Assembly: GCA_944349515.1 (NCBI GenBank)
Contig: CALVNE010000004.1
Span: 2,166 to 66,165 of the forward strand
Length of the DNA: 64,000 nt
DNA from: an uncultured Clostridia bacterium
Lineage (GTDB): Bacteria > Bacillota > Clostridia > Christensenellales > UBA1242
Direction of reading: 5' to 3'
Below are positions 1 to 64,000 of the stretch, in pieces (positions within the stretch are counted from its first letter, which is position 1; each line of letters starts with the position of its first letter). The notes beneath the pieces are model-generated. The model had not been told where the DNA came from and made no database searches. It saw only the letters and a program-made list of their open reading frames with translations. Position numbers and translations under genes: made by a program.

Positions 1-1053
1 TAAGATGACGATGAGAACGAGGAGGCAAATCACGATTATAAGCCAAAGATAGGAGGTGCTTTCGTCCTTTATCGTGCTGACCGTTTGCGAGTGCTGGGTG
101 ATTATCTGTCCGCCGGAGTCATAGATTGTGCAGGTGATGTCGAATCGCCCCTCCACATCGTTGCTGTCGAACAAAAAGTCCTTACCGTACATATCGCGCT
201 CGGTGTCCTTCTCGTTATCGTCGCCATAACTTGGCCACAGTGCCGTGCGCACGTCAAGTTCGCCATTTCTGTCCGTCTCACGCATGATATAGCGCGTGTT
301 GTCCTTGCCAATGCCAGTGACCGACCAAACGATATGCGCCGGGTTGACGTAGTTATAGTAATCTTCGTTGAAGGTTATGTAGTAGGTGTTCAAAAATTTA
401 TCCGAACTATAGGTTTCCACATTGAAGGTGATGTTTCTATTTATGCTGTCGATATCGTCCGGCACCACGGCGAAATACATTGAATTTAGACTATTTTCCA
501 AAACCAAACCGCTGGCGCTGTCGAGATAACTGTATCTAAAATCAAATTTATATATTCCAAACCCGTCGCCGTAGAGTGCGTCGGTGATGATTTCGTCTGG
601 CTCGTCGATATAGAAGGTCAAGACGCGGTTTTGAAGCATATTGTTCGAAATGGTCTCAGTGTATAGGGTGCGCGTTTCAGAGGTATTTTCGCTAAAATTC
701 TCCGTTTGTTTGTAGGAGAGGATAAGTTGGTAATTTATGAAAGTGTTGGCGCTGTTTGCTATGTAGTTTTCAATGTTAATATTTATAAATCTAAGTTGCG
801 ACCAGTTATAGTAGGCGTAATTGACCTCGCGACCATGCTCATCATCGATAATCGTCACAGGGTCTTTAAAGGTGGGGTTAACAGTGTTGGAGGCGGAAGA
901 GTAGCCGGTGAAAGAAATGGAAAAGTTAGAGTCGGAGCGCGACATACTGTTCGCGTCCTCGGCAAAAACGGGATAGGACGGCACAAAAAAGGCAATGCCG
1001 AAGATGAGCATCAAAATGGCAACGATAGAAAAACTTGTTAACCTTTTACTCAT
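1..1053 (-). CDS. hypothetical exported protein (N-terminal signal/TM segment, C-terminal TM segment); 3' end runs off the window
   Basis: Absent from the supplied ORF track because it is edge-truncated. ATG is the complement of 1051-1053. I read the reverse frame triplet by triplet from 1053 down to 1 and found no stop (351 codons). It begins MSKRLTSFSIVAILMLIFGIAFFVPSYPVFAEDANS and ends ...YLWLIIVICLLVLIVIL at the edge. No family recognised. Confidence 0.55.
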   Translation of the reverse strand, partial: MSKRLTSFSIVAILMLIFGIAFFVPSYPVFAEDANSMSRSDSNFSISFTGYSSASNTVNPTFKDPVTIIDDEHGREVNYAYYNWSQLRFININIENYIANSANTFINYQLILSYKQTENFSENTSETRTLYTETISNNMLQNRVLTFYIDEPDEIITDALYGDGFGIYKFDFRYSYLDSASGLVLENSLNSMYFAVVPDDIDSINRNITFNVETYSSDKFLNTYYITFNEDYYNYVNPAHIVWSVTGIGKDNTRYIMRETDRNGELDVRTALWPSYGDDNEKDTERDMYGKDFLFDSNDVEGRFDITCTIYDSGGQIITQHSQTVSTIKDESTSYLWLIIVICLLVLIVIL

Positions 1054-1110
1054 ATTCATATTTTAACACAGAATAAATATTTTTAAAAACAAATTTGCAT
1101 ATTTTTTTGT

Positions 1111-1139
1111 TTGACAATTAACTTTTTTAATTTTATAAT
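1111..1139 (+). promoter_or_regulatory. consensus sigma-A-type promoter immediately upstream of the ATG at 1146 (leaderless candidate)
   Basis: TTGACA at 1111-1116, 17-nt spacer, TATAAT at 1134-1139. Only 6 nt (ATCCAT) lie before the ATG, with no Shine-Dalgarno. Confidence 0.5.
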
Positions 1140-1145
1140 ATCCAT

Positions 1146-1979
1146 ATGGAAGTTAAAGAAATGGAAATTGAAGAATTTGTCGAAGAAAAAGTGGATGTCG
1201 AAAGCGAAAACTTGAGGCAACTTATGGAAAAGGTGGAGCCTCTGGTGTCCTCTGTTTCGCTGGAATGGATTAAGGAGGAAACGCTGGTTTTAGTGGTGAG
1301 AACGAAGAGCGAATTCACCAAAATTCCCCTTCTTGGAAAGAGTATGGAAGGGTACGTCCTTCTTGCCACGTCCGCTTGCAAGCAGAGGTTTGTGGAAGGG
1401 GAGGATAAGGTGTTTGCTTCGCTTTTGAAATATCGCGATGAGGCAAAGCAGATTGCCGTCTTTTATGACGATACACCGCTACTTGAAAAGGCGACCTTTT
1501 TCGAGATTATGCAATATTTTGCCTCCAAAAAAATGAATTTTTTGCCACTTAAAAGGGGCTTTGTGATTAAAAGTGATTTTGTCGAAAACTTCGAGTCGCT
1601 TTTATCCACACCGCTTGACCACTTTGGGCATGACGACTTTTTTGTTGTGGATAGCGCAAAGGCGGTTGGGTATGCGTATCATGTTTTGAATAAGAGGATA
1701 AACAACTTTCACAAGTCGCAAGGGGTGGTTTTGTTTGGCGAAAACACCATTTTTATCGACGCCGACGTGCAGATTGAAAGCGGAGTTATAATCTATCCAA
1801 ACAACCAAATTTTGGGAAACTCGGTGCTTTGCAAGGGCGTGGTGCTTGGAAGCGGAAATGTGATTGACAACTCTATTATATTAGACGATGCCGAACTAAA
1901 TATGTGTTATCTTAAAAACAGCAAGGTGCCAGAGGGCAAGGTGTTAAATAACGAAAAACTAATTAGCGAAACATTGTAG
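1146..1979 (+). CDS. GlmU-like protein (nucleotidyltransferase-like N-domain plus hexapeptide beta-helix), short and with degenerate signature
   Basis: 277 aa. Its position upstream of pth-mfd matches the glmU-(prs)-pth-mfd neighbourhood of Bacillota. The C-terminus has hexapeptide-like repeats (IDADVQIESGVIIYPNNQILGNSVLCKGVVLGSGNVIDNSII). Where GlmU has LAAGxGTRM, this protein reads VVRTKSEF. Confidence 0.45.
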   Translation: MEVKEMEIEEFVEEKVDVESENLRQLMEKVEPLVSSVSLEWIKEETLVLVVRTKSEFTKIPLLGKSMEGYVLLATSACKQRFVEGEDKVFASLLKYRDEAKQIAVFYDDTPLLEKATFFEIMQYFASKKMNFLPLKRGFVIKSDFVENFESLLSTPLDHFGHDDFFVVDSAKAVGYAYHVLNKRINNFHKSQGVVLFGENTIFIDADVQIESGVIIYPNNQILGNSVLCKGVVLGSGNVIDNSIILDDAELNMCYLKNSKVPEGKVLNNEKLISETL

Positions 1980-1988
1980 GAGGGGAGT

Positions 1989-2492
1989 ATGAAGATTGTT
2001 GTTGGGCTTGGAAATTACGGACAGGAGCATGAGCACACCTATCACAACATCGGCTTTGATGTTGTGGACGCACTTGCTGAGCGCCTTGGCATTTCCTTTA
2101 CAAAGAAGATGTGTAAGGGGCTTGTTGCGGAAGGACGCTTAGGCAATGAAAAGTTACTTTTAGTTAAACCGCAAACATATGTCAATTTAAGCGGGTATTG
2201 CGTGAAAGAACTAAAAAGCAAGTTTAAAGACGCGCGCATTTTGGTGATTGCCGACGATATCGACCTTCCGAAGGGCAATTTTAGGTATAAGGAGCGCGGA
2301 AGCGGTGGTACGCACAACGGGCTGAGGAATATCGTGGAACAGGTGGGCGAGGACTTTGAAAGGATACGCGTCGGCATTGGGCGCGACATCTTTATGGACC
2401 TTGCCGACTATGTGCTTTCAAAGTATGATCGCGCGCTTTTTGAGCCGATAATAGAAAAGGTGGCAGACGAGGTGCTAAACAGACTTAAATGA
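1989..2492 (+). CDS. pth: peptidyl-tRNA hydrolase
   Basis: MKIVVGLGNYGQEHEHTYHNIGF... is a typical Pth N-terminus (GLGNxGxxYxxTRHNxGF pattern). SD is GGAGGGG. 167 aa, upstream of mfd. Confidence 0.9.
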   Translation: MKIVVGLGNYGQEHEHTYHNIGFDVVDALAERLGISFTKKMCKGLVAEGRLGNEKLLLVKPQTYVNLSGYCVKELKSKFKDARILVIADDIDLPKGNFRYKERGSGGTHNGLRNIVEQVGEDFERIRVGIGRDIFMDLADYVLSKYDRALFEPIIEKVADEVLNRLK

Positions 2493-5400
2493 ATTTTCAA
2501 GAGCGCATTTTAAAATATAACGAGATTGGTGGCTTGACCATTGGCGAAAAGTCCGTTTTACTTCTTTCTTTAAAACGGGCGGTTTATCTCTGTGGCGATT
2601 TCGTGACGGCAAGCAAGTTAAAGTTCGCCCTTTCTTCGCAAGGTAAAAAGGTGGAGATTGTGGCGTGCGGACGCGAGGTAGAGGACGAGCGCGACCCGAA
2701 CCTCTATCCTTTTTCTAAAGCGCTTTCAAATTTTTTTGGCGAGGAAATTGACTATTTAATTTTTTTGCCGTCGTCCATGACAACCAAGTTCGACGCCGAT
2801 TTTTTGAAGAAAAGTTTGCTTATTCATAAAGGCGAGGAATACGATTTTGCTGCTCTTTCTTCTACGCTAATCGAATTTGGCTATGAGCGGGTGGAGTACG
2901 TCAACATCGAGGGGCAATTTTCGGTGCGAGGAGATATAGTTGACCTCTTTCTTTTTGGCGATGACAGCCCATCGCGCCTTGAGTTTTTCGACGATGAGGT
3001 GGAGAGGATAATCCATTTCGACGCCTCCTCCATGAAAACGATAAAGGAACTTGACAGCATAAAAATCACTCCGCTTGTTTTAAAACTCGGCGAAAGTATT
3101 GTCACCGATATCTATGACACGGTGGTTTTTGACGAGCCTATTAAGATAGAAAATGAGTGCAAAATTTTAAAGGATAGCCGGCAAAATCTCTCATGGGCGG
3201 AAGAAAAAATGTTTGCTGATTTTGAAAAATTGACGCAAAAAAAGCATATAACTTTTGCCAACATCGGCGAGGAAAAATATGAGAACAAAACGATAGGACA
3301 GAAAAGTTACCTTACCGACTTTAACTCGCTTAAAAAGGACATTGTGCTTTATCAGCATGATAGCAATGCGGTTATCCTTTTTGCCGGGCGCTTTCACGAA
3401 CTTATGAAGGAATTTTTGGTGACGAACAAGATTGCCTTTAAGTCGCTTGAAGAGGTGAAGCGGGAGGAGCTTGAGGAAAAAAACGTCTATGTTTCAAGCA
3501 CGTATTACCCGTTTTCGTTCAGTTTTTTAAAAGAAAAAATTATCGCAATTGGCACCGACGATTTATATAAGCCAAAGCGCATCGAGTTTAAAAAGGGTAA
3601 GGAAAAGTTATCGTTTTTGCCTAAGGTAGGCGACTATGTTGTGCATTCCTTTTACGGCATTGGAATTTGCAAGGATATCGTTCGGCTGAAACTTTCCACT
3701 TTTGAAAAGGACTACTTTGTGCTAGAATACAAAAATGGCGCTCTTTTGTATCTCCCAACTGAACAGGCGAACGTCCTTTCGGCGTACATCGGCGGAGAAA
3801 ACCCCAAACTCAACGCGCTCGGCTCGCAAGAGTGGGTGCATTTAAAAAATAAGGTTAAAGAGAACCTTAAAGAGGTGGCGATAGAACTTGCAAAGATATA
3901 TAAACAGCGCGCTACAGTTAAGGGCTATAAATTCACGCGTGATGAGGAACTTGAAAGGGAGTTCGACGAGTTTTTTCCGTACGAACTGACCCCGGATCAG
4001 CAAGAGGCAATCTCGGACGTCGACAAGGATATGGAAAGCGACAAAATCATGGATAGGCTCATCTGTGGCGATGTCGGCTTTGGTAAGACAGAAGTGGCAT
4101 TCCGCGCGTGTTTTAAGGCGGTGTATAATTCTAAGCAAGTGGCATTTCTCTGCCCAACCACCATACTTTCCGAACAACATTTCCGCTCGGCAAGCGAGAG
4201 GTTTAAGCCTTTCGGCGTGAGGGTGGAAGTTTTAAACCGCTTTAAGTCGCAAAAAGAAACGAACGAAATTTTAGCAAAACTAAAAAATGGCGAAATAGAC
4301 ATACTCATTGGCACGCACAAATTGCTCGGCAAGGAGGTTGTGTTTAAGGATATCGGGCTTTTGGTACTCGATGAAGAACAGCGCTTTGGCGTTAAGGATA
4401 AGGAAAAAATCAAAAAATTGAAGGAGAACATCGACGTTTTAACCCTCTCAGCAACGCCAATTCCGCGCACCCTTCATATGTCGCTAAGTAGCATTCGCGA
4501 CATCAGCGTTATCGCCACTCCGCCTAAGGATAGGTTGCCCATTCAAACCTATGTCACCGATTATAGCGACCAACTTTTGGTGGATACTACCCGCCGAGAA
4601 CTTGCGCGCGGTGGGAAGGTGCTTATCCTTTTTAACCGTGTTATAGAGATATATAACTTCGCCTCGCACGTGAGAAGTCTTATTCCGGAAGGTAAGGTGG
4701 GCGTGGCGCACGGGCAGATGATGGAAAAGGAACTTGCGAGTATCATCAACGACTTATACGACAACAAATTCAACATCTTCATCTCCACCACACTCATTGA
4801 AAACGGCATCGACTTGCCGGCGCTTAACACCCTTTTTGTGCTGGATAGCGATAAACTTGGGCTAAGTCAACTCTACCAAATTCGCGGAAGAATTGGGCGT
4901 GGAGATAAACTCGCCTATGCCTATCTCACCTTCGACAGGGGCAAGTTTTTAACTGAGGACGCGTACAAGCGCTTAGACGCAATAACCGAATTTAGAGAAC
5001 TTGGAAGCGGTTTTAAAATTGCCATGCGCGACCTCGAAATTCGTGGCGCGGGCAACATCTTAGGCAAGGAACAGCACGGGCATATGCAAAAGATAGGCTA
5101 TGATATGTATCTTAAACTTCTCGACGAGGTGACGCGTTCGCTTAAAGGCGGTTTGGACGCTGAGACTAAGGAAATTAAAATTGAAATGCCTCTCGACGCG
5201 TATATTAGCGATTCCTACATTGAATCGCAAGAGGAACGAATTGTCTATTACGATAAGATAAGTCACATCTCCTCTAGTTTCGAAAAAGAGGAGGTTTTAA
5301 AGGAACTAGCCCTTTTAAGTGGCGACGTGCCGAAGGAAACAAAAAACCTTTGCGATATCGCGCTTCTTAAAAACTTGGCGCTTAACTTCAATGTTAAACT

Positions 5401-5614
5401 GATAAGGATTAACGGCAAAGAATGCCTTGTCTACTTCTATAAATCGGAGGAAATTATCGACAAAAGATTGTCGAAAATGAGTGAATATTATTCTTTCAGT
5501 TTAAAATTTGAAGAGTTACCTATTCTAAAACTGAATAGCGCGGAAAGTGTGGAAAATAAGATGAAAATTTTAATCGACCTGTTTTCAAAAGCGCTCTCTG
5601 AGAAAAAAGATTGA
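2489..5614 (+). CDS. mfd: transcription-repair coupling factor
   Basis: 1041 aa. Superfamily-2 helicase motifs are present: GDVGFGKTEVA, LLVLDEEQRFG, LSATPIPRTL. It has a CarD-like segment and an ATGA overlap with the pth stop. Confidence 0.93.
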   Translation: MNFQERILKYNEIGGLTIGEKSVLLLSLKRAVYLCGDFVTASKLKFALSSQGKKVEIVACGREVEDERDPNLYPFSKALSNFFGEEIDYLIFLPSSMTTKFDADFLKKSLLIHKGEEYDFAALSSTLIEFGYERVEYVNIEGQFSVRGDIVDLFLFGDDSPSRLEFFDDEVERIIHFDASSMKTIKELDSIKITPLVLKLGESIVTDIYDTVVFDEPIKIENECKILKDSRQNLSWAEEKMFADFEKLTQKKHITFANIGEEKYENKTIGQKSYLTDFNSLKKDIVLYQHDSNAVILFAGRFHELMKEFLVTNKIAFKSLEEVKREELEEKNVYVSSTYYPFSFSFLKEKIIAIGTDDLYKPKRIEFKKGKEKLSFLPKVGDYVVHSFYGIGICKDIVRLKLSTFEKDYFVLEYKNGALLYLPTEQANVLSAYIGGENPKLNALGSQEWVHLKNKVKENLKEVAIELAKIYKQRATVKGYKFTRDEELEREFDEFFPYELTPDQQEAISDVDKDMESDKIMDRLICGDVGFGKTEVAFRACFKAVYNSKQVAFLCPTTILSEQHFRSASERFKPFGVRVEVLNRFKSQKETNEILAKLKNGEIDILIGTHKLLGKEVVFKDIGLLVLDEEQRFGVKDKEKIKKLKENIDVLTLSATPIPRTLHMSLSSIRDISVIATPPKDRLPIQTYVTDYSDQLLVDTTRRELARGGKVLILFNRVIEIYNFASHVRSLIPEGKVGVAHGQMMEKELASIINDLYDNKFNIFISTTLIENGIDLPALNTLFVLDSDKLGLSQLYQIRGRIGRGDKLAYAYLTFDRGKFLTEDAYKRLDAITEFRELGSGFKIAMRDLEIRGAGNILGKEQHGHMQKIGYDMYLKLLDEVTRSLKGGLDAETKEIKIEMPLDAYISDSYIESQEERIVYYDKISHISSSFEKEEVLKELALLSGDVPKETKNLCDIALLKNLALNFNVKLIRINGKECLVYFYKSEEIIDKRLSKMSEYYSFSLKFEELPILKLNSAESVENKMKILIDLFSKALSEKKD

Positions 5615-5762
5615 AAAATTACCGCTTTTTGCTTGAATTTTAACGCCAGATAGGATATAATATCAAAGTTAAAAGCAAAAATTTGAAAGGTGCTTTTCAA
5701 AGAGTAATAAAATTTGCAAATAAAGTTTTACTTAAAAAATTTTTAACCACTATGGAGAATGT

Positions 5763-7775
5763 ATGAAGAAAAAGGTGTTTTCACTGTTGTTATGTCTTGT
5801 TATGTGCGTCTCAGTACTTACGGGGTGCAACCTTTTTGGGCGCGATGATGAAGCATTTTATAACGCCGTTGTGGCTGAGATAAATTATCAGTACTCAATC
5901 GGCACCGATGAACGTTCCTACACCGAGACTATCACAAAACGCGACCTTTGGAATGCTTATTACAGTTATGGGCATAACTACGTTGAAAGCGCAGGTTCAC
6001 AAGAAGGGGCAGTGGAGTTGACGCTCGACGGGCTTATCAACAGACGTTTAATGATAACTGAGGTGGAAAGATACTATAAAGCGGCGGGAGAAGAGGTTCT
6101 AAATGATGCCGAAAAAACCTACCTTTGGGAGGAAACCTACGAGGCTATCTACGATAAGTTTAGAGGCTACTACAACACCCTTTTAGGCATTAAGGACGAG
6201 GAAGCAACAGACGAGTCAACTACAAGCGGAATTGTCTATGAGGAATATCGCAATCCGGCGACCCTTTACACGAAAGAGGACGGCACGCTCGGCATTAAAA
6301 AGACGGATATTGTTCAAAATGTGCGTGACAGAAATTATGTTTTAAAGAACGATGCTGGCGTTGCATACGATGTGGAGTATCAAGACGATCAGGGAAATTA
6401 TATCTTCAAAGACTTAATCTACGAAAACATTCTCTCATACACCAGAACGGACAATGCGGACAAAACCACCGCGTCTAATTTTAGGTCAGCGCTAAATGAA
6501 TATATGAACGTTGTGCGTGAAAACTATTCCTATCTCGACCTCGATGACGAAGAAACTTGCTTTATGTTTGAACTCGACGGAATCTACGATATTGTAAAAG
6601 ACAACTACATGGTGGAAAAATATGAGCATATCTATAACCGCATGGCAACTTCCGGCTCGACGGTGACCAATGTCAATGTTGCCGATGTTGTGAGGTACTA
6701 CGAAAACAAGGCGATTACCGACTATGAGACGTATGCAAATGACAGCGAGTCCTTCCAAACCGCCATTCTTTCACAGTCCACTATGCCAAACTACATCAAC
6801 ACCTCTGACGCTACCTACTTCGACGTGGCAGTTATCAAGATTGAGTATGATAGCACTAAAAAGGCGGAGATTGATTCTGAATATGAGCAGGGCGGAGATA
6901 TTGAAAAATATCACGACCAGTTATTAGCGCTTTACGATAACGCCAGCGTCACAGTTAAAGACTCTTCAACCGGCGAGGAACTTCCAAACACCACCGCCAG
7001 CGCGTCCACTGTGCTATCGAAAATTAAAACTGCTTTACAAGCAACCGGCAACTATATCACCGTTGAACAGGTGAACAATGACCCAGATATGCTAAATGAC
7101 GCTCTTGAGTCATCCGGCTTTGATTTTAGTCAGTATACTGACGAAACGGAGCGCGAGATGATGGAGAAGTACGCAGTACAACTTTATGTGGAAGAGTACA
7201 ACAGCGATGTTGAGCGCAAAAAAGCGTCTGCTATAAGAGAATATTTCTATTACTACAACGATGACACCACTTACCTTAACGCCGACAAACTTTCGGTGTT
7301 CGGTATTTCCAATTCTGGCGAGGTGCTTTATAGCGACACCTACGCCGAGGCAAACTACGCCGAAGAAGGCTTTGAAGATTTTGAAATGTACAACGAGTTT
7401 CAAGAGGCTGTCAAATCTTTCTATAAAAACGGCACGCCAGAGGTGGGCGACCTTGCAACGGTGAACGGCTCCAGCCTCATTCGCGGAAGTGACGGCGTGT
7501 ATATCCTCTTCTATGCGGGCGAGGTTAACAACCTTTTCTCGGGTGTAAATGAAGATTTCTCGCTCACTCAAATGGACGTTCAAAAACTTGCCAACACCTA
7601 CCTCAATGTGTTCACAGAGAAAACTATCTTTGACCAAATCTATGACACTTTGTATGTCGACTCCGCTTATGGAAGTTACGAGGAAAGCACCATAGGAAGG
7701 CTTATCAACTCTCTCACCAAGGGCGCAGATAGTGGTGTGGTTAAGCACCATGATAACTACAAAGATATGTTTTAA
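5763..7775 (+). CDS. lipoprotein, SurA-N/PrsA-like chaperone candidate (no clear parvulin signature)
   Basis: Signal peptide with lipobox LTGC (MKKKVFSLLLCLVMCVSVLTGC). SD is GGAGAA. 670 aa. It lies after mfd, where Clostridia often encode a PrsA/SurA-like protein. The functional assignment is weak. Confidence 0.55.
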   Translation: MKKKVFSLLLCLVMCVSVLTGCNLFGRDDEAFYNAVVAEINYQYSIGTDERSYTETITKRDLWNAYYSYGHNYVESAGSQEGAVELTLDGLINRRLMITEVERYYKAAGEEVLNDAEKTYLWEETYEAIYDKFRGYYNTLLGIKDEEATDESTTSGIVYEEYRNPATLYTKEDGTLGIKKTDIVQNVRDRNYVLKNDAGVAYDVEYQDDQGNYIFKDLIYENILSYTRTDNADKTTASNFRSALNEYMNVVRENYSYLDLDDEETCFMFELDGIYDIVKDNYMVEKYEHIYNRMATSGSTVTNVNVADVVRYYENKAITDYETYANDSESFQTAILSQSTMPNYINTSDATYFDVAVIKIEYDSTKKAEIDSEYEQGGDIEKYHDQLLALYDNASVTVKDSSTGEELPNTTASASTVLSKIKTALQATGNYITVEQVNNDPDMLNDALESSGFDFSQYTDETEREMMEKYAVQLYVEEYNSDVERKKASAIREYFYYYNDDTTYLNADKLSVFGISNSGEVLYSDTYAEANYAEEGFEDFEMYNEFQEAVKSFYKNGTPEVGDLATVNGSSLIRGSDGVYILFYAGEVNNLFSGVNEDFSLTQMDVQKLANTYLNVFTEKTIFDQIYDTLYVDSAYGSYEESTIGRLINSLTKGADSGVVKHHDNYKDMF

Positions 7776-7881
7776 TGTCATATAATTTGCGCTACTAGCG
7801 GATAATTTCGCTGTTTTAAAAGCAAAACATTGCTGTGAATTTGTTAAAATATTGATTTTTAAAAGAAACTTTTGTTAATCA

Positions 7882-7910
7882 TTGACAAGAGTTTCTTTTT
7901 TTGGTAAAAT
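7882..7910 (+). promoter_or_regulatory. sigma-A-type promoter with extended -10, 8 nt from the ATG at 7919 (leaderless candidate)
   Basis: TTGACA at 7882-7887, 17-nt spacer ending TGG, TAAAAT at 7905-7910. No SD before the ATG. Confidence 0.5.
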
Positions 7911-7918
7911 AAAATCGT

Positions 7919-9313
7919 ATGGACGAAAAAGAGGCGCAAGAAGTAGAAATTCGCGAAGATGTGGAAAAAAACGAAGAAAAGCCCGTGGAAGATAAGGGCA
8001 AGTTTTTGGCGCGCCTAAAAGAAAAAAGAGCAAAGAAAAAAGAAGAAAAAATTAAAGAATTTAAAAAGCAAGACGACGAAAAAAAGGAAGTTGTTGAGGA
8101 AAAACTTGAAGAAGTAAATAAAGAAGTTAAAAAGGTCAACACAAAAAAACAAAAAATAATCAACTTTTGCTTTCTTATCTTCAATATCGCGCTTGTTGTT
8201 GGCATTCTCCTTTGGAATTTGCTTGGCTCCGATGAAGGCTTCACTCCGCTTTCACAACTAGATATACATTGGGTATTTATGCTAGTTTATGTTCTCTTTA
8301 TCTTTTTGGCATTCATGTGCCACGTTTTTTGTGTGCACAGAATGATATACCGAAAAACCTTTAAGTCGCGTTGGATTTTGACATATAAGTCACAAGCAAT
8401 TTGCCGATATTATGACGATATCACGCCACTTGCTGCCGGTGGGCAGGCGTTTATGACCTCATATTTAATAAACCGTGATGTGCCGGCGTCAACCGCGCTT
8501 TCCATTCCACTTGCCAAACTTGTTTTTCAAGACATTGTTTGGGTGATTGTCTGCTTGGTCTGCCTTATTTGTGCAAGTTTTAATCCGGCGCTTCAAGGTT
8601 TTACTTTCATTTCGGTGACAAGTATTGTTGGTTTAGTTTTGTCGCTCGGCATGATTGCTGCAATTCTATTTTTGTCGCTTTCGAAGCACGGCAAAAAGGT
8701 GATAGAGTGGCTTTTAAAACTGCTAAATAAAATGCACCTTATCAAAAACTATGAAAAAAAATATCAAAGTATCATGAAAACGGTGGACGATTACCAAGCG
8801 ATAATGCGCGAATATAGCCGTTCGTTTTGGGATATTGTCTATCAAATGGTGCTGGTGGCCATGTCGAATATCATCACAAAATCTCTGCCGTTTTTCATAT
8901 ACTGCATCTTTAAGGGCTTTCCGGCAACCGGCGCGGGCGAACTTTACTCCACCTTTTTCATGGCGGCGGCGCTTATTGAACTATCGTCAAGTTTTATCCC
9001 CCTTCCGGGCGGTTCCGGCATGAACGAAATCACCTTCACGATCATTTTCAGCAATATCGGCGGGCTTGGCGGTGAGACCTTTTGGGCGCTGCTGCTTTGG
9101 AGATTTGCCACCTATTACTTCTACCTATTGCAAGGTATTGTCATCATCGTCTACGACACAGTATATGGAAACAAAAAATGGCAATGGACGAAAAAACGCT
9201 CGGCACTTCAAGAGGAAAGTCAGGCGTTTAAGGCAAAGCAGATTGAAATGTTTAGGTTAGAGAGGAGTAAGCGTCGCAAGCATGAGAAAACTGCAAAAAC
9301 CGTGCATAATTAG
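7919..9313 (+). CDS. integral membrane protein of the lysylphosphatidylglycerol-synthase-TM / flippase-like (UPF0104) type with a Lys/Glu-rich N-terminal extension
   Basis: 464 aa. About 85 N-terminal K/E-rich residues are followed by multiple TM helices. It has the motifs AAGGQAFMTSY and PLPGGSGMNEITF, typical of that family. Confidence 0.6.
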   Translation: MDEKEAQEVEIREDVEKNEEKPVEDKGKFLARLKEKRAKKKEEKIKEFKKQDDEKKEVVEEKLEEVNKEVKKVNTKKQKIINFCFLIFNIALVVGILLWNLLGSDEGFTPLSQLDIHWVFMLVYVLFIFLAFMCHVFCVHRMIYRKTFKSRWILTYKSQAICRYYDDITPLAAGGQAFMTSYLINRDVPASTALSIPLAKLVFQDIVWVIVCLVCLICASFNPALQGFTFISVTSIVGLVLSLGMIAAILFLSLSKHGKKVIEWLLKLLNKMHLIKNYEKKYQSIMKTVDDYQAIMREYSRSFWDIVYQMVLVAMSNIITKSLPFFIYCIFKGFPATGAGELYSTFFMAAALIELSSSFIPLPGGSGMNEITFTIIFSNIGGLGGETFWALLLWRFATYYFYLLQGIVIIVYDTVYGNKKWQWTKKRSALQEESQAFKAKQIEMFRLERSKRRKHEKTAKTVHN

Positions 9314-9338
9314 ACTAAATTAAATTCAAAATAAGGAT

Positions 9339-9872
9339 ATGAAAAAGACATATCCTTATATTTTTTCTATCATAATTTTGGTGATACTTCTGGCACTTTC
9401 CTTGTATCTCGGGTTCTCAGGCTATTTCTTTTCGGTTGCCATGTATGACAGCGCCTCCGATTTAACATTGGGCGAAACGGTGGAGGTGGAGATAACGCCT
9501 AACGAAGCAAGTGTGCTTTCGTTTACGCTGGACGGCTCCTACCTTCCGGGTGAAAAATTGCCACAGGTGGTGCAGATAAGGGCGAGCGACGAGGATAAAA
9601 ATATGCGAGTGAGGGTGAAAGCGGAAATTTTTGCTAAGGAAAACCTCACACCAATAGACTTTGTGGCAAACGAAAATTTTGTTAAAGCAACCGACGGTTA
9701 TTTCTATTTGGTGGACGATTTGGCGAGTGGAAACAAGGTGACATTTTGTTCTTATATCGTTCTGCCAAAGGATAGTGAACTGCAAAGTAAGGAAAAATAT
9801 ATCTTGTCAATTGTGGTGGAAAATGTGGACGCAAGTTTAGAAAATATTTGGGGAGAATATGAAATTGCCTAA
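9339..9872 (+). CDS. hypothetical membrane-anchored protein
   Basis: 177 aa, N-terminal TM helix (IFSIIILVILLALSLYLGF), beta-rich ectodomain. No family recognised. Confidence 0.5.
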   Translation: MKKTYPYIFSIIILVILLALSLYLGFSGYFFSVAMYDSASDLTLGETVEVEITPNEASVLSFTLDGSYLPGEKLPQVVQIRASDEDKNMRVRVKAEIFAKENLTPIDFVANENFVKATDGYFYLVDDLASGNKVTFCSYIVLPKDSELQSKEKYILSIVVENVDASLENIWGEYEIA

Positions 9873-9925
9873 ATTTGCTGGACTTTTATCTCGATTTTTA
9901 TTACAATAACAAAAAGAGGTTTTTC

Positions 9926-10321
9926 ATGGAAGATAAAAAAATGCCAACGCCACCTAAGATTGTTCCACCTCCACCACCGCATATGAAACGGCAGGAGGGT
10001 TTATCTACGGCGAAGGAAGATAAGGCAAGCGCCTCAATAGATAATGCTCCTTTGCCAAATGAGAAGGGAAACGGCAAAGAAAATTCACTTGCGTCGTCAA
10101 GTGAAGAAGTGCTTTCCACAAATGATGAAAAGGTGAACGCTTCGCCGTCAGCACCTAAGAGCGAGGAAAAAGAAAACGTCGGCAAGACAGCGGATGAAAA
10201 AAGTAAAGAGGAAAAGGTTGAGAAAAAGAAAATCGACAAAGTCAAACTCCTTTCGTGGATTGGCGCTATCTTTGGCGGCGTGTTACTAATTGCGCTTATA
10301 GTGCTGTTGATAATTTATTAA
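9926..10321 (+). CDS. hypothetical proline/acidic-rich tail-anchored membrane protein
   Basis: I prefer the in-frame ATG at 9926 (SD AAGAGG at 9914-9919) over the track start at 9875. Begins MEDKKMPTPPKIVPPPPPHMK, then a low-complexity S/E/K region and a C-terminal TM (IGAIFGGVLLIALIVLLIIY). Confidence 0.5.
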   Translation: MEDKKMPTPPKIVPPPPPHMKRQEGLSTAKEDKASASIDNAPLPNEKGNGKENSLASSSEEVLSTNDEKVNASPSAPKSEEKENVGKTADEKSKEEKVEKKKIDKVKLLSWIGAIFGGVLLIALIVLLIIY

Positions 10322-10386
10322 AAGTTAAAAAAAGTGAAAAATTGAAAAAATAGCGCTAAAATGTGCAAAAAAACTGAAAAAAACTT

Positions 10387-10423
10387 AAAAATTCAGCATT
10401 TTGATGTTGAATTTTTATTTTTT
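10387..10423 (+). terminator. rho-independent terminator candidate
   Basis: AAAAATTCAGCA (10387-10398) pairs with TGTTGAATTTTT (10405-10416) at 11/12 positions. A T-rich run follows. Confidence 0.4.
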
Positions 10424-10438
10424 GGCAAAAATTAGGCT

Positions 10439-10891
10439 ATGAAAAAACTTATTGTGTTTATGATGATAGTCCTTATGGTGAGTTTAACTTATTTTGTTAA
10501 GAACGACTATAATCCGCTCTTTGCGTATGCCGGCACCACCAAAGTCTGCCTTGTTGTGAAAGACGGCGCGCTTAGCGAGGGCGAGATAGTTGACTCTGGC
10601 AATATCGACTTTGTTTACCTTTCCAAGGAGGCAGGGTTAAATGCCGTTTCAAAGGTGCCGGTGGAGGGGATTGAGTTTTATTTGTCGGGTGCAATACAGG
10701 AGGAAATTTTGACCATATTGAAAGCAAGCGTTATTAAAGAAAGCACGATTAATAACATTAATTTAGTCTATGCATATACGCCGTATTATCAAGATTCCAT
10801 TATAATGGAAGGCAAAAAGGTCAACTTGCAACTTGCGCTTTATGGCGAGGAAATTATTGCGGGTTTCCCGATAATTTTGACGGGCTATTAA
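10439..10891 (+). CDS. hypothetical exported protein (weak resemblance to the YwmB/DUF1779-type C-terminus)
   Basis: 150 aa with an N-terminal signal/TM. Ends ...EEIIAGFPIILTGY. It lies upstream of the SpoIIQ-like gene. The family call is tentative. Confidence 0.45.
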   Translation: MKKLIVFMMIVLMVSLTYFVKNDYNPLFAYAGTTKVCLVVKDGALSEGEIVDSGNIDFVYLSKEAGLNAVSKVPVEGIEFYLSGAIQEEILTILKASVIKESTINNINLVYAYTPYYQDSIIMEGKKVNLQLALYGEEIIAGFPIILTGY

Positions 10892-10955
10892 AAAATTTAA
10901 AAATTTATGTTTAAACTTTTTGAAATCTGACAATAACATAGGCATGGAGGAAAAT

Positions 10956-11516
10956 ATGGAACTAAAATCTAACAAATTCAAAAACTTTTTCAAAAGATAC
11001 GGCGCGCTTGCCCTTGCGGGAGTGTTCACAGTGGCAATTGCGCTCACAGTGGCACTGACGGTGACAAACAGAGATTTGGAGGTCTCCACAACCGATCTCG
11101 CCTTCCAACTGCCGATGAATAATGCGGAGGTGATTCGCGACTACGACGAAAATTACCCACAATATTACGACATTCTCAACAAGTGGCAAATCCACCTTGG
11201 CGTTGATTTGACGTCAAACACTGACACAAGCGTAATGTCGGTTTTGGACGGCACGGTGACTGATGTTTACAGCAACAACCTTGAAGGTAACGTTGTGGAA
11301 ATCACTCACGCGAATGGCTTTGTTAGCACCTACTCTTCACTTGCAGACGGCGTGCTAGTAAGCGAAGGCGACGAAGTTACAAAAGGGCAAAAAATAGGCG
11401 AGGCGTCCAACACCGCAGGCAAGGAGTTTGACGACGAGATTGCACTTCACTTTATGCTCTTTAAAGACGGCGTGGAAGTTGACCCTAACGACTATTTAGA
11501 CCTTGGGCTTAAATAA
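10956..11516 (+). CDS. membrane-anchored M23/LytM-domain protein, SpoIIQ-like
   Basis: GGAGG at 10946-10950 precedes the ATG at 10956; alternative starts are 10944 and 10920. It has an N-terminal TM (ALALAGVFTVAIALTVALTV) and a LytM domain. HxxxD is intact (HLGVD), while the HxH position reads ALH. It lies upstream of spoIIID, as spoIIQ does in Clostridia. Confidence 0.6.
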   Translation: MELKSNKFKNFFKRYGALALAGVFTVAIALTVALTVTNRDLEVSTTDLAFQLPMNNAEVIRDYDENYPQYYDILNKWQIHLGVDLTSNTDTSVMSVLDGTVTDVYSNNLEGNVVEITHANGFVSTYSSLADGVLVSEGDEVTKGQKIGEASNTAGKEFDDEIALHFMLFKDGVEVDPNDYLDLGLK

Positions 11517-11761
11517 TTTCGCACTGTTTTAAGATGTAAGCAAAATCTTACAAAAATTTAAAAATCAAAATAGGCGCGCTTTAATGGTTTTGTGTAAAAG
11601 CAAAAAAATATTTAATTTGCGTCTATCTTAAAGAGAAAACTTGCTGGCGCTTGGCAAGTTTTTTATGTTTAAAAAATTTTAAATAAATATTTGATTTTAC
11701 CTTAAAATAAGTTGATTTTTTGAAAGTAACTATGGTATCATAAACTAGGTGGAGGTCAAAA

Positions 11762-11992
11762 ATGATAATAGAAAAAGTTAAAGAGTTGCTTGCAGAACAA
11801 CTTGGAATTGACGCCGGCACTATCGCTGACGAAGCCAATATTTTGGAGGATCTTGGGGCTGACTCGCTGGATATCATTGAAATGTTGATGACGCTTGAAG
11901 ACGAGTACGGCATAACAATCCCAGACGACAAAATCAATCAAGTTAAAACTGTTAAGCAAGTTGCAGAACTCATTGAAGAGTGCAAAAAGTAG
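11762..11992 (+). CDS. acpP: acyl carrier protein
   Basis: 76 aa. Has the phosphopantetheine-attachment motif LGADSLDIIEM. SD is GGAGG. Confidence 0.9.
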   Translation: MIIEKVKELLAEQLGIDAGTIADEANILEDLGADSLDIIEMLMTLEDEYGITIPDDKINQVKTVKQVAELIEECKK

Positions 11993-12051
11993 ACAAGTTT
12001 TATCATATTTCGACAAATTCTCTCATATTTTTTATATGGGAGGATTTTTTT

Positions 12052-12309
12052 ATGAAGCCATATATCGAAAGTCGCACGCGAGAACTTGGAGAATATGTCT
12101 ACCAAACTCACGATACCATAAGGGAGAGCGCAAAAAAATTTAACCTCTCTAAAAGCACCGTGCATTATGATTTGTCAAATAGATTAAAAAGGGTGGATGC
12201 CGAACTTTATAAGGAGGTCAAAAAAATTTTGGATTTGCACTTTTTGGAGAAGCACATAAGGGGTGGAGAGTCGACTAAATTGAAATATCAAAATGGCAAA
12301 AATAAATAA
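12052..12309 (+). CDS. spoIIID: stage III sporulation protein D (mother-cell transcription factor)
   Basis: ATG at 12052 preceded by GGGAGGA. MKPYIESRTRELGEYV...SKSTVHYDL...IRGGESTKLKYQ closely parallels B. subtilis SpoIIID. The track's upstream extension from 11980 is rejected. Confidence 0.85.
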   Translation: MKPYIESRTRELGEYVYQTHDTIRESAKKFNLSKSTVHYDLSNRLKRVDAELYKEVKKILDLHFLEKHIRGGESTKLKYQNGKNK

Positions 12310-12690
12310 AAATTTTTCTCTCTAAAAACACCTTGAAATAATAAATAATTATTTCTCTAAAATGTGTCTTGTAAAAGTAAAAAAGAAAAATCAAAAAATA
12401 TTAAAAAAATAGCAAAAAAATCAATTTTTTTTTGAAAAAAATGCTATTTTTTTATTATTTTTTGATTTTTTTATATTTTTTAAATAAAAATTAGCCGTTT
12501 TTTATTTTAAATAAATTTAGCAATAATTAAACTTTGTGGACTATTTTTTTAATATTTTACTTTGCTTTTATATAAAAAATCTTAAAATAAAATTATTCTT
12601 AAAATTTTAAATTATTTTTTAGACAAATTTGTTTTAATATTTTCCAAAATAAAATGTTTAAAAATATTCGATAAAATTTATCAAATTATT

Positions 12691-12718
12691 TTGATTTGCG
12701 CCTTAAATGATATATAAT
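12691..12718 (+). promoter_or_regulatory. candidate sigma-A promoter of the giant gene
   Basis: TTGATT at 12691-12696, 16-nt spacer, TATAAT at 12713-12718, about 70 nt upstream of the ATG. The background is very AT-rich, so a chance match is possible. Confidence 0.35.
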
Positions 12719-12788
12719 ATATTATATATTTAAGCCTACTTGTTTAAATATTTATTTGCTTTATGCAAATATTATCTAAGGAGGAGTC

Positions 12789-12857
12789 ATGAAAAAAATT
12801 GCACCCATAATGCTTTGCGTGTTTATGATGTTTGGTGGAATTGTGCTATCCGCTTGT
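12789..12857 (+). other. lipoprotein signal peptide of the giant protein (cleavage before Cys23)
   Basis: MKKIAPIMLCVFMMFGGIVLSAC has a basic n-region, a hydrophobic core and an L-S-A-C lipobox. The Cys codon TGT is at 12855-12857. Confidence 0.75.
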
Positions 12858-15800
12858 TCGGGAAGCAATATCTCTTTGTCGCTCTCAACGAACTATGTGG
12901 AAATTTACACGAATGACGCCGACCGCGAAAATTACCAATCGGCAAATATCGAGGTTAGTTTAAATGGCTCCAATGACGGAATTGATGTTCAAGTTGAGTC
13001 TGGTGACGATGTTGTTACTATCGCCTCACGCGAAAACTCTTCTTCGTCGACCACTATCACCTTGAATGCCATTAAGTCTGGTGATGCAAGGGTGAAAGTT
13101 TATTCGCGAGAAAATAATGCGGTGTATGACTACCTCAATATTAAGGTCTACACCTTGCCAACCGCAACAAATATTATCGACCAAAATGACGATAACAACA
13201 GAACGAGTATGTTTGTGGTGAAGGACGGCGAAGGCGTGTCGCTTGAAGTTGATAAGTACATATCTTTTGAACCGGCCGATGTTAATGTTAAAGATATCTC
13301 ATGGTCTTTCAACTCTCAAAATGAGGAAATAAGCACAGTTTATGAACAGGATATGGGCGATGGCACAACAGAGACTTATGCCGAGATTGTTAACAACACC
13401 TTGAAAGTTTATGATGCTTGTAACGAACAAACTATAACTGTATACGCCATTGTGGAAACCGACCGCTCGCTCTCTAAGCCGCTTGTGTTTGAGGTGATTG
13501 AGTCTTCGTCGATTAACTATTATGAGATAGGCGGTCATGAGATAGACGATGCTGACGGCGAGGTGGAATTTGACCTTGTTAGAAACAACTCGAACACTGA
13601 CGCCTCAAGTGGTGTGGGTGTGTCGTCGATTTCCGGCGAAGTGTGCCTTACCACTTTCGACGAAAATATGACTTTAACGCCAAAGGCATATTTAAAAAAT
13701 AGTGGAGTGGAGGTTGAAGCGCGCGAATACTTTAAGTTTACCTACAACAGCGTTTACGACGATGTACGAGGAAGGTTGACTTTCTACTTCACTATTGACG
13801 CGCTATATGATGACTACACCATGGAAAAGCGCTTTGGCGAACTATACTTTGATTTGGTCTTTGAATACAGCGAGTATGTCTATTCGATAAGCGCGCGCGA
13901 AGAGCTTGTCGGTGAGCCGGTGCTCAACCTTTCCTTTGTTCCGGAAAGCATTGTGCTTCGTGACCAAAGTGGCAACGACATCGGCGGAAATCCTATTGAT
14001 TTATACTCGCAATACTATGGCTCTCAAGGCTATCTCGTGACCGGCTATGTCTACCCGGACGATGTGCCACTCAGTGACGATACATATCGAATCCAAATTG
14101 ATTTAAGTGAATATATAGGTCTTGCGGACTCTGACAGTGAGGGCTTTGTTGACCGCTTCCTTCAAGTTTCTGATAGGACAGGGCGTAAGATTGAACTTGA
14201 GCAAGTGGGTAACTCGCAAACTTACCTTTCCACATCAATCGCCAACGGCACTTCGGTTTACTTAAGAAGTGGAGATCTTGGAGGCAACCCTTCGATAAAT
14301 GGCTTTCCAATTTCCTTCCTTGCCAGCGTAAATTCTCATGTTGCCACCGAAAGTTTAACCGCCAACCTCTATTATATAACCACAGGCACAACAATGACTG
14401 TTGCTGAGGTAATTTACGACGAGGACGGCAACGAGTCTTTCGTGGATGACTACACCGCCGTAAAATATCTCTCTTCGGCGAGAAACAGCGCCGGCGTGGC
14501 GTCCACAAAGGAATATTTCTTTAGAATTTCCGGCATATCTTCTGCCGAGGGGCTTTCGCTAGATCGGGCGGAAAACCAAAACTTCACCATAACCATGGAC
14601 GAGTACGCGCGTTCCGCTGACGACGAGGAACAGTTTGTTATTGTTAGGGTGACGGTGACGCCGAATGGCACGAATTTCCGCGACCGTACCACTTTTAGAT
14701 TTTACCATAAGTCCGGCTTAACGTCGGATACGGTGACGCTAGAGACTTTTGTTCCGCTTGCGATAGCGTCGGTGCAAGATAACAATCAGGCCTCAAACAA
14801 CATCTTTGGCGAAACGACCGAGGAGCAAAACTATCTTTTAGTTGACGGAGAAATTGTTGCCGAGGGCGCGTCGTCAACAACCTTGTCTTCAATTCTGGCT
14901 TCGGCTGGGTCGAATGTTTCCATTTTACTAAATTATCAAAGCGCCACACTTAACACCGTGGCAAACACCGCGGGTTATCAATTCTTCTTCCTAAATTACG
15001 AACTTTTAGACATGGAAGAGGACGAATTTAAGAGTTTGAACGTTGCGGATATTTTGAATTATAACAACGCCTTCACCTCCGACGGCATCACCGACTATTT
15101 TACCTACAACAACGGCGTTTTGAGCCTAAATGACAGCGAGTTTGTGGTCTTTGTAAAGGTGGAATTCTATGGCTATGACTCTAATCACAACGATGTTACA
15201 TTGGTGAGGTTTTTCAAACTTGAAAGTTTTTATCCGGTGACCATTTTAAGAAGCAATGTCTCTGATGTCAATCTTCTCTCTCACCAAAGTTTGGCGGAGG
15301 GCGATGAAGAACTTTCGCAGGTTGATGTCACCTTAACGCTTAGAAGTGACAGTAAGGTGACAACATATGCTTCCGAAGATGAGCACCTTTCCTATTTCAA
15401 AATCATTTTAGGTGCAGAAACAAGTTATGTGGTGAACAACGACAACCTTGCAAACGGCACGCTTGAGGATGAGAATAACTCTTTTGAGAATATGCTATCT
15501 TTATATGATATTTCCTATATATATAACGATTATTTATACTTAACCAACTTTCGCCTTGTTGGTGGCAACACGTTTAGGTTTAATATACGAGCGGAGTCGA
15601 CCAATTTCCAAAACCATGTCAATGATGTTGTTATGATTGAATATAGTTACGGCAGTGTGACGTACAGAGAGTCGATAAATGTCAATATCACTCAAGTTAA
15701 TCGCGTGGAGGAGGTTTCATGGCTAAACGCCAATGCCGATTCCAGCATTTACCTCAATCTCGCAACCAATGATACCCTAGAGCAAAACTTCACAATTATC

Positions 15801-18800
15801 ACCTCGGTGGGCCCAAGCGATGCTTACAACACCTCGCTTTCGCACGTCTATCAGCCGATGGATAACAACGGAGATATCCTTCAAATAACCACATCTGAAG
15901 TCGGGCAGACCTTCACGCTGTCCATTAATAGCGCCACAAGAGGAGGCTGGGGCTATCTTTACCTATTGCCAGCGGACATGATTAAAGCACAAGGTGGAAC
16001 AAGAAGAGCGCTAGTGTATAGGCAAGATGATTTAGGCAATATGGTCAGCGAATTCCTTGCCCTTGATGATATCCACAGTTGGTATGACGCTGTTATTAAT
16101 GGCGAGGAAGGCTATTTAAACTATTTCCTCAACAACGACGATGAGAGAATCTATTATCGCGATATAATTGTGCAGATAAGAATAACTGTTGCTGACGGAA
16201 CGAGCGAAGAAACGGCAATTAGAATCTATGAGGAAGCGGATTTTGTGCAAGAGATACAAGAAAATCCTAGCCTCTTTTATCGCATAATGAACGATTTGAC
16301 GCTAGAAGACTATAAAGAAAATTTCAACTTTTCCGGCATGATTTTTGGCGATAACGAGAATGTTTCCATAAATCTTAACGGCATAAGTTTGATAGGTGAA
16401 CTTTCTGGCGTTGTGAAGGACCTAACAATCTATGGCTCTTCAACAAACGGTGCGTTTGTGGCAAGTAAAATTGGCGAAAGCGTGACAAATAACAACGTAA
16501 TAAGCGCCGGTTATCGTCTGCCAACCGTGGAAAATGTGATTATAGATGTGCGCTATGACGATGAGAGCAACAGATACGAGCCGAGCGCTTTAAGTGGCAG
16601 TAGGTCGGAGAGCGGTACTACATATGCCGGCGCCATTGCCTCAGTGAACGGCGGAATTATTTTAGACTCTTATGTTTACGGCGTTACTCTAAACACTACG
16701 GGCGTAGATTATGTTGGCGGGCTTGCCGGCTGGAGTTACGGCGAAATCAGCGGTTCTGGCGTGGAATTTTATCAATTTGCGGGCGACGATAACAACTATA
16801 CTAACACTTTTGCGGGTGGTACAATCGGCGGACTTGTGGGGCATTTGGGAAGTCAAGACTTCACATCTTCCGTAACAAATTCCTACGTCTACGCCTTCAA
16901 TCTTAATGCCGGCGTTGGCGCTAGTGGAATTTCCTCTTACACATCAAATATTTTAGGCGCGCAATGGTTCGGCGGGCTTGCTGGAAGTTCCGAAGGGACG
17001 GTAAACATTGATACCTCTTTCGCCTTTATGGGTGAGTACGCAAATTTAATCGGCAATCTAGGGACGGGGACGAACATTACAAATGCTTACATCACTTACT
17101 ATAGCATTAGCAACGGACTATATTACCCAAATTTCACATATTATAACGGGAACGGTGTTTTGAACACGGTTAGTTACAGCCAAATGAACACCATGCCTTG
17201 GACGGGGCTTGATAGCGCAATTTGGGAGTATGAAAATATTTCCAGCGAATACAACTTTGGTTATCCGTATTTTAAAGAGGTTAAACAAACAATGAGTGCC
17301 TCGGTTGAGCAAACAGTGCAGTTTGTTAGTGGCAAAAGTTTGCCTGTTGACGGTGGCGAAAATGGCATTTTGTTTAACTATAGCGTTCGCGAGAATGTGA
17401 CGGGCGACATTGCAAACGGCGAACTTGAGGCTTATAACACCATATCTTTAAAAGAGTTGTTTGGAGTGACAGAGGCAGAGTCGAGAAGTCTACTTTTGTC
17501 GGTGGATAACCCTCTTTACGCGCACTTTTCTAACTCCTCAATTACGACGCTTATGACCACCGATAACTATGCCGGCAGAGTTGTGGGCGTGACGCTGACC
17601 AGCCGAACAGATTTCAGTAACAGCAAAAAGTTTAACATTATGATAATCGACGCCATACCAGAATTTGTTGTGACCGCAAATGACGTCGTACTGAGAGATG
17701 AGCAAATTTTAAGCGTTCAAACGGGGGCTAGAAATGCCCAAAGCGTGAGTGTTATTGTCGACGATACAATTTACCTAAATGGCGAAAGTTACACCTTGAT
17801 TCTTGATGACTATGACTACTTTAATGAGTTCGATGAGACCAACCAATATGAGGGCGTGGAGAACTATTATTTTACCCATGAAACGCTGGGAAATGCCATT
17901 GAATATCAGGCGAATAATGCCTCGGAAAGCAATGTTAACGCCAATATTTATCTGGGCCTTACCAGCCTTGGCGCAAACTATGAAAGTTACAGTGAGGCGA
18001 TAAAGATAAACAACACAAGAAACCTTCTTCTTTACGCTTATGACGGCGCAAATTCGCTTTCAGTCAGTGCGGACTTGCTTAGTTTTAAACCGCTTGGCAC
18101 CACTTCCTTTACCGCCACAATAAACTCTGATAGAGTGGACGAAAAACTATTTATCGAGGTGGGATATGATGACGGAAATGACGAAGAGATCTATGATGTC
18201 ATCTATTCTGACGATATGAATGGCACGGTTAAGATAAATGACAATTTAGAAATTTACTTCTCTATGACGGAGGAGAAAAACGGTAACAATATCTTTGTAA
18301 ATACCCTTATCGGCGTGTCGCAAGATTATAGGCATAGGGTAGATAAAGACTATAATCTTACGCTTTACATTAGGCCGGACAGCAAGCGCACAAGCGATGA
18401 TCTTCTTTCCACCATTTCTCTCACCGTTCTAAAGCAATCCATTGAAGATTTTAATGTCACAAACTACTCCCTATTAAGTAAGCAACTTAGAAATTCAAGG
18501 TGGTATTATGTGCGTAGCGAAAATATCACCACAACAATCGCGCCGGGCACGGAAACGATCCTTATGGTCGACGTCAATCCAAATTATGCACATATGTCTA
18601 ACTTTACAGTGACATATACTCTCTCTAACCCTAGCGCTGGAACGGTGAGTTTGTCGCGCTTAATGTATAACAATAGTTATGGCTACTACGTTGACAGCAC
18701 AACCACCGAGGCGCTCAATGCCTATAACTCCACCTTGCGCGGACTTAATGTGACACCGACTGATGACGATTTAAGAAATGGAGTTTACTATTTTAGGCTA

Positions 18801-21800
18801 TATATCTCTTCAAGTTTCACGGCAAATTCTTTGATTAACCTAACCTTCACCTTCTATGACGGAGAGGAAGTGCTTAAATCGGAAACGGTGCCATATACTA
18901 TCGATTACATTCAAGAGGCGGTTGTGCTTGTTAACGGCGAAACTTCAATAATGCTTGCTAGAGGTGATTCGGCTTCCGTCAGCGTGGAAGTGAACATCGA
19001 CCAAACCCTAGACAGCATTTATCTAAGCGGTCACGGCGCTTACATCACCATGACAAACATCACCGAAACAATCTATCCTACCTACAAACTTTACACCGCT
19101 TCAATCAACACCTCGGTGCTTTCTACTCTTGCCTCGGGCGAAGAAACAGGCTCCTTCACGGTGGAGGCGTCGGTGGTAAGTTACATAAACGGCAGACCAA
19201 GTTATAAATATAGTTACGCCACCATTTCCCTTGTTGATTTTGTTGTCAACACAAGCGAAACTTCGCTTAGCACTTCAGGTTCAACCTCTATCTATGGCGG
19301 GGTGGAATACGACACCTTTAATTCCTACATGAACGCGTCAAACGAGTTGTCATTTAATTATTCCGTAAGCCCGTCAAGTTACACCTACAACACCGTCGAA
19401 GAGGAGATTGCGGTAAATGAACTTCTTCAAAAACAGCGCTCTTTCCAAAGCACCGGCTATTATGCCGACGCCGAAAATGGCTATTACATCAATTACGAAA
19501 CGAATCCAATTTCCGGCGCGATAGAAAAGGTTTCCTTGAAGGAAAGACTTTATTACGCCAACAGCGACGGCACCTATACGGCGGTTTATAACAGCCAGCA
19601 AAATAGGTTCCTTGAAAATTCCACCTTCGATTTTGTGGGCGGTGATGAAGGAAATTCTATCACCATTCGCGGAAAGCAGTCGGGGAGCGTTTTGCTTAGA
19701 CTTGAAACCATTATTATGGTGGGAAATAATATACAAAGATTTAACTATGACTTTGTTGTGCGCATTACCATTTGGACGGATGAAGAAGTGCCAATCCCAA
19801 TCTACACGGCGGAAGAATTTTTGCGATACTTAAATGGAAATCCGGACTCTGAGGGCAACACCGATTCCGGCGACTATATCCTTATGAACGACATAATTTT
19901 AGATAGTTACGTGCCTCAATCGACGCAGTATTTCGATAGTCTCGACGGAAATGGCTACACAATCTACCTTAACTCCTTTACTTTTGACAACGCTTCGACG
20001 ACATTAAACCTTGCTTTGTTCAGTGAAGTCACCTCAAATTCCACCATAAAGAATGTCAGAGTTAACCTCTATAATGCGGGGCAAATAACGGTGAATATTC
20101 AGCAGTACGATTACATCAATATTGCCGGCTTTACCCTTCTAAACAATGGTATCATATATAACTGCGATGTCGTTTCCTTCTATGATGTCAATAACTCAAG
20201 TTATCGTGTGGGTGGCAATAACGGTATCGTTGTAAGTTTCGTCCGAGGAAATGGCGGTCAAGCAGTTGATTTGACTTCTGGCGACATAAGGCCAGAAAAC
20301 ATCAATATCGCCGGCTTTGCGCTTGATAATAATTCGATAATCACCAACTCGCGCGTTGGCGGTGAAACATATAAATGCATCCGCGAAGAGTTTGATGAGC
20401 GCTATTACGACGAAATGTCACTCTCCCTCTTCACCATACAAGGGCAGGGCTATGTTTCCGGCTTTGTAGGTGAAAACTCTGGCACTATCTCGGCGTCGTT
20501 TGCTAGCAACATGGCAATCAGCAACAGTATGCAAACCACGCTTTCAGAGACTGCCGGCTTCGTTCTAGAGAACCTTGGAACGATTAACACCTCCTATGTG
20601 CGCGGGCAGTACTCCACCGCCGATGACGATGAGTATTATTACGACGGGTCGACAATTTCCACCACCGGCAATGTGGGCGGATTTAGTTATTACAACAATG
20701 GCACAATAAAAAATAGTTACGTCAACTTCGCCATTGAAATTGAACAGTCAAGAAGTTATATGTCGGCGGGCTTTGTTTACCGAAATGGCTCGGAGGGCAT
20801 TGTAACGCTTTGCTATGCGCAAGTGAAAATGTCCTCTTCAAGCATAAACGATATGAGCTTTTCCGGCGTCACTGAAGGCGGGGTGAGCCTTAACGAGAAT
20901 GACGACGGCATCTCTTATTGCTACTACTTCTCTGACGAGCGCGATATCGACATTCAAGGGGAATATGAGGGGATAGGCGCCTACGCCATTTCAACAGTTG
21001 ACGACGAGAGCGTGTATTATAGGTTCAGTTTTGCCTCAGAACAAAACGCTGTGGACGGCATTTGGACGATGCTTGGCGAGGGCAGAGGCATCACCCTTGC
21101 AAGCGCTGACCACATCGCTTTCTCGAATAGGTACATCGTTTACGACGAGGAAAACGAGGAAGAATATGCGCTATTTTACAGCACTCTGCGCGACTACACC
21201 ACAAGGCTTCAAGTTGACCTCTCTTACGGCTCGCTTAACAACCCTATCATCATTAGAAGCGCGGAGGATTTCGCAAGAGCCACGGGCAGGGCAACAAGCG
21301 AGGAAATTTCTTCCTATCAAAATTACTATAACGATTATGAAGTGTTTGGAAACTACCGCTTTGTCAACGACATTGACTTTAGCACCATAGACCAAAACTT
21401 AGACGATAATAAAGCGGTAAGGCTGACAACCACCACCAAGGAATTTTCTGGTATTATTGACGGAAATGGCTTTACCATTTCTAATATCGTGCTGGAAAGT
21501 TCGGGCACCCTTGAAAATTACGGACTTTTCGCTAGCATAAATAACGGAACAATCATGAATTTGGGACTGGAAGTGGCGTCGGTTCACAACGGAACGGCAA
21601 GTATTGTTGGAACTTTGGCAGGCACGGCGATAGATTCTCGCCTCATTGGGCTTTCGCTGTCGCTTGCTGGCTCGCGCGATGACGAGGACGCCCTTGTTGC
21701 CATTTCCATACACGGAAATAATATCGTTGGCGGTGTTGTTGGTGCAGTTTTTGGCAACTCTAAACTTTCAGATATCTTGATTGAAGATATCGACGTCGCA

Positions 21801-24800
21801 GCGAACTATTACGACGAGTATAAAACGGTGACAAACAATAACTACAACCCAAACAGCACCCTTGTAGGCGAAAGTTTGAAAAAAATCGTTGAGGCGGGCG
21901 GGTCGCTTTCCAGCGCCGTTTCCAATCTCTCATATGCTGGCGGACTTGCGGGCTACGTCGACATCTATGAAGATATCGACGAAGAAAATGTCACCTTCAG
22001 CGGTTCGGTGGACTACTCCACCTATGACCTTTTGACGATAAGAATTTCTAACTCCATTAACATCTACGGCGAGGTTGCCGGCGGGCTTGTGGGATATTTA
22101 AGTGGAACAACAACTGCCTACGATATGGGGCTAGAGTTAAATGCCGACATGGCGCTTTCCACACCGTCATACATCACGGCTAAAAACCTCTATGCGGGCG
22201 GAATTGTTGGCGAAAGTTATGGCGGACTATTTGCTTGCTACGCTGAGTACACAAGAGAACTTCAAGACACAATTGAAGAGAGTATGTACCGTTATTATAA
22301 CTCCTCAGCGAATGTCGAACGCGGACAAATGAGCATTTTCTCTTTCACGGAGTCGGAAACCGGCGTGGGCATTACGAGCAGATATAACGACCCATACTTT
22401 GTTGGCGGACTTGTCGGCTATGCGGGCGGTGGCTTTATCTCAACATCATACAATAGGTTGAACGTCGTTTCCAATACTTCTCATAAACGAGATTATCAAG
22501 CATATTTCGGCGGACTTGTCGGCTGTGTGGATAGTGATGACTATTTCTCCTCCCAAATTCTTAACACAAGAGGGCAAGTTTCTTACTCGCTCAATGAAAC
22601 CTATTTCAGCGGAGTGCTAAACTCCACCACCGCCGCTTCCATGGGTGGTGCTGTTGGGTTAATCACAAGCGATAGCATTGTGGAAATGCGAAGGGTGAAC
22701 TCCATTCCTTACTATGATTCTAACTCTGATAGGTCAAAAATTTTCGGTCTTATTGGCGGATTTGAAACGAATGTGAACACCGACGGCGGACTGAGTTTGA
22801 CAAGACCTTCTCACCTTTACCTTATGGATAACGCCAATGGCTACTACGACATTATAACCAACACAAGGCTCAGCGGTAACACCTACGAAACCACCACAAC
22901 AAGCATAGCAGTATCCGCAGAGTACCTTGCGCAAAACGATGTGTTGGAAAATGACGCGACGCGCTATAACTACATTTTCAGCTATCGCGACTCGCTTATC
23001 GAAACCTTTAACCCAGATATTTCCGACGCTGCAACAGACATAGATAGCGCTCAAATTATGCAAGTGGAGTGGATAAGAAACCTCTCCACCATGGAATCGG
23101 CATACACAAGAATGAATCAATATTTCCTAAGGAACGATTGGGAGCCTGACTATTGGCAACACGAGGTTGGCACTCTTTATCCGCGTATTGTTTTAACCCC
23201 AAGAACTAACACCGTCTACCTCGACGCCTATGAGGAAAGCATCAGAGAAGTTTTGGATATCATAAACGAAAACTCCTCTTACACCGTGATTGTGCGCGGG
23301 CTTATCGACCCAGAAAATCCAAGTTTGGGCTACACCGATGTCGACCTTAGACCATATCTCGACGCTAGCACCACGGCGCGTAACTTCTCTGGCAGATTTG
23401 TGTCTTATGAAGAGTATATGAACTCCAACACCGAAGGGCTTGTCACTGCGGGGAAAGAAGTATTTGACGGACCATATATCATCGGTGGCACTGCCGGCGA
23501 AAATGTGGGCATTATCCTTGACCAGCCTATCTTTGAAACGGTGGATTATGGCTTTGAGATGGGCAACCTTAACATCTATTACACCAACAGTGGCAACGTT
23601 TCCACAACTTCCTATACCTCGCTTTTGGTGGCAAGAACGGCAACTAACGGATATTTCCATGAACTAGATATCCACCTCAACAACCCTCTCACCTTGCAAG
23701 CGGATTCCTACGGCATGGCGGGACTTTTAACTGCCGAGTCTATCTCCACCGATTTTGTGGATATAAACATCATCTTTAGAAGAGCGAATTTAAACGATAA
23801 TTCTGTCGATTTGACATTTATCGATTCTGACGCCGAAAGGCTAAACGGCGGAAGTCAGTATTTCGGCATTTTGTCGGGCAGAATGCTTCAAAATTCGGTG
23901 TATAAGGCGATGACCATTTCGAACATCAACTTTGCTGTGGAGCAAAAGCGAACGTCGAGCCAGCAGTCGGGCGGAGGCACAGCCACACAAAATTCTAACA
24001 TCAATTTCAATTTTGTTAAACAAACAGATAACAGTTACGATTTGTATTTTGGTCTATTGTCTGGCGACAGCAGTGTGGAAGCGGGCAGTAATCCTTCGCG
24101 GTTTAGAATGACCTCGCTTAATAGGTATCAAGGAAATAACTATAATATCAACATAACTTTCACCAAAAACGACTCTTTATCCGGCGACCAAAATATCAAT
24201 AACGCCTACATAGGTTCCTACTTTGGAAGGGCTAATTTCGGCTATATTGAAGGTGTGTTGGGCGATGATAATTATCCACTAAACAACATAACCATATCTC
24301 AGAATCTTCCGGTTACCACTGAATATATAGGGCTTGGTTTCGGCAGATTGGTGGGTAATGGCAGTATGAATATCACAAAAGATAGCGATGCAGTTGTCAA
24401 CTTTGTTGCTAAAGGTAGTGTGGTGCAAGAGGGCACGGTGGAAACCGCTTACATCGGCGGGCTTATCGGTCAGGCTGAGATGAATTTAAGTATCGACAGC
24501 AACATTGAAACCGGCTTGTCACTTGCTGGCGCGGAAAATATCACTTCCTCTGCAAACATCGGCTCCATTATCGGCGTACTAAATGGCACCTTCTCGGCTA
24601 AGTCGTTTAGCACGGAAAACTCATTAACTGTGAACACTTTGGGCGGCGTAGATATCAATTACGGGCTTATTGGTGTTTTAAGTGGCAGAGCAAGCGTGGA
24701 AATGGGCGTAGACACTGACGCCGACGCTATGCTTTCGCGTGATGATATCACCATTTTGAACACCACTGGCAATGTCAACATCGGCGGTGTGGTTGGTAAG

Positions 24801-27800
24801 GTGGAAAGCACAAACAGTGAAAACGCTGTTACCATTTCAAATTATCTTAATTTAAGCACCTATACCATTGAAAACTGCGCAAATGCGACGGTGGGTGGTA
24901 TTGTCGGCGACGCCAGCACGGCAAGTTTCACTATCACTTCCTCCGGCTTTGGTGGAAAGGTATTACTGAGTAGTGTAAATAACAATCAAGACTTTGCTGT
25001 TGGTGGAATTATCGGCAGGGCGCAACAGTCAACCTCGCCAAGCACTTTAAGCAATATCTATTCCTTCGGCGATGTGTTTGTAAGTTACGCTAATAATGAC
25101 AATAGATTAAACACCTATTACTTTGGTGGCGCTGTTGGCTTCTATGAGGTGCAAGAGGGCTCAAATGTCAATTTGACCATTCGAAATTCCTATTCCTTGA
25201 TGTCATCGTTCAACGATAGGGTGACAAACGCCATCGCAAATTACGCCGTTAATGCCTTTGTTGGCTACGGCGCAGATTCGGTTACTTACAGCGGAAATTA
25301 CTATGCTTCCGGTGTCACCTTCGCCCTTCAAACGCAAAGCGGAAATAATGACACCTACTTCATCGCTCACAACGCAAGCGCACCAACTTATTATGGTTAC
25401 ACACTCAGTAACAACGAGGTGCAAGCGTCTAACACAAACATTGTTGCAAACATAAGAAATGGCATTTCTAATATTGTTGGTGGCACTAACGCACTGGACG
25501 ATATTAAAAAACTCAATCCAACCCTTCTTGAAGTGGGCGGAAATGGGGCGTTTACAGGGGTATTTGACAATAGCACAGCGCGCGATATAAATTGGTTCTA
25601 TGTTGGCAGTTCCTTGGGCGACAGCGATAACTATATCACTGCAAGAATAGCAACTTTGAATAATGCGGTCATCGTTGGAAACGGGCAAACTATCAACTTC
25701 CGCTCAAGCGAGGACGCCACCGAGGTTGGCGAAGAGGCGACGTCAGATTACGGCTTTATTGGCGAGATGTCAACACTGGGCAATTCTTTCTCGGCGGTGA
25801 CAAACTTAGTTGTTAATAACACTGTAAGCGTTGTTTCAAACAGCGGTATTGCTGTTGGCGGTATTGTTGGACACATGGGCGCTTCCAATGGAGGCACGTC
25901 CATTCTCTACGCTGTGGGCGTGAGTGGCGAGATAATCGTCGGCGGAACGGGCAACATCTACGTTGGAGGACTTGTTGGTAATATGCAAGGCGAAGGCATG
26001 ATAAACAACGCATACTTCGACGGCGATATCTATTATTCGGCAGGCGCTAACGGCACTGCAACTGGAATAGCATATAGCCAAAGTCACTTAGAAATTTTAA
26101 ACACATTCTCGGCTGGCTCAATTCAAACTCTGTCGAGTCTAGGATATGTAAGTTTGTTTAACGACTCTTCTGCATCCACTGTAACACGCATATTTGACTC
26201 CTACACAATCATGCAACACTTTGGGAACACCGACTATGACGCTGGAATTTATGAAGGCAATTTAGGCACATTCGTTGGCACGCAATCAAATTGCTTATCC
26301 GACTCCTCGGGTGTTTCGTACGCGACGCGCTCGGTTGGCTACGGCGGAGCAACTTACAGTAAAAATTCGCTTGTTGTCAGCGAGGACGACGCGGGAACAG
26401 CAAACAATAACAACGGCTATGTTGAGGTTGAAAATGGCACGCGCGATGTTTGGTTCTATTCGCCATACAAAAACTACGGCTACGGCACCACCGGCTTTGG
26501 ATTCCTTAGAAATGTCACCATTGCAACGCGCGAAAGTGTGCAGACTGGCGATTCCGAAACGGTCAACTATGAGTACACAAAGTATGCGATAAGTGATATT
26601 GCTAATATTGAAACAACCACCACCGACTTCTTCTATCCAATTCTAAACAGCGCACAATTTAATGCAATGATTACCTTGTCAGGAGCGGCGGATGTTGCCG
26701 AAAAGGATAGACAATATATGCTCCGTTACGATATCACGGCAAATTTAGATAGAGGCAGTAACTTCTCTAACCCTAGCGCGCCTTTCACTTTGGACGGCAG
26801 AAATAACACGCTAACGCTAAATTCCTCTTCTTCAAATATGAATGTCGCACTTTTCAATGTTATTTATGGCAATCTTGAAAACCTAAACTTTAAAGATGTA
26901 AAGGTTGAAAGCACAGACTCAAGTCTCAATTTAGAAAATGGCATGAGCGTTTATGGCACGCTGGCAAATGCCTCCTATAACGCGCGCATTGTGAATGTGA
27001 CCATGCAAGGAACACTGGCGGTTACCGATACTTATAAAATTGTTGGTGGCGTCATCGGCGTGGCTGTAAACTCTGAGATAAGAGCGGTGGAAAGTGTTGT
27101 CGACTTCGCACTAAATGCGGACAGTAGTAACAGCATTGTTGGCGGTGTTGTTGGCTATGCTATCGAAAATGGCGACGCACGAGAGGATATTGCAGTTGGC
27201 ATCTTCTATTCGTCAAATGCTGGGAATATCAGTATAGATGACCCTTATGCACGAAATGTTGGTGAAAATGAAAGTAGCACGGAGGAAGGCGGACAAGATT
27301 TAGTCTTTATAACCGCAAGTTTGAACGGCGATGCATTAACCCTTTCTTCAAAAGGTACTATAAGCGCGCACACAAGCAATGTGGGCAATGGCGGAACAAG
27401 TGATATGCAATTAGATTCCAACCTTTCCAGCATAATTGGCGGAATTGCCGGTGTCAGCGAGGTGAATATCGACCACTCATACAACTCGGCAACTCTTATA
27501 AATGGATACAGACAATTTACAAGTGAGGAACAACATAAAATCGGAGCAGTTTCCGCGGGCGGAATTGCGGGATACTCCACGGCGGATATCTCCAACTCTT
27601 TCAACGCTGGCTATGTTGTTGCGGGAAATATGTATAACTACTACGAAACGGTTGAAAGCGCAAACGTGGAAAGAAAATATGGCTACGTGGCACTTGCGGG
27701 CGGAATTGCAGGCTACACCACAGGTTCGATAGGCGCGAACGGCACAAGTTACAACGACGGCAAAGTGCAATCGGTGAGTTATTTTGATTCCAAAGTGCCG

Positions 27801-30800
27801 GCGGGAAATGACGGCTCAGAATACCAAATTGAACTTTCCAGCGTTACATGGGAAATGAACAACACGGGTTGGGACGGAACCGTGGATGGCACGGGTAAAA
27901 CTATCAACGAAACACTAAACGATTTGGAAGATTATATCAATAATGCTCTTTACCCGGGACAGGGTGATGCATATGACGGAAGTATGTATAATAGAAAAGA
28001 CACTTCCATTTCACTTACCTTCAACTTTAAGATAAAAATGAACACCATAAACACAGCAAGGCTGACGCATGCTTATGCACTCGGCTATCAAGGCGCAGAG
28101 AGCGAAATGAACGGTGCGAATGGTCAGTATGCCGAAATTGTCAATGACGGCTGTATTGGTCTTATAGAAAAAGACGTATCGTTCAACGAAACCATTCAAC
28201 GCTACGGCGGAGTGACACTTTCCTATCCATATATCTATGACTGGGTGGAATTTGCCGAAGTTGACGAAAATTTCGTGGCAAGTTATAGCCAAGAAGGAAA
28301 CGGCGAATCCTCTTCGGAAAGCATGAACATGATAAGCGCTTACGATTCCTACGGCTTCCCAAGCAGACTCAATGTTTATTATAAGTATTCGTTTGATATG
28401 AATGTTCTTAGCGCAAACCGATCAAGGAATTATCATAGTTTATGGCGTTTGGCTGGCTCATTAAATGCGCCGACGAATAGATATAAGTTCACTGTTACTG
28501 ACAAACCTTACGACAAAACTCACACCGTTTCTGCGGAAGGAGAAGTTATAAGCCTTGATTTATCCGTTCAAAATGCGCAAGGGGTATTGCCGGGCGGTGA
28601 AACTGAACACTACTTCTCAATGCCGTTCTATCAAGGTAGTGGCGCAACCGGTTATGACGGCAGTTCCTATGAAGAATATATGTATCGCCTAAACAACACT
28701 TTGAGTTTGTATAATAACTACACAACAGCCAGCATGGGCACGGACATCTCGCAAGACTTAGAAAGGTTGTACGGCGAGATTAAAACATATGTTTCAAACA
28801 ACACGCCGGAAAAGAAATTTAATATACGTGGCAACACTTTCAGCATGGTATATAGTGGTGACCAACTCTCTGCTTACACCAAAGGCGTTTCCTTCACGGG
28901 GCAGATAGAGATAGGCAACGCGCCAACTCTATCGCGCGACGGTGAGGAACTTTCTAGCACAAGCGCGGGAATTAGAGTGAAAGATATGACCTTTGACATC
29001 TATAACGGCGCTACGCAAGTTGCTTTAAGTCCACTAAGTTACACGGCATATATCAGCGAAAACACAATTTACTACACTGTTTACTACGATAAAGACGCGT
29101 TGTCGGAAAATTTTGGCGGTGAAGACCTTGATTTAAGCGGTTTGAGTATAGACGCGGGCTACACACTTGAATACACCTTCCGCGACAGCCTCACGCTGAC
29201 AAAGAACAATGTCATTCAAGACGAGGAAATTGTCATCTTCAAAATTATGGACGAAGATACTCTTACCGCGATAAGTTTTGAGGAGTATTTCGCCGAACTA
29301 GACAGCATTCAAACCAGCGAACTGCCTGTGGAATTTGAGGGAATTGATGACGAAGTTATTGCACCGCTTTTAGGTGATGACGGAAATTATCGCATAACTT
29401 ATGGCAACTTGCCTAATTCAACTGGCGAAAAAGAGGCGTATTTCAGTTTCAACTCCGTGGCAGATGCTGATGCCTTTGTTGGTGCGCTTGATGAAAGCGG
29501 AACGGTGAATATGTACTTCTATTATCAAACTTATGGCTCTGGCGAGTATGAGGACGAAAATATCGTCACTCATGTTGGCGCTCTTAGCGACATTTCGCAA
29601 GACTATATATTTGGCATAGGCGAATTTGGTGATGCCGGAACAGTGTTAACTAACACTGCGGGCGTTTCGCTTGATGAAACGGCGGGTTCGTCGATTATGA
29701 GGTTGATGTTCCCTAACAATTCCGACCTTGGTGCGATTAAAGTGGAATTTGAGAATGGCAATATCTACTTCTATCCTCAGACCTCTGACGAAGATAAATT
29801 CAGTTACTATATCGACACCTACGGCACTGGGATTGAGGTCAGCGCTGTATCAAATGGCACCAACTTCTATATCAACCTAGATTTTAGCATGGAGACCAAC
29901 AGCGGGCTATATTCCGCATGGCAGAGTATGCTATCAAGCGCCACAGTTTCCACAGCAGAAGCGGTTACGGACAATAACACAGTGACAGTGCCAAACAGGA
30001 TAAGTCAAACATTGAATGGTGTCAACGTCACCTATATTTTGGACCGCTCTAATACAACCGATTTCACCTACCAAGATGTTGGAAACAGCGTGGAAGTTAC
30101 AAGAACGGGCTCTCAAGCCGTATTCACGGCAAACTATAACTACGCGGGGGCCTCTGTTGGCGGGGTTGGTAATGTGCAGTTTGTAACAATTAGTGACAAC
30201 CTCTACTATGTCAACAGCGACTACGTCCTTCGCGTTGGTGAGAACGGGCAAGTGTCTGGCATTCGAGATAATAAGGGCGCAACTTACGAGTTTACAAGCG
30301 GCAACACCGACACTGTGTATGGCTTACTCACCGCTGGCACTTCTTACACGCTGACCACAATTGAATATAGCAATGCAACGCTAAACATCTATCGTCATGC
30401 TGGCGGTGAGATTAGGGTTTATGAGTTTAGCGGCTCAGCGTACATTGTTGACGGCGCAGATAGGTACGTTTATGTTAATGACACTTTAACAAGCGTAACA
30501 GCAATAGATGAGGACTACTTCTTTGTGGCAAACAATGGCGCGCTTAGAAACTTCACTTTAACCGACATTGTTCTAAGCGACGACGATTATTACCTTGTTT
30601 ACAGCGGTGGGCTTTTCGTTGGTAATTTTGGCGCGTACTCATATGATCCAAACAGCAACACGGCAACTTACGGTGGTGCAAATGTTGAATCCATGATTTA
30701 CCGACTTAACCTGTCAGATTTAACTGGCACCTTTGATATCACAACAGAAACCGGCAACGAAACAGCAAATTATTCGGGCGGATATAACGGCTGGTTTGAA

Positions 30801-33197
30801 AGCGATTACGAGTTCTACTTTGTGGCAACAAGTGTGGTGGACACATCATATGACGCCTCAGACCTCTTCCGCACACAAGTTATCACTTTCGACGAAAGTG
30901 GACTTCAAGTGTTGATTGACGATAATGCTTACAACTCTTTACAAATCAAACAGTATAACCGCACGCTCTCTGACCCTGAGAGGTTGCAACTATTCCACGG
31001 CACAACCGAAATTGACTACGACCCTTCCGGTGACGCCGTGTGGGATACTTCAAATTCTAGTTCGTTGTTCGCCTTCGATTCCTTCTTCATTGCCTCCCTT
31101 AGCGACGAGTTAACCGACGGCGTTAGCAGTGTGGCTTTTGGAGCGCACACCGGCGAGGTGGTGTTCAAAGCGGACGTTACAAGCGAAAATAGTCACACCT
31201 TAACTTTAAGCGAAGAAGAGGCGACAGAGAAAGAAAACGAAATTTTAAGATTCACAAATGCACACAATATCATCTTAGGCGACAATGTTTACTATGAGGG
31301 CAACATGATTTTGAATGGCACACAACTCTACGGCAACAGTTATGTTATCAACGTCTTTGGCAATATGAACGCGTGGAAAAATATGATTGAAGTCAACGCA
31401 ACGGCAGACAGTCAAGGACTTATCACAGACACTTCCTTTGCCTTTGCGGTGGACTTGACAAGTTACGCTTATCGTGGCGAAGGGGTGACCGAGGATAACG
31501 ATCATTACGACAGCGCACTTATCTATGTTGGCGCAGAAAATAATGGCGGAATGCTTAGTAACATTAAATTATACGGGTCACTTAGAAATGTAAGTTCCGA
31601 CACCACCGACGAGTTTGGCAACGTTGATTGGAGGACCAGAAATGCTGATGGGCGGGCTTACATAGATTCTTCATATACAGAAGCGGAAGTGTTATTAAGA
31701 AAAATTTCCCTTCTTTCGTCAAATCTAACTGAAGATAGTTCTAATCTTCAAAATATCACATCAGCAATGACCATTCAAGGCAAAAGCGCAAAGGCGAATG
31801 ACCGTATTGTTGCCAGAATGACGGTATCTTCTGGTGATGATTTTGGATATAACCAATACAACGTTAAAGACGGCGCGAACGTCAATGTTGTTTTAAGCGT
31901 CGGCGAACAGGTCAGCGCAAACAAAACCTATGTTGTGCTGGGCGACGGTGCCAATGGCGCCAATGGCGCAGAGGGTAGCTCTACGGGTGCCAATGGTGGT
32001 AACGGCGGTAAGGCAGGTATTGTTGATAGCACGGGGAAAGATGACAAAACTAACGAAGAAAATGGCGCAACAGTATTTTATGGCATCGACGGCTTGGGTG
32101 GTAACGGAGGAAACGGTGCGGACGGCAAAAATGCTTCCTACTATTATGTAAACATCATTATACCACGAATAGATGCTAGCACAGGTGGCGGAGGCGGTGG
32201 CGCCTACGGACTTGACGGCAATGTTTACAAGCTGACGAACGCAGACGGCACATATACTTTAACTTATAATGGCACAATTGAAACGACGGTGTTATCTAAT
32301 AGGCGTCAAGCAAGAGATTCAAAAAATATCGACGGCACTCAAATATCCGCACTTGCCGGCAACGGCGGAACAGGTGGACTTGGACTTATCTATATCGGCG
32401 GTGTTAGTGATGATAATGTTTATGACGCCTTCAATAGAGATCGAGGGTCCTTAGGTCCGACTTATCCAAACGAATACGCAACCTCATGGTATATCACCGC
32501 TGCCGGCGGTGGCGCTGCGGGAAGAAGAGATAACTATCAAGGTGCTGGCGGAAGGCGTCATGTTGGTGAAACCGGCGAAAGTGGAATGGCTGGGTATGAG
32601 ATTGGAACTAAAGGCAGTAGTAGTTTTGAACGTGGCAGTTTTACTCATGGTGAAGTAAATGAATATTCATATATATACACAAGTCAAGCAAAATCAAGTT
32701 ATTATTTTGCAAACCATCATGGAGATTATCCAAATGAATTCTTATTTGGAAATCTGCAATATATTCCTGCCTTCTCACATTGGTACATTACTCCTGCATC
32801 ATATGGGCATGATAATGTGAATATCATAGTAAGACCTCCTGATGGTTATAATGATGATAGATATGGAGGGGTCTTGCTTGGGCGTGAAAATTCAACATAT
32901 GATGATGTTTCCACACTTACTGGATACTTTAACTACTTCCTAGCCGACAAAACTAGTATTTGGAAAGATATCTATTATGGTGGTGCCGGAGGATACTTTA
33001 CGACAAGTATTAATCCGAATGGTGTTTATCCGGAAATGTATGGTGGGACTCCATATACCAAAGAAATTTTGGGATATGTATTGTTTGAAGACGAAATTGC
33101 AAGTTATTCCGGTTACGGACAGTACTTCTTCACTAGAAATGATATGGTGACAAGTGGTGGCTCGTTCGGTATGGCGCAAGGGGTGTATATCAAATAG
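12789..33197 (+). CDS. giant (6,802 aa) surface lipoprotein with Ig-like repeats, five GLUG-type beta-helix blocks and a glycine-rich C-terminal region
   Basis: Single uninterrupted ORF of 20,409 nt. SD AAGGAGG at 12778-12784. Lipobox LSAC. 22 G-G-[LIVA]-[AVI]-G pentapeptides are readable in the translation. No LPXTG, HEXXH or C-terminal TM. Confidence 0.9.
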   Translation: MKKIAPIMLCVFMMFGGIVLSACSGSNISLSLSTNYVEIYTNDADRENYQSANIEVSLNGSNDGIDVQVESGDDVVTIASRENSSSSTTITLNAIKSGDARVKVYSRENNAVYDYLNIKVYTLPTATNIIDQNDDNNRTSMFVVKDGEGVSLEVDKYISFEPADVNVKDISWSFNSQNEEISTVYEQDMGDGTTETYAEIVNNTLKVYDACNEQTITVYAIVETDRSLSKPLVFEVIESSSINYYEIGGHEIDDADGEVEFDLVRNNSNTDASSGVGVSSISGEVCLTTFDENMTLTPKAYLKNSGVEVEAREYFKFTYNSVYDDVRGRLTFYFTIDALYDDYTMEKRFGELYFDLVFEYSEYVYSISAREELVGEPVLNLSFVPESIVLRDQSGNDIGGNPIDLYSQYYGSQGYLVTGYVYPDDVPLSDDTYRIQIDLSEYIGLADSDSEGFVDRFLQVSDRTGRKIELEQVGNSQTYLSTSIANGTSVYLRSGDLGGNPSINGFPISFLASVNSHVATESLTANLYYITTGTTMTVAEVIYDEDGNESFVDDYTAVKYLSSARNSAGVASTKEYFFRISGISSAEGLSLDRAENQNFTITMDEYARSADDEEQFVIVRVTVTPNGTNFRDRTTFRFYHKSGLTSDTVTLETFVPLAIASVQDNNQASNNIFGETTEEQNYLLVDGEIVAEGASSTTLSSILASAGSNVSILLNYQSATLNTVANTAGYQFFFLNYELLDMEEDEFKSLNVADILNYNNAFTSDGITDYFTYNNGVLSLNDSEFVVFVKVEFYGYDSNHNDVTLVRFFKLESFYPVTILRSNVSDVNLLSHQSLAEGDEELSQVDVTLTLRSDSKVTTYASEDEHLSYFKIILGAETSYVVNNDNLANGTLEDENNSFENMLSLYDISYIYNDYLYLTNFRLVGGNTFRFNIRAESTNFQNHVNDVVMIEYSYGSVTYRESINVNITQVNRVEEVSWLNANADSSIYLNLATNDTLEQNFTIITSVGPSDAYNTSLSHVYQPMDNNGDILQITTSEVGQTFTLSINSATRGGWGYLYLLPADMIKAQGGTRRALVYRQDDLGNMVSEFLALDDIHSWYDAVINGEEGYLNYFLNNDDERIYYRDIIVQIRITVADGTSEETAIRIYEEADFVQEIQENPSLFYRIMNDLTLEDYKENFNFSGMIFGDNENVSINLNGISLIGELSGVVKDLTIYGSSTNGAFVASKIGESVTNNNVISAGYRLPTVENVIIDVRYDDESNRYEPSALSGSRSESGTTYAGAIASVNGGIILDSYVYGVTLNTTGVDYVGGLAGWSYGEISGSGVEFYQFAGDDNNYTNTFAGGTIGGLVGHLGSQDFTSSVTNSYVYAFNLNAGVGASGISSYTSNILGAQWFGGLAGSSEGTVNIDTSFAFMGEYANLIGNLGTGTNITNAYITYYSISNGLYYPNFTYYNGNGVLNTVSYSQMNTMPWTGLDSAIWEYENISSEYNFGYPYFKEVKQTMSASVEQTVQFVSGKSLPVDGGENGILFNYSVRENVTGDIANGELEAYNTISLKELFGVTEAESRSLLLSVDNPLYAHFSNSSITTLMTTDNYAGRVVGVTLTSRTDFSNSKKFNIMIIDAIPEFVVTANDVVLRDEQILSVQTGARNAQSVSVIVDDTIYLNGESYTLILDDYDYFNEFDETNQYEGVENYYFTHETLGNAIEYQANNASESNVNANIYLGLTSLGANYESYSEAIKINNTRNLLLYAYDGANSLSVSADLLSFKPLGTTSFTATINSDRVDEKLFIEVGYDDGNDEEIYDVIYSDDMNGTVKINDNLEIYFSMTEEKNGNNIFVNTLIGVSQDYRHRVDKDYNLTLYIRPDSKRTSDDLLSTISLTVLKQSIEDFNVTNYSLLSKQLRNSRWYYVRSENITTTIAPGTETILMVDVNPNYAHMSNFTVTYTLSNPSAGTVSLSRLMYNNSYGYYVDSTTTEALNAYNSTLRGLNVTPTDDDLRNGVYYFRLYISSSFTANSLINLTFTFYDGEEVLKSETVPYTIDYIQEAVVLVNGETSIMLARGDSASVSVEVNIDQTLDSIYLSGHGAYITMTNITETIYPTYKLYTASINTSVLSTLASGEETGSFTVEASVVSYINGRPSYKYSYATISLVDFVVNTSETSLSTSGSTSIYGGVEYDTFNSYMNASNELSFNYSVSPSSYTYNTVEEEIAVNELLQKQRSFQSTGYYADAENGYYINYETNPISGAIEKVSLKERLYYANSDGTYTAVYNSQQNRFLENSTFDFVGGDEGNSITIRGKQSGSVLLRLETIIMVGNNIQRFNYDFVVRITIWTDEEVPIPIYTAEEFLRYLNGNPDSEGNTDSGDYILMNDIILDSYVPQSTQYFDSLDGNGYTIYLNSFTFDNASTTLNLALFSEVTSNSTIKNVRVNLYNAGQITVNIQQYDYINIAGFTLLNNGIIYNCDVVSFYDVNNSSYRVGGNNGIVVSFVRGNGGQAVDLTSGDIRPENINIAGFALDNNSIITNSRVGGETYKCIREEFDERYYDEMSLSLFTIQGQGYVSGFVGENSGTISASFASNMAISNSMQTTLSETAGFVLENLGTINTSYVRGQYSTADDDEYYYDGSTISTTGNVGGFSYYNNGTIKNSYVNFAIEIEQSRSYMSAGFVYRNGSEGIVTLCYAQVKMSSSSINDMSFSGVTEGGVSLNENDDGISYCYYFSDERDIDIQGEYEGIGAYAISTVDDESVYYRFSFASEQNAVDGIWTMLGEGRGITLASADHIAFSNRYIVYDEENEEEYALFYSTLRDYTTRLQVDLSYGSLNNPIIIRSAEDFARATGRATSEEISSYQNYYNDYEVFGNYRFVNDIDFSTIDQNLDDNKAVRLTTTTKEFSGIIDGNGFTISNIVLESSGTLENYGLFASINNGTIMNLGLEVASVHNGTASIVGTLAGTAIDSRLIGLSLSLAGSRDDEDALVAISIHGNNIVGGVVGAVFGNSKLSDILIEDIDVAANYYDEYKTVTNNNYNPNSTLVGESLKKIVEAGGSLSSAVSNLSYAGGLAGYVDIYEDIDEENVTFSGSVDYSTYDLLTIRISNSINIYGEVAGGLVGYLSGTTTAYDMGLELNADMALSTPSYITAKNLYAGGIVGESYGGLFACYAEYTRELQDTIEESMYRYYNSSANVERGQMSIFSFTESETGVGITSRYNDPYFVGGLVGYAGGGFISTSYNRLNVVSNTSHKRDYQAYFGGLVGCVDSDDYFSSQILNTRGQVSYSLNETYFSGVLNSTTAASMGGAVGLITSDSIVEMRRVNSIPYYDSNSDRSKIFGLIGGFETNVNTDGGLSLTRPSHLYLMDNANGYYDIITNTRLSGNTYETTTTSIAVSAEYLAQNDVLENDATRYNYIFSYRDSLIETFNPDISDAATDIDSAQIMQVEWIRNLSTMESAYTRMNQYFLRNDWEPDYWQHEVGTLYPRIVLTPRTNTVYLDAYEESIREVLDIINENSSYTVIVRGLIDPENPSLGYTDVDLRPYLDASTTARNFSGRFVSYEEYMNSNTEGLVTAGKEVFDGPYIIGGTAGENVGIILDQPIFETVDYGFEMGNLNIYYTNSGNVSTTSYTSLLVARTATNGYFHELDIHLNNPLTLQADSYGMAGLLTAESISTDFVDINIIFRRANLNDNSVDLTFIDSDAERLNGGSQYFGILSGRMLQNSVYKAMTISNINFAVEQKRTSSQQSGGGTATQNSNINFNFVKQTDNSYDLYFGLLSGDSSVEAGSNPSRFRMTSLNRYQGNNYNINITFTKNDSLSGDQNINNAYIGSYFGRANFGYIEGVLGDDNYPLNNITISQNLPVTTEYIGLGFGRLVGNGSMNITKDSDAVVNFVAKGSVVQEGTVETAYIGGLIGQAEMNLSIDSNIETGLSLAGAENITSSANIGSIIGVLNGTFSAKSFSTENSLTVNTLGGVDINYGLIGVLSGRASVEMGVDTDADAMLSRDDITILNTTGNVNIGGVVGKVESTNSENAVTISNYLNLSTYTIENCANATVGGIVGDASTASFTITSSGFGGKVLLSSVNNNQDFAVGGIIGRAQQSTSPSTLSNIYSFGDVFVSYANNDNRLNTYYFGGAVGFYEVQEGSNVNLTIRNSYSLMSSFNDRVTNAIANYAVNAFVGYGADSVTYSGNYYASGVTFALQTQSGNNDTYFIAHNASAPTYYGYTLSNNEVQASNTNIVANIRNGISNIVGGTNALDDIKKLNPTLLEVGGNGAFTGVFDNSTARDINWFYVGSSLGDSDNYITARIATLNNAVIVGNGQTINFRSSEDATEVGEEATSDYGFIGEMSTLGNSFSAVTNLVVNNTVSVVSNSGIAVGGIVGHMGASNGGTSILYAVGVSGEIIVGGTGNIYVGGLVGNMQGEGMINNAYFDGDIYYSAGANGTATGIAYSQSHLEILNTFSAGSIQTLSSLGYVSLFNDSSASTVTRIFDSYTIMQHFGNTDYDAGIYEGNLGTFVGTQSNCLSDSSGVSYATRSVGYGGATYSKNSLVVSEDDAGTANNNNGYVEVENGTRDVWFYSPYKNYGYGTTGFGFLRNVTIATRESVQTGDSETVNYEYTKYAISDIANIETTTTDFFYPILNSAQFNAMITLSGAADVAEKDRQYMLRYDITANLDRGSNFSNPSAPFTLDGRNNTLTLNSSSSNMNVALFNVIYGNLENLNFKDVKVESTDSSLNLENGMSVYGTLANASYNARIVNVTMQGTLAVTDTYKIVGGVIGVAVNSEIRAVESVVDFALNADSSNSIVGGVVGYAIENGDAREDIAVGIFYSSNAGNISIDDPYARNVGENESSTEEGGQDLVFITASLNGDALTLSSKGTISAHTSNVGNGGTSDMQLDSNLSSIIGGIAGVSEVNIDHSYNSATLINGYRQFTSEEQHKIGAVSAGGIAGYSTADISNSFNAGYVVAGNMYNYYETVESANVERKYGYVALAGGIAGYTTGSIGANGTSYNDGKVQSVSYFDSKVPAGNDGSEYQIELSSVTWEMNNTGWDGTVDGTGKTINETLNDLEDYINNALYPGQGDAYDGSMYNRKDTSISLTFNFKIKMNTINTARLTHAYALGYQGAESEMNGANGQYAEIVNDGCIGLIEKDVSFNETIQRYGGVTLSYPYIYDWVEFAEVDENFVASYSQEGNGESSSESMNMISAYDSYGFPSRLNVYYKYSFDMNVLSANRSRNYHSLWRLAGSLNAPTNRYKFTVTDKPYDKTHTVSAEGEVISLDLSVQNAQGVLPGGETEHYFSMPFYQGSGATGYDGSSYEEYMYRLNNTLSLYNNYTTASMGTDISQDLERLYGEIKTYVSNNTPEKKFNIRGNTFSMVYSGDQLSAYTKGVSFTGQIEIGNAPTLSRDGEELSSTSAGIRVKDMTFDIYNGATQVALSPLSYTAYISENTIYYTVYYDKDALSENFGGEDLDLSGLSIDAGYTLEYTFRDSLTLTKNNVIQDEEIVIFKIMDEDTLTAISFEEYFAELDSIQTSELPVEFEGIDDEVIAPLLGDDGNYRITYGNLPNSTGEKEAYFSFNSVADADAFVGALDESGTVNMYFYYQTYGSGEYEDENIVTHVGALSDISQDYIFGIGEFGDAGTVLTNTAGVSLDETAGSSIMRLMFPNNSDLGAIKVEFENGNIYFYPQTSDEDKFSYYIDTYGTGIEVSAVSNGTNFYINLDFSMETNSGLYSAWQSMLSSATVSTAEAVTDNNTVTVPNRISQTLNGVNVTYILDRSNTTDFTYQDVGNSVEVTRTGSQAVFTANYNYAGASVGGVGNVQFVTISDNLYYVNSDYVLRVGENGQVSGIRDNKGATYEFTSGNTDTVYGLLTAGTSYTLTTIEYSNATLNIYRHAGGEIRVYEFSGSAYIVDGADRYVYVNDTLTSVTAIDEDYFFVANNGALRNFTLTDIVLSDDDYYLVYSGGLFVGNFGAYSYDPNSNTATYGGANVESMIYRLNLSDLTGTFDITTETGNETANYSGGYNGWFESDYEFYFVATSVVDTSYDASDLFRTQVITFDESGLQVLIDDNAYNSLQIKQYNRTLSDPERLQLFHGTTEIDYDPSGDAVWDTSNSSSLFAFDSFFIASLSDELTDGVSSVAFGAHTGEVVFKADVTSENSHTLTLSEEEATEKENEILRFTNAHNIILGDNVYYEGNMILNGTQLYGNSYVINVFGNMNAWKNMIEVNATADSQGLITDTSFAFAVDLTSYAYRGEGVTEDNDHYDSALIYVGAENNGGMLSNIKLYGSLRNVSSDTTDEFGNVDWRTRNADGRAYIDSSYTEAEVLLRKISLLSSNLTEDSSNLQNITSAMTIQGKSAKANDRIVARMTVSSGDDFGYNQYNVKDGANVNVVLSVGEQVSANKTYVVLGDGANGANGAEGSSTGANGGNGGKAGIVDSTGKDDKTNEENGATVFYGIDGLGGNGGNGADGKNASYYYVNIIIPRIDASTGGGGGGAYGLDGNVYKLTNADGTYTLTYNGTIETTVLSNRRQARDSKNIDGTQISALAGNGGTGGLGLIYIGGVSDDNVYDAFNRDRGSLGPTYPNEYATSWYITAAGGGAAGRRDNYQGAGGRRHVGETGESGMAGYEIGTKGSSSFERGSFTHGEVNEYSYIYTSQAKSSYYFANHHGDYPNEFLFGNLQYIPAFSHWYITPASYGHDNVNIIVRPPDGYNDDRYGGVLLGRENSTYDDVSTLTGYFNYFLADKTSIWKDIYYGGAGGYFTTSINPNGVYPEMYGGTPYTKEILGYVLFEDEIASYSGYGQYFFTRNDMVTSGGSFGMAQGVYIK
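16200..17110 (+). other. GLUG-type beta-helix block 1 of the giant protein (approximate bounds)
   Basis: Starter IRIYEEADFVQEIQENPSLFYRIMNDLTLE, then VGGLAGW, IGGLVGH and FGGLAGS motifs with NSYVY/TSFAF-type rungs. Confidence 0.6.
19780..20890 (+). other. beta-helix block 2 (AGF-variant motifs; approximate bounds)
   Basis: Starter IPIYTAEEFLRYLNG...GDYILMNDIILD...LDGNGYTI, then IAGFTLLNNGIIYNC, IAGFALDNNSIITNS, VSGFVGENSGTIS, TAGFVLENLGTIN, VGGFSYYNNGTIKNS and SAGFVYRNGSEG. Confidence 0.55.
21240..22780 (+). other. GLUG-type beta-helix block 3 (approximate bounds)
   Basis: Starter IIIRSAEDFARATG...GNYRFVNDIDFS...IDGNGFTISN, then GGVVGA, GGLAGY, GGLVGY (twice), GGIVGE, GGLVGC and GGAVGL. Confidence 0.6.
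23200..26130 (+). other. GLUG-type beta-helix block 4 (approximate bounds)
   Basis: Contains GGLIGQ, GGVVGK, GGIVGD, GGIIGR, GGAVGF, GGIVGH and GGLVGN, spaced by NSY/SFG-type rungs. Confidence 0.5.
26627..27775 (+). other. GLUG-type beta-helix block 5 (approximate bounds)
   Basis: Starter YPILNSAQFNAMITLSG...RQYMLRYDITANLD...LDGRNNTLTLN, then GGVIGV, GGVVGY, GGIAGV and GGIAGY (twice). Confidence 0.55.
31929..32600 (+). other. glycine-rich tract of the giant protein
   Basis: Contains GDGANGANGAEGSSTGANGGNGGKAG, GLGGNGGNGADG, STGGGGGGAYGLDG, AGNGGTGGLG, AAGGGAAG and GAGGRRHVGETGESGMAG. Confidence 0.7.
32580..33197 (+). other. aromatic-rich C-terminal module with different base/codon composition
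   Basis: About 205 residues rich in Tyr/Phe/His/Trp/Gly (YYFANHHGDYPNEFLFGNLQYIPAFSHWYITPASYGH...). Visibly more AT-rich. I count only 3 GGC among roughly 27 Gly codons here, whereas GGC dominates upstream. Confidence 0.5.
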
Positions 33198-33415
33198 GCT
33201 GGTGGCAATTAAAAACATCCCTTTTGCCATGCTTTAAAAAAATGCATACATTTGGTTTAATTTTGGCGGTTAGCGCTATAGAAAGGTGCATTTATGGTGA
33301 ATTGCTTAGTTCTTTGTGCACTGGCAAAAATATCTAAATATCACGCTAAAATTTTCCATTTTATTTGACATAAACTTATTTTGCTTAAATTAAGCGAAAA
33401 TACAAAGGAGGAAAT

Positions 33416-34168
33416 ATGAAAAACGACGATATTTCGCATGACGGGCATAGGGCGCGCCTCTTGGACCTTGCGTGCAATGCCGGGCTTGACAGCATGAGCG
33501 ACGTTCAAGTTGTGGAATTTCTTTTGACCTACATCTTTCCACGTGGCGATGTCAACCCGCTGGCGCACCGACTACTTGACACCTATGGCGACATAACTCA
33601 CATAATCAACGCGAATGTTGCTGAACTTATGACGGTGAAGGGCTTAAACGAACGCTCGGCGAAGAAACTTTCTAAGTTTGGCGATTTGTTCTTCGCCTAC
33701 ATCACCGCGCGCATGAATAAAAAATTCCACGCCGCTTGCGAAGGAGAAATTATCGACGCCGTGGAAGATTTATTGCGATTCCGTAACGACGAATTTATGC
33801 TACTGCTTGGCTTTTCGCCCAAAAATTACCTCTGCGGTAAGAAAATGGTGACCCGCAATTCCAAAAACGAGGTGGGCATGAATGTTATGGAATTGACCGC
33901 CTTTCTTTCCTCCGTTAAACCGCACGCGCTGGCAGTTGCCCATTGCCACCCCTATGGGATAAGCGACCCAAGCAAAGACGATGTGCAAACGCTGGCAAAA
34001 GTCAAAAAAATTTGTTACGATTGTGGCGTTCGACTGATTGATTCCTACATCGTCGGCGAGGACGGCGTGTTTAGCCAAACAAGAGGTTTTAAGGTGAGAA
34101 AATACACCGACGTAGACGACCTTAGAAAAGCCTTTGAAACTTTAAGCGAAAACAAAGACGAAGAATAA
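33416..34168 (+). CDS. radC: RadC-like JAB/MPN-domain protein
   Basis: 250 aa. SD is AGGAGG. HhH-like segment (VKGLNERSAKKL) and the JAMM-type motif HCHPYGISDPSKDD. Confidence 0.8.
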   Translation: MKNDDISHDGHRARLLDLACNAGLDSMSDVQVVEFLLTYIFPRGDVNPLAHRLLDTYGDITHIINANVAELMTVKGLNERSAKKLSKFGDLFFAYITARMNKKFHAACEGEIIDAVEDLLRFRNDEFMLLLGFSPKNYLCGKKMVTRNSKNEVGMNVMELTAFLSSVKPHALAVAHCHPYGISDPSKDDVQTLAKVKKICYDCGVRLIDSYIVGEDGVFSQTRGFKVRKYTDVDDLRKAFETLSENKDEE

Positions 34169-34342
34169 AGGTTTGCTTTATTAGGTTTCGACATGGGCGC
34201 AGTCATTTTGGCGAGCGCTGTTCTCCATGATTTTGAAATTTGTTAAATTTACGCTAAAAACTTATCACAGTATAAATTGGTTTATATATAAAATATGCTT
34301 ATTTAAGCAACATTAAATTTTAAACAAAAAAACTTCTAATTA

Positions 34343-34375
34343 AAAAACTTCTGCAAATTTTCCGCAGAAGTTTTT
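34343..34375. terminator. bidirectional rho-independent terminator candidate between radC and the convergent gene
   Basis: AAAAACTTCTGC (34343-34354), loop AAATTTTCC, GCAGAAGTTTTT (34364-34375). The GC-containing core stem CTTCTGC/GCAGAAG is 7 bp. An A-run lies upstream and a T-run downstream. Confidence 0.55.
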
Positions 34376-34560
34376 ATATTTCCCTTTATTTTTTGTGACA
34401 TTTGATAAATTTAATTCAGTTTAAAAATTAATATTTGCCTATTTTAAATTTTCATTTAAATTATTATTTTGATTATTTTAAACCTTTTTAATCGACATAT
34501 TCGCCTTTTGCGCCTCTTAAGTTTTTTTGCACACTTTTATTTTTCTTAACTTGCTAAAAC

Positions 34561-34929
34561 TTAACCTATTCGCAAAAGGTAGTAGGTGACAATTACGCCA
34601 AGTATGGCGCCAAGGAAGGCAAAGAGGAAGCAAAGAAATGCCACAAGTGCCGTTCGATTTTTTTCTCGACGGCTGGGTTTTTCGTTTTCAATCGTTTCGT
34701 TGCCATAGGGCAGAACGGCGAGGCAGTAGGTGTCGTCATCGTCGTATTTTATCGAAATCATATCCTGCCTTTCAAGGTGGGTGAGGATATGGCGAATGCC
34801 GACGCTGTCGGTGCGATAGTGTTTGGGTAAGGCTGAAATAAGGTCAGCGCTTTCAAAAATCTTATAACTTCCGCCCACGCTCTCCTTGGCGAGAATCTTT
34901 AAAACAAGCATACTTTTACTGTCTAACAT
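34561..34929 (-). CDS. membrane-tethered winged-helix-like protein (paralogue of 57275-57634)
   Basis: I prefer the ATG at 34929 (MLDSKSMLVLKILAKE...) over the TTG at 34992. It has an N-terminal wHTH-like domain and a C-terminal TM (ALVAFLCFLFAFLGAILGVIVTYYLL). Confidence 0.5.
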   Translation of the reverse strand: MLDSKSMLVLKILAKESVGGSYKIFESADLISALPKHYRTDSVGIRHILTHLERQDMISIKYDDDDTYCLAVLPYGNETIENEKPSRREKNRTALVAFLCFLFAFLGAILGVIVTYYLLRIG

Positions 34930-35296
34930 ATTTCTATTTTTGCTATCTTTGCCTTTTTTATTCTTTTTCGTCCACTTTCGGGCGAATAGCAAACCTTTTT
35001 AAGGTTATTGTAGGTCTTTGATGCATTGTGGATATTATACTTTTTTGTTATTTTTAGTGCTATTGTTAATATTTTTAGCATTTTAAGCGCATTTATCTAA
35101 ATTTTTTTTGTTTTACGAAATTTTGTGTTCTTCTTTTTGTTTAAATTTTTTTAATACGCAAAACCTCGAAATTTTCTTGCCTAAGTAAGCGCAATTATCT
35201 TTAAAAGAAAAGTCATTTTTGTCAAAGATATTTTTTGCTTGTTTTTTCTGGGAAAAGGTGGTAGAATATATCTCGAGAGTATTTTAAGGAGTTTAT

Positions 35297-36064
35297 ATGT
35301 TACTTTACGGCGATTATCACACCCACACAACCTATTCTAGAAACCATCACGGCAAGGGAACGGTGTTAGAGAATGCCTCCGTTGCCGCCAATAAGGGGCT
35401 AAAGCAGATTGCCATAACCGACCACGGCTTTAACCACCAATTTTACGGCATAAGGCGCAAGGATATCCCAAACCTTAAAGAGGACATCTTAAACGCGCGC
35501 GAGGTTTCGGGCGTTGACATCCTCTTGGGCGTGGAGGCGAACCTTATCTCGCTCGACGGCGGGGTGGATATCCGCGAGGAGGACTATGAGTTTTTGGATA
35601 TCTTTTTAATGGGCTATCACAGAATGGTCAAAACAACCACCATAAAAGACAAGGCGCTTCTAAATTGGGCGAACGACATCGGCAAAATCTTCCGCCCGAG
35701 TGAGCAGACGATAAACCGAAACACCACCGCTTTTTTGAAGGCGCTTGATAAATATCCTATCGACATCATCACCCACCTTAACTACGGCTTTGAAACCGAC
35801 ACCATTGCGGTCGCAAAAATGGCTAAGCAAAAGGGGGTGTATGTTGAACTCAACGGCAAGCGAATTAATTTCACCGACGATGAAATATTAACAATGGCAG
35901 GCGAGGGCGTGAAGTTTATCGTCAACTCTGACGCACATAAGCCAGAGAACGTTGGCGAGGTGAACAACGGGCTTGACACAATCTATCGTTTAAACATTCC
36001 TCTTTCACTTGTGGCGAATGTCGACAAAATGCCTAAATTTAATAAGAAAAGAGGAAGTTTTTAA
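35297..36064 (+). CDS. PHP-domain phosphoesterase (histidinol-phosphatase family)
   Basis: YGDYHTHTTYSRNHHG...IAITDHG...NSDAH metal-binding motifs. SD is AAGGAG. Confidence 0.75.
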   Translation: MLLYGDYHTHTTYSRNHHGKGTVLENASVAANKGLKQIAITDHGFNHQFYGIRRKDIPNLKEDILNAREVSGVDILLGVEANLISLDGGVDIREEDYEFLDIFLMGYHRMVKTTTIKDKALLNWANDIGKIFRPSEQTINRNTTAFLKALDKYPIDIITHLNYGFETDTIAVAKMAKQKGVYVELNGKRINFTDDEILTMAGEGVKFIVNSDAHKPENVGEVNNGLDTIYRLNIPLSLVANVDKMPKFNKKRGSF

Positions 36065-36261
36065 GATTTTTGGCGCATAGATATGGTTTGTTTTCATAGA
36101 GAAAGGCGTTATTTTTTAATTATCAAAATTTATGGCGTGAGAAAATTTAAAACTTGCAAATTAGGTGAATAAAAAAATGTTAGTAAAATATCGATAAAAA
36201 GCATAAAAGTAATCAAAATTTTGCTATAAAGTTTAAAGATGTGAAGATTTAGCGAGGCAAT

Positions 36262-37224
36262 ATGAGTTTTTCAAGAGAGTCAAAGGTGGAGATTTTAGAA
36301 ATGGAGTTGGAGGACGATTCCTCTTGCGTCGCTTTTTTATCGGGGCTTTTTCATTCATCGGGCGAGATAGGTAAGGAGGGGGCCGAGTATTTTGTTTCGA
36401 TTATTTCCGACATTGAAGAACTTTTTCCGTATGTGAAGAAGATTGTCAAGCGCCTTTACGGCAATGATGTGGAGGAAAAACTCTCCGAACAATACTCCAT
36501 AAGCAAAAATGACTTCTATGAATTAAGGTTTGATGTGAAAAATTTTCAGCAACTACTATTAGACGTCGGCGTCATCGACTTTTCAGACGGCTTATCCTTC
36601 AATTTTGAGGTCAATAAAAGCATAATTTTGGAAGATACACCGCGTCGCGCCTTCATAAAAGGGGTGTATATCGGTTGTTCCACGTCGAGCATTAAGTTTT
36701 CAGAAGGCGCGCATAAGACGGAGGCGACAGGCTATCACCTTGAATTTGTGTCGAAAAACCACGATTTTTTATTGGAACTTTCCTCCATACTTGCCGGCTA
36801 CAACATCCTTGGCAAGATTTTTGAGCGAAAGGGCGACTTTGTCTACTATCTCAAAGACGTCAATGCTATTATGGACCTACTTGCGCTGGTGGGCGCGAAC
36901 GATAGCGTGTTAAAACTGAGTAACGAACTTGTCACTCGGGAACTTAGAAACAATGTCAATAGGCAAGTTAACTGCATAAACGCAAATATTAATAAGACGG
37001 TGGAGGCAAGTTTAAAACAAGTGGAGGCGATAAACACGATTATCTCCACCATAGGACTTGAAAGTCTGCCAGAGGACTTACAAGAGGTTGCCATGCTTCG
37101 GCTTGCCAACCAAGAGGAAAGTTTGGAGGAACTACTTAAACTTTCCACCATAAAACTGACCCGTTCGGGGTTAAATCATAGATTTAGAAAAATAATTAAA
37201 ATCGCAAAGGAGTTAGAAGAATGA
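36262..37224 (+). CDS. whiA: DNA-binding protein WhiA
   Basis: 320 aa. Has a LAGLIDADG-like scaffold (FLSGLFHSSGEI, FIKGVYIGCST) and a C-terminal HTH (LTRSGLNHRFRKI). Confidence 0.85.
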   Translation: MSFSRESKVEILEMELEDDSSCVAFLSGLFHSSGEIGKEGAEYFVSIISDIEELFPYVKKIVKRLYGNDVEEKLSEQYSISKNDFYELRFDVKNFQQLLLDVGVIDFSDGLSFNFEVNKSIILEDTPRRAFIKGVYIGCSTSSIKFSEGAHKTEATGYHLEFVSKNHDFLLELSSILAGYNILGKIFERKGDFVYYLKDVNAIMDLLALVGANDSVLKLSNELVTRELRNNVNRQVNCINANINKTVEASLKQVEAINTIISTIGLESLPEDLQEVAMLRLANQEESLEELLKLSTIKLTRSGLNHRFRKIIKIAKELEE

Positions 37225-40200
37225 AAGATTTTGTCCACTTGCATGTGCACACTGAATTTTCACTACTGGACGGAATTGCCAGAATTGCTAAACTTGTTGA
37301 GATGACAAAGGAGCGTGGATATTCCGCCTGCGCCATCACCGACCACGGCAATATGTTCGGCACTTTGCAGTTTTTTGAAGCGTGCGTAAAGGCAGGGATT
37401 AAGCCAATCCTTGGCTGCGAGTTTTATATTTGCAATGACTTACATCGCAAGCAAGGTAAGGACGACATCGGGCATATTATCTTACTCGCCAAAAATGACA
37501 CAGGTTTACATAACCTATATAAACTCAACGGAATTGCATATGTTGACGGTTTTTACTATAAGCCAAGAATCGACTACGAAACATTGAAGGCGCATAGCGA
37601 AGGCGTCATCTGTCTTTCGGCGTGCCTAGCGGGACACATCCCCGGGCTTATCTTACAGCGCCGATTTGACGAGGCGGACGCACTTGCACTTAAACTTAAA
37701 GATATGTTCGCGCCGGGCGATTTCTATTTGGAACTCCAAGACCACGGTCTCGAGGAGCAAAAACTTGTCAACTCCTATCTTATCGACCTAGCCGAGCGAA
37801 TAGGCGTCAAACTTGTTGCCACAAACGATGTGCATTATCTAAATCAAACGGACGCGGAGATGCAAGATGTTTTGATGTGCGTGCAGATGGGAAAATATTT
37901 GGAGGACCAGGACAGACTTCGCTTTGATACCAACGAATTTTACCTAAAAACGCGTGAAGAGATGGAAAAAATCTTTCCTGATGAGTATCTTGACACCACG
38001 ATTGAAATAGCGAACAAGTGCGATGTGACGATTAAAACCAAACACCTTGCGGAAGTTGCAGAAATTGCTGAAAGATATAAGTTGCCAGCAAACCAAAACT
38101 ATATCCCTGTCTACAAAACCTCAACTGGCGAAGAGCCGTATGAGTTTTTGCGAAGGATATCATATGAGGGACTACATAAGAAATATAAGGAAATCACAAA
38201 GGAACTTATCGACAGACTGGAAATGGAACTTACCACCATTAAAGAACAGGGCTTTGTGGAGTATTTCCTTATCGTTTGGGACTACATCAACTGGGCGACC
38301 GAGCATGGCATACCTGTCGGTCCGGGGCGTGGAAGCGGTGCGGGGAGTTTGGTTGCCTACACCTCAGGTATCACGCGCGTGGACCCAATTAAGTATAATC
38401 TCTTCTTCGAGCGCTTTATCAACAAAGAGCGCGTTTCTATGCCGGACTTTGACGTCGACTTTTGCACCGATAGGCGTGAAGAGGTTATTAACTATGTGCG
38501 CGAGCGCTACGGCAGTGACCATGTGGCGCAGATTGTCACCTTTGGGCGTATGCAGGCAAAGAACGCCATTCGCGATGTGGCGAGAGTTTTGAGAACGCCA
38601 TATTCAGAAGTGGACAAGATAACAAAACTTATTCCTCTTAAAAAGCCAGACGGCATCAAAAAGCCACCACTACTTAAATATTACTTCGGCACAACGGGCG
38701 ACCCAGCAAACAACCAGTTTATCATTCCAGAACTTAGAGAGATGTACGAAAGCGATCCAAGCGTCAAGCGTATTGCCGACATGGCGATTAAACTTGAGGG
38801 CGTGCCAAGAAACACTTCCACTCACGCGGCTGGTGTGCTTATTTCGCCTGAGCCTGTTTCCAACTTCGTTCCGCTTGCAAGAAACGGCGACGATATTGTG
38901 ACGCAGTATGATATGATTGAACTTGAATCACTGGGCCTCCTTAAAATGGACTTTTTGGCGCTCATTACGCTTACCGATATCAAAAAGGCGTGTGACTATA
39001 TCTACGAAACGCATGGCATAAAGGTTGATATGTATGCCATGGAATATGACGACCCAAAAGTGTTCGATTTGATTTCTTCTGGCAGAACGGACGCGGTGTT
39101 CCAACTAGATGGCGCAGGTATGAAGAAATTTATGAAAGAACTTAAACCTTCGTGCATGGACGATATTATCGCGGGAATTTCGCTCTACCGACCAGGTCCT
39201 ATGGACTTTATTCCAAAGTTTGTGAAAAATAAGGAAGACCCAGAGCATATCGAGTATGACGACCAATGCCTTGAAGGGATACTTGATGTTACCTATGGCT
39301 GTATCGTTTATCAAGAGCAAGTTATGAAAATCTTTCAGGTTATGGGCGGATATAGCCTCGGTCAAGCAGACAATATTCGCCGTATCATGGGCAAGAAAAA
39401 GGTGGATAAGATTGGCGAAGAGAGAGTGAAATTTGTCAATGGTTGGGAGGATCCAGAGGGTAAAAAGTCGATACCTGGCGCGGTGAAACTTGGGCATAAA
39501 AAGGAAGTTGCAGAGAAGATTTTTGATGAGATGAAGGAGTTTGCAAAATACGCCTTCAACAAATCTCACGCCGCAGCATATGCCTATGTTTCCTACCAAA
39601 CGGCATATTTAAAATGCTACTACGAAGTGGAATATTTGACGGCAGTTTTAAATAACAGAATAACAAGCGCCGACAAACTGACAAAATTTATCAACTTTGC
39701 AAGAAGCGAAGGTATACAAATTCTTCCGCCTGATGTCAACAAAAGTGGAACATATTTTAAGGTGGAAAACGGCGGAATTCGATTTGGACTTGGCGGACTT
39801 AAACACGTTGGCACGCAGGTCATCGAAAATATGGAAAAAGAGCGGGAAGCGAACGGCGAGTTTAAGAGCATGGAGGACTTTATCGACCGCATGAGCGACT
39901 ACACCATAAATAAGAAAATGGTGGAGTGCCTTATTCTTAGCGGTGCTTTTGATTGCTTTGGGCATTCGCGTTCTTCGTGCATGGCAGTGTATGAAAAGGT
40001 CATGCAACGCGCAAGTAAGGACAAAAAGACAAGGCAACTAGGGCAAATATCTTTCTTCTCAACCAACGAAATTGTCGACACAGTGGAATATCCAGACATC
40101 AAGGAGTTCAACAAAAAGACGCTTCTAAGAAATGAGCGCGATATTGTTGGCGTGTATATGTCAGGGCATCCGCTTGAAGAATACGCTGAAAAGTTTAAGA

Positions 40201-40808
40201 ATTTCACTATCAACGCGGAAACCTTAAATACCATAAACACAAGAGATGAGGATATGGAAATTCCAGAAGAGGACGACAAATTTAGCGAAGAGACGGAACT
40301 ACTCGATGGTCAACCTTTTACTTGTGGCGGAATTATTGTGGAAGTCAAAAAAATTCGTTCTAAGAGTGGGCGCGATATGTGCGCGTTCAAACTTGAAGAT
40401 TTGACAGGCACAATGGAGGTCACACTCTTTCCAAATATCTATGCGAAATATCGTAATGAGATTGTGGAAGACGCACTTGTAACGGCCAAGGGAAAGTTTA
40501 ATGTGCGTGATTCTGGCGTTTCGCTGATTGGCGACAGTGTGTTCGTTTGGAAGGAAGAAGAAAAGGCTAAGGCGGAAGAAAGGATAGGAAAGGTATATCT
40601 AAGATTTGACACTAAGGACATAGATGTGTATTCCAAGGTTAAAAATTCGCTCTTGTCATATCCGGGCGAGGCACAGGTCATCATTCGTTGCACCTCCTCA
40701 GGCTCGGCACTCAACTTTAATGGTAAGGTGGCAATAAATAATTATCTCATCAACGAACTTTCAGGAATTATCGGCAATGAAAACATTGTGGTTAAGGAGG
40801 CAAAATGA
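37221..40808 (+). CDS. dnaE: DNA polymerase III alpha subunit
   Basis: 1195 aa. N-terminal PHP domain (FVHLHVHTEFSLLDG), catalytic MPDFDVDF, HhH and OB regions. ATGA overlap with the whiA stop. Confidence 0.93.
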   Translation: MKDFVHLHVHTEFSLLDGIARIAKLVEMTKERGYSACAITDHGNMFGTLQFFEACVKAGIKPILGCEFYICNDLHRKQGKDDIGHIILLAKNDTGLHNLYKLNGIAYVDGFYYKPRIDYETLKAHSEGVICLSACLAGHIPGLILQRRFDEADALALKLKDMFAPGDFYLELQDHGLEEQKLVNSYLIDLAERIGVKLVATNDVHYLNQTDAEMQDVLMCVQMGKYLEDQDRLRFDTNEFYLKTREEMEKIFPDEYLDTTIEIANKCDVTIKTKHLAEVAEIAERYKLPANQNYIPVYKTSTGEEPYEFLRRISYEGLHKKYKEITKELIDRLEMELTTIKEQGFVEYFLIVWDYINWATEHGIPVGPGRGSGAGSLVAYTSGITRVDPIKYNLFFERFINKERVSMPDFDVDFCTDRREEVINYVRERYGSDHVAQIVTFGRMQAKNAIRDVARVLRTPYSEVDKITKLIPLKKPDGIKKPPLLKYYFGTTGDPANNQFIIPELREMYESDPSVKRIADMAIKLEGVPRNTSTHAAGVLISPEPVSNFVPLARNGDDIVTQYDMIELESLGLLKMDFLALITLTDIKKACDYIYETHGIKVDMYAMEYDDPKVFDLISSGRTDAVFQLDGAGMKKFMKELKPSCMDDIIAGISLYRPGPMDFIPKFVKNKEDPEHIEYDDQCLEGILDVTYGCIVYQEQVMKIFQVMGGYSLGQADNIRRIMGKKKVDKIGEERVKFVNGWEDPEGKKSIPGAVKLGHKKEVAEKIFDEMKEFAKYAFNKSHAAAYAYVSYQTAYLKCYYEVEYLTAVLNNRITSADKLTKFINFARSEGIQILPPDVNKSGTYFKVENGGIRFGLGGLKHVGTQVIENMEKEREANGEFKSMEDFIDRMSDYTINKKMVECLILSGAFDCFGHSRSSCMAVYEKVMQRASKDKKTRQLGQISFFSTNEIVDTVEYPDIKEFNKKTLLRNERDIVGVYMSGHPLEEYAEKFKNFTINAETLNTINTRDEDMEIPEEDDKFSEETELLDGQPFTCGGIIVEVKKIRSKSGRDMCAFKLEDLTGTMEVTLFPNIYAKYRNEIVEDALVTAKGKFNVRDSGVSLIGDSVFVWKEEEKAKAEERIGKVYLRFDTKDIDVYSKVKNSLLSYPGEAQVIIRCTSSGSALNFNGKVAINNYLINELSGIIGNENIVVKEAK

Positions 40809-41671
40809 AAATTTTAGTTTTGTGTAGCGGTGGCGATGCACCAGGGATGAACCGATTTGTCTATACGCTTTCAAAAAATTTTGAAGATGTCTACTATGCC
40901 TACAAGGGCTTCAAAGGGCTTGTGGAAGGCGACATACGAAAATTAGAAAAGGCCGAAATTGAAAAGGTTAAGGACGAGGCTGGCGCATACATCCGTTCTT
41001 CTCGCTATCCAGAGTTCAAAGAGAAAAAATACTTTTTGAAAGGGCTTAAAAATGCACTTAAATTTGATGTGACAGTTGTGCTTGGTGGCAACGGCAGTCA
41101 AAAGGGCGCAAAGGAACTTAGAAATAATGGTGCAAATGTGCTTTTCGTGCCAGCGACCATTGATAACGATGTGGAAGGGGCGGAATACAGCATGGGCTTT
41201 GACACGGCAGTCTATCAAGGCGTCTACACCGTCGAAAATTCCATGCCAAGTTTTCACACCTTTTCCAAAACCTGTCTATATAAGGTTATGGGAAGGTATT
41301 GCCCGAAGATTGCTGAGGCGGTTTTTGAAAAGACGAATGCCGATTATCTCATTGCCAGCGAAAGCGATTTAAAATATTCAAAGATTAAAAAGATAATCAA
41401 AGAGAATGAAAAAAAAGACAAAGGCACGGCAATCATCGTGAAAGAAAAAATCATAGATATGGACGAACTAAAAAATAAACTTGAAGCATATCCAACTCAA
41501 ATTCGCGTGCAGACAGTTGGCTACTTGCAACGTGGTGGAAAGCCTACAAAGACGGAACTCAAAAAAGCCGACCAAATTGCAAATCAAACCTCAAAATTAA
41601 TTAAAGCGCAAAACTTTGGAAATTCAGTTATGTTTGAAAAAATAGAAAAAATCGCCGTAAAACCGCTTTAA
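40805..41671 (+). CDS. pfkA: 6-phosphofructokinase-family protein (short, divergent)
   Basis: Motifs GGDAPGMN, PATIDND, MGR and GYLQRGG are present. GGDGS reads GGNGS. 288 aa. ATGA overlap with dnaE. Confidence 0.7.
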   Translation: MKILVLCSGGDAPGMNRFVYTLSKNFEDVYYAYKGFKGLVEGDIRKLEKAEIEKVKDEAGAYIRSSRYPEFKEKKYFLKGLKNALKFDVTVVLGGNGSQKGAKELRNNGANVLFVPATIDNDVEGAEYSMGFDTAVYQGVYTVENSMPSFHTFSKTCLYKVMGRYCPKIAEAVFEKTNADYLIASESDLKYSKIKKIIKENEKKDKGTAIIVKEKIIDMDELKNKLEAYPTQIRVQTVGYLQRGGKPTKTELKKADQIANQTSKLIKAQNFGNSVMFEKIEKIAVKPL

Positions 41672-41702
41672 AGCTTAATAATTTAGCTAAAATAATAAAA
41701 AG

Positions 41703-41753
41703 TGTGAAACAAAATTGCCAAAAATTGCATAAAATGTTTCACATTTTTATTTT
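41703..41753. repeat. repeat A, copy 1: terminator-like long hairpin element
   Basis: GTGAAACAAAATTGCCAAAAATTGCATAAAATGTTTCACATTTTTATTTTA. GTGAAACA pairs with TGTTTCAC. A near-identical element lies at 43398-43448. It sits between the pfkA stop and the stop of the convergent HTH gene. Confidence 0.7.
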
Positions 41754-41967
41754 AATATATAAAAAGGTCTTCATAGTTTATTTTTGTTACTTTTGATATT
41801 CGCACGAGATAATAAAGCGAAACGCTTTTATTATTTAAAATTTTTCTTAGTATTCTTTCGTCAATGGCGCAGTGTTTAGCAAAGGTTGTTGTATTATAAC
41901 CATTTTCTTCCATATATTCTTTAATTTTGTCAGTATTATAAACTATTTCATATTTATCGTCTTTCAT
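41752..41967 (-). CDS. small HTH protein (Cro/CI-like, divergent)
   Basis: 71 aa. SD AAGGAG is the complement of 41974-41979. HTH-like segment TTTFAKHCAIDERILRKILNN. Divergent from the XRE gene across a three-operator region. Confidence 0.6.
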   Translation of the reverse strand: MKDDKYEIVYNTDKIKEYMEENGYNTTTFAKHCAIDERILRKILNNKSVSLYYLVRISKVTKINYEDLFIY

Positions 41968-41987
41968 TTTTTTCTCCTTATTGTTTT

Positions 41988-42060
41988 TTATCTGTTTAGA
42001 TAATTATAATATATATTATCTATTTAGATAATGTCAAGCAAATGTTATCTATTTAGATAA
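41988..42060. promoter_or_regulatory. three palindromic operators TTATCT(A/G)TTTAGATAA
   Basis: Copies at 41988-42003 (one arm mismatch), 42016-42031 and 42045-42060. The 7-bp arms TTATCTA/TAGATAA flank a TT centre. Centre spacing is 28 and 29 bp. They lie between the divergent HTH genes. Confidence 0.75.
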
Positions 42061-42064
42061 TTTA

Positions 42065-42093
42065 TTGTTTTAAATTGTCCATTTGGGTAAAAT
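42065..42093 (+). promoter_or_regulatory. candidate rightward promoter of the XRE gene
   Basis: TTGTTT at 42065-42070, 17-nt spacer, TAAAAT at 42088-42093, directly after operator 3. Confidence 0.4.
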
Positions 42094-42119
42094 ATAAGTA
42101 AACACATGTGGAGAAAAAG

Positions 42120-42332
42120 ATGTCTGTTAGAAAAGAGTTTGCATATAGGCTTAAAGATTTAAGAATGGAAAAAGGCTTGACTTTAAAACAATTAAGTGAA
42201 CATATCGGAGTGAGTTTTAACACCATAAGTCGTTGGGAGCGTGAAGAGCGTGTGCCTAATATTGAAAACATTGTGGCGCTTGCAAAGTTTTTCAAAGTTT
42301 CTGCCGATTATCTTTGTGGCTTAGAGGATTAA
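42120..42332 (+). CDS. XRE-family HTH transcriptional regulator
   Basis: ATG at 42120 after GGAGAA. MSVRKEFAYRLKDLRMEKGLTLKQLSEHIGVSFNTISRWEREERVPNIENIVALAKFFKVSADYLCG is a classic HTH_3/XRE pattern. Confidence 0.85.
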   Translation: MSVRKEFAYRLKDLRMEKGLTLKQLSEHIGVSFNTISRWEREERVPNIENIVALAKFFKVSADYLCGLED

Positions 42333-42347
42333 GTCCTCTTTTATTTT
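42323..42347 (+). terminator. small terminator candidate overlapping the XRE stop codon
   Basis: AGAGGA, loop TTAAG, TCCTCT, followed by TTATTTTT. Confidence 0.4.
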
Positions 42348-42388
42348 TAAAATCTATCGGCAAGTTAATTTTAAAAAATTGCTGGTAT

Positions 42389-42494
42389 TTTTGCCGATAA
42401 GATAAAGAATTTGCAAAAAACACGCAAAAATACCACTTTTTACAAGTTATCGGAAAAAAAATTTAAAATTCTTGTTGCAAAATTGCCGATAATT
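42389..42494. repeat. repeat B, copy 1 (about 105 nt), containing the fic promoter region
   Basis: Aligns by eye at roughly 85 percent identity with 43481-43587. Shared core: CACTTTTTACAAGTTATCGG.AAAAAAAATTTAAAATTCTTG...AAAATTGCCGATA. Confidence 0.7.
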
Positions 42495-42503
42495 TGGTAT
42501 AAT
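42475..42503 (+). promoter_or_regulatory. promoter of the fic gene with a TTGCCGATA box in its spacer
   Basis: TTGCAA at 42475-42480, 17-nt spacer ending TGG, TATAAT at 42498-42503. TTGCCGATA at 42483-42491 lies inside the spacer. Confidence 0.5.
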
Positions 42504-42518
42504 AATTATGAGGTGTGT

Positions 42519-43385
42519 ATGAAATATTTAGGGACAAAGGAAATAAGTAAACTTTGGAAAGTATCAGAAAGGTCAGTGAGAAATTATTGCAGAGAAGGTA
42601 AGGTTGAGGGTGCAGTTTTTGTTGGTAAAACTTGGCAAATACCAGAAAATGCAATGAAGCCTAAGCGTGTTTGTGGCAATAATCTGCTTTTTGTTTTGAA
42701 AGAAGAAAAGAGTATGAAATATAAGGGCGGAATTTATCACAAAACACAAATTGAACTCACTTACAACTCTAACCATATTGAAGGGAGCAGGTTGACCGAA
42801 GAGCAAACACGCCTTATCTTTGAAACGAACACAATCGGCGTTAGTGAAAGTGTCAATGTTGATGATATTATCGAAACGACAAACCATTTTAGATGTGTAG
42901 ATTATATTATAGATAATGCCAGCAAACCACTCACTGAAATGATGATAAAAAAACTGCACTATATGCTTAAATCTGGCACAAGCGATGCTAAAAAAGATTG
43001 GTTTAATGTTGGAGAATACAAAAAATTGCCAAACGAAATTGGCGGTAAGACAACCTGTTTGCCTGAAAATGTGGCAAAAGAGATGAGAAAACTCTTAGAA
43101 AAATATAAAAACGAAAAGACATTTGAAAGTATTGTGGCATTTCATCATGATTTTGAAGGTATACACCCATTTCAAGACGGCAATGGGCGAATAGGTAGGC
43201 TCATCATGTTTAAAGAATGCTTGCACCATAATATTGTGCCTTTCATTATTGACAGCGCGCATAAATTATATTATTATCGAGGGTTAAGTGAATGGGAGAA
43301 TGAGCATGGCTTTTTGATTGAAACTTGTTTGTCTGCGCAAGACACTTACAAAAAATGGTTAGATTATTTTAAAATCAAATATTAA
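42519..43385 (+). CDS. fic: Fic-domain protein (AMPylase-type) with N-terminal HTH and internal inhibitory motif
   Basis: ATG at 42519 after AGGTG; the track's extension from 42411 is rejected. Fic motif HPFQDGNGRIGR matches HxFx(D/E)GNGRxxR. SNHIEG matches (S/T)xxxE(G/N). The N-terminus ISKLWKVSERSVRNYCREGKV is a MerR/excisionase-like HTH. Confidence 0.85.
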   Translation: MKYLGTKEISKLWKVSERSVRNYCREGKVEGAVFVGKTWQIPENAMKPKRVCGNNLLFVLKEEKSMKYKGGIYHKTQIELTYNSNHIEGSRLTEEQTRLIFETNTIGVSESVNVDDIIETTNHFRCVDYIIDNASKPLTEMMIKKLHYMLKSGTSDAKKDWFNVGEYKKLPNEIGGKTTCLPENVAKEMRKLLEKYKNEKTFESIVAFHHDFEGIHPFQDGNGRIGRLIMFKECLHHNIVPFIIDSAHKLYYYRGLSEWENEHGFLIETCLSAQDTYKKWLDYFKIKY

Positions 43386-43397
43386 AAACATAAAAAT

Positions 43398-43448
43398 GTG
43401 AAACAAAACAAGCAAAATTTGCAGAAAATGTTTCACATTTTTATTTTA
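43398..43448. repeat. repeat A, copy 2
   Basis: GTGAAACAAAACAAGCAAAATTTGCAGAAAATGTTTCACATTTTTATTTTA lies directly after the fic stop. The extended stem TAAAAATGTGAAACA/TGTTTCACATTTTTA is 15 bp. Confidence 0.7.
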
Positions 43449-43480
43449 TAGGCAAAGTGATTTGAAAAAATTACAGAAAA

Positions 43481-43587
43481 TATTGCCGATAGGGCAGAAA
43501 TCTGCAAAAAAACACGTCAAAAAGCCACTTTTTACAAGTTATCGGCAAAAAAAATTTAAAATTCTTGCTCTAAAATTGCCGATAGGT
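43481..43587. repeat. repeat B, copy 2 (lacks the -10 element of copy 1)
   Basis: See copy 1. It ends at the stop codon of the convergent gene 43588-44307. Confidence 0.7.
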
Positions 43588-44307
43588 TTAGACTTCTATG
43601 ATTAGTTTTGTATAGGAGTATTTGATTTGGGCGGAGAGGTTGCGGTCTTGGGTGGAGTTTGTAAGGTCGAGCAAAATTTCATTTATCTTTACAAAGCTCG
43701 TGCGCATATTTGCGATGTCGCTGTTGGTGTTGACTTTAAAGAGCGTTTCAAAGTTGTTCTTTTTTGTTAAAAAGTTGGAATATACTTCGTTGATTTTGAG
43801 TTTTGCGGTCACTTCGTCGGTTACACCTGTGTCAAGGCTGACCGTGATATCGTAAAGGCTTTGAAAAACGCTGTCGGCAACGGCTAAACTTTCCTTTAAC
43901 ACATTTTCTTCACTTTCGGAAAAGTTTCCTTCAAGGATTATGCTAGGCTTTGTCAGTTTTAATATTTCCGCTTCAATGCCGTTGGTCTTTAGGTTGCTTT
44001 TTACAAGTTCCGCGTCGTTGTTATTTTTGTAGCAACTTGCAATGATATGGTAGGCGTCATCGTTTTCGTAGATATATAAGCCGAAATTGGTGTCCGAGAA
44101 ATTTTCTAGTTCATTTTCGGCTTTTTCCAAACTTTCGGCGGAGTAGACGGAGAGAAGATAGTAGGTGTTTTGTCCGCTTTCCACCTTTTGCGCCACTTGA
44201 AAAAGATTGGCGGAAACGATAAAAGTGGAGAGTAAGTATCCAATGGAAACACACGTCAAGAGGGCTAAAACCACCGAAAAAGTTGCAAAATACGGAAATT
44301 TTTTCAT
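43588..44307 (-). CDS. membrane-anchored protein with SPOR-like domain
   Basis: 239 aa with an N-terminal TM. YYLLSVYSAESLEKAENELENF...YHIIASCYKNNNDAELVKSNLKTNGIEAEILKL fits the SPOR repeat pattern. Confidence 0.5.
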   Translation of the reverse strand: MKKFPYFATFSVVLALLTCVSIGYLLSTFIVSANLFQVAQKVESGQNTYYLLSVYSAESLEKAENELENFSDTNFGLYIYENDDAYHIIASCYKNNNDAELVKSNLKTNGIEAEILKLTKPSIILEGNFSESEENVLKESLAVADSVFQSLYDITVSLDTGVTDEVTAKLKINEVYSNFLTKKNNFETLFKVNTNSDIANMRTSFVKINEILLDLTNSTQDRNLSAQIKYSYTKLIIEV

Positions 44308-44439
44308 ATTAAAATATATTATTTTGCTTTTTTGTTTATACTTTTTTGTCGATTTTTCTTCAAAAATAATAAAAATTGTGGTATTTATTTAAAAATTTTT
44401 AGAGCGATAAGCATTTTGTTTTTATTTAAGAAAAATTTT

Positions 44440-44448
44440 TGATATAAT
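44440..44448 (+). promoter_or_regulatory. extended -10 element (TGaTATAAT) 6 nt from the ATG at 44455 (leaderless candidate)
   Basis: TG at 44440-44441, TATAAT at 44443-44448. No SD. No good -35. Confidence 0.4.
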
Positions 44449-44454
44449 AAATAT

Positions 44455-45300
44455 ATGAAATTTTTTGACCTATTTAAGAAAAAAATCAAAATCGGCGTGG
44501 CTTTTGGTGGCGGTGGCGCTAAGGGCATGACTCACATCGGCGTGATGAAGGCGTTTGAAGAATACGGACTTGACTTTGACTATGTGGCAGGCACAAGTGT
44601 GGGCAGTATCATGGGTGCGGCTTATGCCTCAGGCATGAAATCAAGCGAAATTTTGAAGGTGGCAAAAAGCATGAAAACGAGCGACATTCGCACAAGCAAG
44701 GTGTTTTTTGTGCCGTCAAAAACGGAAGGCATTGAAAGCATGATGCGAGACACCTTCGGCGACATAAACATTGAGGACCTTAAAAAGCCCTTCTCTTGCG
44801 TTGCGGTCGATATGAAAAGCACTAAGGAACTTTGCATATCGCACGGCAATCTCGCCAAAGCGGTGGCAGGCAGTTGTTGTGTGCCGGGCATCTTTCAACC
44901 TGTTGTTTTTGGCGACTATCTCTTATGTGACGGCGGACTTCAAAACAATATTCCAGCGAACATTCCACGCTTTTTTGATTGTGACTATGTCATCGCGGTT
45001 GACTGTAACAGCACGCGCACCTACGGCACGGAAAGCGCTAAAACGCTCGACATCATCTCCTGCGCGCTTAGAATTCTTATGAAAAGTAACTCCATTAAAG
45101 GCTATCTCAACGCTGACCTCACCATTGCGTGCGACACTAAGCGCTACAAGGCGACCGAACTACAAGGCATAGACGAAATGGTGGAGATAGGTTATCGAAA
45201 CACGATTGATATGATGCCAGAGATTATGAAGATTTTTTCAGGCAAGTATCCGCGGGCGAAAAAGAAGGACTACGGTAAGGACGATATTTTGTTTATTTAA
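44455..45300 (+). CDS. patatin-like phospholipase
   Basis: Has the GGGGAKG oxyanion loop, the GTSVG nucleophile elbow and the CDGGL Asp motif. 281 aa. Confidence 0.85.
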   Translation: MKFFDLFKKKIKIGVAFGGGGAKGMTHIGVMKAFEEYGLDFDYVAGTSVGSIMGAAYASGMKSSEILKVAKSMKTSDIRTSKVFFVPSKTEGIESMMRDTFGDINIEDLKKPFSCVAVDMKSTKELCISHGNLAKAVAGSCCVPGIFQPVVFGDYLLCDGGLQNNIPANIPRFFDCDYVIAVDCNSTRTYGTESAKTLDIISCALRILMKSNSIKGYLNADLTIACDTKRYKATELQGIDEMVEIGYRNTIDMMPEIMKIFSGKYPRAKKKDYGKDDILFI

Positions 45301-45376
45301 CATTCTTTAAACGAAATTTTGGCTAATACAAAATTTTTTTGCGAAGGGCATTTTTGGCTAATGAAGAAAAATTGAA

Positions 45377-46456
45377 ATGAATAAGTACATTTGGAAGATA
45401 AAACATTTTAGGTGGAAACATGAGCATAGCGTGAAGATTGTTCTTCTAATTCTTTTCAGCGCTATATTTTTTCTTTTCTACATAAATATGACCTCGATTT
45501 CGCTTTTCTTTCATAATTTTAATGCTATCTACAACGCGCCACTTCAATTTTACTCGTTTTATGTCGGGCAAGGCGAGTGTTCACTGGTCATTGCCGACGG
45601 CGTGACTTACCTTTACGACACCGGCACCAAAGAATATGCGAACAGAATGTGCGACGAACTCTCCGCCATTTTGAAAGGTAATGGGCTTAAAAACATCGAC
45701 TACCTCATCATCTCTCACGCGCACAGCGACCACTACGGCGGAGCGAAAGAGGTGTTAAGAAGATTTGACGTAGAGAATATCTTTCGCCCGAAGGTACTTT
45801 CGGCGCTGGAAGAGGAGGTGGAAGGCTATGCCGTTTCAAATGACCTTGCCTATATTGAAATGATTGAGACGGTGGAAGAGGAAGAGGCGGAGGTCTTTTT
45901 CCTTGAACCGTGCGAACTTACAGTTGGTCAGACCTTTCTAAAATTTTGGACGCCGCTAAATGACAGTTACTCAAACGACAACGCCATTTCGACCATTCTT
46001 ACAATTTCTTCGCATAACAATATAGTTATGCTCACGGGCGATGCGGTGGGCGAAACCGAAAACGAGTTTTTGTCGGCTCTTGGCGAAGAGGAAATGAAAG
46101 TCGACATCTTAAAAGTGCCTCATCATGGCTCCGACACCGCCTCGTCTGCCGAGTTTTTAAATAGAATCAATCCGCAAATCGCCGTTATCAGCGCTGGCAT
46201 AAACAATACATATAATTTTCCAGCCGAAGAGGTGATAAAGCGCCTTCATGACGCCGGCGCAAGCGAAGTGTATGTCACAAAAAATATCGGCACCATAGGC
46301 ATTTCTTTGGGCGCAACATCATATAAACTTTCAAGTGGCTTTATCTTTAACGATGACCCGCTATTATTAACAATCTATTTCCTCTTTGTGTTTGTGATTA
46401 TCGCGCTGAAATTCCCACACAAAAAAATTTTTAGAATAAAAAAGCATAATTTTTGA
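45377..46456 (+). CDS. ComEC/Rec2-related metallo-beta-lactamase-fold membrane protein
   Basis: TM helices at both the N- and C-terminus. The motifs YVGQGECSLV and ISHAHSDHYGG are typical of the ComEC C-terminal MBL domain. Confidence 0.7.
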   Translation: MNKYIWKIKHFRWKHEHSVKIVLLILFSAIFFLFYINMTSISLFFHNFNAIYNAPLQFYSFYVGQGECSLVIADGVTYLYDTGTKEYANRMCDELSAILKGNGLKNIDYLIISHAHSDHYGGAKEVLRRFDVENIFRPKVLSALEEEVEGYAVSNDLAYIEMIETVEEEEAEVFFLEPCELTVGQTFLKFWTPLNDSYSNDNAISTILTISSHNNIVMLTGDAVGETENEFLSALGEEEMKVDILKVPHHGSDTASSAEFLNRINPQIAVISAGINNTYNFPAEEVIKRLHDAGASEVYVTKNIGTIGISLGATSYKLSSGFIFNDDPLLLTIYFLFVFVIIALKFPHKKIFRIKKHNF

Positions 46457-46464
46457 TAAATTGT

Positions 46465-46492
46465 TTGTTAAAAACAAATATTGTGCTAAAAT
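46465..46492 (+). promoter_or_regulatory. promoter with extended -10, 6 nt from the ATG at 46499 (leaderless candidate)
   Basis: TTGTTA at 46465-46470, 16-nt spacer ending TGC, TAAAAT at 46487-46492. Confidence 0.4.
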
Positions 46493-46498
46493 AACATC

Positions 46499-46972
46499 AT
46501 GACAGAGGTAGATTTCGATAAAATCGTCATTGTTTCCTTATATGAGAGATTTTCCACTCTTGTTGCAAAAGCCATTGCAAAAGATGTGAATATGCTTTTT
46601 TGTAGTACAAGAGAACTGCTTGCTTACGAGATTATGGATAGAAAACTTGTCGAGGAGCGCTGTTCGGTGGATTATCTTAAAAAACAGGAACTACGCGTCA
46701 TTAAAAACCTTGCCTCATATGAAAATGTCTGCATATCTATTTCGTATGAGCGCTTCTACGAAAACGCCTCGCTCTTTCAAAAGAACAGTTTAATTGTGTT
46801 TATCGACCTTCCAAAAACATATATTAAACAAAAGTCCAAAATTTCATATATCCGTTTTAACGAAAGGCGAGAAAATTTAATTAAAACCTCAACTTTGTCT
46901 TTAAAGGTGAGAAAGGTTGAAGTGGAAAGCGTAAAGATTAAAATTTTAAAACAACTTGGAGGAATTCTATGA
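46499..46972 (+). CDS. shikimate-kinase-like protein with degenerate P-loop (probable pseudoenzyme)
   Basis: 157 aa. Colinear by eye with AroK: KIVIVSLYERFSTLVAKAIAKDVNMLF against xIVLIGFMGxGKTTxGxxLAxxLGxxF, and LIVFIDLP against VIFLDL. The Walker A glycines and lysine are absent. ATGA overlap with tkt. Confidence 0.45.
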   Translation: MTEVDFDKIVIVSLYERFSTLVAKAIAKDVNMLFCSTRELLAYEIMDRKLVEERCSVDYLKKQELRVIKNLASYENVCISISYERFYENASLFQKNSLIVFIDLPKTYIKQKSKISYIRFNERRENLIKTSTLSLKVRKVEVESVKIKILKQLGGIL

Positions 46973-48933
46973 ATATCGTGCAAAAATCAATAAACTATGT
47001 GAAAGCAATTTCGGCGGAGACAATCTCAAACGCAAAGTCTGGGCATACTGGCGTGGCAATTGGTGCATCGAGCATTCTTTTTGCTTTCTTTAGAGATCAC
47101 TACAACTTCGACTCGTCGGACACCGACTTTTTGAACAGAGATAGGTTTGTGCTTTCGGCGGGGCACGCCAGCGCGCTTTACTACACGCTTTTGTCGATGT
47201 TCGGCTTTGATTTAAGTTTACAAGACTTAAAAGAATTTAGAAGTTACGGTTCCAAAACACCGGGGCATCCAGAGTATCGCGTAACGGACGGCGTGGAGGT
47301 CTCCACCGGACCACTTGGGCAAGGCGTGGCTAACGCTGTTGGCATGGCAATTGCAGAAAGCATTATGGAGGAGCGCTTTAACACCGTTGGTTTTAACATT
47401 ATAAATCACTACACCTATTGCTTTGCCGGCGATGGGTGCCTTATGGAGGGCGTGGCGCAAGAGGCGTGTAGTCTGGCGGGCGCGCTGAGGCTGAAAAAAC
47501 TTATTTTGCTTTATGACAGCAACAATGTCACCATAGACGGACCATTGCACATCGCAAGTCGCGAAAATGTCGCAAAAAAATTTAGAGCAATGGGTTGGAA
47601 TGTTATCAAGGTTAAAAATGGCAATTCCTACTTTTCATGCACAAGGGCGATTGCGCGCGCTAAGAAGAGCAGTAAGCCAACAATCATTATCTTCAAAACA
47701 ACAATCGGCATCGGCACCGACAAGGAAGGTACGAGCGCCGTTCATGGCGCCTATCTTAACGACGCCGAACTTAAAGCCTTTAAAGAAAGGTTGAAGGTGA
47801 AGGAGAGTTTTTACGTTCCAAGCGACGTTCGCGAGTTTTGCATGGCAACCACAAGACGCGGGAAACTAAACCACGAAAAGTGGAACCAAACCTTGGCTAT
47901 GTACAGTAGCACGCACCCAGAGTTATACAAGTCTTTCATGGCTTTCTTTGACAAAAAGAAGATTAATTTTGAAAGAATTGTTCGCAATATCGCAAAATAT
48001 GACGGTCAGAGCATGAGAAAAGTAAATCACTACGCACTCAGCGAACTTGCCTATCAGTGCCCGCAACTTGTTGGGGGAACGGCAGACGTCGCGCCGTCGA
48101 GTTTGGCATATATCGACAACGCCGGCAACTATTCCTATGGCTATAAGCGTGGAAAAAATATCCACTATGGTGTTCGCGAACACGCTATGGGCGCCATTTC
48201 AAACGGCATAAGTTTGTATGAAGATTTTATCACCTTCGACTCCACCTTTTTGGCGTTTTCCAACTATATGATTCCAAGTATTCGTATGCGTGCCATGATG
48301 AAACTGCCCGTGCTTTCCTTCTTTACACATGACAGTTTAAAGGTGGGGCAGGACGGACCTTCGCACCAGCCGATCGAACAAGTGGGGCAACTTAGAAGCA
48401 TTGTCGGCAATGTGGTGTATAGGCCATGCGACTATAAGGAACTTGTGGCGGGGTATGAATATTCCATAAAGAATGCCTCACCGGTGTCCTTCATCTTGTC
48501 GAGACAGGACCTTCCTCATATCGAAAATACCTTCTATGACGGCGCGCTTATGGGCGGATACATTTTGGAAGAAAACAGTCAAAAGCCAGAGATTGTGTTG
48601 GTGGCAAGTGGTAGCGAGGTAAGTTTGGCGCTCGACGCCGCAAAGGAACTAAGCAAAAAACACAGCGTTAATGTGGTCAGTATGCCAAGCCTTGAAGTGT
48701 TCGAAAAACAGCCACAGGCTTACCGCTCTAAAATCTTGCCGAAGGAGTCAACTTGCATCTATATTGAGATGTCAAACGACACAAAGGCACTTAAACTTCT
48801 TCCTAAAAACAGTTTTCTCTATGGCATAGAAAAGTATGAGCACAGCGGAAATGGCGAAGTTGTTGCCGAAAAAGCCGGATTCACCGTGAAAGCGCTTGTT
48901 AAATCTGTGGAAAATAAACTCAGCGGAAAATAA
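46969..48933 (+). CDS. tkt: transketolase
   Basis: 654 aa. SGHTG, the GDGCLMEG thiamine-diphosphate motif and the conserved C-terminal domain are present. Confidence 0.92.
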   Translation: MNIVQKSINYVKAISAETISNAKSGHTGVAIGASSILFAFFRDHYNFDSSDTDFLNRDRFVLSAGHASALYYTLLSMFGFDLSLQDLKEFRSYGSKTPGHPEYRVTDGVEVSTGPLGQGVANAVGMAIAESIMEERFNTVGFNIINHYTYCFAGDGCLMEGVAQEACSLAGALRLKKLILLYDSNNVTIDGPLHIASRENVAKKFRAMGWNVIKVKNGNSYFSCTRAIARAKKSSKPTIIIFKTTIGIGTDKEGTSAVHGAYLNDAELKAFKERLKVKESFYVPSDVREFCMATTRRGKLNHEKWNQTLAMYSSTHPELYKSFMAFFDKKKINFERIVRNIAKYDGQSMRKVNHYALSELAYQCPQLVGGTADVAPSSLAYIDNAGNYSYGYKRGKNIHYGVREHAMGAISNGISLYEDFITFDSTFLAFSNYMIPSIRMRAMMKLPVLSFFTHDSLKVGQDGPSHQPIEQVGQLRSIVGNVVYRPCDYKELVAGYEYSIKNASPVSFILSRQDLPHIENTFYDGALMGGYILEENSQKPEIVLVASGSEVSLALDAAKELSKKHSVNVVSMPSLEVFEKQPQAYRSKILPKESTCIYIEMSNDTKALKLLPKNSFLYGIEKYEHSGNGEVVAEKAGFTVKALVKSVENKLSGK

Positions 48934-49034
48934 CCAAAAATAAGCGTAATTTCGCTAAGAAATAACATTTTTTTGATATAAAACATAATACCTTTCTAAA
49001 TACAATAGATATATATTGTTTTAGAGAGGTTTTT

Positions 49035-49964
49035 ATGTTATCTAAAAAAAGCATGGTGCTTTCCGATTTAGACCACAACAGCCCTAGGCGCGCCGTTTTA
49101 ACGCTGGAAAAGGTGGGCGATGATGTGCGCGGGAGTTTGAGACTATACAACTTTTCGTCCACGATAGACGGGCTTTTGACTCTCGGCTTTTATGTCGACG
49201 ACAAGGTCATCAAAAGCGGTTTAACCTACAAAAGCGCCTCATATTTCACCTTTTTGCTTGGCGAGGACTTCATCAGCAAAAAATTTTCGTGCGCCGTTTT
49301 GGTGTTTAATGAAGCCGAGGCAAAGCCGATTTTGTATGGGTCAAGTGAGGGTAGAGAGGAAGATGTCTACGCCAGCATTATCAACGAACTTTCCTTCAAT
49401 TTTTCCAAGGACAATGTGGAAAGGGTGCTTGATGAGCATGGCGTGGACTATGACGAAAAAGAGAAAAAAGAAATTGAAAGCGAGATAGATAAATGCATGG
49501 GCGATTGCAAAAATTGCTATTATAAGGAGTATTTTTACAAAAATTCCGGCGGAGATGAAGTCGAGGCGAGCGCTTTAACTGACACCATAAACAAGCAAAC
49601 AGATACCGAGCAAGAGGATAGGCAAGAGCCGTTTGTCAAGCGTTTAAAACCGCAGATAGACAAACTTTTTGAGAAAAATCCGGCGGAAACCAATTTGGAG
49701 GAGATGATTCCTTCGTCTAAGTGGGTGAAGGTGGAATATGAGGACGATGGCGATTTCTATGTGTTTGGGCTGTTGTACGAAAAGGGCGAGGTGAAATATG
49801 TTTGCTACGGCGTGCCGGCAGTTTACGAGAAGGACCCGCCAAAAGAACTTAACGGATATCCAATTTTTTTGCCACTTAACAGCGAGGACAAGGAAGGCTT
49901 TGGCTATTGGCTGACCTATCAAGACGCTGAAACCGGCGAACCGATAAAGGCGATTGTGGAGTAA
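49035..49964 (+). CDS. hypothetical protein
   Basis: 309 aa. SD is GAGAGG. Acidic middle region and a C-terminal segment GDFYVFGLLYEKGEVKYVCYGVPA. No family recognised. Confidence 0.55.
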   Translation: MLSKKSMVLSDLDHNSPRRAVLTLEKVGDDVRGSLRLYNFSSTIDGLLTLGFYVDDKVIKSGLTYKSASYFTFLLGEDFISKKFSCAVLVFNEAEAKPILYGSSEGREEDVYASIINELSFNFSKDNVERVLDEHGVDYDEKEKKEIESEIDKCMGDCKNCYYKEYFYKNSGGDEVEASALTDTINKQTDTEQEDRQEPFVKRLKPQIDKLFEKNPAETNLEEMIPSSKWVKVEYEDDGDFYVFGLLYEKGEVKYVCYGVPAVYEKDPPKELNGYPIFLPLNSEDKEGFGYWLTYQDAETGEPIKAIVE

Positions 49965-49967
49965 GGT

Positions 49968-50900
49968 ATGAAAGTTGTTGGTTACATTTTGCTTGTTTTG
50001 TGTCTACTAATTATACTTGCCTTTCTTTACTACCTCGTTGTTGGGAGCATAATCTTCCACTACAGCCTTGGTAAAAAGACGCTTAAAAAGCGGGTGCGAA
50101 AGAAAAATTTAAACAAAAATTTGGAAAAATACCAAATAGACCTATGTTGGTGGGATAAAATTCCTTTCGAAGAGGTGAAAATTAAAAGTTTTGATAATTT
50201 GACGCTTGTTGGGCATTACTTTGGCGCGGACTCCAACAAAACCGTTTGCCTTGTGCATGGCTACAGCGCCAATTATAAGGAAATGCAACCATATGCTCAA
50301 TTTTTCTACCAAAAGGGCTATAACCTTCTCTGTGTGGAAAATAGAGCGCACGGCGCAAGCGAGGGCAATGTTGCTGGCATGGGATATTTGGATAGAAAAG
50401 ATTTACTAAAGTGGCTCGAATTTTTGGGGGCAGAGAATGACATTGTCTTTTTCGGGCTATCTATGGGTGCGAGCGCGGTATGTGCCTTGTCGGGCGAAAA
50501 ACTTCCCACTAGTGTCAAAGGGATAATTTCAGACAGCGCCTTTGATAACGCCGAAAGGGAACTAATACACGTGCTGAAAAGGTTTGGCATTTTTAAAAAA
50601 CTACTCCTCAAACATCTAAAATCTTATGCAAGACGGGTTCACAACTTCGATCTTGCGGACGCGGATATTGTCAAGTGCGTTAAAAAGGCGAGCGTGCCCA
50701 TTCTTTACATTCATGGCAAGGCGGACGCATATGTGCCTTTTAGCAATTCACAAAATCTCTACAACAATACACCGAAAAATTTGCGCGAACTTGTGCTTGT
50801 AGACAGTGCCGACCACGCCATGAGTTATGTCACGCTGGGCGTTGAATACGAAAGAAAGATAACCAACTTTTTTAGGAAATTTCATATCTTTGATTATTAA
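49968..50900 (+). CDS. alpha/beta-fold hydrolase with N-terminal TM anchor
   Basis: Has LVHGYSAN, the nucleophile elbow GLSMGAS, and the HGKADAYVP and DSADHA motifs. Confidence 0.75.
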   Translation: MKVVGYILLVLCLLIILAFLYYLVVGSIIFHYSLGKKTLKKRVRKKNLNKNLEKYQIDLCWWDKIPFEEVKIKSFDNLTLVGHYFGADSNKTVCLVHGYSANYKEMQPYAQFFYQKGYNLLCVENRAHGASEGNVAGMGYLDRKDLLKWLEFLGAENDIVFFGLSMGASAVCALSGEKLPTSVKGIISDSAFDNAERELIHVLKRFGIFKKLLLKHLKSYARRVHNFDLADADIVKCVKKASVPILYIHGKADAYVPFSNSQNLYNNTPKNLRELVLVDSADHAMSYVTLGVEYERKITNFFRKFHIFDY

Positions 50901-51180
50901 ACGGAAAAAGCATTATACGAATTTAAAAACTATTAAATGAAATAAAAAAACATTATACAAATTTTGAAAATAAAAAATTGGAGGGAAAAGTGAGCGAAAA
51001 AACATTAAAAAAATCGAAAAATTTGTTAAAAAAAGGTCAAAATGATGAAAAATCTTGGCAAATCATATTTAAAATTTTAAAAAGCACCAATTGTTAAGGT
51101 TGATAAAAACATTAAGATTTTTGTTTGAAATGTCGAAAATATAACCTCAACAAGTTTACGTTATATTTCTACGATAGGTG

Positions 51181-51241
51181 CTAAAAAAGCGCGAAAAGAA
51201 AGTGCCGTTATAACTAAAACAATCACTTTCCTTACGCGCTT
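51181..51241 (-). terminator. rho-independent terminator of the flavin-reductase/rubredoxin gene
   Basis: AAGCGCGAAAAGAAAGTG (51187-51204) pairs with CACTTTCCTTACGCGCTT (51224-51241) at 16/18 positions. The A-run at 51183-51188 on the plus strand gives a U-run after the hairpin on the minus strand. Confidence 0.6.
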
Positions 51242-51265
51242 ATTTTAATTTTCAAAATGTTTTTG

Positions 51266-51868
51266 TTAAATTTCGCTTCTTTCAAAATAGGTGGCGTCAT
51301 GCAAGCAAAGTGGGCAAACAAAATCTTCGGGCAGTGTGTCGCCTTCATAAACATATCCGCAAATGGAGCAAATGTACACCACTTTTTTCTGTGTCGCTTG
51401 CACTTTCGGCTTGATGTTTGCTTGGTAATATGCGTAGGTGATTGAAGGCAGTTCGTTCAAGGAAACCTCCTTCACTACTTCCGCCAAAAATTCATAGTGA
51501 GTGCCAAGGTCGCGAACTTCCACAACATCTGCACATATGTACGAATTTGTGCCTTGGGTGATGTATGGTATGCCATTCTCGGCAACATCGTAGCCGGCAA
51601 AATCCTCAAATTTGTTGGTAGCCCTTCCGCTTGCGAAGCCAAATCTTTTTATCAAATCAAAGTTTGCCTTCTCATTTAATATGGAAACGTTGAATTTTTT
51701 TGTTTTCAAAATTTGCGCCGTTGTGTGGTTATTTTTGTTAATGGCAATCATAATTCTGTTTGGTGTTGATGTCACTTGCGAAAGAGCGTTTATAACACAG
51801 CCATTCATTTTTTCCTCATTTGCGGTCAATATGTATAGCCCGTAGGAAATGTTAAACATCACATTCAT
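51266..51868 (-). CDS. flavin reductase-like domain fused to rubredoxin (high-molecular-weight rubredoxin type)
   Basis: N-terminal flavin-reductase-like domain (YGLYILTA...GCVINALSQV). The C-terminal rubredoxin has two CxxC pairs (YICSICGYVYEG...FVCPLCLH). SD is AGGAGA. Confidence 0.8.
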   Translation of the reverse strand: MNVMFNISYGLYILTANEEKMNGCVINALSQVTSTPNRIMIAINKNNHTTAQILKTKKFNVSILNEKANFDLIKRFGFASGRATNKFEDFAGYDVAENGIPYITQGTNSYICADVVEVRDLGTHYEFLAEVVKEVSLNELPSITYAYYQANIKPKVQATQKKVVYICSICGYVYEGDTLPEDFVCPLCLHDATYFERSEI

Positions 51869-52105
51869 AATTTTCTCCTAAAAATATCTTAGCATGAAAT
51901 AACTTTTTCAGTCAAACATTTTGTCTATTAAATTTTGATTGGTAAATTTTCTTCAAATTGCGTGCCTAAAATGTTGCGCTATCAAATACTTATTTTATTC
52001 GACTTTATAAAAGTTTAAATTGTAAAGGGTATCAGTTACCTTATAATGAAAGGATATTTTTACTAAACATATACAATGAAAAAGTAAGCGTCTCTTTTTA
52101 AACAT

Positions 52106-52128
52106 AAAAAAAGGATAGCGCGCTATCC
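52106..52128 (-). terminator. rho-independent terminator of the 40-codon gene
   Basis: Perfect 16-nt palindrome GGATAGCGCGCTATCC at 52113-52128. Seven A at 52106-52112 precede it on the plus strand, giving a U7 tail on the minus strand. Confidence 0.7.
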
Positions 52129-52142
52129 CTAACTTACATAAT

Positions 52143-52265
52143 TTAGTTTTGATTTTCAAGTGTGCTTATTCTGCTTTCTAGTGTGGGGATGACGTTGCGC
52201 GTCAAATTCCAAATGATTTTTTTGAGTTCCTCGACTTCGTTTTCAAGACTATATAAGTTGTTCAT
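52143..52265 (-). CDS. small coiled-coil-like protein, 40 aa (below the ORF-track cutoff)
   Basis: MNNLYSLENEVEELKKIIWNLTRNVIPTLESRISTLENQN. AAGGAGAAAAAT precedes the ATG (complement of 52263-52265). It has its own promoter and terminator. Confidence 0.5.
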   Translation of the reverse strand: MNNLYSLENEVEELKKIIWNLTRNVIPTLESRISTLENQN

Positions 52266-52285
52266 ATTTTTCTCCTTTTTGCAAA

Positions 52286-52314
52286 ATTTTACCTTGGAAA
52301 TCTAATTTTTTCAA
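52286..52314 (-). promoter_or_regulatory. sigma-A-type promoter of the 40-codon gene
   Basis: On the minus strand: TTGAAA (complement of 52309-52314), 17-nt spacer, TAAAAT (complement of 52286-52291). Confidence 0.5.
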
Positions 52315-52407
52315 TTTTTTATGCCATTTTTTGTATTTTTTTTGAAAAAAAGTGCGTTTTTTATGAATTTTACCTATCAAATTTTATTTTGCGCATTTTT
52401 TACTACT

Positions 52408-53127
52408 TCACTTTTTCTTCTTTTTGTTTTTCATAAAGAGTAGCGCCATGATTATTCCTATGCAGGCAATCGCAATCGTAACGGCGTAGATGATGAGTGG
52501 ATTGACGCCGTCAGGAGCAACCGTGTCGGTCAAAACATAGCCGTATTGCAGAGAGTTCTCTCTTTGGTAGGCGATAGGGGTAAACTCCAAATCTTTGTTG
52601 TAGCCTTCATAGAGATAGACACGCTCGCCTTTTTCGATTTCAATCTCGCTTTCAGTTATCGTTTCGCCGTTTAGAAGATATAGTTTTGTGTTAGAGTTAA
52701 TGGAGGCGTTGTAGGCGGGGTAGGTTTCAATATCACTTCCACCGAGTGCCACAAAGTCGGAAAAGATGTAGGCGGAAGGGAGTTGCTCTCCAGCGTAACC
52801 ATCCACCTTGTAAAAAATCATGCCATAACTATCCGCATATTCGGTGGGCGCGCCTTTTGTCAACTCTAAACTTAGCTCGTCTTTGTGAGCAATTCTCAGT
52901 GGCTCGCCGTTTTCGCCAACCACTTTTTGCGAAGTGAACGCAGGCGCTTCATAAAGATAGCAAAAGTTGGCAGTGCATATGTACACTTGTTCATTCTCGG
53001 CTTGCACACCACTTGCCGGCGCAAAAAAAACGCCCAGCAAAAGTACTGCCGACATCAAAAACATCAGCAAAAACTTGCCTATGATCCCTTCGCACTGAAA
53101 GAATGAAACCTCGCCAAACCTTTTCAT
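52408..53127 (-). CDS. membrane protein with two SH3b-like segments and a C-terminal TM plus poly-Lys tail
   Basis: 239 aa with an N-terminal signal/TM (FLLMFLMSAVLLLGVFFAPASG), a C-terminal TM (LIIYAVTIAIACIGIIMALLF) and KNKKKKK. The SH3b call is weak. Confidence 0.5.
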   Translation of the reverse strand: MKRFGEVSFFQCEGIIGKFLLMFLMSAVLLLGVFFAPASGVQAENEQVYICTANFCYLYEAPAFTSQKVVGENGEPLRIAHKDELSLELTKGAPTEYADSYGMIFYKVDGYAGEQLPSAYIFSDFVALGGSDIETYPAYNASINSNTKLYLLNGETITESEIEIEKGERVYLYEGYNKDLEFTPIAYQRENSLQYGYVLTDTVAPDGVNPLIIYAVTIAIACIGIIMALLFMKNKKKKK

Positions 53128-53133
53128 ACTCTA

Positions 53134-53162
53134 ATTATCCACCAAATAAAAACCCTTGTCAA
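53134..53162 (-). promoter_or_regulatory. consensus promoter 6 nt from the ATG at 53127 (leaderless candidate)
   Basis: On the minus strand: TTGACA (complement of 53157-53162), 17-nt spacer, GATAAT (complement of 53134-53139), then TAGAGT and the ATG. Confidence 0.5.
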
Positions 53163-53248
53163 GCAAAGTTTAGTTTTAGCACGAAAAAGATTTAAAATCA
53201 TTTTTTTGATTTTGTTATATAAAATATTTTTGTTTAATAAAATACAAT

Positions 53249-53464
53249 ATGAAATTTTTAACAATAAAAAAGGCACATTGTGCCATTCTTTTGGTTATTC
53301 TAGTTGCAATCTGTTTGATTGTCGGCGTTTGCTATGCGGCTAGGGCGACGAGTTCGCCGAAGGCACAATACACCATTGTGATTGACGCAGGGCATGGTGG
53401 AGTAGATGTCAAGTTAGGACAGTATATTTTAAATCCTAAAAGTCAATTCTTACATATTTTTTAG
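53249..53464 (+). pseudogene. 5' fragment of a cwlD-type N-acetylmuramoyl-L-alanine amidase gene
   Basis: The first 51 codons (MKFLTIKK...YTIVIDAGHGG) parallel the intact cwlD at 56261. Similarity ends at about 53401, and 20 unrelated codons follow before the stop. Confidence 0.7.
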
Positions 53465-53507
53465 GTATAAGAAAAAAGCATATCATTTGATATTCTTTAA
53501 TTAAGTT

Positions 53508-54539
53508 TTATTGTAGCCAATCTCTTTCGGTAGTTTCTTCCCATATATCTTTTAAAAGTTTACCATCAATTTTAGCATTGTTTATAAAATCTTCCTTTGT
53601 TTTGAATGTTTGCAAATGCCCACCATTAAAATCATTCATTTTAATGATTTCTTTGTTTTCATCGGATGTGAGAATTAGCTCGTAGTATATATTTTTGTAT
53701 TTAAATTGAACTTCGCTATACACATATAATGCTTCGATAAAATCTTCTAGGTCAGGTTCAAAAGGCTTATATTCACTGTATAATTTTTTCGCTTTGTTTA
53801 GTGAGATAAGATTTGGGTAGATAACTCTGTTTTTAAATTTATTTGCAAATTTATCAAATTTCCAACCGCAGTTTTCGCACTCGCCGTTTCCGAATTGGTC
53901 TTTTAGACATTTATTTCCGCAAACAGGGCACTTTATTTTGTATTTTCTTTTGAAAGTGCTATCTTTTCCGCAAATTAGGCAAGCGCCATTATAAGTATCA
54001 ACCGTTATATAGTGTCCGCAGTCGCATTTGTAATTTGCCATTGAAAAACTTTGAGATGGCTTTTCTGTTAGACTTTCTACTACATTAAAAATCTGTTCGA
54101 GATTATCAAAGTCCGCATAGATAATAAATTTTGTATCTTTTGATTTTTCGATGTTGTTTTTTGTTTCTTTTAAATCTTCAGAGTTATAAAGTTCTTGCTG
54201 ATAATTGTATCCATATATAAGATATTTGAGATTTGCAAAAACTTTCAAATTAAGCGATAAAAGTTCCCCTTTATTTGGGTAGAGTTTTATGTAACCAATA
54301 TAGTTTTTGTTCGTATAGACATCAAAAAAAGTTTCAGTTTTTATTCCTTTCTGTTTGAAGCGGATAATAGGAATCGGATATAATTCATTTGTAAATTGCC
54401 CACCTATTTTTATTCTATGCCCATAATGAAAATCTAACGCATGGTCGACACAATTTTTGCTAAGAAATTTTGACATTTTTTCCATTTTTTCAAATGCAGA
54501 TGCATAAATTTTGTTTAAATTTTTAACAGTTTTTCTCAT
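53508..54539 (-). CDS. hypothetical protein with central zinc ribbons including a CPCC-type Cys-rich domain
   Basis: 343 aa. Contains YKCDCGH...CLICG and KCPVCGNKCL...GECENCGWKFD...ISLNKAKKLY. The region is AT-rich. Confidence 0.6.
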   Translation of the reverse strand: MRKTVKNLNKIYASAFEKMEKMSKFLSKNCVDHALDFHYGHRIKIGGQFTNELYPIPIIRFKQKGIKTETFFDVYTNKNYIGYIKLYPNKGELLSLNLKVFANLKYLIYGYNYQQELYNSEDLKETKNNIEKSKDTKFIIYADFDNLEQIFNVVESLTEKPSQSFSMANYKCDCGHYITVDTYNGACLICGKDSTFKRKYKIKCPVCGNKCLKDQFGNGECENCGWKFDKFANKFKNRVIYPNLISLNKAKKLYSEYKPFEPDLEDFIEALYVYSEVQFKYKNIYYELILTSDENKEIIKMNDFNGGHLQTFKTKEDFINNAKIDGKLLKDIWEETTERDWLQ

Positions 54540-54546
54540 GTTTTTG

Positions 54547-54555
54547 ATTATATCA
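54547..54555 (-). promoter_or_regulatory. extended -10 (TGaTATAAT on the minus strand) 7 nt from the ATG at 54539 (leaderless candidate)
   Basis: The complement of 54547-54555 reads TGATATAAT, followed by CAAAAAC and the ATG. Confidence 0.4.
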
Positions 54556-54620
54556 TATTATTTTATTATTTAAAACAAATTTTCGCTCTAAATCATCTTT
54601 AAACCAAAACATTGTTTAAT

Positions 54621-54640
54621 ATGAAATTCTTAACAATAAA
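54621..54640 (+). repeat. isolated 20-nt copy of the cwlD start (ATGAAATTCTTAACAATAAA)
   Basis: Identical to 56261-56280 and 19/20 to 53249-53268. It is preceded by TTGTTTAAT, which also occurs upstream of copy 1. Confidence 0.75.
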
Positions 54641-54797
54641 TTAACTACGTCATTCTTTGAAATTTATGTCATATAAACTTGAATTTGCAAAAAATGTGAC
54701 TTAATATATTTCTATAAAAGTTTGTGAGAAGATTCTTTACAAACTTTTTTGTTAAAAGTCGAAAATTTTTATTAAAATAAGGAGAAAAGATGATATA

Positions 54798-55139
54798 ATG
54801 GAAAAAGGACCGAGTGAATACGCTGATAATTGGACATCACCTGAAAATGAAGTAGAACACTTTAAGCATGCAAAAGAATTTAATTTAAATCCATATGATT
54901 ATTCCGAAAGTGCGAAAAGATTTAAGGAAAATGAAGATGAAGATAATTTAATTTTTAAAACAGAGGATGGTACTACTTACAAATATAATGAAAAAACAAA
55001 AGAATTCATTATTATATCAAAAAACGGAAAAATTGTTACATACTTTAGAACGAGTTTAAGATATTTTTTGAAATTATTTAATGATTTAAATGGGAAATGG
55101 ATACAAGGAGGGAAATATGAGTTTATCCAACAAGAATAA
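54798..55139 (+). CDS. hypothetical small acidic protein
   Basis: 113 aa. AAGGAG lies upstream, and a 2-codon mini-ORF (ATG ATA TAA) overlaps the start. No family assigned. Confidence 0.5.
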   Translation: MEKGPSEYADNWTSPENEVEHFKHAKEFNLNPYDYSESAKRFKENEDEDNLIFKTEDGTTYKYNEKTKEFIIISKNGKIVTYFRTSLRYFLKLFNDLNGKWIQGGKYEFIQQE

Positions 55140-55443
55140 GAATCACCCGCATAAATGCAAAGTTTGTGGTTTGAGCGATATAGAGCATGCATTTGCAATA
55201 TGTAGAGTTTGTGGCTGGGAAGATGATATTATCCAAAACAATGATAAAGATTATATTGGTGGTGCGAACAATATGAGTTTCAATCAATATAAAAAATTTT
55301 GGAAAGAAAATAAAGAAGATATTTTGAAAAATCATAAGGACGACCTATTTTATGTTTATGAAAAAGCAGATAAATTTTACAAACAAAATTTCGAAGAAAG
55401 CAATTTGAAATATTTAAGCGAAATTGAGCCTGATTATGAATGA
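55117..55443 (+). CDS. CPCC-family cysteine-rich protein
   Basis: ATG at 55117 after GGAGGG. HKCKVCG...AICRVCGWEDDIIQNNDKDYIGGANNMSFNQYKKFW fits the CPCC Cys-rich domain pattern (CxxC...CxxCxWEDD...GGAN). Confidence 0.65.
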   Translation: MSLSNKNKNHPHKCKVCGLSDIEHAFAICRVCGWEDDIIQNNDKDYIGGANNMSFNQYKKFWKENKEDILKNHKDDLFYVYEKADKFYKQNFEESNLKYLSEIEPDYE

Positions 55444-56212
55444 ATTAAAACTTACAATGGAATTACTCCCAAAAGGCGCTTGGGGGAATGATTTAAGTAT
55501 AATATTGCCTAAAAAAGATTGGAATATATTAAGAGAGTTTGCTTTAAAAAGAGCAAATGGAAAATGTGAAGTATGTGGATATGAAAGCGACGACCTTGAT
55601 GTTCACGAAGAATGGGAATTTGATATTAAAAATAAAACTCAAACTTTAAAGGATATAATCGCAATTTGCAGTAGTTGTCATGGTGTAAAGCATTTCAGAA
55701 ATTCAAGACGAATAGGATTTGAAGAAGAAGCGAAAAAGCATTTTATGGAAGTTAATGATTGTAATGAATTTGAATTTGCTGCTCATTCAACTCAGGCAGA
55801 AATTTTATTCAATGAAAGAAATGAAATATATTTTTGGAAGATGAAATTAAATTTATTAAAGTTTGGTGGAGAAGAAATCTCCATTCCAGATATAACAAGG
55901 TTAAAAATTTTGAATCCATATAGTGAAAACGATTTAGAAGATTTGAAAAATAAAATTAACTTATTGCCTAGAATTTTAAATATAGAAGTAAATAATTATT
56001 CAGGAGACATAATTGTTAAAAGTGATATTTCTAATAAAATAGTTTGGTTTGTTGATAATAAAATAGCAAAAACTCAGTTTAATTTTGCACATATATTAAA
56101 ATCAGTTTTTTCTGTCGTTGGGTTAAAAGGTGAAAATGTGTATTTTAAACTATATGGGGATTATGGAGAAATAAATTCAAAAGTATTTAAGCTAGAAAAT
56201 TGGGGATATTAA
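55436..56212 (+). CDS. HNH-like (CxxC...H...CxxCH) zinc-finger nuclease-type protein
   Basis: ATG at 55436 overlaps the previous stop (TATGAATGA). Contains GKCEVCGYESDDLDVHEEWEF...ICSSCHGVKH. The C-terminal 130 aa are unassigned. Confidence 0.5.
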   Translation: MNELKLTMELLPKGAWGNDLSIILPKKDWNILREFALKRANGKCEVCGYESDDLDVHEEWEFDIKNKTQTLKDIIAICSSCHGVKHFRNSRRIGFEEEAKKHFMEVNDCNEFEFAAHSTQAEILFNERNEIYFWKMKLNLLKFGGEEISIPDITRLKILNPYSENDLEDLKNKINLLPRILNIEVNNYSGDIIVKSDISNKIVWFVDNKIAKTQFNFAHILKSVFSVVGLKGENVYFKLYGDYGEINSKVFKLENWGY

Positions 56213-56260
56213 TATCCTCTTTTTTGTTATAAAAAGTAAAGAATAAAAATATGTTATTAT

Positions 56261-56941
56261 ATGAAATTCTTAACAATAAAAAAGCGCACTATATTGTTTG
56301 TTTTGACTGCGGTTATTTTGCTCTTCTCGGTCATTGGAGCCTGCTTTGTCATCCAAGCATCTTCGCCAAAGGCATTATACACCATTGTGATTGACGCGGG
56401 GCATGGCGGGCGTGACGGCGGTGCAGTGGGCAGCACTGGGGTGACAGAGAGTGAACTAAATTTAGAGTTTAGTTTGGAATTGAAAGAATTGTGCGAGGAG
56501 TATGGTTTTAAAGTGGTGCTGACGCGCAAGGATATGAACGGGCTATATTCGCTTTTTGCCACCAACAAGAAGAAGAGCGAGATGAAAAAGCGCCAAGAGA
56601 TTATTGAAAAGGCAAAGCCAGACGTGGTGGTCAGCATACACATGAACAGTTTTTCGTCTTCATCCAGTGGGGCACAGTGCTTTTATGCGAGTGGTAATGA
56701 GGCTGGAGAAAAACTTGCAACAAGAGTGCAGCAGGCGTTGTCAACCGAGATTGAGCATACCGGCACAACTGCAAAGGTCGGCGATTTCTATGTGCTTAAT
56801 TGCACAGATTACGCCAGTGTTTTGGTGGAGTGCGGATTTCTTTCTAACCCAGAAGAAGAACAAAAACTTTGCGACGAAGAATATCAAACCAACTTTTGCC
56901 GAACGCTTTTATATGGCATATTGGATTATTTTGAGATGTGA
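56261..56941 (+). CDS. cwlD: N-acetylmuramoyl-L-alanine amidase, CwlD-like (germination-specific type)
   Basis: 226 aa with an N-terminal TM. Amidase_3 motifs are present: IDAGHGGRDGGAVG, SIHMNS and ECGFLSNPEE. Confidence 0.8.
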   Translation: MKFLTIKKRTILFVLTAVILLFSVIGACFVIQASSPKALYTIVIDAGHGGRDGGAVGSTGVTESELNLEFSLELKELCEEYGFKVVLTRKDMNGLYSLFATNKKKSEMKKRQEIIEKAKPDVVVSIHMNSFSSSSSGAQCFYASGNEAGEKLATRVQQALSTEIEHTGTTAKVGDFYVLNCTDYASVLVECGFLSNPEEEQKLCDEEYQTNFCRTLLYGILDYFEM

Positions 56942-57274
56942 ACATATATGTAAAACTAAATCTTTAAAGGTGGCATTAAAGATTTGGCCTATATAAATAC
57001 GAAATAGATTATAAATGTAAAATTTGGCGTGAGTCTGTTTTTATTTTTAATTATAAACATTAGTAAGACGCATTTTTGTTTTGAAGATAATTCCAACACA
57101 AAATTAAATTGAAATAAAAAACGCAAAAAAATCATCAAAAAATCAACAAAATTGCGTAAAAAATTGAATTTTTTATATATTTTTATGCTTTTTCCTTTGT
57201 TTTGATTAAATTTATCAACTTTTCACACGAAGTTTAAAACGCATAAAAAGAACGCTTTTGCTTAAATTAAATGC

Positions 57275-57634
57275 ATGACTAAGAAGGAAAAGTTGGTCAT
57301 GTCATATTTATGCGAGAGATGTCAAAAGAAGAAAACTTATCTTATCTCTCCGCAAGAAATTACTTCTGCACTGTCGAAGAAGTATGTTTTATCTATTGAT
57401 GAAATTGATGAGATTATGGTAGGGCTTTCCAATGCCAACTTCATAGATTTTGTAATCTCAGACGGTAAGAAGGGGTATATGTACTGTGTGACATTAAAAA
57501 AGTGCGGGCAGACTTATCTTTCCGATGTTAAAAATCAAAGAAAGACGCTGGGTATCTTGGTGCTACGCTCTATTTTTCTTGCCACTGTCAGTTTTATCTT
57601 TGGTATCATTTTAAAGGCGATTTTTAAATCGTGA
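57275..57634 (+). CDS. membrane-tethered winged-helix-like protein (paralogue of 34561-34929)
   Basis: 119 aa. Has a wHTH-like N-domain and a C-terminal TM (ILVLRSIFLATVSFIFGIILKAIF). TGcTTAAAT lies 7 nt before the ATG, with no SD. Confidence 0.55.
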   Translation: MTKKEKLVMSYLCERCQKKKTYLISPQEITSALSKKYVLSIDEIDEIMVGLSNANFIDFVISDGKKGYMYCVTLKKCGQTYLSDVKNQRKTLGILVLRSIFLATVSFIFGIILKAIFKS

Positions 57635-57729
57635 TTTGGCATTTTTTTTGCTTAAATACGGAAAAATTTAGCTGTTTTCTTTTAAAATTTAAGAGAAATA
57701 GCGAAAATTTAAAAAATTTAAAAATTTAC

Positions 57730-57758
57730 TTGACAAATCCCCCCCCCCGTTTTATAAT
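57730..57758 (+). promoter_or_regulatory. consensus promoter whose 17-nt spacer contains a C10 homopolymer (candidate phase-variable promoter)
   Basis: TTGACA at 57730-57735. The spacer is AAT-CCCCCCCCCC-GTTT, with the C tract at 57739-57748. TATAAT at 57753-57758. SD AAGGAGG and the ATG at 57789 lie downstream. Confidence 0.65.
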
Positions 57759-57788
57759 GGCGGTGAGAGTGAATTTAAGGAGGTTAAA

Positions 57789-58523
57789 ATGCAAAAAACA
57801 AAATCTAGAAAAATTTGGGCGGTGCTCGCTGTTTCTGTTATGCTTGTTGCATTCATGTTTTTAGCAACTGCCTGTGGTGGTTCAAAGACTGAAAGCGTTT
57901 CCACATATCAGGAACTCGTTGACGCACTTGCTGGAAACTGCGACATAGTTAAACTTGAAAACGACATCGTTGTTGAAGATGGCTTGGTTGTTACAAGAGA
58001 AGTTGTGCTTGACATGAATGGAAAAACTCTTTCTAACAATGAGGACATTTGGCATGAAGTACAGCCGGGAGAAGAGGGAGTTAGCACTCTTTCTATCATC
58101 GCTGTTGAAGAAGGTGGAGATTTGACCGTTAAAGGTAACGGAACAATTCGCGCAAAAGAGAATGACTGCTACGCGTTTGATGTTTCAGGTGGCGGACACC
58201 TTGTTATTGAAGACGGCACATATGTTGGAAATATAAGCGTTGTGTATGTGTTAGATGGTTCTGCTGAAATTGAAGGCGGAAGATATTCTATTCAACAACT
58301 CAATCCAACAAAAGACTATCAGTTCACATTAAATTTACAAGATGATTGTTACACCAATGGAACAGGAAGCATTGTTGTGACAGGCGGAACTTTTGAGAAT
58401 TTTGACCCATCAAAAAACGCCGCTGAAAGTGATGACCTTTCCACAAACTTTGTTAAAGAAGGATATATTTCAACTTTAACAATGGAAGGCGAGTTGACGA
58501 CATACGTTGTGACAGAGGTGTAA
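57789..58523 (+). CDS. surface lipoprotein with beta-helix-like domain
   Basis: The signal peptide ends in FLATAC. STYQELVDALAGNCDIVKLENDIVVE...LDMNGKTL resembles the module starters of the giant protein. 244 aa. Confidence 0.7.
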   Translation: MQKTKSRKIWAVLAVSVMLVAFMFLATACGGSKTESVSTYQELVDALAGNCDIVKLENDIVVEDGLVVTREVVLDMNGKTLSNNEDIWHEVQPGEEGVSTLSIIAVEEGGDLTVKGNGTIRAKENDCYAFDVSGGGHLVIEDGTYVGNISVVYVLDGSAEIEGGRYSIQQLNPTKDYQFTLNLQDDCYTNGTGSIVVTGGTFENFDPSKNAAESDDLSTNFVKEGYISTLTMEGELTTYVVTEV

Positions 58524-58547
58524 TTTAACTTTAGTATTTTTAAAAAG

Positions 58548-58580
58548 TTGTATGAGTTGCTCTCCTCATACAATTTTTTT
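58548..58580 (+). terminator. rho-independent terminator
   Basis: TTGTATGAG (58548-58556), 8-nt loop, CTCATACAA (58565-58573), then T7 (58574-58580). Confidence 0.7.
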
Positions 58581-58597
58581 ATTGCTATTAAAACTTT

Positions 58598-58626
58598 TTG
58601 TTGTTTATGATATTTTGTGATATAAT
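58598..58626 (+). promoter_or_regulatory. promoter with extended -10, 6 nt from the uvrB ATG (leaderless candidate)
   Basis: TTGTTG at 58598-58603, 17-nt spacer ending TGA, TATAAT at 58621-58626, ATG at 58633. Confidence 0.45.
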
Positions 58627-58632
58627 ATAAGT

Positions 58633-60618
58633 ATGAATAATGAAAGAAGTGAACATGATTTTGAACTTGTGAGTAAGTATAAACCTGCGGGTGACCAACC
58701 AAAGGCAATTGAAGAGTTGGTGGAAGGGTTAGAAGACGGGCTTAAAAGTCAAGTGCTTTTGGGTGTAACCGGCTCTGGTAAAACCTTCACTATGGCAAAC
58801 ATCATCGCAAAAGTCAACCGTCCGACGCTTGTGATTGCGCACAACAAGACGCTTGCGGCACAACTATGCAACGAGTTTCGTGAGTTTTTCCCAAACAACC
58901 GTGTGGAATATTTTGTTTCATATTACGACTATTATCAGCCGGAAGCCTACATCGTTTCGAGCAATACATACATCGAAAAAGATATGAGCGTCAATGACGA
59001 CATCGACAAACTTCGCTCTTCTGCGACTTCTTCGCTACTAGAGAGGCGAGATTGCATTGTTGTGGCGTCGGTTTCTTGCATTTACGGCTTGGGTATACCG
59101 GAAGAATATTTGAACCTTCACATTGCTTTGCGACCGGGTGACGAGTGCGATCGCGACAACCTCATCTCGCGACTTATCAATATTCAGTACACGCGCAACG
59201 ACATCGACTTCAAGCGCACGACCTTTCGTGTTAAGGGTGACACGGTGGATATCTTTCCGGCGAACCTTTCCGAGTCGGCGATTAAAGTGCGATTCTTTGG
59301 TGATGAGGTGGAGAAGATATATGAGTTTGAGCCTGTCAGCGGAAATTTGCTGCGCGAACTAAAATACGTGGCAATCTTCCCAGCGACGCACTATGCAGTT
59401 GGTAAAAACAGAATGGAAAACGCGCTTGTTGAAATCGAAAAGGATAGAGAAAAGGCGATTGAGGGCTTCACAAGGGAAGGCAAAGCGTTGGAGGCTGAGC
59501 GTATCGGACAGCGTGTAGCGTATGACCTTGAAATGATGCGCGAGGTGGGTTATTGCAGTGGCATCGAAAACTATTCGCGCTATTTTGATGGACGAAAACC
59601 AGGCGAGCCACCGTATACGCTTATCGACTATTTTCCGGATGACTTTTTAACAATCATTGACGAAAGCCACATGACCATTCCGCAGATACGCGCGATGTAT
59701 AACGGCGACCAAGCGCGAAAAAAATCGCTAGTCGATTATGGTTTTAGACTCGAGGCGGCGAAAGATAATAGACCGCTTAAATTCGACGAGTTTGAAAAAA
59801 GACTGAAACAGACAATCTTTGTTTCGGCAACGCCGGGGAAATACGAGCTTGAAAAGGCAGGGCAGGTTGTGGAGCAAGTCATCCGACCAACAGGCTTACT
59901 TGACCCGACCATTGAGGTGCGACCTATTAAAAATCAGGTGGACGAACTTATGGAAGAGTGCCGAAAGACGATTACACGCGGTGCGAGAGTTTTAGTTACC
60001 ACTTTAACTAAGAAAATGGCGGAAAGTTTGACAACATACTTAACCGACCACTCCTTTAAGGTGAAATATCTACACTCCGAAATCGACACCATGGAGCGTG
60101 TGGAAATAATAAACGGACTAAGGCAAGGCGAGTTTGATATACTTGTCGGCATCAATCTTTTGCGTGAAGGCTTGGATATGCCAGAGGTGGAACTTGTCTG
60201 CATTTTGGATGCGGATAAAGAGGGCTTCCTTAGAAGTGAAGGTGCGCTTATTCAAACGATTGGTAGGGTGGCGCGTAATGCTAATGGGCGTGTCATCATG
60301 TTTGCGGACACCATCACCGACAGTATGCGCCGGGCGATGGACGAAACTGCGCGCCGAAGAAAACTTCAAATGGAATATAACGAAAAGCATGGTATTGTGC
60401 CAAAGACGATTATCAAGGAAATTAAAAACACGCTTGAAATCGGCAAGAAAGTCACCGACCAGCACTTATCAAAACGCGACATACCGCTTGAAATTGACAG
60501 GCTAACATCGATGATGAAAATTGCCTCTTCTCAACTTGACTTTGAGCGCGCGATTGAATTAAGAAACAAAATTGTGCAACTTAAAAAGAGATTGAATAAG
60601 AAAGAAGAAATAGAGTGA
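58633..60618 (+). CDS. uvrB: excinuclease ABC subunit B
   Basis: 661 aa. Has [12 protein letters not shown], the DESH box, helicase motifs, and the C-terminal UVR domain ([13 protein letters not shown]). Confidence 0.95.
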
Positions 60619-60892
60619 AAAAACAAAAAATATCAAAAAAATGCGCAAAAATTCAATTTTTTCTTAAAAAATATGCAAAATTTTCGTGTTTTTTCTAATT
60701 TTTAAGTTTTTTTAAACATTTTTTATGATTGAAAGTTTACTGATGTTGATAAAAAATTTTTAAATCTTTGTATATAATTGGTATTGTTATTAGTTGTTAT
60801 ATTTTGAAATTTTATGGCGCTGACTGGTGCTAGTTTGGTGGTGTTTGAAATTTTAAAATCTAATATCAATTTTAAAAATAGCGTGGCGAGAC

Positions 60893-60921
60893 TTGTTTTC
60901 TTGTTAGATTTGTGGTATAAT
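60893..60921 (+). promoter_or_regulatory. promoter with extended -10, 9 nt from the uvrA ATG (leaderless or near-leaderless candidate)
   Basis: TTGTTT at 60893-60898, 17-nt spacer ending TGG, TATAAT at 60916-60921, ATG at 60931. Confidence 0.4.
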
Positions 60922-60930
60922 AATTAGGCT

Positions 60931-63756
60931 ATGAAAAATCAAATTGTAATTAAGGGCGCAAGGGAGAATAATTTAAAGAATGTCAACTTGACCTTGCCAA
61001 GAGATAAGTTTATTGTTTTTACAGGTGTGAGTGGCTCGGGGAAGAGTTCACTTGCGTTTGGCACGATTTTCGCCGAGGGGCAGAGAAAGTATATGGAAAG
61101 CCTTTCCTCATATGCGCGTATGTTCTTAGGTCAAAGTCAAAAGCCAGATGTCGACTCGATTGAGGGGCTTTCGCCGGCAATCTCCATCGACCAAAAGACA
61201 ACCAACCACAATCCGCGCTCCACGGTTGGAACGGTGACGGAGATATACGACTATTTTAGGCTACTTTTTGCAAACATCGGCACGCCGTATTGCCCGAACT
61301 GCCATAAGAAGATTGTGCCACAGACTATCGACCAAATTGTGGATAGCATTAAGGGGTATGGCGAAGGGACAAAGGTTTCTATTTTGGCTCCAGTTGTGCG
61401 CGGACAGAAGGGCACGCAGGCGAAACTTTTTGACAGTTTAAAAAAGAGCGGTTTTACGCGTGTGGAAGTTGATAATTTCACACACTTACTTGACGATGAG
61501 ATAAATCTTGACAAAAACTTGAAGCACAATGTGAGCGTCATCATCGACCGCATAGCGATAAAGGAAGGTAAGGACGCGCGCCTTGCGGGCAGTCTAGAAA
61601 CGGCGTTAAAACTCGCTGACGGACTTGTGATTGCAAAGACTGAAGAAAGGGAAGATTTGTATTCGATAAACTATGCCTGCCCAACTTGTGGCTGGACTCT
61701 TGGAGAACTTACTCCAAGATTATTCTCTTTCAACGCTCCTTATGGCGCTTGCCCAACCTGTTTAGGCTTAGGCTTCAATAGCGACATCGACGAGAATGCG
61801 GTGCTTAAAAACTCCAATCTTTCCATTAATCAAGGCGCTTTCAACCTCACTGGCTGGAAGAGCGAAGAGGGGAGTATGGCGCGAGCCTACTTTGAGGCGC
61901 TATCGCGAAAATATGATATTGATTTGGATACGCCTGTTCGCGATCTATCAAGAGATAAAATTGACATTCTTCTCTATGGAACCAAGGACGACACGATTGA
62001 ACTTGAAGTTTCAAACGATAGGAATAAGCGCTATCTCACCACCACTTTTGAGGGTATTGTAAACAATTTAAGAAGAAGATACAAGGAAACAAACAGCGAG
62101 TGGATTAAGTTTGAGATTGGCAGGTTTATGCGCGAACAGCCATGCGTCTCTTGTCATGGCAAAAGGTTAAACGAAAGTGCGCTGTCGGTTAAAATTGAAG
62201 GCAAGGATATTTACGATTTTTGCAACGAAAGCGTGAAAAACTTAATTCCAATGGTTAAAAATTTATCGTTAAGTAAGGCAAAAGCCGCCATTGCTGAACC
62301 GATTGTGAAAGAGATTTTGAACCGCTTGCAGTTTTTGGAAGATGTTGGGCTTAACTATTTGACATTATCGCGCTCGGCGGACACGCTCTCTGGCGGTGAG
62401 GCGCAGAGAATTAGGCTGGCAACGCAAATTGGCAGTGGCTTAGTCGGCGTGACATACATCTTGGACGAGCCGTCGATTGGATTACACCAACGCGACAATG
62501 AAAAACTCCTTAGAACGCTTAAAAATTTGAAAGATTTAGGAAACACCGTAATTGTGGTTGAGCATGATGAAGACACGATACGTGCGGCGGACTTTCTTGT
62601 GGACGTTGGACCGTACGCTGGCGTGCATGGCGGTGAAATTGTGGCGGCTGGGACTGTCAATGAAGTTATGAAGAACAAAAAGTCGGTCACGGCAAAATTT
62701 TTGCGTGGCGAAGATAAGATTGAAATTCCAACTTCGCGTAGGCAACCAAAGGACTTCATCACCATAAAGGGAGCAAAGGAAAACAACTTAAAGAATATCA
62801 CCGTTAAAATTCCAACTGGCGTGTTCACTGCGGTGACCGGCGTTTCTGGAAGCGGAAAGAGTTCGCTTATCAATCGAATATTGTTTCCATATCTATCTAA
62901 CCAACTTAATAACAGTAAACTTCCGCTTGGCAACTGCTCTAAGATTGAAAATGTGGAGGCAGTTGATAAGGTTATCTGCATTGACCAAGCGCCGATTGGC
63001 AGAACGCCACGAAGTAATCCTGCCACTTACACTGGTGTGTTCACGGCAATTAGAGAACTTTTCGCTTCCACTGTCGACGCTAAGACGAAAGGATATAGCG
63101 CAGGGCGATTCTCTTTCAATGTGAAGGGCGGAAGATGTGAGGCGTGCGAGGGCGCTGGCGTCAAAGAGATTGAGATGTATTTCTTGCCAGACATCACCGT
63201 GCCGTGCGAGGTTTGTAAGGGTAAGCGATATAACCGCGAAACTTTGGAAGTTAAGTATAAGGGCAAGTCGATAAGCGATGTGCTTGATATGACGGTTGAA
63301 GAAGCGCTCAAATTCTTTGAGAACATCCCATCCATTTTGAACAAAATTCAATCACTTTATGATGTTGGGCTTGGCTATATTAAGTTAGGACAGCCGGCAA
63401 CCGAACTTTCGGGCGGTGAGGCGCAAAGAGTGAAACTGGCAACAGAACTCAGTAAACGCGAGACGGGTAAGACGATGTATATCTTGGATGAGCCAACCAC
63501 AGGACTTCATGTTTACGACATCAAAAAGTTGGTGACGATTTTAAATAGGCTTATCGGCACCGGCAACTCGGTTGTTGTGATTGAGCATAACCTTGATGTT
63601 ATAAAGTGCGCCGACTATATCATCGACATGGGTCCAGAAGGCGGAGATGAGGGTGGCACGGTGGTGACCACAGGAACGCCTGAAGAGGTTGCCGAATGTC
63701 AAAAGAGTTACACAGGGCAATTCTTAAAGAAAATTTTAGAAGAAAACAAAAATTGA
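60931..63756 (+). CDS. uvrA: excinuclease ABC subunit A
   Basis: 941 aa. Has two ABC ATPase modules ([12 protein letters not shown] and [20 protein letters not shown] twice) and zinc-finger CxxC pairs. Confidence 0.95.
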
Positions 63757-64000
63757 TAAAAAATGGCGTAAATTTTGCGATTTTTTTGAAAAAAAGTGCA
63801 TTTTTTTTGAAATTTTGCACTAAATTTGCAAAAAAAGTTTAGGAAAGATATTAAAATTTTTTATGGCAAACTTAAATAAATATTGATTTATATAATCAAA
63901 ATTTGAGATTTTGTTTATTAAATTGCTAAAAATTACCACATTTTTAAGATTTTTTGATAGCGAAAATTTTGTTTTAAATACAAATCATTTTGAAAATTTT

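Follow-up and report, generated by a model that had tools for sequence, protein, structure and literature searches.

Candidate leaderless starts in the window

Ten genes of an uncultured Clostridia bacterium were singled out in an initial annotation by a -10 hexamer that ends only 5-9 nt before the start codon, and the question they raise is whether leaderless mRNAs are widespread in this organism. We analysed the 64,000-nt stretch which carries them (the window, whose positions are used below), together with the whole genome and its relatives, and read each -10/ATG spacing directly from the sequence. All ten arrangements were found at their coordinates and with their spacings, the three cases with TTGACA 17 nt from the -10 (1146, 7919 and, on the minus strand, 53127) matching exactly, and an eleventh site, start 1053 on the minus strand, had been missed.

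Where a complete promoter stops exactly 6 bases short of an ATG, the mRNA is expected to begin at the start codon. We propose that the sites act as promoters of the sigma-70/SigA type, frequently TG-extended and in some cases with a consensus -35, from which RNA polymerase would start on, or 1-3 nt from, the A of the ATG. Transcripts made in this way would possess neither a 5' leader nor a Shine-Dalgarno (SD) site, and by analogy with leaderless mRNAs elsewhere their 5'-terminal AUG would be bound directly by a ribosome with initiator tRNA, through the 70S/IF2-dependent pathway. Other genes use a GGAGG-type SD behind a short leader, their -10 lying further away and ending 15-35 nt from the start, and within the family single genes would switch between the two modes. 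We infer the position of the transcription start and the translation of the 5'-terminal AUG from sequence, and give this promoter-on-ATG explanation, with leaderless mRNAs across the family, a probability of roughly 85%.

Six of the eleven sites have a gap of 6 nt. At the first (1111-1148, plus strand) TTGACA (1111-1116), 17 nt, TATAAT (1134-1139) and 6 nt precede ATG 1146, a leaderless-type start with an in-frame stop 5 codons upstream. Its gene (1146-1979, plus strand) encodes 277 aa with a Hexapep (Pfam) match below threshold (25.5 bits vs the 27-bit cut-off), and the orthologue in G008, a whole relative genome of 0.93 Mb, is SD-led. The added site (1051-1088, minus strand) is divergent from it across a 92-bp gap, has TGtTAAAAT (-10 at 1060-1065) 6 nt before the leaderless-type start ATG 1053 and leads a gene of 366 aa that runs off the window. 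The leaderless-type start ATG 44455 (44440-44457, plus strand) follows TGaTATAAT (-10 at 44443-44448) by 6 nt and opens the gene of a patatin-like phospholipase (44455-45300, plus strand; Patatin match), whose G008 orthologue retains TATAAT-6-ATG. ATG 46499 (46484-46501, plus strand), also leaderless-type, stands 6 nt behind TGcTAAAAT (-10 at 46487-46492), a promoter lying within the 42-nt gap behind the preceding gene; the 157-aa product was not assigned to a family, and TGaTAAAAT-6-ATG is retained in the G008 orthologue. On the minus strand (53127-53162) TTGACA (53157-53162), 17 nt, GATAAT (53134-53139) and 6 nt lead to the leaderless-type start ATG 53127, with an in-frame stop 1 codon upstream, of a gene for a membrane or secreted protein of 239 aa (52408-53127, minus strand); this arrangement is not retained in G008. 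The sixth is the leaderless-type start of uvrB (58633-60618), where TGaTATAAT (-10 at 58621-58626) ends 6 nt before ATG 58633 (58618-58635, plus strand), an in-frame stop stands 4 codons upstream and the public gene call has the same start. Among the relatives uvrB has a TATAAT/TAAAAT box at gap 6 in six and a box at 6-8 nt in three more, and is SD-led in twelve. Within the window TGNTAWAAT-N6-ATG occurs 4 times, the added site at 1053 included, vs 0.20 expected from 100 dinucleotide shuffles, none of which reached 4.

The remaining sites have gaps of 5, 7, 8 or 9 nt and would be leaderless or near-leaderless by their individual geometry. TTGACA (7882-7887), 17 nt, TGgTAAAAT (-10 at 7905-7910) and 8 nt precede ATG 7919 (7882-7921, plus strand), which gives a predicted leader of 1-2 nt for the gene of an MprF-like membrane protein (7919-9313, plus strand; LPG_synthase_TM profile match); the layout recurs in the G008 orthologue as TTGACA-17-TAAAAT-8-ATG. 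TAAAAT (53238-53243) stands 5 nt before ATG 53249 and an ORF of 71 codons (53238-53464 in all, plus strand), which is what remains of the N-terminal part of a CwlD-like amidase gene, and in G008 its TAATAAAATACAAT-ATG layout is also found before the intact gene of 230 aa. These two sites, off the gap-6 peak described below, thus have a conserved layout in addition. On the minus strand (54539-54555) TGaTATAAT (-10 at 54547-54552) is separated by 7 nt (CAAAAAC) from ATG 54539, and with C at -1 and A at +1 the transcript would start on the ATG; this gene (53508-54539, minus strand) encodes a Cys-rich CPCC-domain protein, and no orthologue of it was found in G008. At uvrA (60931-63756) TGgTATAAT (-10 at 60916-60921) lies 9 nt (AATTAGGCT) before ATG 60931 (60913-60933, plus strand), with a predicted leader of 2-3 nt, below the length for a functional SD; a stop stands 1 codon upstream and the public gene call has the same start. 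An AATAAT-6-ATG flagged here by our script was passed over in favour of the perfect TGgTATAAT 9 nt upstream. Of the relatives, G002 and G010 have TATAAT-6-ATG at uvrA and most others an SD. The least certain of the window sites is ATG 57275 (57259-57277, plus strand), 7 nt behind TGcTTAAAT, whose hexamer (57262-57267) is weak (4/6) and has no matching -10 in the G008 orthologue.

Genome-wide excess at a gap of 6 nt

TATAAT-like hexamers might fall near ATGs merely by chance in AT-rich intergenic DNA, and the genome's 41% GC, a simple promoter scan rich in consensus-like sites (73 vs 48 in shuffles over 20 kb) and the lack of enrichment at gaps 5, 8 and 9 all speak for such a view. The initial annotation had proposed a genome-wide scan of the pattern against controls, and over the 1.49-Mb genome, with same-frame spacings as controls, this gave an enrichment above the AT-rich expectation. 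There were 50 occurrences of TAWAAT-N6-ATG at the head of an ORF of 80 codons or more, where same-frame gaps gave 9.6 on average (Poisson p ~4e-20), and 27 of TGNTAWAAT-N6-ATG with an ORF of 60 codons or more, where control spacings gave ~2.2 (p ~2e-20). Compared with control spacings within the same intergenic DNA, the pattern is enriched ~5- to 12-fold, and its peak is one base wide, at the gap where +1 would fall on the A of ATG. No gap-6 peak was found genome-wide with GTG, TTG, CTG, ATA, ATC or AAG, GTG and TTG standing at background. This restriction to one spacing and to ATG, the window count given above and an N6:N12 count ratio of 1.1 in 146 other Clostridia genomes go against chance, which is already refuted for the gap-6 class, may hold for single sites at other gaps and as an account of the whole pattern has, in our estimation, a negligible probability.

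When the -10 was allowed to match at 5 or more of 6 positions, gap 6 gave 72 ATG candidates vs 13-29 at gaps 4-10; 44 of the 72 are the first start of their ORF, usually 1-5 codons past a stop, and of the 66 genes called leaderless 64 stand first in a transcription unit. The range of 5-9 nt given initially was thus too generous: the 6-nt spacing is enriched, gap 7 shows at most a marginal excess (29 candidates vs ~20), and at gaps 5, 8 and 9 no genome-wide excess was found. Only five of the ten sites listed at first (1146, 44455, 46499, 58633 and, on the minus strand, 53127) have the enriched gap. Among the 66-72 calls a background of ~15-20 is expected. Two calls were recognised as false, namely rpsJ, which is SD-led with a GGAGG overlapping TAAAAT, and a 70-codon "gene" whose ATG is internal to tsaE.

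Promoter marks and start codons

The -35 region, the TG extension and the base at -1 had not been used in selecting the 66 sites. T was present at -35 in 73% and at -34 in 65% of them, 16 of the 66 matched the -35 consensus at 5 or more of 6 positions vs 0-4 in shifted controls, and 28 (42%) carried the TG extension; the base at -1 was a pyrimidine in 86% of leaderless-type sites vs 62% of SD-led genes. Strong promoter-like sites are bimodal in their distance from starts: 39 sites end 6 nt away, the other group ends 15-35 nt away, and almost none fall at 7-14 nt. A/U-rich leaders can boost translation in some bacteria, and the hexamers could on that ground be inactive as promoters, with transcription coming from further upstream and the A/T-rich box acting as an SD-independent translation enhancer or in some other role. 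An enhancer, however, needs neither A2 and T6 of TAnAAT to be invariant, nor TG two bases upstream, nor TTGACA 17 nt further up, nor a fixed distance of 6 nt, which is RNA polymerase geometry, and the same index is given by streptococci, a genus with mapped leaderless starts. We consider inactive hexamers quite improbable.

The promoter-on-ATG explanation also depends on correct start codons. If true starts lay downstream behind an SD, the ATG at +1 would merely be inside a short ordinary leader, and two observations agree with such mis-set starts: AAGGA stands upstream of in-frame ATG 57299, 8 codons downstream of 57275, and in 2 of the 70 leaderless candidates an SD of 5 nt or more lies no further than 30 codons downstream. 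A strong SD is, however, absent both up- and downstream in 64 of the 70, the NCBIfam profiles of Der, MnmE, YsxC and RsfS begin at residues 2-6 of the leaderless-start proteins (that of HflX at residue 18), and the N-termini of UvrB and UvrA align with those of orthologues; mis-set starts would moreover leave unexplained the ATG-specific selection at +1, in frame with a long ORF. We regard them as very improbable in general. Downstream weak-SD starts had been chosen by our script for 7919, 57275 and 54539 (minus strand), and the first two were set aside, since in the orthologues the N-terminus is conserved right from the first ATG, that of 57275 being MTKKEKLVMSYLC in G008.

Conservation and distribution in the family

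G008 has 37 gap-6 cases of its own vs ~8, and in all 24 of 24 genus relatives N6 counts (13-30) are set against N12 counts of 1-10. The exact gap-6 box is kept in the G008 orthologues of 17 of 35 leaderless genes (49%) vs 6 of 493 others (odds ratio 77, p 9e-18) at a protein identity of ~64-65%, and about 8 more of the 35 have gaps of 5-9 there. The geometry, the excess, the independent promoter marks, the correct N-termini and this conservation were observed directly, and gap-6 enrichment, the marks at -35, TG and -1 and orthologue conservation together support the leaderless reading of the initial annotation.

Using the N6:N12 count ratio as an index, we compared the window's family with 146 other sampled Clostridia genomes and found 148:14 (10.6) in the family vs 1725:1548 (1.11) in the others. 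Per genome the index was 30:4 (7.5) here, 26:4 in Ca. Onthoplasma, 28:4 (7.0) and 33:5 (6.6) in two streptococci, 21:22 in B. subtilis and 26:21 in a Clostridium, and the excess per Mb was 17-38 in the family vs 12-15 in the two streptococci. Small genome size was rejected as the cause, other Clostridia of 1.2-1.5 Mb having at most ~8 excess cases per Mb vs 17-38. As a whole, this family of uncultured Clostridia with small genomes (0.7-1.5 Mb) appears to carry the trait and is an outlier in its class.

Both initiation modes coexist in this genome, as had been claimed: GGAGG-type SDs were seen at pth, acpP, spoIIID, the giant gene, radC, whiA and the lipoproteins, and an SD core of 4 nt or longer is present at ~1025 of the 1178 called genes. 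Among the unit-leading genes, 809 at most, 64 are leaderless calls (at least 8%), and leaderless-type promoters account for ~16-18% of the strong promoters next to genes. We estimate that ~50-65 genes would be leaderless, ~4% of genes and 8-17% of transcription units, the share of units being only rough because gene calls and unit counts are home-made. The leaderless-type genes are mostly housekeeping genes, and within one genus the same ones (uvrB, uvrA and others) are leaderless-type or SD-led depending on the species; such pairs offer many natural comparisons for the gain and loss of leaders.

Comparison with known systems

The initial remark that leaderless mRNAs do not count as common in Bacillota is out of date. 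Experiments put the leaderless share at about 9% of operons in S. pneumoniae, S. pyogenes and S. agalactiae, with the status 81% conserved between the latter two (PMC6212727, PMC6431027), and as early as 2011 leaderless signals with a TG extension had been predicted in Lactococcus/Streptococcus and Mycoplasma (PMC3160421). The streptococci (including S. pneumoniae D39) resemble the family in belonging to the same phylum, in a TG-extended TATAAT-type -10 directly before ATG and in the coexistence of leaderless and SD-led genes with a status conserved between species, and a TG extension in 42%, an equal index and the orthologue odds ratio of 77 were found here. The indices are similar, although the experimental ~9% comes from other Streptococcus species. 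The streptococci, however, are Bacilli and the family Clostridia; exact-spacing conservation is lower here (49% vs G008) than the streptococcal 81%; and the streptococcal cases were mapped and reporter-tested, whereas those here are known from sequence alone.

The "TA-led" genes of Zheng et al. (2011) likewise have a Pribnow box 6-8 nt before operon-first genes and SDs elsewhere, with a TAtAAT peak carrying TG in low-GC Firmicutes (PMC3160421), and this genome shows the -10 box without room for an SD, the enrichment at unit starts and the ATG-only peak; their Firmicutes clades, however, were Lactobacillales and Mycoplasma, not Clostridia. Of 1064 Firmicutes, GeneMarkS-2 (Lomsadze et al. 2018) assigned 36 to its group C (PMC6028130). 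Typical members (Actinobacteria, Deinococcus-Thermus) have 25-50% leaderless transcripts predicted and a degenerate TAnnnT, whereas this genome has an estimated ~8-17% by home-made calls, below that range, and a full TATAAT or extended -10. Solventogenic clostridia, of the same class as the family, have few leaderless transcripts (~2-3% in the TSS maps of Capp-Switch; PMC9045289). Our literature search for leaderless initiation in Christensenellales found no paper.

Since the index equals or exceeds the streptococcal one, we have here a new lineage with a known mechanism and not a new mechanism, and leaderless use at the streptococcal level or higher would extend in Bacillota beyond Bacilli and Mollicutes. 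Tentatively, this family of reduced-genome gut Clostridia could represent the heaviest leaderless use in Bacillota (perhaps 12-25% of transcription units by streptococcal calibration), its housekeeping genes switching repeatedly between SD-led and leaderless, and the expansion may accompany a shortened, diverged and unfused ribosomal protein S1 homologue. If such an S1-linked expansion is true, the family would be a natural system for learning how a bacterial translation apparatus comes to tolerate leaderless mRNAs or to favour them. SD-trained gene finders can misplace leaderless starts, which matters for these MAG lineages, annotated as they are automatically. A class A PBP gene is leaderless in streptococci (pbp2A) and of leaderless type here.

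Promoter elements next to start codons in the window

The initial annotation had listed ten genes with a -10 hexamer directly ahead of the ATG and without a Shine-Dalgarno (SD) sequence, and all ten sites were found in the window sequence as described. The gap between the end of the hexamer and the ATG is 6 nt at 1146, 44455, 46499 and 58633 on the plus strand and at 53127 on the minus strand, 5 nt at 53249, 7 nt at 57275 and at 54539 (minus strand), 8 nt at 7919 and 9 nt at 60931. An exact TTGACA lies 17 nt ahead of the -10 at 1146, 7919 and 53127 (minus strand), again as claimed, and TG stands two bases ahead of the hexamer at seven of the sites. The genes cited there as a contrast, namely pth, acpP, spoIIID, the gene for a 6802-aa protein, radC, whiA and the lipoprotein genes, indeed carry GGAGG-type SD sequences. 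The strict motif TGNTAWAAT-N6-ATG has four matches in the window, where shuffles predict 0.20, and one of the four, the minus-strand start 1053, was absent from the initial list. This gene and gene 1146 are divergent, and their 92-bp gap is filled by back-to-back leaderless-type promoters (1051-1148), TGtTAAAAT-6-ATG for 1053 and TTGACA-17-TATAAT-6-ATG for 1146.

Two further observations were made in the window. A perfect TTGACA-17-TATAAT promoter with a C10 run in its spacer (57730-57758) lies 30 nt ahead of the SD-led lipoprotein gene 57789. For the ORF listed with ATG 54798, another in-frame ATG lies 9 nt further upstream, at 54789 and 5 nt after AGGAG; this is the more likely start because ATG 54798 overlaps a TGaTATAAT-like box.

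Genome-wide spacing analysis

We scanned every TAWAAT on both strands of the window's own genome G000 (1.49 Mb, 90 contigs, 40.7% GC) and recorded, at each gap, the triplets which open an ORF of 80 codons or more. With ATG a one-base-wide peak was observed at gap 6, where 50 cases were counted, while the other gaps up to 15 gave 5-19; the TG-extended hexamer (ORFs of at least 60 codons) gave 27 cases at gap 6 against 0-8. Compared with same-frame control gaps the Poisson p values are ~4e-20 for TAWAAT and ~2e-20 for the TG-extended form, so that the pattern, which the initial annotation had proposed to scan for against shuffled controls, lies far above control spacings. No gap-6 excess was seen for GTG, TTG, CTG, ATA, ATC or AAG. 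The proposed range of 5-9 nt was borne out at 6 nt; gaps 5, 8 and 9 showed no genome-wide enrichment in G000 and gap 7 was marginal (29 against ~20), and therefore the genome-wide phenomenon is strictly one of ATG at +1. A gap of 6 nt corresponds to the canonical geometry, in which the hexamer would occupy -12 to -7 and the A of the ATG would be +1. The five sites with other gaps are plausible when taken singly, although these statistics do not carry them, and site 57275 is weak.

Promoter features and two modes of initiation

A simple home-made gene call gave 1178 genes covering 81% of G000, and the transcription-unit numbers derive from the same call. A hexamer matching at least 5/6 was found at gap 6 of 72 ATG candidates; in 44 of the 72 this ATG is the first start codon of its ORF, usually 1-5 codons past an in-frame stop. 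Among the 66 genes finally called leaderless, of which about one quarter is expected to be background, 64 stand at the head of a transcription unit. Two leaderless calls were recognised as false. Several features that played no part in selection were also seen: T at -35 in 73% and at -34 in 65% of aligned sites, a -35 match of at least 5/6 at 16 of 66 sites, where shifted controls gave 0-4, TG-extended hexamers at 28 of 66, and a pyrimidine at -1 in 86% of leaderless sites against 62% of SD-led genes.

The 16S rRNA 3' end of G000 has the usual CCTCC, and an SD core of 4 nt or longer precedes ~1025 of the 1178 called genes. This, alongside the gap-6 peak, supports at the level of sequence the earlier suggestion that two initiation modes coexist. 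The distances from the end of strong promoter-like sites to gene starts fall into two classes, exactly 6 nt (39 sites) and 15-35 nt, with hardly any at 7-14 nt, as expected of two modes; since the choice of starts favoured gap 6 by construction, the empty 7-14 nt zone is the more informative part.

The predicted leaderless set consists of ordinary housekeeping genes, comprising uvrA, uvrB, addB, recD2, holB, murA, truA, rsmD, der, mnmE, hflX, ysxC and rsfS together with genes for a class A PBP, a TlyA-like protein, a Xer recombinase and an RluA-family synthase. Protein alignments indicate that their start codons are correctly placed. Alignment to the full-length NCBIfam models starts within residues 2-6 of the leaderless-start proteins for Der, MnmE, YsxC and RsfS and at residue 18 for HflX, the N-termini of UvrB and UvrA align with orthologues, and the uvrB and uvrA starts are identical in an independent public gene call. 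The contig of the window belongs to ENA assembly ERZ28614028 (sample SAMEA6814456).

Conservation and turnover within the genus

The ATG-only peak at gap 6 was reproduced in the whole genome of the genus relative G008 (0.93 Mb, 37% GC), with 37 cases against ~8. For 35 genes called leaderless in G000 that have an N-terminally aligned G008 orthologue (mean protein identity 64%), the hexamer at exactly 6 nt was kept in 17, as compared with 6 of 493 other genes (odds ratio 77, p 9e-18); about 8 more of the 35 orthologues have a box at 5-9 nt and ten are SD-led. Similar observations were made with single genes. Ahead of uvrB a TATAAT/TAAAAT box stands 6 nt from the ATG in G000 and six relatives, while in other relatives a box lies at 6-8 nt in three and the gene is SD-led in twelve; the uvrA gap is 9 nt in G000 and 6 nt in the relatives G002 and G010, with an SD elsewhere. 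These alignments point to turnover between leaderless-type and SD-led forms across the genus, as in the G008 comparison. G008 retains the 8-nt layout at 7919 as well as the 5-nt layout at 53249, which supports both sites despite their off-peak spacing. It may be noted that two uvrB matches, L097 (contig C46 of the relative G009) and L104 (contig C8 of the relative G012), contain an in-frame stop, one TAG and one TAA, and may be pseudogenes or assembly errors.

The ORF at 53249-53464 (71 codons) is a gene remnant; it corresponds to residues 1-53 of a CwlD-like N-acetylmuramoyl-L-alanine amidase and continues into sequence unrelated to it. The full-length paralogue at 56261-56941 (226 aa) is 64% identical to a 230-aa G008 protein, and the 5' parts of the two copies share only ~70% DNA identity. 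The ~2.8 kb between them contains the gene for a CPCC-domain protein (54539-53508, minus strand) as well as three small genes on the plus strand that G008 lacks, and resembles an inserted islet.

Distribution and estimated share

We compared counts of TGNTAWAAT-N6-ATG with those at the control spacing N12. Each of the 24 genus relatives (0.7-1.3 Mb) carries 13-30 N6 copies against 1-10 with N12, and together with G000 the sums are 526 and 126. In a comparison with 16 other families of the order, enrichment was also present in four with small genomes and absent from the rest. When the class was sampled evenly, the window's family gave 148:14 (five genomes), whereas 146 other Clostridia genomes gave 1725:1548 (median ratio 1.11). 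Per Mb, the N6 excess amounts to 17-38 in the family and to no more than 8.2 in the other Clostridia sampled. The ratio is 30:4 in G000, 28:4 in Streptococcus oralis, 33:5 in S. pluranimalium, 21:22 in Bacillus subtilis, 11:11 in Bacillus sp., 26:21 in Clostridium malenominatum and 5:5 in Neomoorella. The nearest named relatives by UvrB (67-69% identity), Ca. Onthoplasma and Christensenella sp. UBA1259, gave 26:4 and 7:2.

Streptococci are the experimentally established leaderless case in Bacillota, with a share of 8.6% in S. pyogenes and 9% in S. agalactiae, 81% of it conserved between both (PMC6212727, PMC6431027). Scaled from this calibration, G000 would have about 65 leaderless units, which agrees with the direct count of 50-66. 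The share of its units would thus be roughly 8-17%, and might be as much as a quarter in the family member with the highest density.

The mechanism itself is already known, also within Bacillota. In the predictions of Zheng et al., 56 of 209 Firmicutes genomes have leaderless genes; these cluster in Lactococcus-Streptococcus, Oenococcus-Leuconostoc and Mycoplasma and show TAtAAT and a TG peak (PMC3160421); leaderless group C of GeneMarkS-2 holds 36 of 1064 Firmicutes (PMC6028130), and in solventogenic clostridia only 2-3% of transcripts are leaderless (PMC9045289). A literature search pairing 'leaderless' with Christensenellales found no paper. The novelty lies in the lineage, in how strong the signal is within Clostridia and in how often genes of a single genus have switched between leaderless-type and SD-led forms.

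In G000 (contig C1, 144925-145929) and its genus relatives the homologue of ribosomal protein S1 occupies an ORF of its own (~350 aa) and scores 163-190 bits, while in most other families of the order it lies inside an ORF of 660-840 aa and scores 277-330 bits. Across the 16 other families the N6:N12 index tends to be high where the S1 score is low (Spearman -0.55, p 0.026), an association which is only a lead because it is uncorrected for phylogeny. Separately, in the Erysipelotrichaceae MAG RUG14670 (G205) TGTTATAATTTAATAAAGGAGATG is repeated at positions 20-46 of several contigs, at contig ends, and probably represents promoter and SD of a multi-copy element at which the assembly breaks.

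Follow-up and report, generated by a model that had tools for sequence, protein, structure and literature searches.

The 64,000-nucleotide window analyzed here, part of contig CALVNE010000004.1 from an uncultured Clostridia bacterium, carries one gene (12789-33197, + strand) that encodes a predicted protein of 742 kDa with a pI of 4.2. The overall kind is most likely one already known, that of the giant bacterial adhesins, and we favor, with a little better than even confidence, the reading that the product is a giant, fast-evolving, lipid-anchored cell-surface fibre with a polymorphic tip whose presumed function is binding. The protein would be exported by Sec via a type II signal peptide, acquire its lipid at Cys23 and remain anchored in the outer leaflet of the cytoplasmic membrane. 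Some 6,000 residues, acidic and beta-rich, would form a long stalk, with Ig-like or unassigned stretches between five or more diverged right-handed beta-helix modules of the GLUG/IgA1-protease type. The stalk, for which extended beta-helix and Ig-like modules suggest, as a rough estimate, some 100-250 nm, would hold a C-terminal module of ~520 residues away from the cell. This module would be the working end, with an invariant Gly scaffold and an aromatic subdomain carrying variable segments; these may recombine between strains at conserved Gly motifs, as in the sister species, altering binding specificity or antigenicity.

The open reading frame runs for 6,802 codons to a TAG with no internal stop, and no ORF in the other reading frames across 12789-33197 exceeds 161 aa, so the frame is not a chance one. 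A Shine-Dalgarno sequence, AAGGAGG (12778-12784, + strand), can be seen in the DNA itself, with 4 nt between it and the ATG. An earlier interpretation made from the DNA letters (the sequence-only reading) had described both the single uninterrupted gene and the strong Shine-Dalgarno sequence, and both hold. Versions of 6,799-6,802 aa are present on at least nine independent ENA/Logan contigs (96-100% identity), none of these assemblies has a frameshift or stop that splits the ORF, and the exact protein is also present in public collections (NCBI, ENA). Sister species have full-length orthologues of 6,750-6,762, 7,336 and 7,375 aa that are collinear end to end and always lie upstream of radC; the gene is single copy at this core locus in every lineage sampled, five related loci keep the frame open, and the full-length homologues found are of no known function.

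The dN/dS ratio is 0.16 over residues 2830-5062 and about 0.05-0.23 in most of the intervals compared; for residues 5801-6802, where indels invalidate an ungapped comparison, it was computed on a codon alignment. This is a real gene under purifying selection. An artefact of assembly, a chimeric contig and a pseudogene in decay are all explanations of negligible probability: many of the database entries for the protein are fragments, and an in-frame TAA interrupts the gene in one related contig (L001, at 5x coverage), but the fragments are accounted for by 100-N scaffold gaps, and the codon replaced in L001 is an intact Tyr codon in 10 other strains. The apparent split of the gene in L001 was accordingly rejected as a lineage feature, being a single TAT-to-TAA change. 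Where the window and L002 seem to differ by an indel of 84 residues (residues 5063-5180), the cause is a 100-N scaffold gap, and the indel was rejected. Neither tandem DNA repeats nor internal repeats at BLAST level are present that could collapse, and together with the nine or more independent full-length assemblies and the collinear orthologues this excludes collapse and chimerism without recourse to long reads.

The type II (lipoprotein) signal peptide occupies residues 1-23 (12789-12857, + strand). The N-terminus reads MKKIAPIMLCVFMMFGGIVLSAC followed by SGS, which gives a lipobox L-S-A-C with Cys23; an n-region containing K2 and K3 is followed by the hydrophobic core IAPIMLCVFMMFGGIVL, and the Kyte-Doolittle 19-residue mean reaches 2.3 within residues 1-26. 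All four orthologue groups have the LSAC lipobox, which is identical in the orthologues P0006, P0041 and P0042, and because of this conservation we infer that the protein is lipidated and retained at the membrane. Motif and hydropathy scans of the whole protein found neither LPXTG (LP.T[GASN]) nor HEXXH and, outside residues 1-26, no hydrophobic segment and so no C-terminal transmembrane helix; the C-terminal signal of sortase-anchored surface proteins (LPXTG, hydrophobic segment and charged tail) is absent. The lack of LPXTG, of a C-terminal transmembrane helix and of HEXXH, and a lipoprotein signal as the only visible anchor, had been claimed in the sequence-only reading and are borne out here. 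The protein is thus a predicted lipoprotein with an N-terminal lipid as its only visible anchor, and with the anchor at this end the C-terminus becomes the distal end. An N-terminal lipid would be an unusual means for a monoderm cell to retain a fibre of 742 kDa, and this counts against the fibre reading.

More than 70% of the protein has no match in Pfam, NCBIfam, PHROG or PDB sequences. The N-terminal beta-rich region (residues 24-1140; 12858-16208, + strand) could be a wall-spanning or proximal stalk segment, and its first ~100 residues are weakly Ig-like, with a match to Ig_NUP210_15th that is found in all four orthologues (E 5e-4, below the cut-off). Ig repeats of Big_2 type had been proposed for this protein, but this sub-threshold match is the sole such signal: Big_2 (PF02368) has no match at E<=5 when the protein is scanned in ten segments, nor, over the first 1,100 residues of each of the four orthologues, at E<=1, and a profile of residues 24-1140 (A4) has no PDB match at E<=10. 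Two further stretches are also unassigned. A beta-rich spacer region (residues ~1501-2335; 17289-19793, + strand) has no Pfam, NCBIfam or PDB match and is collinear with P0006 at 49-74% identity. The distal region (residues ~5001-6150; 27789-31238, + strand) shows the lowest conservation between species, with 17-58% identity to the orthologues; its profile (A5) has no PDB match at E<=10, and the region has no Pfam or PHROG match.

Five beta-helix blocks are arranged along the stalk, all on the + strand. Block 1 (residues ~1141-1500; 16209-17288) has GGxxG motifs at 1310-1395 and a sub-threshold Glug match at 1343-1367; block 2 (residues ~2336-2800; 19794-21188) has a confident AF2 model and ranks, at 69-83% identity to P0006, with the best-conserved parts; block 3 (residues ~2801-3470; 21189-23198) has GGxxG motifs at 2981-3286 and a sub-threshold Glug match at 3205-3219; block 4, possibly two blocks (residues ~3471-4600; 23199-26588), has GGxxG motifs at 3890-4393 and the best Glug match (4388-4414); and block 5 (residues ~4601-5000; 26589-27788) has GGxxG motifs at 4753-4971 and a sub-threshold Glug match at 4919-4941. 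A motif map shows that GG[LIV][VIA]G rungs recur across the protein, and inspection by eye shows, at the start of the blocks, a cap motif (PIxIxTAEEF...YxLxNDIxL...FxGxxDGNGxTI) that we take to be typical of GLUG-type beta-helix domains. An internal HMM scan indicates weak relatedness of block 1 to block 4, and relates block 3 to blocks 4 and 5 (E 8e-6 for block 5 against block 3).

For block 2, the AF2 model of residues 2339-2709 (model residues 10-380) mostly has pLDDT values of 70-95 and a solenoid strand pattern; in block 3, confident and poor segments alternate. Foldseek matches the block 2 model to the IgA1 protease structure 6xja (prob 1.00) and to 3n6z (BACOVA_03286; prob 0.99), and all of the top matches, including Ag43, pertactin and tailspikes, are right-handed beta-helices. 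Residues 2339-2709 are therefore modelled as a right-handed beta-helix like the GLUG-containing IgA1 protease domain, and a beta-helix fold is presumed for the other blocks. Comparison with the GLUG domains (PF07581) of 6xja from Streptococcus pneumoniae and 3n6z from Bacteroides ovatus shows the same predicted fold with GG[LIV][VIA]G rungs; the giant protein differs in stringing at least five such modules in one chain, in scoring below the Glug cut-off, and, relative to the IgA1 protease, in having no protease (HEXXH) or other catalytic domain. The Pfam Glug matches are 9.1-18.3 bits, in four of ten segments and in four blocks, and a scan of the protein in halves gave no Glug match at E<=0.01. 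The sequence-only reading had proposed five GLUG beta-helix blocks, and of this the fold stands for one block by AF2 and Foldseek with sub-threshold support in four, whereas the GLUG assignment itself stays below Pfam's threshold (best 18.3 against a cut-off of 20.5 bits).

Ebh of Staphylococcus aureus and the SasG/Aap-type stalk proteins are giant Gram-positive fibrillar adhesins, and the protein resembles them in its very large, acidic, beta-rich modular stalk, its presumed distal functional region, its fast evolution and its predicted surface location. It is unlike them in having an N-terminal lipobox with no LPXTG or C-terminal transmembrane helix, and in a stalk that is not built of near-identical tandem repeats. 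Scans for the Pfam domains usual in adhesins detected none, in keeping with the earlier statement that no described adhesin family fits. Its great size had also been remarked on. The size is unusual but has precedents: proteins of 10,000-30,000 aa with a presumed binding role have been reported from Clostridia in mammalian gut metagenomes, and contain arrays of RCC1, Listeria-Bacteroides repeat, YG repeat, dockerin and LRR units (bioRxiv 10.1101/2023.11.21.568195). The present protein is likewise a giant predicted surface protein of uncultured Clostridia, but has almost no recognizable domain and no recent internal repeats. The way in which uncultured gut-type Clostridia attach to hosts, particles or other microbes probably depends in large part on giant surface proteins, almost all of which are without annotation. 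This gene offers a clean case, being single-copy, syntenic and full-length in many independent assemblies, and divisible into anchor, stalk and tip.

Beyond the distal region lies a neck (residues ~6151-6370; 31239-31898, + strand) that has a beta-helix-cap-like start (NIILGDNVYYEGN...YGN.YVINVFG; alignment A1) and holds the upstream edge of a strain-variable cassette, within-species identity falling at this point. It is followed by a glycine-rich subdomain (residues ~6371-6610; 31899-32618, + strand) with the invariant period-3 Gly motifs GDGANGANGAxG, NGGNGGKAG, GGNGGNGADG, GGGGGGAYGLD, GxGGxGGLG and AAGGGxAG, and by an aromatic-rich terminal subdomain (residues ~6611-6802; 32619-33194, + strand) with the invariant motifs EFLFGNLQxIP, WKxIxYGGxGG, GGTPYTxEIxG and FFxRNDMVTSxGxxG. 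The invariant Gly and aromatic motifs are preserved in all homologues of the module. The composition bears out the glycine-rich tract and aromatic-rich end noted previously, with 23% Gly in residues 6401-6600 and 20% F+W+Y in residues 6601-6800. The period-3 Gly runs are 3-4 triplets long and confined to this module, and all five G..G..G..G runs in the protein lie at 6387-6593 (0.57 expected).

Homologues of the module are scarce: a search of 1.84 billion representative proteins gave only 16 at E<=1e-3, and about 25 are known in total. With the A1 profile, a word-indexed database yielded no new homologues and an exhaustive search added few; back-translated Gly patterns, which are very generic, recovered at least one distant locus (L006) among genome contigs. 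The PDB, phages and viral contigs (IMG/VR scan) contained no match, and neither tblastn against 50,697 phage records nor PHROGs produced one. PDB matches to the terminal profile include the Gly-rich N-domain of Obg/MTG2 at a non-significant E of 4-8; together with BurrH and mini-G matches, these are low-complexity or non-significant. An AF2 model of the terminal 802 residues from a six-sequence alignment has a pLDDT of 27.5, too low for use. The terminal ~520 residues define a new conserved domain family, and on these searches a very rare one.

Between sister species, the flanking DnaE is 99% identical, PHP 92% and WhiA 90-91%, against 52% or 38% for the giant protein (38-57% overall), which on these alignments evolves far faster than its neighbors in a surface-type pattern. 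Within the P0006 species the strains are 96-100% identical except over the last ~550 residues, where identity is ~50%; these tip alleles are mosaics with breakpoints at the invariant Gly motifs, and every conserved motif is retained in alleles that are ~50% identical to one another. The boundaries are also clear in the DNA: for 7.6 kb of the gene L001 and L003 match at 94% identity, over its last 1.5 kb they are 72-75% identical or unalignable, and in radC identity is back to 96%. In the species of the window itself, nine strains have almost the same last ~400 residues and vary at 5800-6400 instead, so strong tip polymorphism is documented in the sister species alone. These alignments make the polymorphism and its junctions evident, and bounded mosaic alleles joined at invariant Gly motifs point to the tip as the specificity-determining end.

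A strain-variable C-terminal domain, as present here in the sister species, is also expected of polymorphic toxins, and a contact-dependent toxin, in which a CdiA/FHA-like filament delivers a variable C-terminus to neighboring cells and damages their membranes, is an alternative that we consider distinctly improbable. Such toxins share with the giant protein a long beta-helical filament and a C-terminus that differs between strains of one species, and the sharply bounded allelic replacement is in line with them. A 36-43-residue strongly hydrophobic, Gly/Ala-rich insertion within the module of P0041, P0042 and L006 moreover recalls membrane-inserting hairpins; it is absent from the window protein, and a pure binding head leaves it unexplained. 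The alleles, however, are homologous and keep all motifs rather than being unrelated toxin folds, and radC follows directly in both tip alleles (L001 and L003) and in all lineages, leaving no downstream immunity gene. Nor do Pfam and NCBIfam reveal a TPS, LXG or Rhs delivery domain, a pre-toxin, YD, VENN or PT-TG motif or a known toxin domain, and the predicted lipid-anchored protein has no visible release site.

Polymorphic tips are also predicted by kin discrimination, and a fibre for self-recognition or cohesion (homophilic, allele-specific aggregation or kin recognition), or a structural coat, in place of one that attaches to a foreign ligand, is an unlikely but slightly more credible alternative. 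The very acidic and very long protein and the presence of its gene as a single copy at a core locus in every lineage sampled would suit such a role, and the Foldseek matches of block 2 include the self-associating autotransporters Ag43 and 4kh3. These Ag43-type matches are nonetheless weak (E 0.09-0.25, prob <=0.15), and what is shared is the generic beta-helix fold.

For the binding tip that we favor, the T-even phage adhesin gp38 offers a parallel in design. A PGII-sandwich structure of gp38 was reportedly described by Dunne et al. in 2018. The terminal module resembles gp38 of T2/T6/S16-type phages in its predicted position at a fibre end, in conserved Gly motifs that lie between variable segments, and in mosaic junctions within those motifs, and the resemblance is one of organization only. 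In gp38 itself, conserved Gly-rich motifs lie between hypervariable segments, with recombination within the conserved motifs (PMC3157838). The module differs in length (~520 versus ~120 residues), in its large aromatic subdomain and in being part of a cellular lipoprotein, and it has no sequence similarity to gp38 or any phage protein; a search of the terminal profile against all PDB sequences at E<=10 returned no gp38 chain. The searches also brought up no sequence similarity to the ALK glycine-rich domain or any adhesin domain.

An extension of this parallel, which we consider less likely than not, is that the terminal ~520 residues are a cellular receptor-binding domain of an undescribed type built on a polyglycine-II-type scaffold. 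The period-3 Gly motifs would then be both the core and the recombination junctions, with variable cassettes shuffled between strains, and the domain would be a bacterial counterpart of the gp38 design, reached by convergence or very remote descent; it would be mounted on a 742-kDa lipid-anchored beta-helix fibre, and in sister lineages it would also carry a membrane-active hairpin. Hints of such a scaffold are the period-3 Gly runs and the non-significant Obg/MTG2 matches. If the fold is of this type, a rare fold and the phage-adhesin strategy of a scaffold with swappable loops would extend to cellular proteins and give a handle on the ligand; if it is not, this would be an ordinary though very large adhesin-like protein.

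The genomic context of the gene has been noted previously as a sporulation neighborhood, and this is real insofar as spoIIID (Pfam E 1.6e-29) lies immediately upstream, preceded by genes for an M23 (SpoIIQ-like) peptidase and a SpoIIT-like product, but nothing seen here ties the giant gene to it functionally. Given this position and the short period-3 Gly runs, the gene could specify a sporulation-linked surface structure, such as a filament on the spore surface that carries short G-x-x runs like those of collagen, which we regard as very improbable; runs of 3-4 triplets are not collagen-like tracts, and a lipoprotein signal indicates anchoring in a membrane, not deposition on a spore coat. 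A 479-bp spacer (12310-12788; GC 0.148) separates the gene from spoIIID, the number of terminator sites in this AT-rich spacer is no higher than chance, and an Rfam scan of the whole window found no match. Within the spacer, a sigma-70-like hexamer pair, TTGATT-16-TATAAT (12691-12718, + strand), is a candidate promoter for the giant gene that is not distinguishable from chance (6 promoter-like sites observed, 7.3 expected from shuffles). The sole promoter-like match near the start is sigma-A-like, again at odds with a sporulation role, and the downstream partners are the housekeeping genes radC, PHP, whiA, dnaE and pfk.

The giant gene is a single open reading frame of 6,802 codons (12789–33197, forward strand) whose translation ends in one terminal stop only, as the sequence-only reading had stated; because the longest ORF in the other frames across this stretch is at most 161 aa, an open frame of this size is not a chance occurrence. 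A strong Shine-Dalgarno sequence (AAGGAGG, 12778–12784) lies 4 nt before the ATG. The 742 kDa product (pI 4.2) begins with MKKIAPIMLCVFMMFGGIVLSAC, directly followed by SGS; in this N-terminus two lysines and a hydrophobic core precede the lipobox L-S-A-C, whose cysteine is Cys23. No further membrane-type segment, at the C-terminus or elsewhere, emerges from a Kyte-Doolittle scan, and LPXTG and HEXXH motifs are absent from the protein, in agreement with the proposal that a lipoprotein signal peptide is its sole visible anchor. Glycine reaches 23% in residues 6401–6600 and F+W+Y reaches 20% in residues 6601–6800, which bears out the described order of a glycine-rich tract and an aromatic-rich end. 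The remark that proteins this large are rare in Bacillota is somewhat overstated: the size is unusual, but Clostridia proteins of 10,000–30,000 aa are on record (bioRxiv 10.1101/2023.11.21.568195), so it does not by itself make the protein an exception.

The assembly had nothing to collapse: tandem repeats are absent from the DNA of the ORF, and BLAST detects no internal repeats in the protein. Public collections contain the exact protein, and its 90%-identity cluster includes at least nine independent full-length versions on separate ENA and Logan contigs (6,799–6,802 aa, 96–100% identical over almost the full length), all with the frame intact. A second species has ten versions of 6,750–6,762 aa, and two more distant orthologues are 7,336 and 7,375 aa long. 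Aligned over their full length, the orthologues run collinear with this protein from signal peptide to final motif, at 57% identity for the sister-species orthologue P0006 and 37% for the more distant P0041 and P0042, and the frame stays open across thousands of codons in five related metagenome loci. Short 'proteins' returned by the initial homology search are gene fragments made by 100-N scaffold gaps. A lone in-frame TAA splits the sister-species orthologue on contig L001 (L001:6591–6593) into pieces of >2,196 aa and 828 aa; the Tyr codon at this position (…NTATYRGAVV…) is intact in other strains and, as coverage of the contig is only 5x, the TAA reflects either an error in sequencing or a nonsense mutation confined to the strain. 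Relative to a strain that is 97–99% identical, residues 2830–5062 give a dN/dS of 0.16, and most 150-codon windows give 0.05–0.23. This is a genuine gene of an uncultured Clostridia clade and not a product of assembly; the probability that the ORF is an artefact is negligible.

Database searches leave most of the protein without a known counterpart. Neither half of the protein has a match above threshold in Pfam or NCBIfam; PHROGs gave no relevant match and phmmer against all PDB sequences no match, and orthologue profiles of residues 24–1140 and 5000–6150 have no PDB match even at E≤10. A Pfam rescan of ten overlapping 740-residue segments (E≤5) yielded a weak Ig_NUP210 match at residues 73–120 and Glug matches in four segments. 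Big_2 was never matched, either in this protein or in three orthologues, so the label of Big_2-type Ig repeats is unsupported; the first one or two domains appear Big_2-like by eye.

Residues 2330–3329 identify only 11 proteins by homology, all unannotated fragments (three are named 'hypothetical protein [Clostridia bacterium]'). The AlphaFold2 model from this alignment has a mean pLDDT of 64.5 and a pTM of 0.60, with residues 2339–2709 mostly at pLDDT 70–95 in a solenoid pattern of short strand, turn and short strand. Every leading PDB match from Foldseek has a right-handed parallel beta-helix fold; among them are GH55 glucanases (E 2e-4), two IgA1 proteases, namely the putative one BACOVA_03286 (prob 0.99) and that of S. 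pneumoniae (prob 1.00, rmsd 6.6 over 440 columns), and also pectate lyases, HxuA, Ag43, pertactin and tailspikes. Clusters of GG[LIV][VIA]G rungs lie at residues 1310–1395, 2981–3286, 3890–4393 and 4753–4971, and an HMM self-scan shows that the beta-helix blocks are weakly related to one another (E 1e-5 to 1e-2). From the model, its structural matches, the rung clusters and this weak relatedness we infer a stalk with five or more GLUG-like beta-helix modules that are ancient and have diverged strongly, one of them modelled, with unassigned beta-rich stretches between. The GLUG-type blocks of the sequence-only reading are thus upheld in fold for one module and not in Pfam family, since all Glug matches are sub-threshold (9.1–18.3 bits, where the cut-off is 20.5).

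When the last ~520 residues are aligned across six lineages, blocks of invariant residues stand out. Those in the glycine region are GDGANGANGAxG, NGGNGGKAG, GGNGGNGADG, GGGGGGAYGLD, LSNRR, GxGGxGGLGxIY and AAGGGxAG, followed by EFLFGNLQxIP, HW, WKxIxYGG, GGTPYTxEIxG and FFxRNDMVTSxGxxG. An exhaustive HMMER profile search of 1.84 billion representative proteins recovers 16 at E≤1e-3, all of them apparently complete or fragmentary members of this same giant family; the seven most distant contain no Pfam domains. Nothing in 50,697 phage genomes or in IMG/VR matches the profile, and its PDB matches are not significant, the best for the Gly-rich region being the glycine-rich N-domain of Obg/MTG2 (E 4–8, non-significant). 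By these searches the terminal module is a new, very rare conserved domain. All five G..G..G..G runs of the protein fall within residues 6387–6593 (0.57 expected), a period-3 pattern that fits putative polyglycine-II-type helices; AlphaFold2 gives this terminal region a pLDDT of 27.5. We note a strongly hydrophobic Gly/Ala-rich insertion of 36–43 residues (KD 2.1–2.4) inside this module, between the LFGNLQ...FSYYG and NFYGGxGxGDGTG motifs in P0041 (residues 7068–7103), P0042 (7129–7171) and the related locus L006 (L006:11765–11893, residues 3921–3963 of the ORF read from base 5). This segment, which P0006 and the protein studied here lack, may serve as another membrane anchor or as a hairpin that inserts into membranes.

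The gene diverges much faster than its neighbors. In comparison with two sister species DnaE is 99%, PHP 92% and WhiA 90–91% identical, whereas the giant protein is 52% and 38% identical, with residues 1900–3300 best conserved and 5000–6400 least. The elevated divergence reaches one gene past the giant ORF, as the radC product (33416–34168, compared with loci L001, L003 and L005) is 71–72% identical between sister species, against 90–99% for PHP, WhiA and DnaE. Ten strains of the P0006 species are 96–100% identical except in the last ~550 residues, where alleles share ~50% identity and are mosaic: strain version P0034 tracks P0006 until SALAGSGGTGGLGLIYY and P0033 thereafter, and P0035 does the opposite. 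L001 and L003 share 94% DNA identity across 7.6 kb of the gene; over its last 1.5 kb they are 72–75% identical or unalignable, and in radC they are back at 96%. The tip in this species is a sharply bounded exchangeable cassette with internal junctions at invariant glycine motifs. Among nine strains of the species described here the last 400 residues are nearly invariant, and variation and raised dS lie at residues 5800–6400. Comparison of 30189–31988 (residues 5801–6400) with L002, a strain of the same species, gives a dS of 0.19–0.26 at residues ~5781–6230 and ~0.04 elsewhere, a rise suggestive of recombinant import immediately before the terminal module. The evolutionary pattern suggests that specificity resides in the tip.

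We favor, with moderate confidence, a lipid-anchored stalk with a ligand-binding tip. The protein would be exported via Sec/Lgt/Lsp and anchored at Cys23, the long acidic stalk would hold the C-terminus far from the cell, and cassette exchange would vary the specificity or antigenicity of the tip. This reading builds on observed features: the conserved lipobox as sole anchor, the beta-helix fold of one module, the conserved Gly/aromatic module, the fast divergence relative to flanking genes and the mosaic tip alleles in the sister species. The tip is organized as described for the gp38 adhesin of T2/T6-type phages, in which hypervariable segments alternate with conserved Gly-rich motifs and recombination takes place inside these motifs (PMC3157838), but there is no sequence homology, and the likeness is one of working rather than membership. 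A role as a self-recognition or structural fiber is improbable. A polymorphic toxin, which would likewise combine a variable C-terminus with a beta-helical filament, is slightly more improbable: radC directly follows the gene in both tip alleles and in every lineage, leaving no immunity gene, the protein has no delivery or pre-toxin domain, and the tip alleles are homologous to each other, so that three defining tests fail. A single observation, the hydrophobic insertion in the distant lineages, prevents the toxin reading from being dropped. We place the protein among the known giant fibrillar surface proteins, which makes the gene ordinary in kind. What sets it apart is that its anchor is an N-terminal lipid, that its sequence has almost no recognizable domains and that its glycine-scaffold tip is new, rare and polymorphic; this tip module, together with its population genetics, most merits further study.

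Directly upstream of the giant gene, as the sequence-only reading reported, is spoIIID (Pfam E 1.6e-29), preceded by genes for an M23 peptidase and a SpoIIT-like protein; downstream are RadC, PHP phosphoesterase, WhiA, DnaE and PFK, and synteny is conserved on the radC side. The spoIIID neighborhood is real, but a 479 bp spacer (12310–12788) of 14.8% GC (window mean 41%) separates the two genes and no functional tie to sporulation was found; a sporulation-linked structure is very unlikely. The spacer is rich in homopolymer runs of A and of T, and short imperfect tandem repeats occur in it at three places (12373–12419, 12446–12481 and 12649–12690). Between the M23 peptidase gene and spoIIID is a 76-aa acyl-carrier-protein gene (11762–11992, forward strand) with a DSL motif, annotated as PP-binding in the precomputed annotation of locus L007; this is an unusual location for an ACP. 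A second predicted lipoprotein of 670 aa (5763–7775, forward strand) starts MKKKVFSLLLCLVMCVSVLTGC, has no Pfam match and is kept within the same lineage, its 90% cluster comprising 28 members. Immediately after pfk (~41750–43385; L007:38964–40409) there are two small Xre-type HTH genes on opposite strands and then a gene for a 324-aa HTH_17-Fic/DOC protein, which may represent a toxin-antitoxin system or a mobile insertion in an otherwise core region.

Follow-up and report, generated by a model that had tools for sequence, protein, structure and literature searches.

A hypervariable glycine-block module at the C-terminus of a giant lipoprotein from uncultured Clostridia

Does the glycine-rich end of the giant lipoprotein encoded in the 64,000-nucleotide window analyzed here form a polyglycine-II (PGII) ligand-binding tip of the phage gp38 type? 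The stretch in question (31929-32600) corresponds to residues 6381-6604 of a single open reading frame (ORF), and the finding is confined to the last 6% of that ORF (Table 1). In-frame translation of 31929-33197 recovered all the motifs quoted in the earlier note (GANGANGAEGSSTGANGGNGGKAG, GLGGNGGNGADG, GGGGGGAYG, GNGGTGGLG, AAGGGAAG, GAGGRR, YYGGAGGYF, and TSGGSFG). Glycine accounts for 53 of the 224 residues (23.7%, versus 9.5% protein-wide); three of the protein's four most glycine-rich 100-aa segments, the top two among them, overlap the stretch, and the fourth begins at residue 6526, overlapping its end. Measured against 5,000 composition-preserving shuffles, glycines recur at i/i+3 in 28 pairs versus 12.2 ± 2.7 (z = 5.8; 0/5000), and spacings of 1, 2, 4, and 5 match expectation. 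The clustering is not caused by composition, and the observation of glycine clusters is confirmed as real.

Table 1. Positions of the lipoprotein, its terminal blocks and the flanking gene (C1-C4 residues in module numbering).
Feature	Position	Strand	Remarks
Giant lipoprotein ORF	12789..33197	+	6,802 aa; coordinates include stop codon
Lipoprotein signal peptide	12789..12857	+	lipobox L-S-A-C (Cys23), read directly off the sequence
C-terminal module	31851..33194	+	448 aa, residues 6355-6802; glycine-block half, then aromatic-rich end half
B1, YVVLGDGANGANGAEG	31929..31976	+	beta-strand-like YVVL, then (G-small-N/D) triplets
B2, GANGGNGGKAG	31986..32018	+	10-11/11 identical, all pairs
B3, GIDGLGGNGGNGADGKNA	32082..32135	+	15-18/18 identical, all pairs
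B4, GGGGGGAYGLD	32184..32216	+	all-Gly run; 10-11/11 identical
B5, LSNRR	32292..32306	+	conserved polar motif; 5/5 identical, all subfamily (a) pairs
B6, SALAGNGGTGGLGLIY	32346..32393	+	Gly triplets, then beta-strand-like LGLIY; 12-16/16 identical
B7, WYITAAGGGAAGRR	32487..32528	+	strand, Gly run, basic cap in succession
B8, GETGESG	32565..32585	+	G-x-x triplets; less conserved than other blocks
C1, SSYYFANHHGDYPNEFLFGNLQYIPAFSHW	32694..32783	+	first conserved block of end half; Y284, E296, G300, L302, Q303, S309 nearly invariant (20 sequences)
C2, WKDIYYGGAGG	32961..32993	+	W371, G377, G380 invariant
C3, GGTPYTKEILGY	33042..33077	+	G398, G399, T400, I406, G408 invariant
C4, YFFTRNDMVTSGGSFGMAQG	33123..33182	+	family's most conserved block; R429, D431, V433, T434, S435, G437, G440 invariant
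radC-like gene	33416..34168	+	directly downstream of the ORF; conserved right flank of the cassette in all relatives

The ORF opens with the lipoprotein signal MKKIAPIMLCVFMMFGGIVLSAC|SG, and the N-terminal lipobox proposed earlier is correct. The signal is shared by P0028 and by P0005, a full-length orthologue of 6,758 aa whose identity falls from 55-80% in the first two thirds to 37-50% in the final 1,800 aa. The glycine blocks belong to a module (~450 aa) seen only at the ends of orthologous giant lipoproteins from uncultured Clostridia, always terminal, as its claimed extreme C-terminal position had it. Only 16 clusters of relatives were found among 1.84 billion representatives, and every relative keeps the glycine blocks.

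The inter-glycine segments proved hypervariable, as had been proposed: family-wide identity is ~85% within the blocks (seven to nine) versus ~25% between them, where indels abound, and strain variants diverge chiefly in the module. Ten strain variants from a single sister species show 96-99.7% identity across their first ~6,200 residues but just 51% between allele types in the module, the single hypervariable part of a ~6,750-aa protein. Mosaic module alleles occur, with crossovers falling within glycine blocks: B3 is a recombination junction between L002 and P0005, and B6 holds the crossover of the mosaic allele P0021 and the one between L004 and L007. In DNA, the variable unit is a bounded cassette of ~1.9 kb; the radC-like gene is 92-99% identical between strains carrying different module alleles.

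A PGII fold is a candidate, supported indirectly at the sequence level by the three-residue periodicity, by the GG[N/D/K] pattern, and by B1-B2, which match the PGII segments of the Obg fold in an order-specific way. B1, kept in all full-length members, aligns with Obg residues ~8-20, and B2 with Obg GGPDGGDGGDGGDV. Two AlphaFold2 runs gave no confident model (pLDDT 27 and 32). In gp38, fully surrounded PPII helices are all-glycine (bioRxiv 10.1101/2023.11.25.568672), and the all-glycine run of B4 is a candidate buried central helix.

The gp38-type reading survives in the layout of conserved and variable parts and fails in homology. As in gp38, conserved glycine motifs scaffold variable loops and recombination occurs inside the motifs; however, hhalign against S16 gp38 gave a probability of 0.15%, with a score equal to that of shuffles, and no match was found by tblastn in 50,697 phage records or among the 2.9 million viral contigs scanned. 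Homology to ALK was rejected. The likeness to PE_PGRS did not hold, the module having neither a PE domain nor long tandem GGAGGX arrays. Pfam, NCBIfam, PDB, and IMG/VR likewise returned no match. The module is a new family, unrelated to gp38, ALK, and PE_PGRS, which in our judgment would nevertheless work like gp38.

The earlier interpretation is, as a whole, partly supported. The module may be a distal ligand-binding tip, a reading somewhat weakened because the module of a sister subfamily contains a hydrophobic hairpin between C1 and C2. Its glycine blocks and exchanged loops resemble the tips with which certain phage tail fibres bind their receptors, and to which the family is unrelated. 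Most likely, it is an exposed recognition module that varies between strains.

The glycine-rich stretch lies close to the C-terminus of a giant open reading frame whose product has a classical lipoprotein signal at its N-terminus (MKKIAPIMLCVFMMFGGIVLSAC|SG; Cys23 is the lipobox residue), and in-frame translation of 31929-33197 recovered all of the motifs quoted in the earlier note. With 53 Gly among its 224 residues, the stretch reaches a Gly content of 23.7%, against 9.5% for the whole protein. Among the four most Gly-rich 100-residue windows of the protein, three, including the top two, overlap the stretch, and the fourth, which starts at residue 6526, overlaps its end. The Gly residues are also regularly spaced: 28 Gly-Gly pairs were counted at spacing 3, against 12.2±2.7 expected from 5,000 composition-preserving shuffles (z=5.8; 0/5,000), and in the same shuffle test spacing 6 was enriched too, while spacings 1, 2, 4 and 5 were at expectation. 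This periodicity is far beyond chance. The blocks can be written as the triplets (G-A-N)(G-A-N)(G-A-E)G, (G-A-N)(G-G-N)(G-G-K), (G-G-N)(G-G-N)(G-A-D)(G-K-N) and (G-G-T)(G-G-L), in which Gly occupies the first position, a small residue the second, and Asn, Asp, Lys or Thr the third. Upstream of the giant gene's ribosome-binding site lies an extremely AT-rich, homopolymer-laden non-coding segment, which could be a large regulatory or phase-variable region.

Features of the window and of the giant protein, with positions where assigned and the window sequence of each conserved block
Feature	Window position	Strand	Size or residues	Sequence or remark
ORF amid upstream housekeeping genes	5763-7775		670 aa	no Pfam match
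ORF amid upstream housekeeping genes	9339-9872		177 aa	no Pfam match
SpoIIQ-like gene and next two ORFs	10920-12310
ACP-like ORF	11763-11993		77 aa
SpoIIID-like regulator	12053-12310
AT-rich non-coding region	12310-12770		~450 bp
Ribosome-binding site of giant gene	~12779			AAGGAGG
Giant ORF	12789-33197	+	6,802 aa	lipoprotein
N-terminal segment	12789-13133		residues 1-115	weak family matches
GLUG-like segment of the body	16371-16931			tblastn match to module
Second variable spot	~27.8-28.1 kb		P0005 residues 5001-5100
C-terminal module	31851-33194		residues 6355-6802 (448 aa)	B1-B8 and C1-C4
Glycine-rich stretch	31929-32600		residues 6381-6604	spans B1-B8
B1				YVVLGDGANGANGAEG
B2				GANGGNGGKAG
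B3				GIDGLGGNGGNGADGKNA
B4				GGGGGGAYGLD
B5				LSNRR
B6				SALAGNGGTGGLGLIY
B7				WYITAAGGGAAGRR
B8				GETGESG
Conserved RG				between B8 and C1
C1				SSYYFANHHGDYPNEFLFGNLQYIPAFSHW
C2				WKDIYYGGAGG
C3				GGTPYTKEILGY
C4	33123-33182			YFFTRNDMVTSGGSFGMAQG

Alignments of up to 20 sequences were used to define the conserved blocks of the C-terminal module, in which the Gly-block half and the C1-C4 half (the aromatic-rich end module of the earlier note) always co-occur. The module comprises 7-9 short Gly-rich blocks, invariant at the protein level, together with four conserved aromatic/polar blocks and at least eight intervening segments that are hypervariable in both sequence and length. Across eight non-redundant members of the window protein's subfamily, pairwise identity is 83-85% in the blocks versus 24-25% between them, and the inter-block segments vary between homologues from 3-13 residues up to 36-54. 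These values, with which the strain panel described below agrees, answer the question, raised in the earlier note, whether the inter-glycine segments are hypervariable among relatives: they are, and their strict conservation, the opposite outcome considered at the time, was clearly not found. Between lineages, identical Gly-block residues use the same codon in only 44% of cases, which indicates that block invariance is maintained by selection on the protein and not by recent copying. Basic residues come after B2, B3 and B7, hydrophobic beta-strand-like runs (YVVL, TVFY, LGLIY, WYIT) flank the blocks, and variable segments occur on both sides of almost every block. The most conserved block, C4 (FFTRNDMVTSGGSFGMAQG), repeatedly gave a PDB-profile match to the TALE-like BurrH repeat unit (FSRADIVKIAGNGGGAQAL), which we judged to be a chance resemblance (E=0.007 summed over 9 weak repeats; FFtRnDmVTSaG versus FSRADIVKIAG).

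The family is undescribed, being without a counterpart in Pfam, NCBIfam or the PDB. Nothing in the last 565 residues matched Pfam or NCBIfam with E<=10 as the limit, scans of 20 family members singly against both collections at E<=10 returned nothing relevant, and PDB sequence and profile searches with the module yielded no significant match. Scans of the whole protein and of the module returned only a sub-threshold GLUG motif in the body and a sub-threshold JUQZ_fam_ocin hit at the N-terminus, so that, GLUG aside, the rest of the giant protein is an orphan too. The N-terminal hit, to NCBIfam NF053514 'BLB8/JUQZ-1 family protein' (E=1.7e-4; 21.8 bits versus a cutoff of 40), is accompanied in the same segment by a weak Ig-like Pfam match (NUP210 Ig 15). 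The family is also small: a word-indexed search of 5.8 billion proteins returned four relatives, and only 16 proteins turned up when 1.84 billion cluster representatives were searched exhaustively with an HMMER profile. Among 185,579 species genomes seven loci were found, every one of them in a MAG named 'uncultured Clostridia bacterium', and a metagenome scan yielded three more. Scanning 2.9 million viral contigs revealed no relative, and tblastn of 50,697 phage records gave no match at E<=1. A separate protein, P0017 (291 aa, from a 953-bp JGI metagenome contig), matched the Gly blocks of the module profile at E=4e-5; it is Cys-rich and unrelated-looking, carries GGSGGRGGNGGDGKD and GGKGGNGGNGGNGGKAGLLTILG motifs, has no Pfam match and could belong to a further GGN-triplet family not yet described.

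Wherever the available sequence is long enough, a very large ORF ends in the module and radC comes next. Two relatives, P0005 (6,758 aa) and P0028 (7,336 aa), are full-length and share the lipoprotein signal; compared end to end with the window protein, P0005 is 55-80% identical over the first two thirds and 37-50% over the last 1,800 residues. The possibility that the module is a separate gene in the loci L001 and L002, with a short call in L003, was rejected, as the breaks coincide with N runs at scaffold gaps. In these three loci (ENA 'ONAT22-1 ... scaffold') the N runs stand just 5' of the module and gene callers gave separate proteins of 510-593 aa (P0001-P0003), an annotation artefact by which databases present the module as if it stood alone. 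On gap-free MAG contigs the giant ORF is continuous. In L004 (P0004), where the module also looked like a separate gene, the frame break coincides with no N run, but the ORF of its close relative L007 is continuous.

The neighbourhood is that of an ordinary spore-former chromosome with housekeeping genes. Upstream lie pth, mfd, a gene for an LPG-synthase-like membrane protein, a SpoIIQ-like gene with a degenerate M23 domain, an ACP-like ORF and spoIIID, with two further ORFs without Pfam matches among the upstream housekeeping genes; downstream lie radC, a PHP-domain gene, whiA, dnaE and pfkA. The SpoIIQ-like and SpoIIID-like genes indicate that the host is probably an endospore former. A literature search on sample and run accessions returned nothing about its habitat. 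The M23 peptidase was also considered as a Gly-Gly processing enzyme and rejected, given its degenerate HxH motif, its N-terminal transmembrane segment, its SpoIIQ-like character and its position beside spoIIID. The radC gene starts 44-220 bp downstream of the giant gene. No immunity-like ORF was found between the giant gene's stop codon and radC, nor were silent module cassettes, orphan C-terminal domains or immunity cassettes found elsewhere in the window.

Strain-level variation was analyzed in ten variants of 6,475-6,762 aa from the P0005 cluster, which represents a sister species and not the species of the window. The shortest, P0024 (6,475 aa), was left out of the comparison as a truncated chimera: its module is lost after B2 and runs into S1/PNPase-like sequence (…GRVVRIMDFGAFVEF…), and it is probably a chimeric assembly. 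Per 100 residues, the mean pairwise difference is mostly below 5% (range 0-16%) across residues 1-6200 and rises to 28-45% at residues 6301-6758, which is exactly the module. A second, smaller variable spot within the body reaches a mean pairwise difference of 0.156, the other bins before residue 6200 being mostly below 0.07 and at most 0.08. Pairwise identity in this cluster is 96-99.7% in the body and 51% between allele types in the module. P0005, P0018 and P0019 carry a type A module and P0020, P0023, P0025 and P0026 a type B module. The remaining two are mosaics: P0021 is type A up to B6 and type B thereafter, with the crossover within SALAGSGGTGGLGLIYY, and P0022 carries a third type at B1-B3, another loop set at B3-B6 and type A after it, so that the junctions of the two proteins fall in B3 and B6.

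The same pattern recurs between loci. L002 is identical to P0005 save for three B3-B6 loops (3/14, 4/25 and 4/16 residues identical), which match P0006 or L005 instead, and L004 and L007 do not differ as far as B6, past which their identity is about 20%. At the DNA level, L002 and L017 are mostly 87-100% identical over 5.7 kb of gene body, with two of about forty 150-nt bins lower (79% and 43%), and fall to 35-85%, mostly 35-76%, across a stretch of ~1.9 kb that begins ~170 codons 5' of B1 and extends through the intergenic spacer. Beyond it, radC is 92-99% identical at the DNA level between strains with different module alleles. The module is a bounded allelic cassette swapped by homologous recombination, and loop sets are reshuffled between strains by crossovers that fall within the invariant Gly blocks or in the flanking conserved sequence. 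In the window's own species, comparison with the single close relative, L003 (97% module identity), revealed 14 amino-acid and 9 synonymous changes over residues 6251-6750, a ratio above that of most of the gene but based on small counts.

As to the fold, AlphaFold2 returned a mean pLDDT for the module of 27 with 5 sequences and 32 with 17 aligned sequences, so that neither model is usable, and our reading draws on the sequence pattern. A PPII helix has three residues per turn, whereas the beta period is 2 and the alpha period 3.6; the spacing-3 Gly therefore fits PPII and neither of the others. In support of this notion, GGX/GXX triplets are the sequence signature of Gly-rich PPII bundles (PMC13243192), a rule that the module triplets (G-small-N/D/K) fit. 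In such bundles a fully surrounded helix is all-Gly and basic residues sit at helix C-caps (bioRxiv 10.1101/2023.11.25.568672), and the all-Gly block B4 could be a fully surrounded helix. We give an even to slightly better chance to an arrangement in which the Gly blocks form PPII helices packed in a bundle.

A beta-solenoid appears unlikely to us. In this reading the GLUG-like body would continue as a right-handed beta-helix, with the Gly blocks as its tight turns or short strands, loops protruding from it and the function unchanged. Such a fold is suggested by the sequence directly 5' of the module, which resembles beta-helix repeats (NIILGDNVYYEGNMILNG...) and is conserved in all subfamilies, by a 24%-identity match (E=6e-4) between the module and a GLUG-like segment in an uncorrected tblastn against the window, and by the hydrophobic beta-strand-like runs beside each block, where the low-confidence AlphaFold2 models also put strands. 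However, Gly is enriched at spacings 3 and 6 only, in contrast to the 2-residue beta period, the distance from block to block ranges among homologues from 3 to 54 residues, which regular coils would not show, and Pfam GLUG does not match the module. When the module profile was compared with all 300-residue windows of the protein's own GLUG-like body, the maximum hhalign score was 19.8, within shuffle noise, which speaks against a simple continuation of the beta-helix into the module and lends no support to the module's derivation from that body.

The explanation we prefer, with about even confidence, is that the glycine-rich stretch is the Gly-block half of a C-terminal module that forms the exposed recognition or antigenic end of a lipid-anchored surface protein. 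The module lies at the chain end opposite the lipid anchor, no other part of the protein diversifies strongly, and the module has no linked co-varying gene; its position farthest in sequence from the anchor and its singular diversification make an exposed recognition or antigenic end the most likely role. In the mechanism that we propose, the Gly blocks would form short left-handed polyglycine-II helices, hydrogen-bonded into a bundle against the flanking beta-strands and the conserved aromatic half, with the all-Gly B4 in the bundle interior. The bundle would serve as a rigid platform that displays the variable segments as surface loops, through which the module could recognize a partner that itself varies (a host, a glycan or a ligand on a cell surface) and/or escape a targeting agent such as a phage or an antibody. 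Swapping of loop sets by recombination within the Gly blocks would then change specificity or permit escape.

Alternatively, the C-terminus could be an anchor or assembly domain held at the producer's own membrane or wall, its variability reflecting co-evolution with variable envelope polymers; we regard this as rather improbable. The idea draws on a sister subfamily (P0010, P0014, P0015, P0028, L008:4495-6201 and L010:4462-6222) in which a ~40-residue GxxxG-rich hydrophobic hairpin is inserted between C1 and C2 and would stay in the producer's membrane during Sec export. The insertion, which also brings ~100 extra residues and is missing from the window protein, places the hairpin of P0028 at residues 7068-7103, with a Kyte-Doolittle mean of 2.1 over 7068-7101. 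In that subfamily the module may therefore be membrane-embedded or membrane-inserting, which suggests that a free distal tip is not required. Against an anchoring role in general, no hydrophobic segment follows the signal peptide in the window protein or in its closest relatives, Pfam and NCBIfam detected no SLH, CWB2, LysM, GW or LPXTG element, and such strong allelic diversification is more typical of exposed surfaces.

A conserved giant body followed by an abruptly divergent, recombining C-terminal cassette also recalls the polymorphic toxins, and we accordingly weighed a strain-variable toxic domain delivered by a giant filament on the cell surface (compare CdiA-CT, Rhs-CT and MafB). The abrupt drop in conservation near the C-terminus, beyond a body near-identical between strains, speaks for it, and the glycine-zipper-like hairpin of the sister subfamily could enter membranes. 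Polymorphic toxin alleles, however, typically have unrelated folds, whereas here the same conserved blocks recur in all alleles at ~51% identity, which therefore belong to one fold family. Moreover, Pfam and NCBIfam scans returned no toxin, pre-toxin or PADLOC-type family, and neither a small co-varying immunity ORF nor orphan cassettes accompany the module in the window. Because the alleles share one scaffold, and because radC adjoins the gene without co-variation or an intervening immunity ORF, we consider a toxin very improbable.

A low-complexity or disordered Gly-rich linker, or mere chance composition, would account for the very low AlphaFold2 confidence and for the lack of any family or structure match, but is hardly credible and is in effect refuted by the way conservation is distributed: the blocks stay invariant in lineages that are only ~25% identical between them and whose block codons have drifted, the Gly periodicity is far from random, and disordered linkers are not known to keep residue-exact motifs.

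Equally implausible is the view that the bacterium captured a genuine gp38-type adhesin domain from a phage, or that the module is an ALK-type glycine-rich domain, even though motifs are built alike (GGGAAGR occurs both in this protein and in S16 gp38) and the evolutionary behaviour is the same. With the family profile as query, we ran hhalign against those PPII-bundle families for which verified sequences could be obtained, and the scores equalled those of shuffles both for S16 gp38 (14.2 versus 13.9±2.4; probability 0.15%) and for the human ALK glycine-rich domain, its residues verified on 7MZW (15.7 versus 16.2±2.5). Homology to gp38 thus finds no support in the profile comparison, and the family has no phage or viral-contig relative, no Pfam match in any of 20 members (0/20) and a housekeeping neighbourhood.

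The resemblance to gp38 lies in the working logic. Like the gp38 tip of T2/S16 long tail fibres (PDB 6F45), the module sets hypervariable segments between conserved Gly motifs and terminates a long fibre; in both, recombination within the Gly motifs reshuffles the specificity segments, and both contain an all-Gly run, which in gp38 forms buried helices. On the other hand, gp38 is a separate 250-residue protein docked on gp37, whereas the module is fused to a lipoprotein body of ~6,350 residues and, as a covalent part of this giant protein, lacks the context of a gp37-attachment domain. Its gene is cellular, with pth, mfd, spoIIID, radC, whiA and dnaE nearby and not a phage tail-fibre locus, and it possesses an extra conserved aromatic C-terminal half. 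The variable segments at both block ends further mean that the loops cannot all occupy one end of a bundle, unlike those of gp38. Its origin would be independent of gp38, despite the matching logic. The ALK/LTK glycine-rich domain (PF12810; PDB 7MZW, 7N00, 7NX1), an extracellular ligand-binding domain on PPII helices, likewise has beta-strands that run straight into Gly runs (LIIAAGGGGRAYG versus WYITAAGGGAAGRR in the module), but differs in its longer all-Gly runs and its 14 helices and is not known to be strain-variable; PF12810 gave no Pfam match and no hhalign score above local-composition shuffles.

The sole known PGII-bundle family with above-control similarity to the module is the Obg fold (Obg/CgtA, PDB 1LNZ, PF01018). 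The E. coli ObgE N-domain scored 31.7 in hhalign, against 12.6±2.2 (maximum 20.7) for global shuffles, 13.4±2.6 (maximum 23.0; 0/80) for local 12-residue-block shuffles and 17.1 for the reversed sequence, and B. subtilis Obg (residues 3-123) scored 28.0 against 13.3±2.7 (maximum 22.9; 0/60) for local shuffles. In both species 'KTYVVLGDGANG...GANGGNGGKAGIV' was placed on 'VKVYVKGGDGGNG...GGPAGGDGGKGGDVV', aligning B1-B2 with Obg residues ~4-46, where the Obg fold has its first PPII helices (PDB 1LNZ; bioRxiv 10.1101/2023.11.25.568672). The shared pattern is strand-GDGGNG ... GGPxGGDGGxGGDV-strand in Obg and strand-GDG(A/G)NG ... G(x)NGGNGGKAG-V-strand in the module. The match covers 35-39 (~37) of 450 residues at 36-43% identity, with an hhalign probability of 14-26%, and Obg chains appeared in the PDB profile search at E~1-1.6 only. 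The ~155-residue domain PF01018 gave no match at E<=10 in 20 members. Furthermore, Obg is a cytoplasmic, universally conserved ribosome factor, whereas the module is extracellular and hypervariable, forms the C-terminus of a secreted lipoprotein and is followed by no GTPase domain or motifs. The similarity lends indirect support to PGII helices in the module; it is a lead to homology or to motif convergence and is not proof of either.

Other Gly-rich architectures share less with the module. Snow flea antifreeze proteins are small, the short isoform having 81 residues. These collembolan proteins contain the same GGN, GAD and GGK triplets (PMC13243192), but consist almost wholly of PPII helices with 2-4-residue turns, while the module sets its blocks within a 450-residue domain between long variable segments; no PDB sequence match to them was obtained. 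The likeness to PE_PGRS proteins that had also been noticed held for the GGxGG-type clusters and failed for the rest, as Pfam found no PE domain and long tandem GGAGGX arrays are absent; moreover, those proteins are mycobacterial, from a different phylum, whereas the module blocks are unique, position-specific and non-repetitive. Collagen consists of uninterrupted (G-X-Y)n, typically with 10 or more triplets. A collagen-like triple helix was rejected, the G-x-x runs of the module being of 3-4 triplets, with 4 the longest, and Pfam Collagen giving no match. An RTX beta-roll (PF00353, tandem GGxGxDxUx) was rejected as well, given isolated GGNGAD units only, no enrichment at spacing 9 and no Pfam match. 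The module thus appears to work like gp38, yet its family looks new by sequence comparison, in that the defining features of Obg, ALK, PE_PGRS, collagen and RTX are absent.

Natural Gly-rich PPII bundles recognized so far comprise Collembola antifreeze proteins, Obg, acetophenone/acetone carboxylases, phage gp38 and ALK/LTK (bioRxiv 10.1101/2023.11.25.568672). A bolder reading, which we put forward tentatively, is that the module represents a new cellular family in which a PGII bundle serves as an exchangeable specificity cassette ending a lipid-anchored Clostridia fibre of ~6,800 residues: its first helices may derive from, or have converged on, the Obg fold, its loop sets would be swapped by recombination in the Gly helices, and it would be an independent counterpart of the gp38 tip. 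If true, this would add a further natural family to the handful of Gly-rich PPII bundles collected in that 2024 preprint (10.1101/2023.11.25.568672), and a cellular, extracellular bundle would broaden the fold class and imply that the combination of a Gly scaffold with variable loops arose independently of phages. Since the module is invisible to Pfam, NCBIfam and PDB searches and to AlphaFold2, such domains are probably under-counted. Whatever the fold, the comparative result holds: it singles out the one part of an orphan protein of 6,800 residues that diversifies and recombines, and thereby identifies 450 residues with which to find its ligand or selective agent, be it a phage, an antibody or a host receptor, with a natural allele series and chimeras available for mapping specificity.
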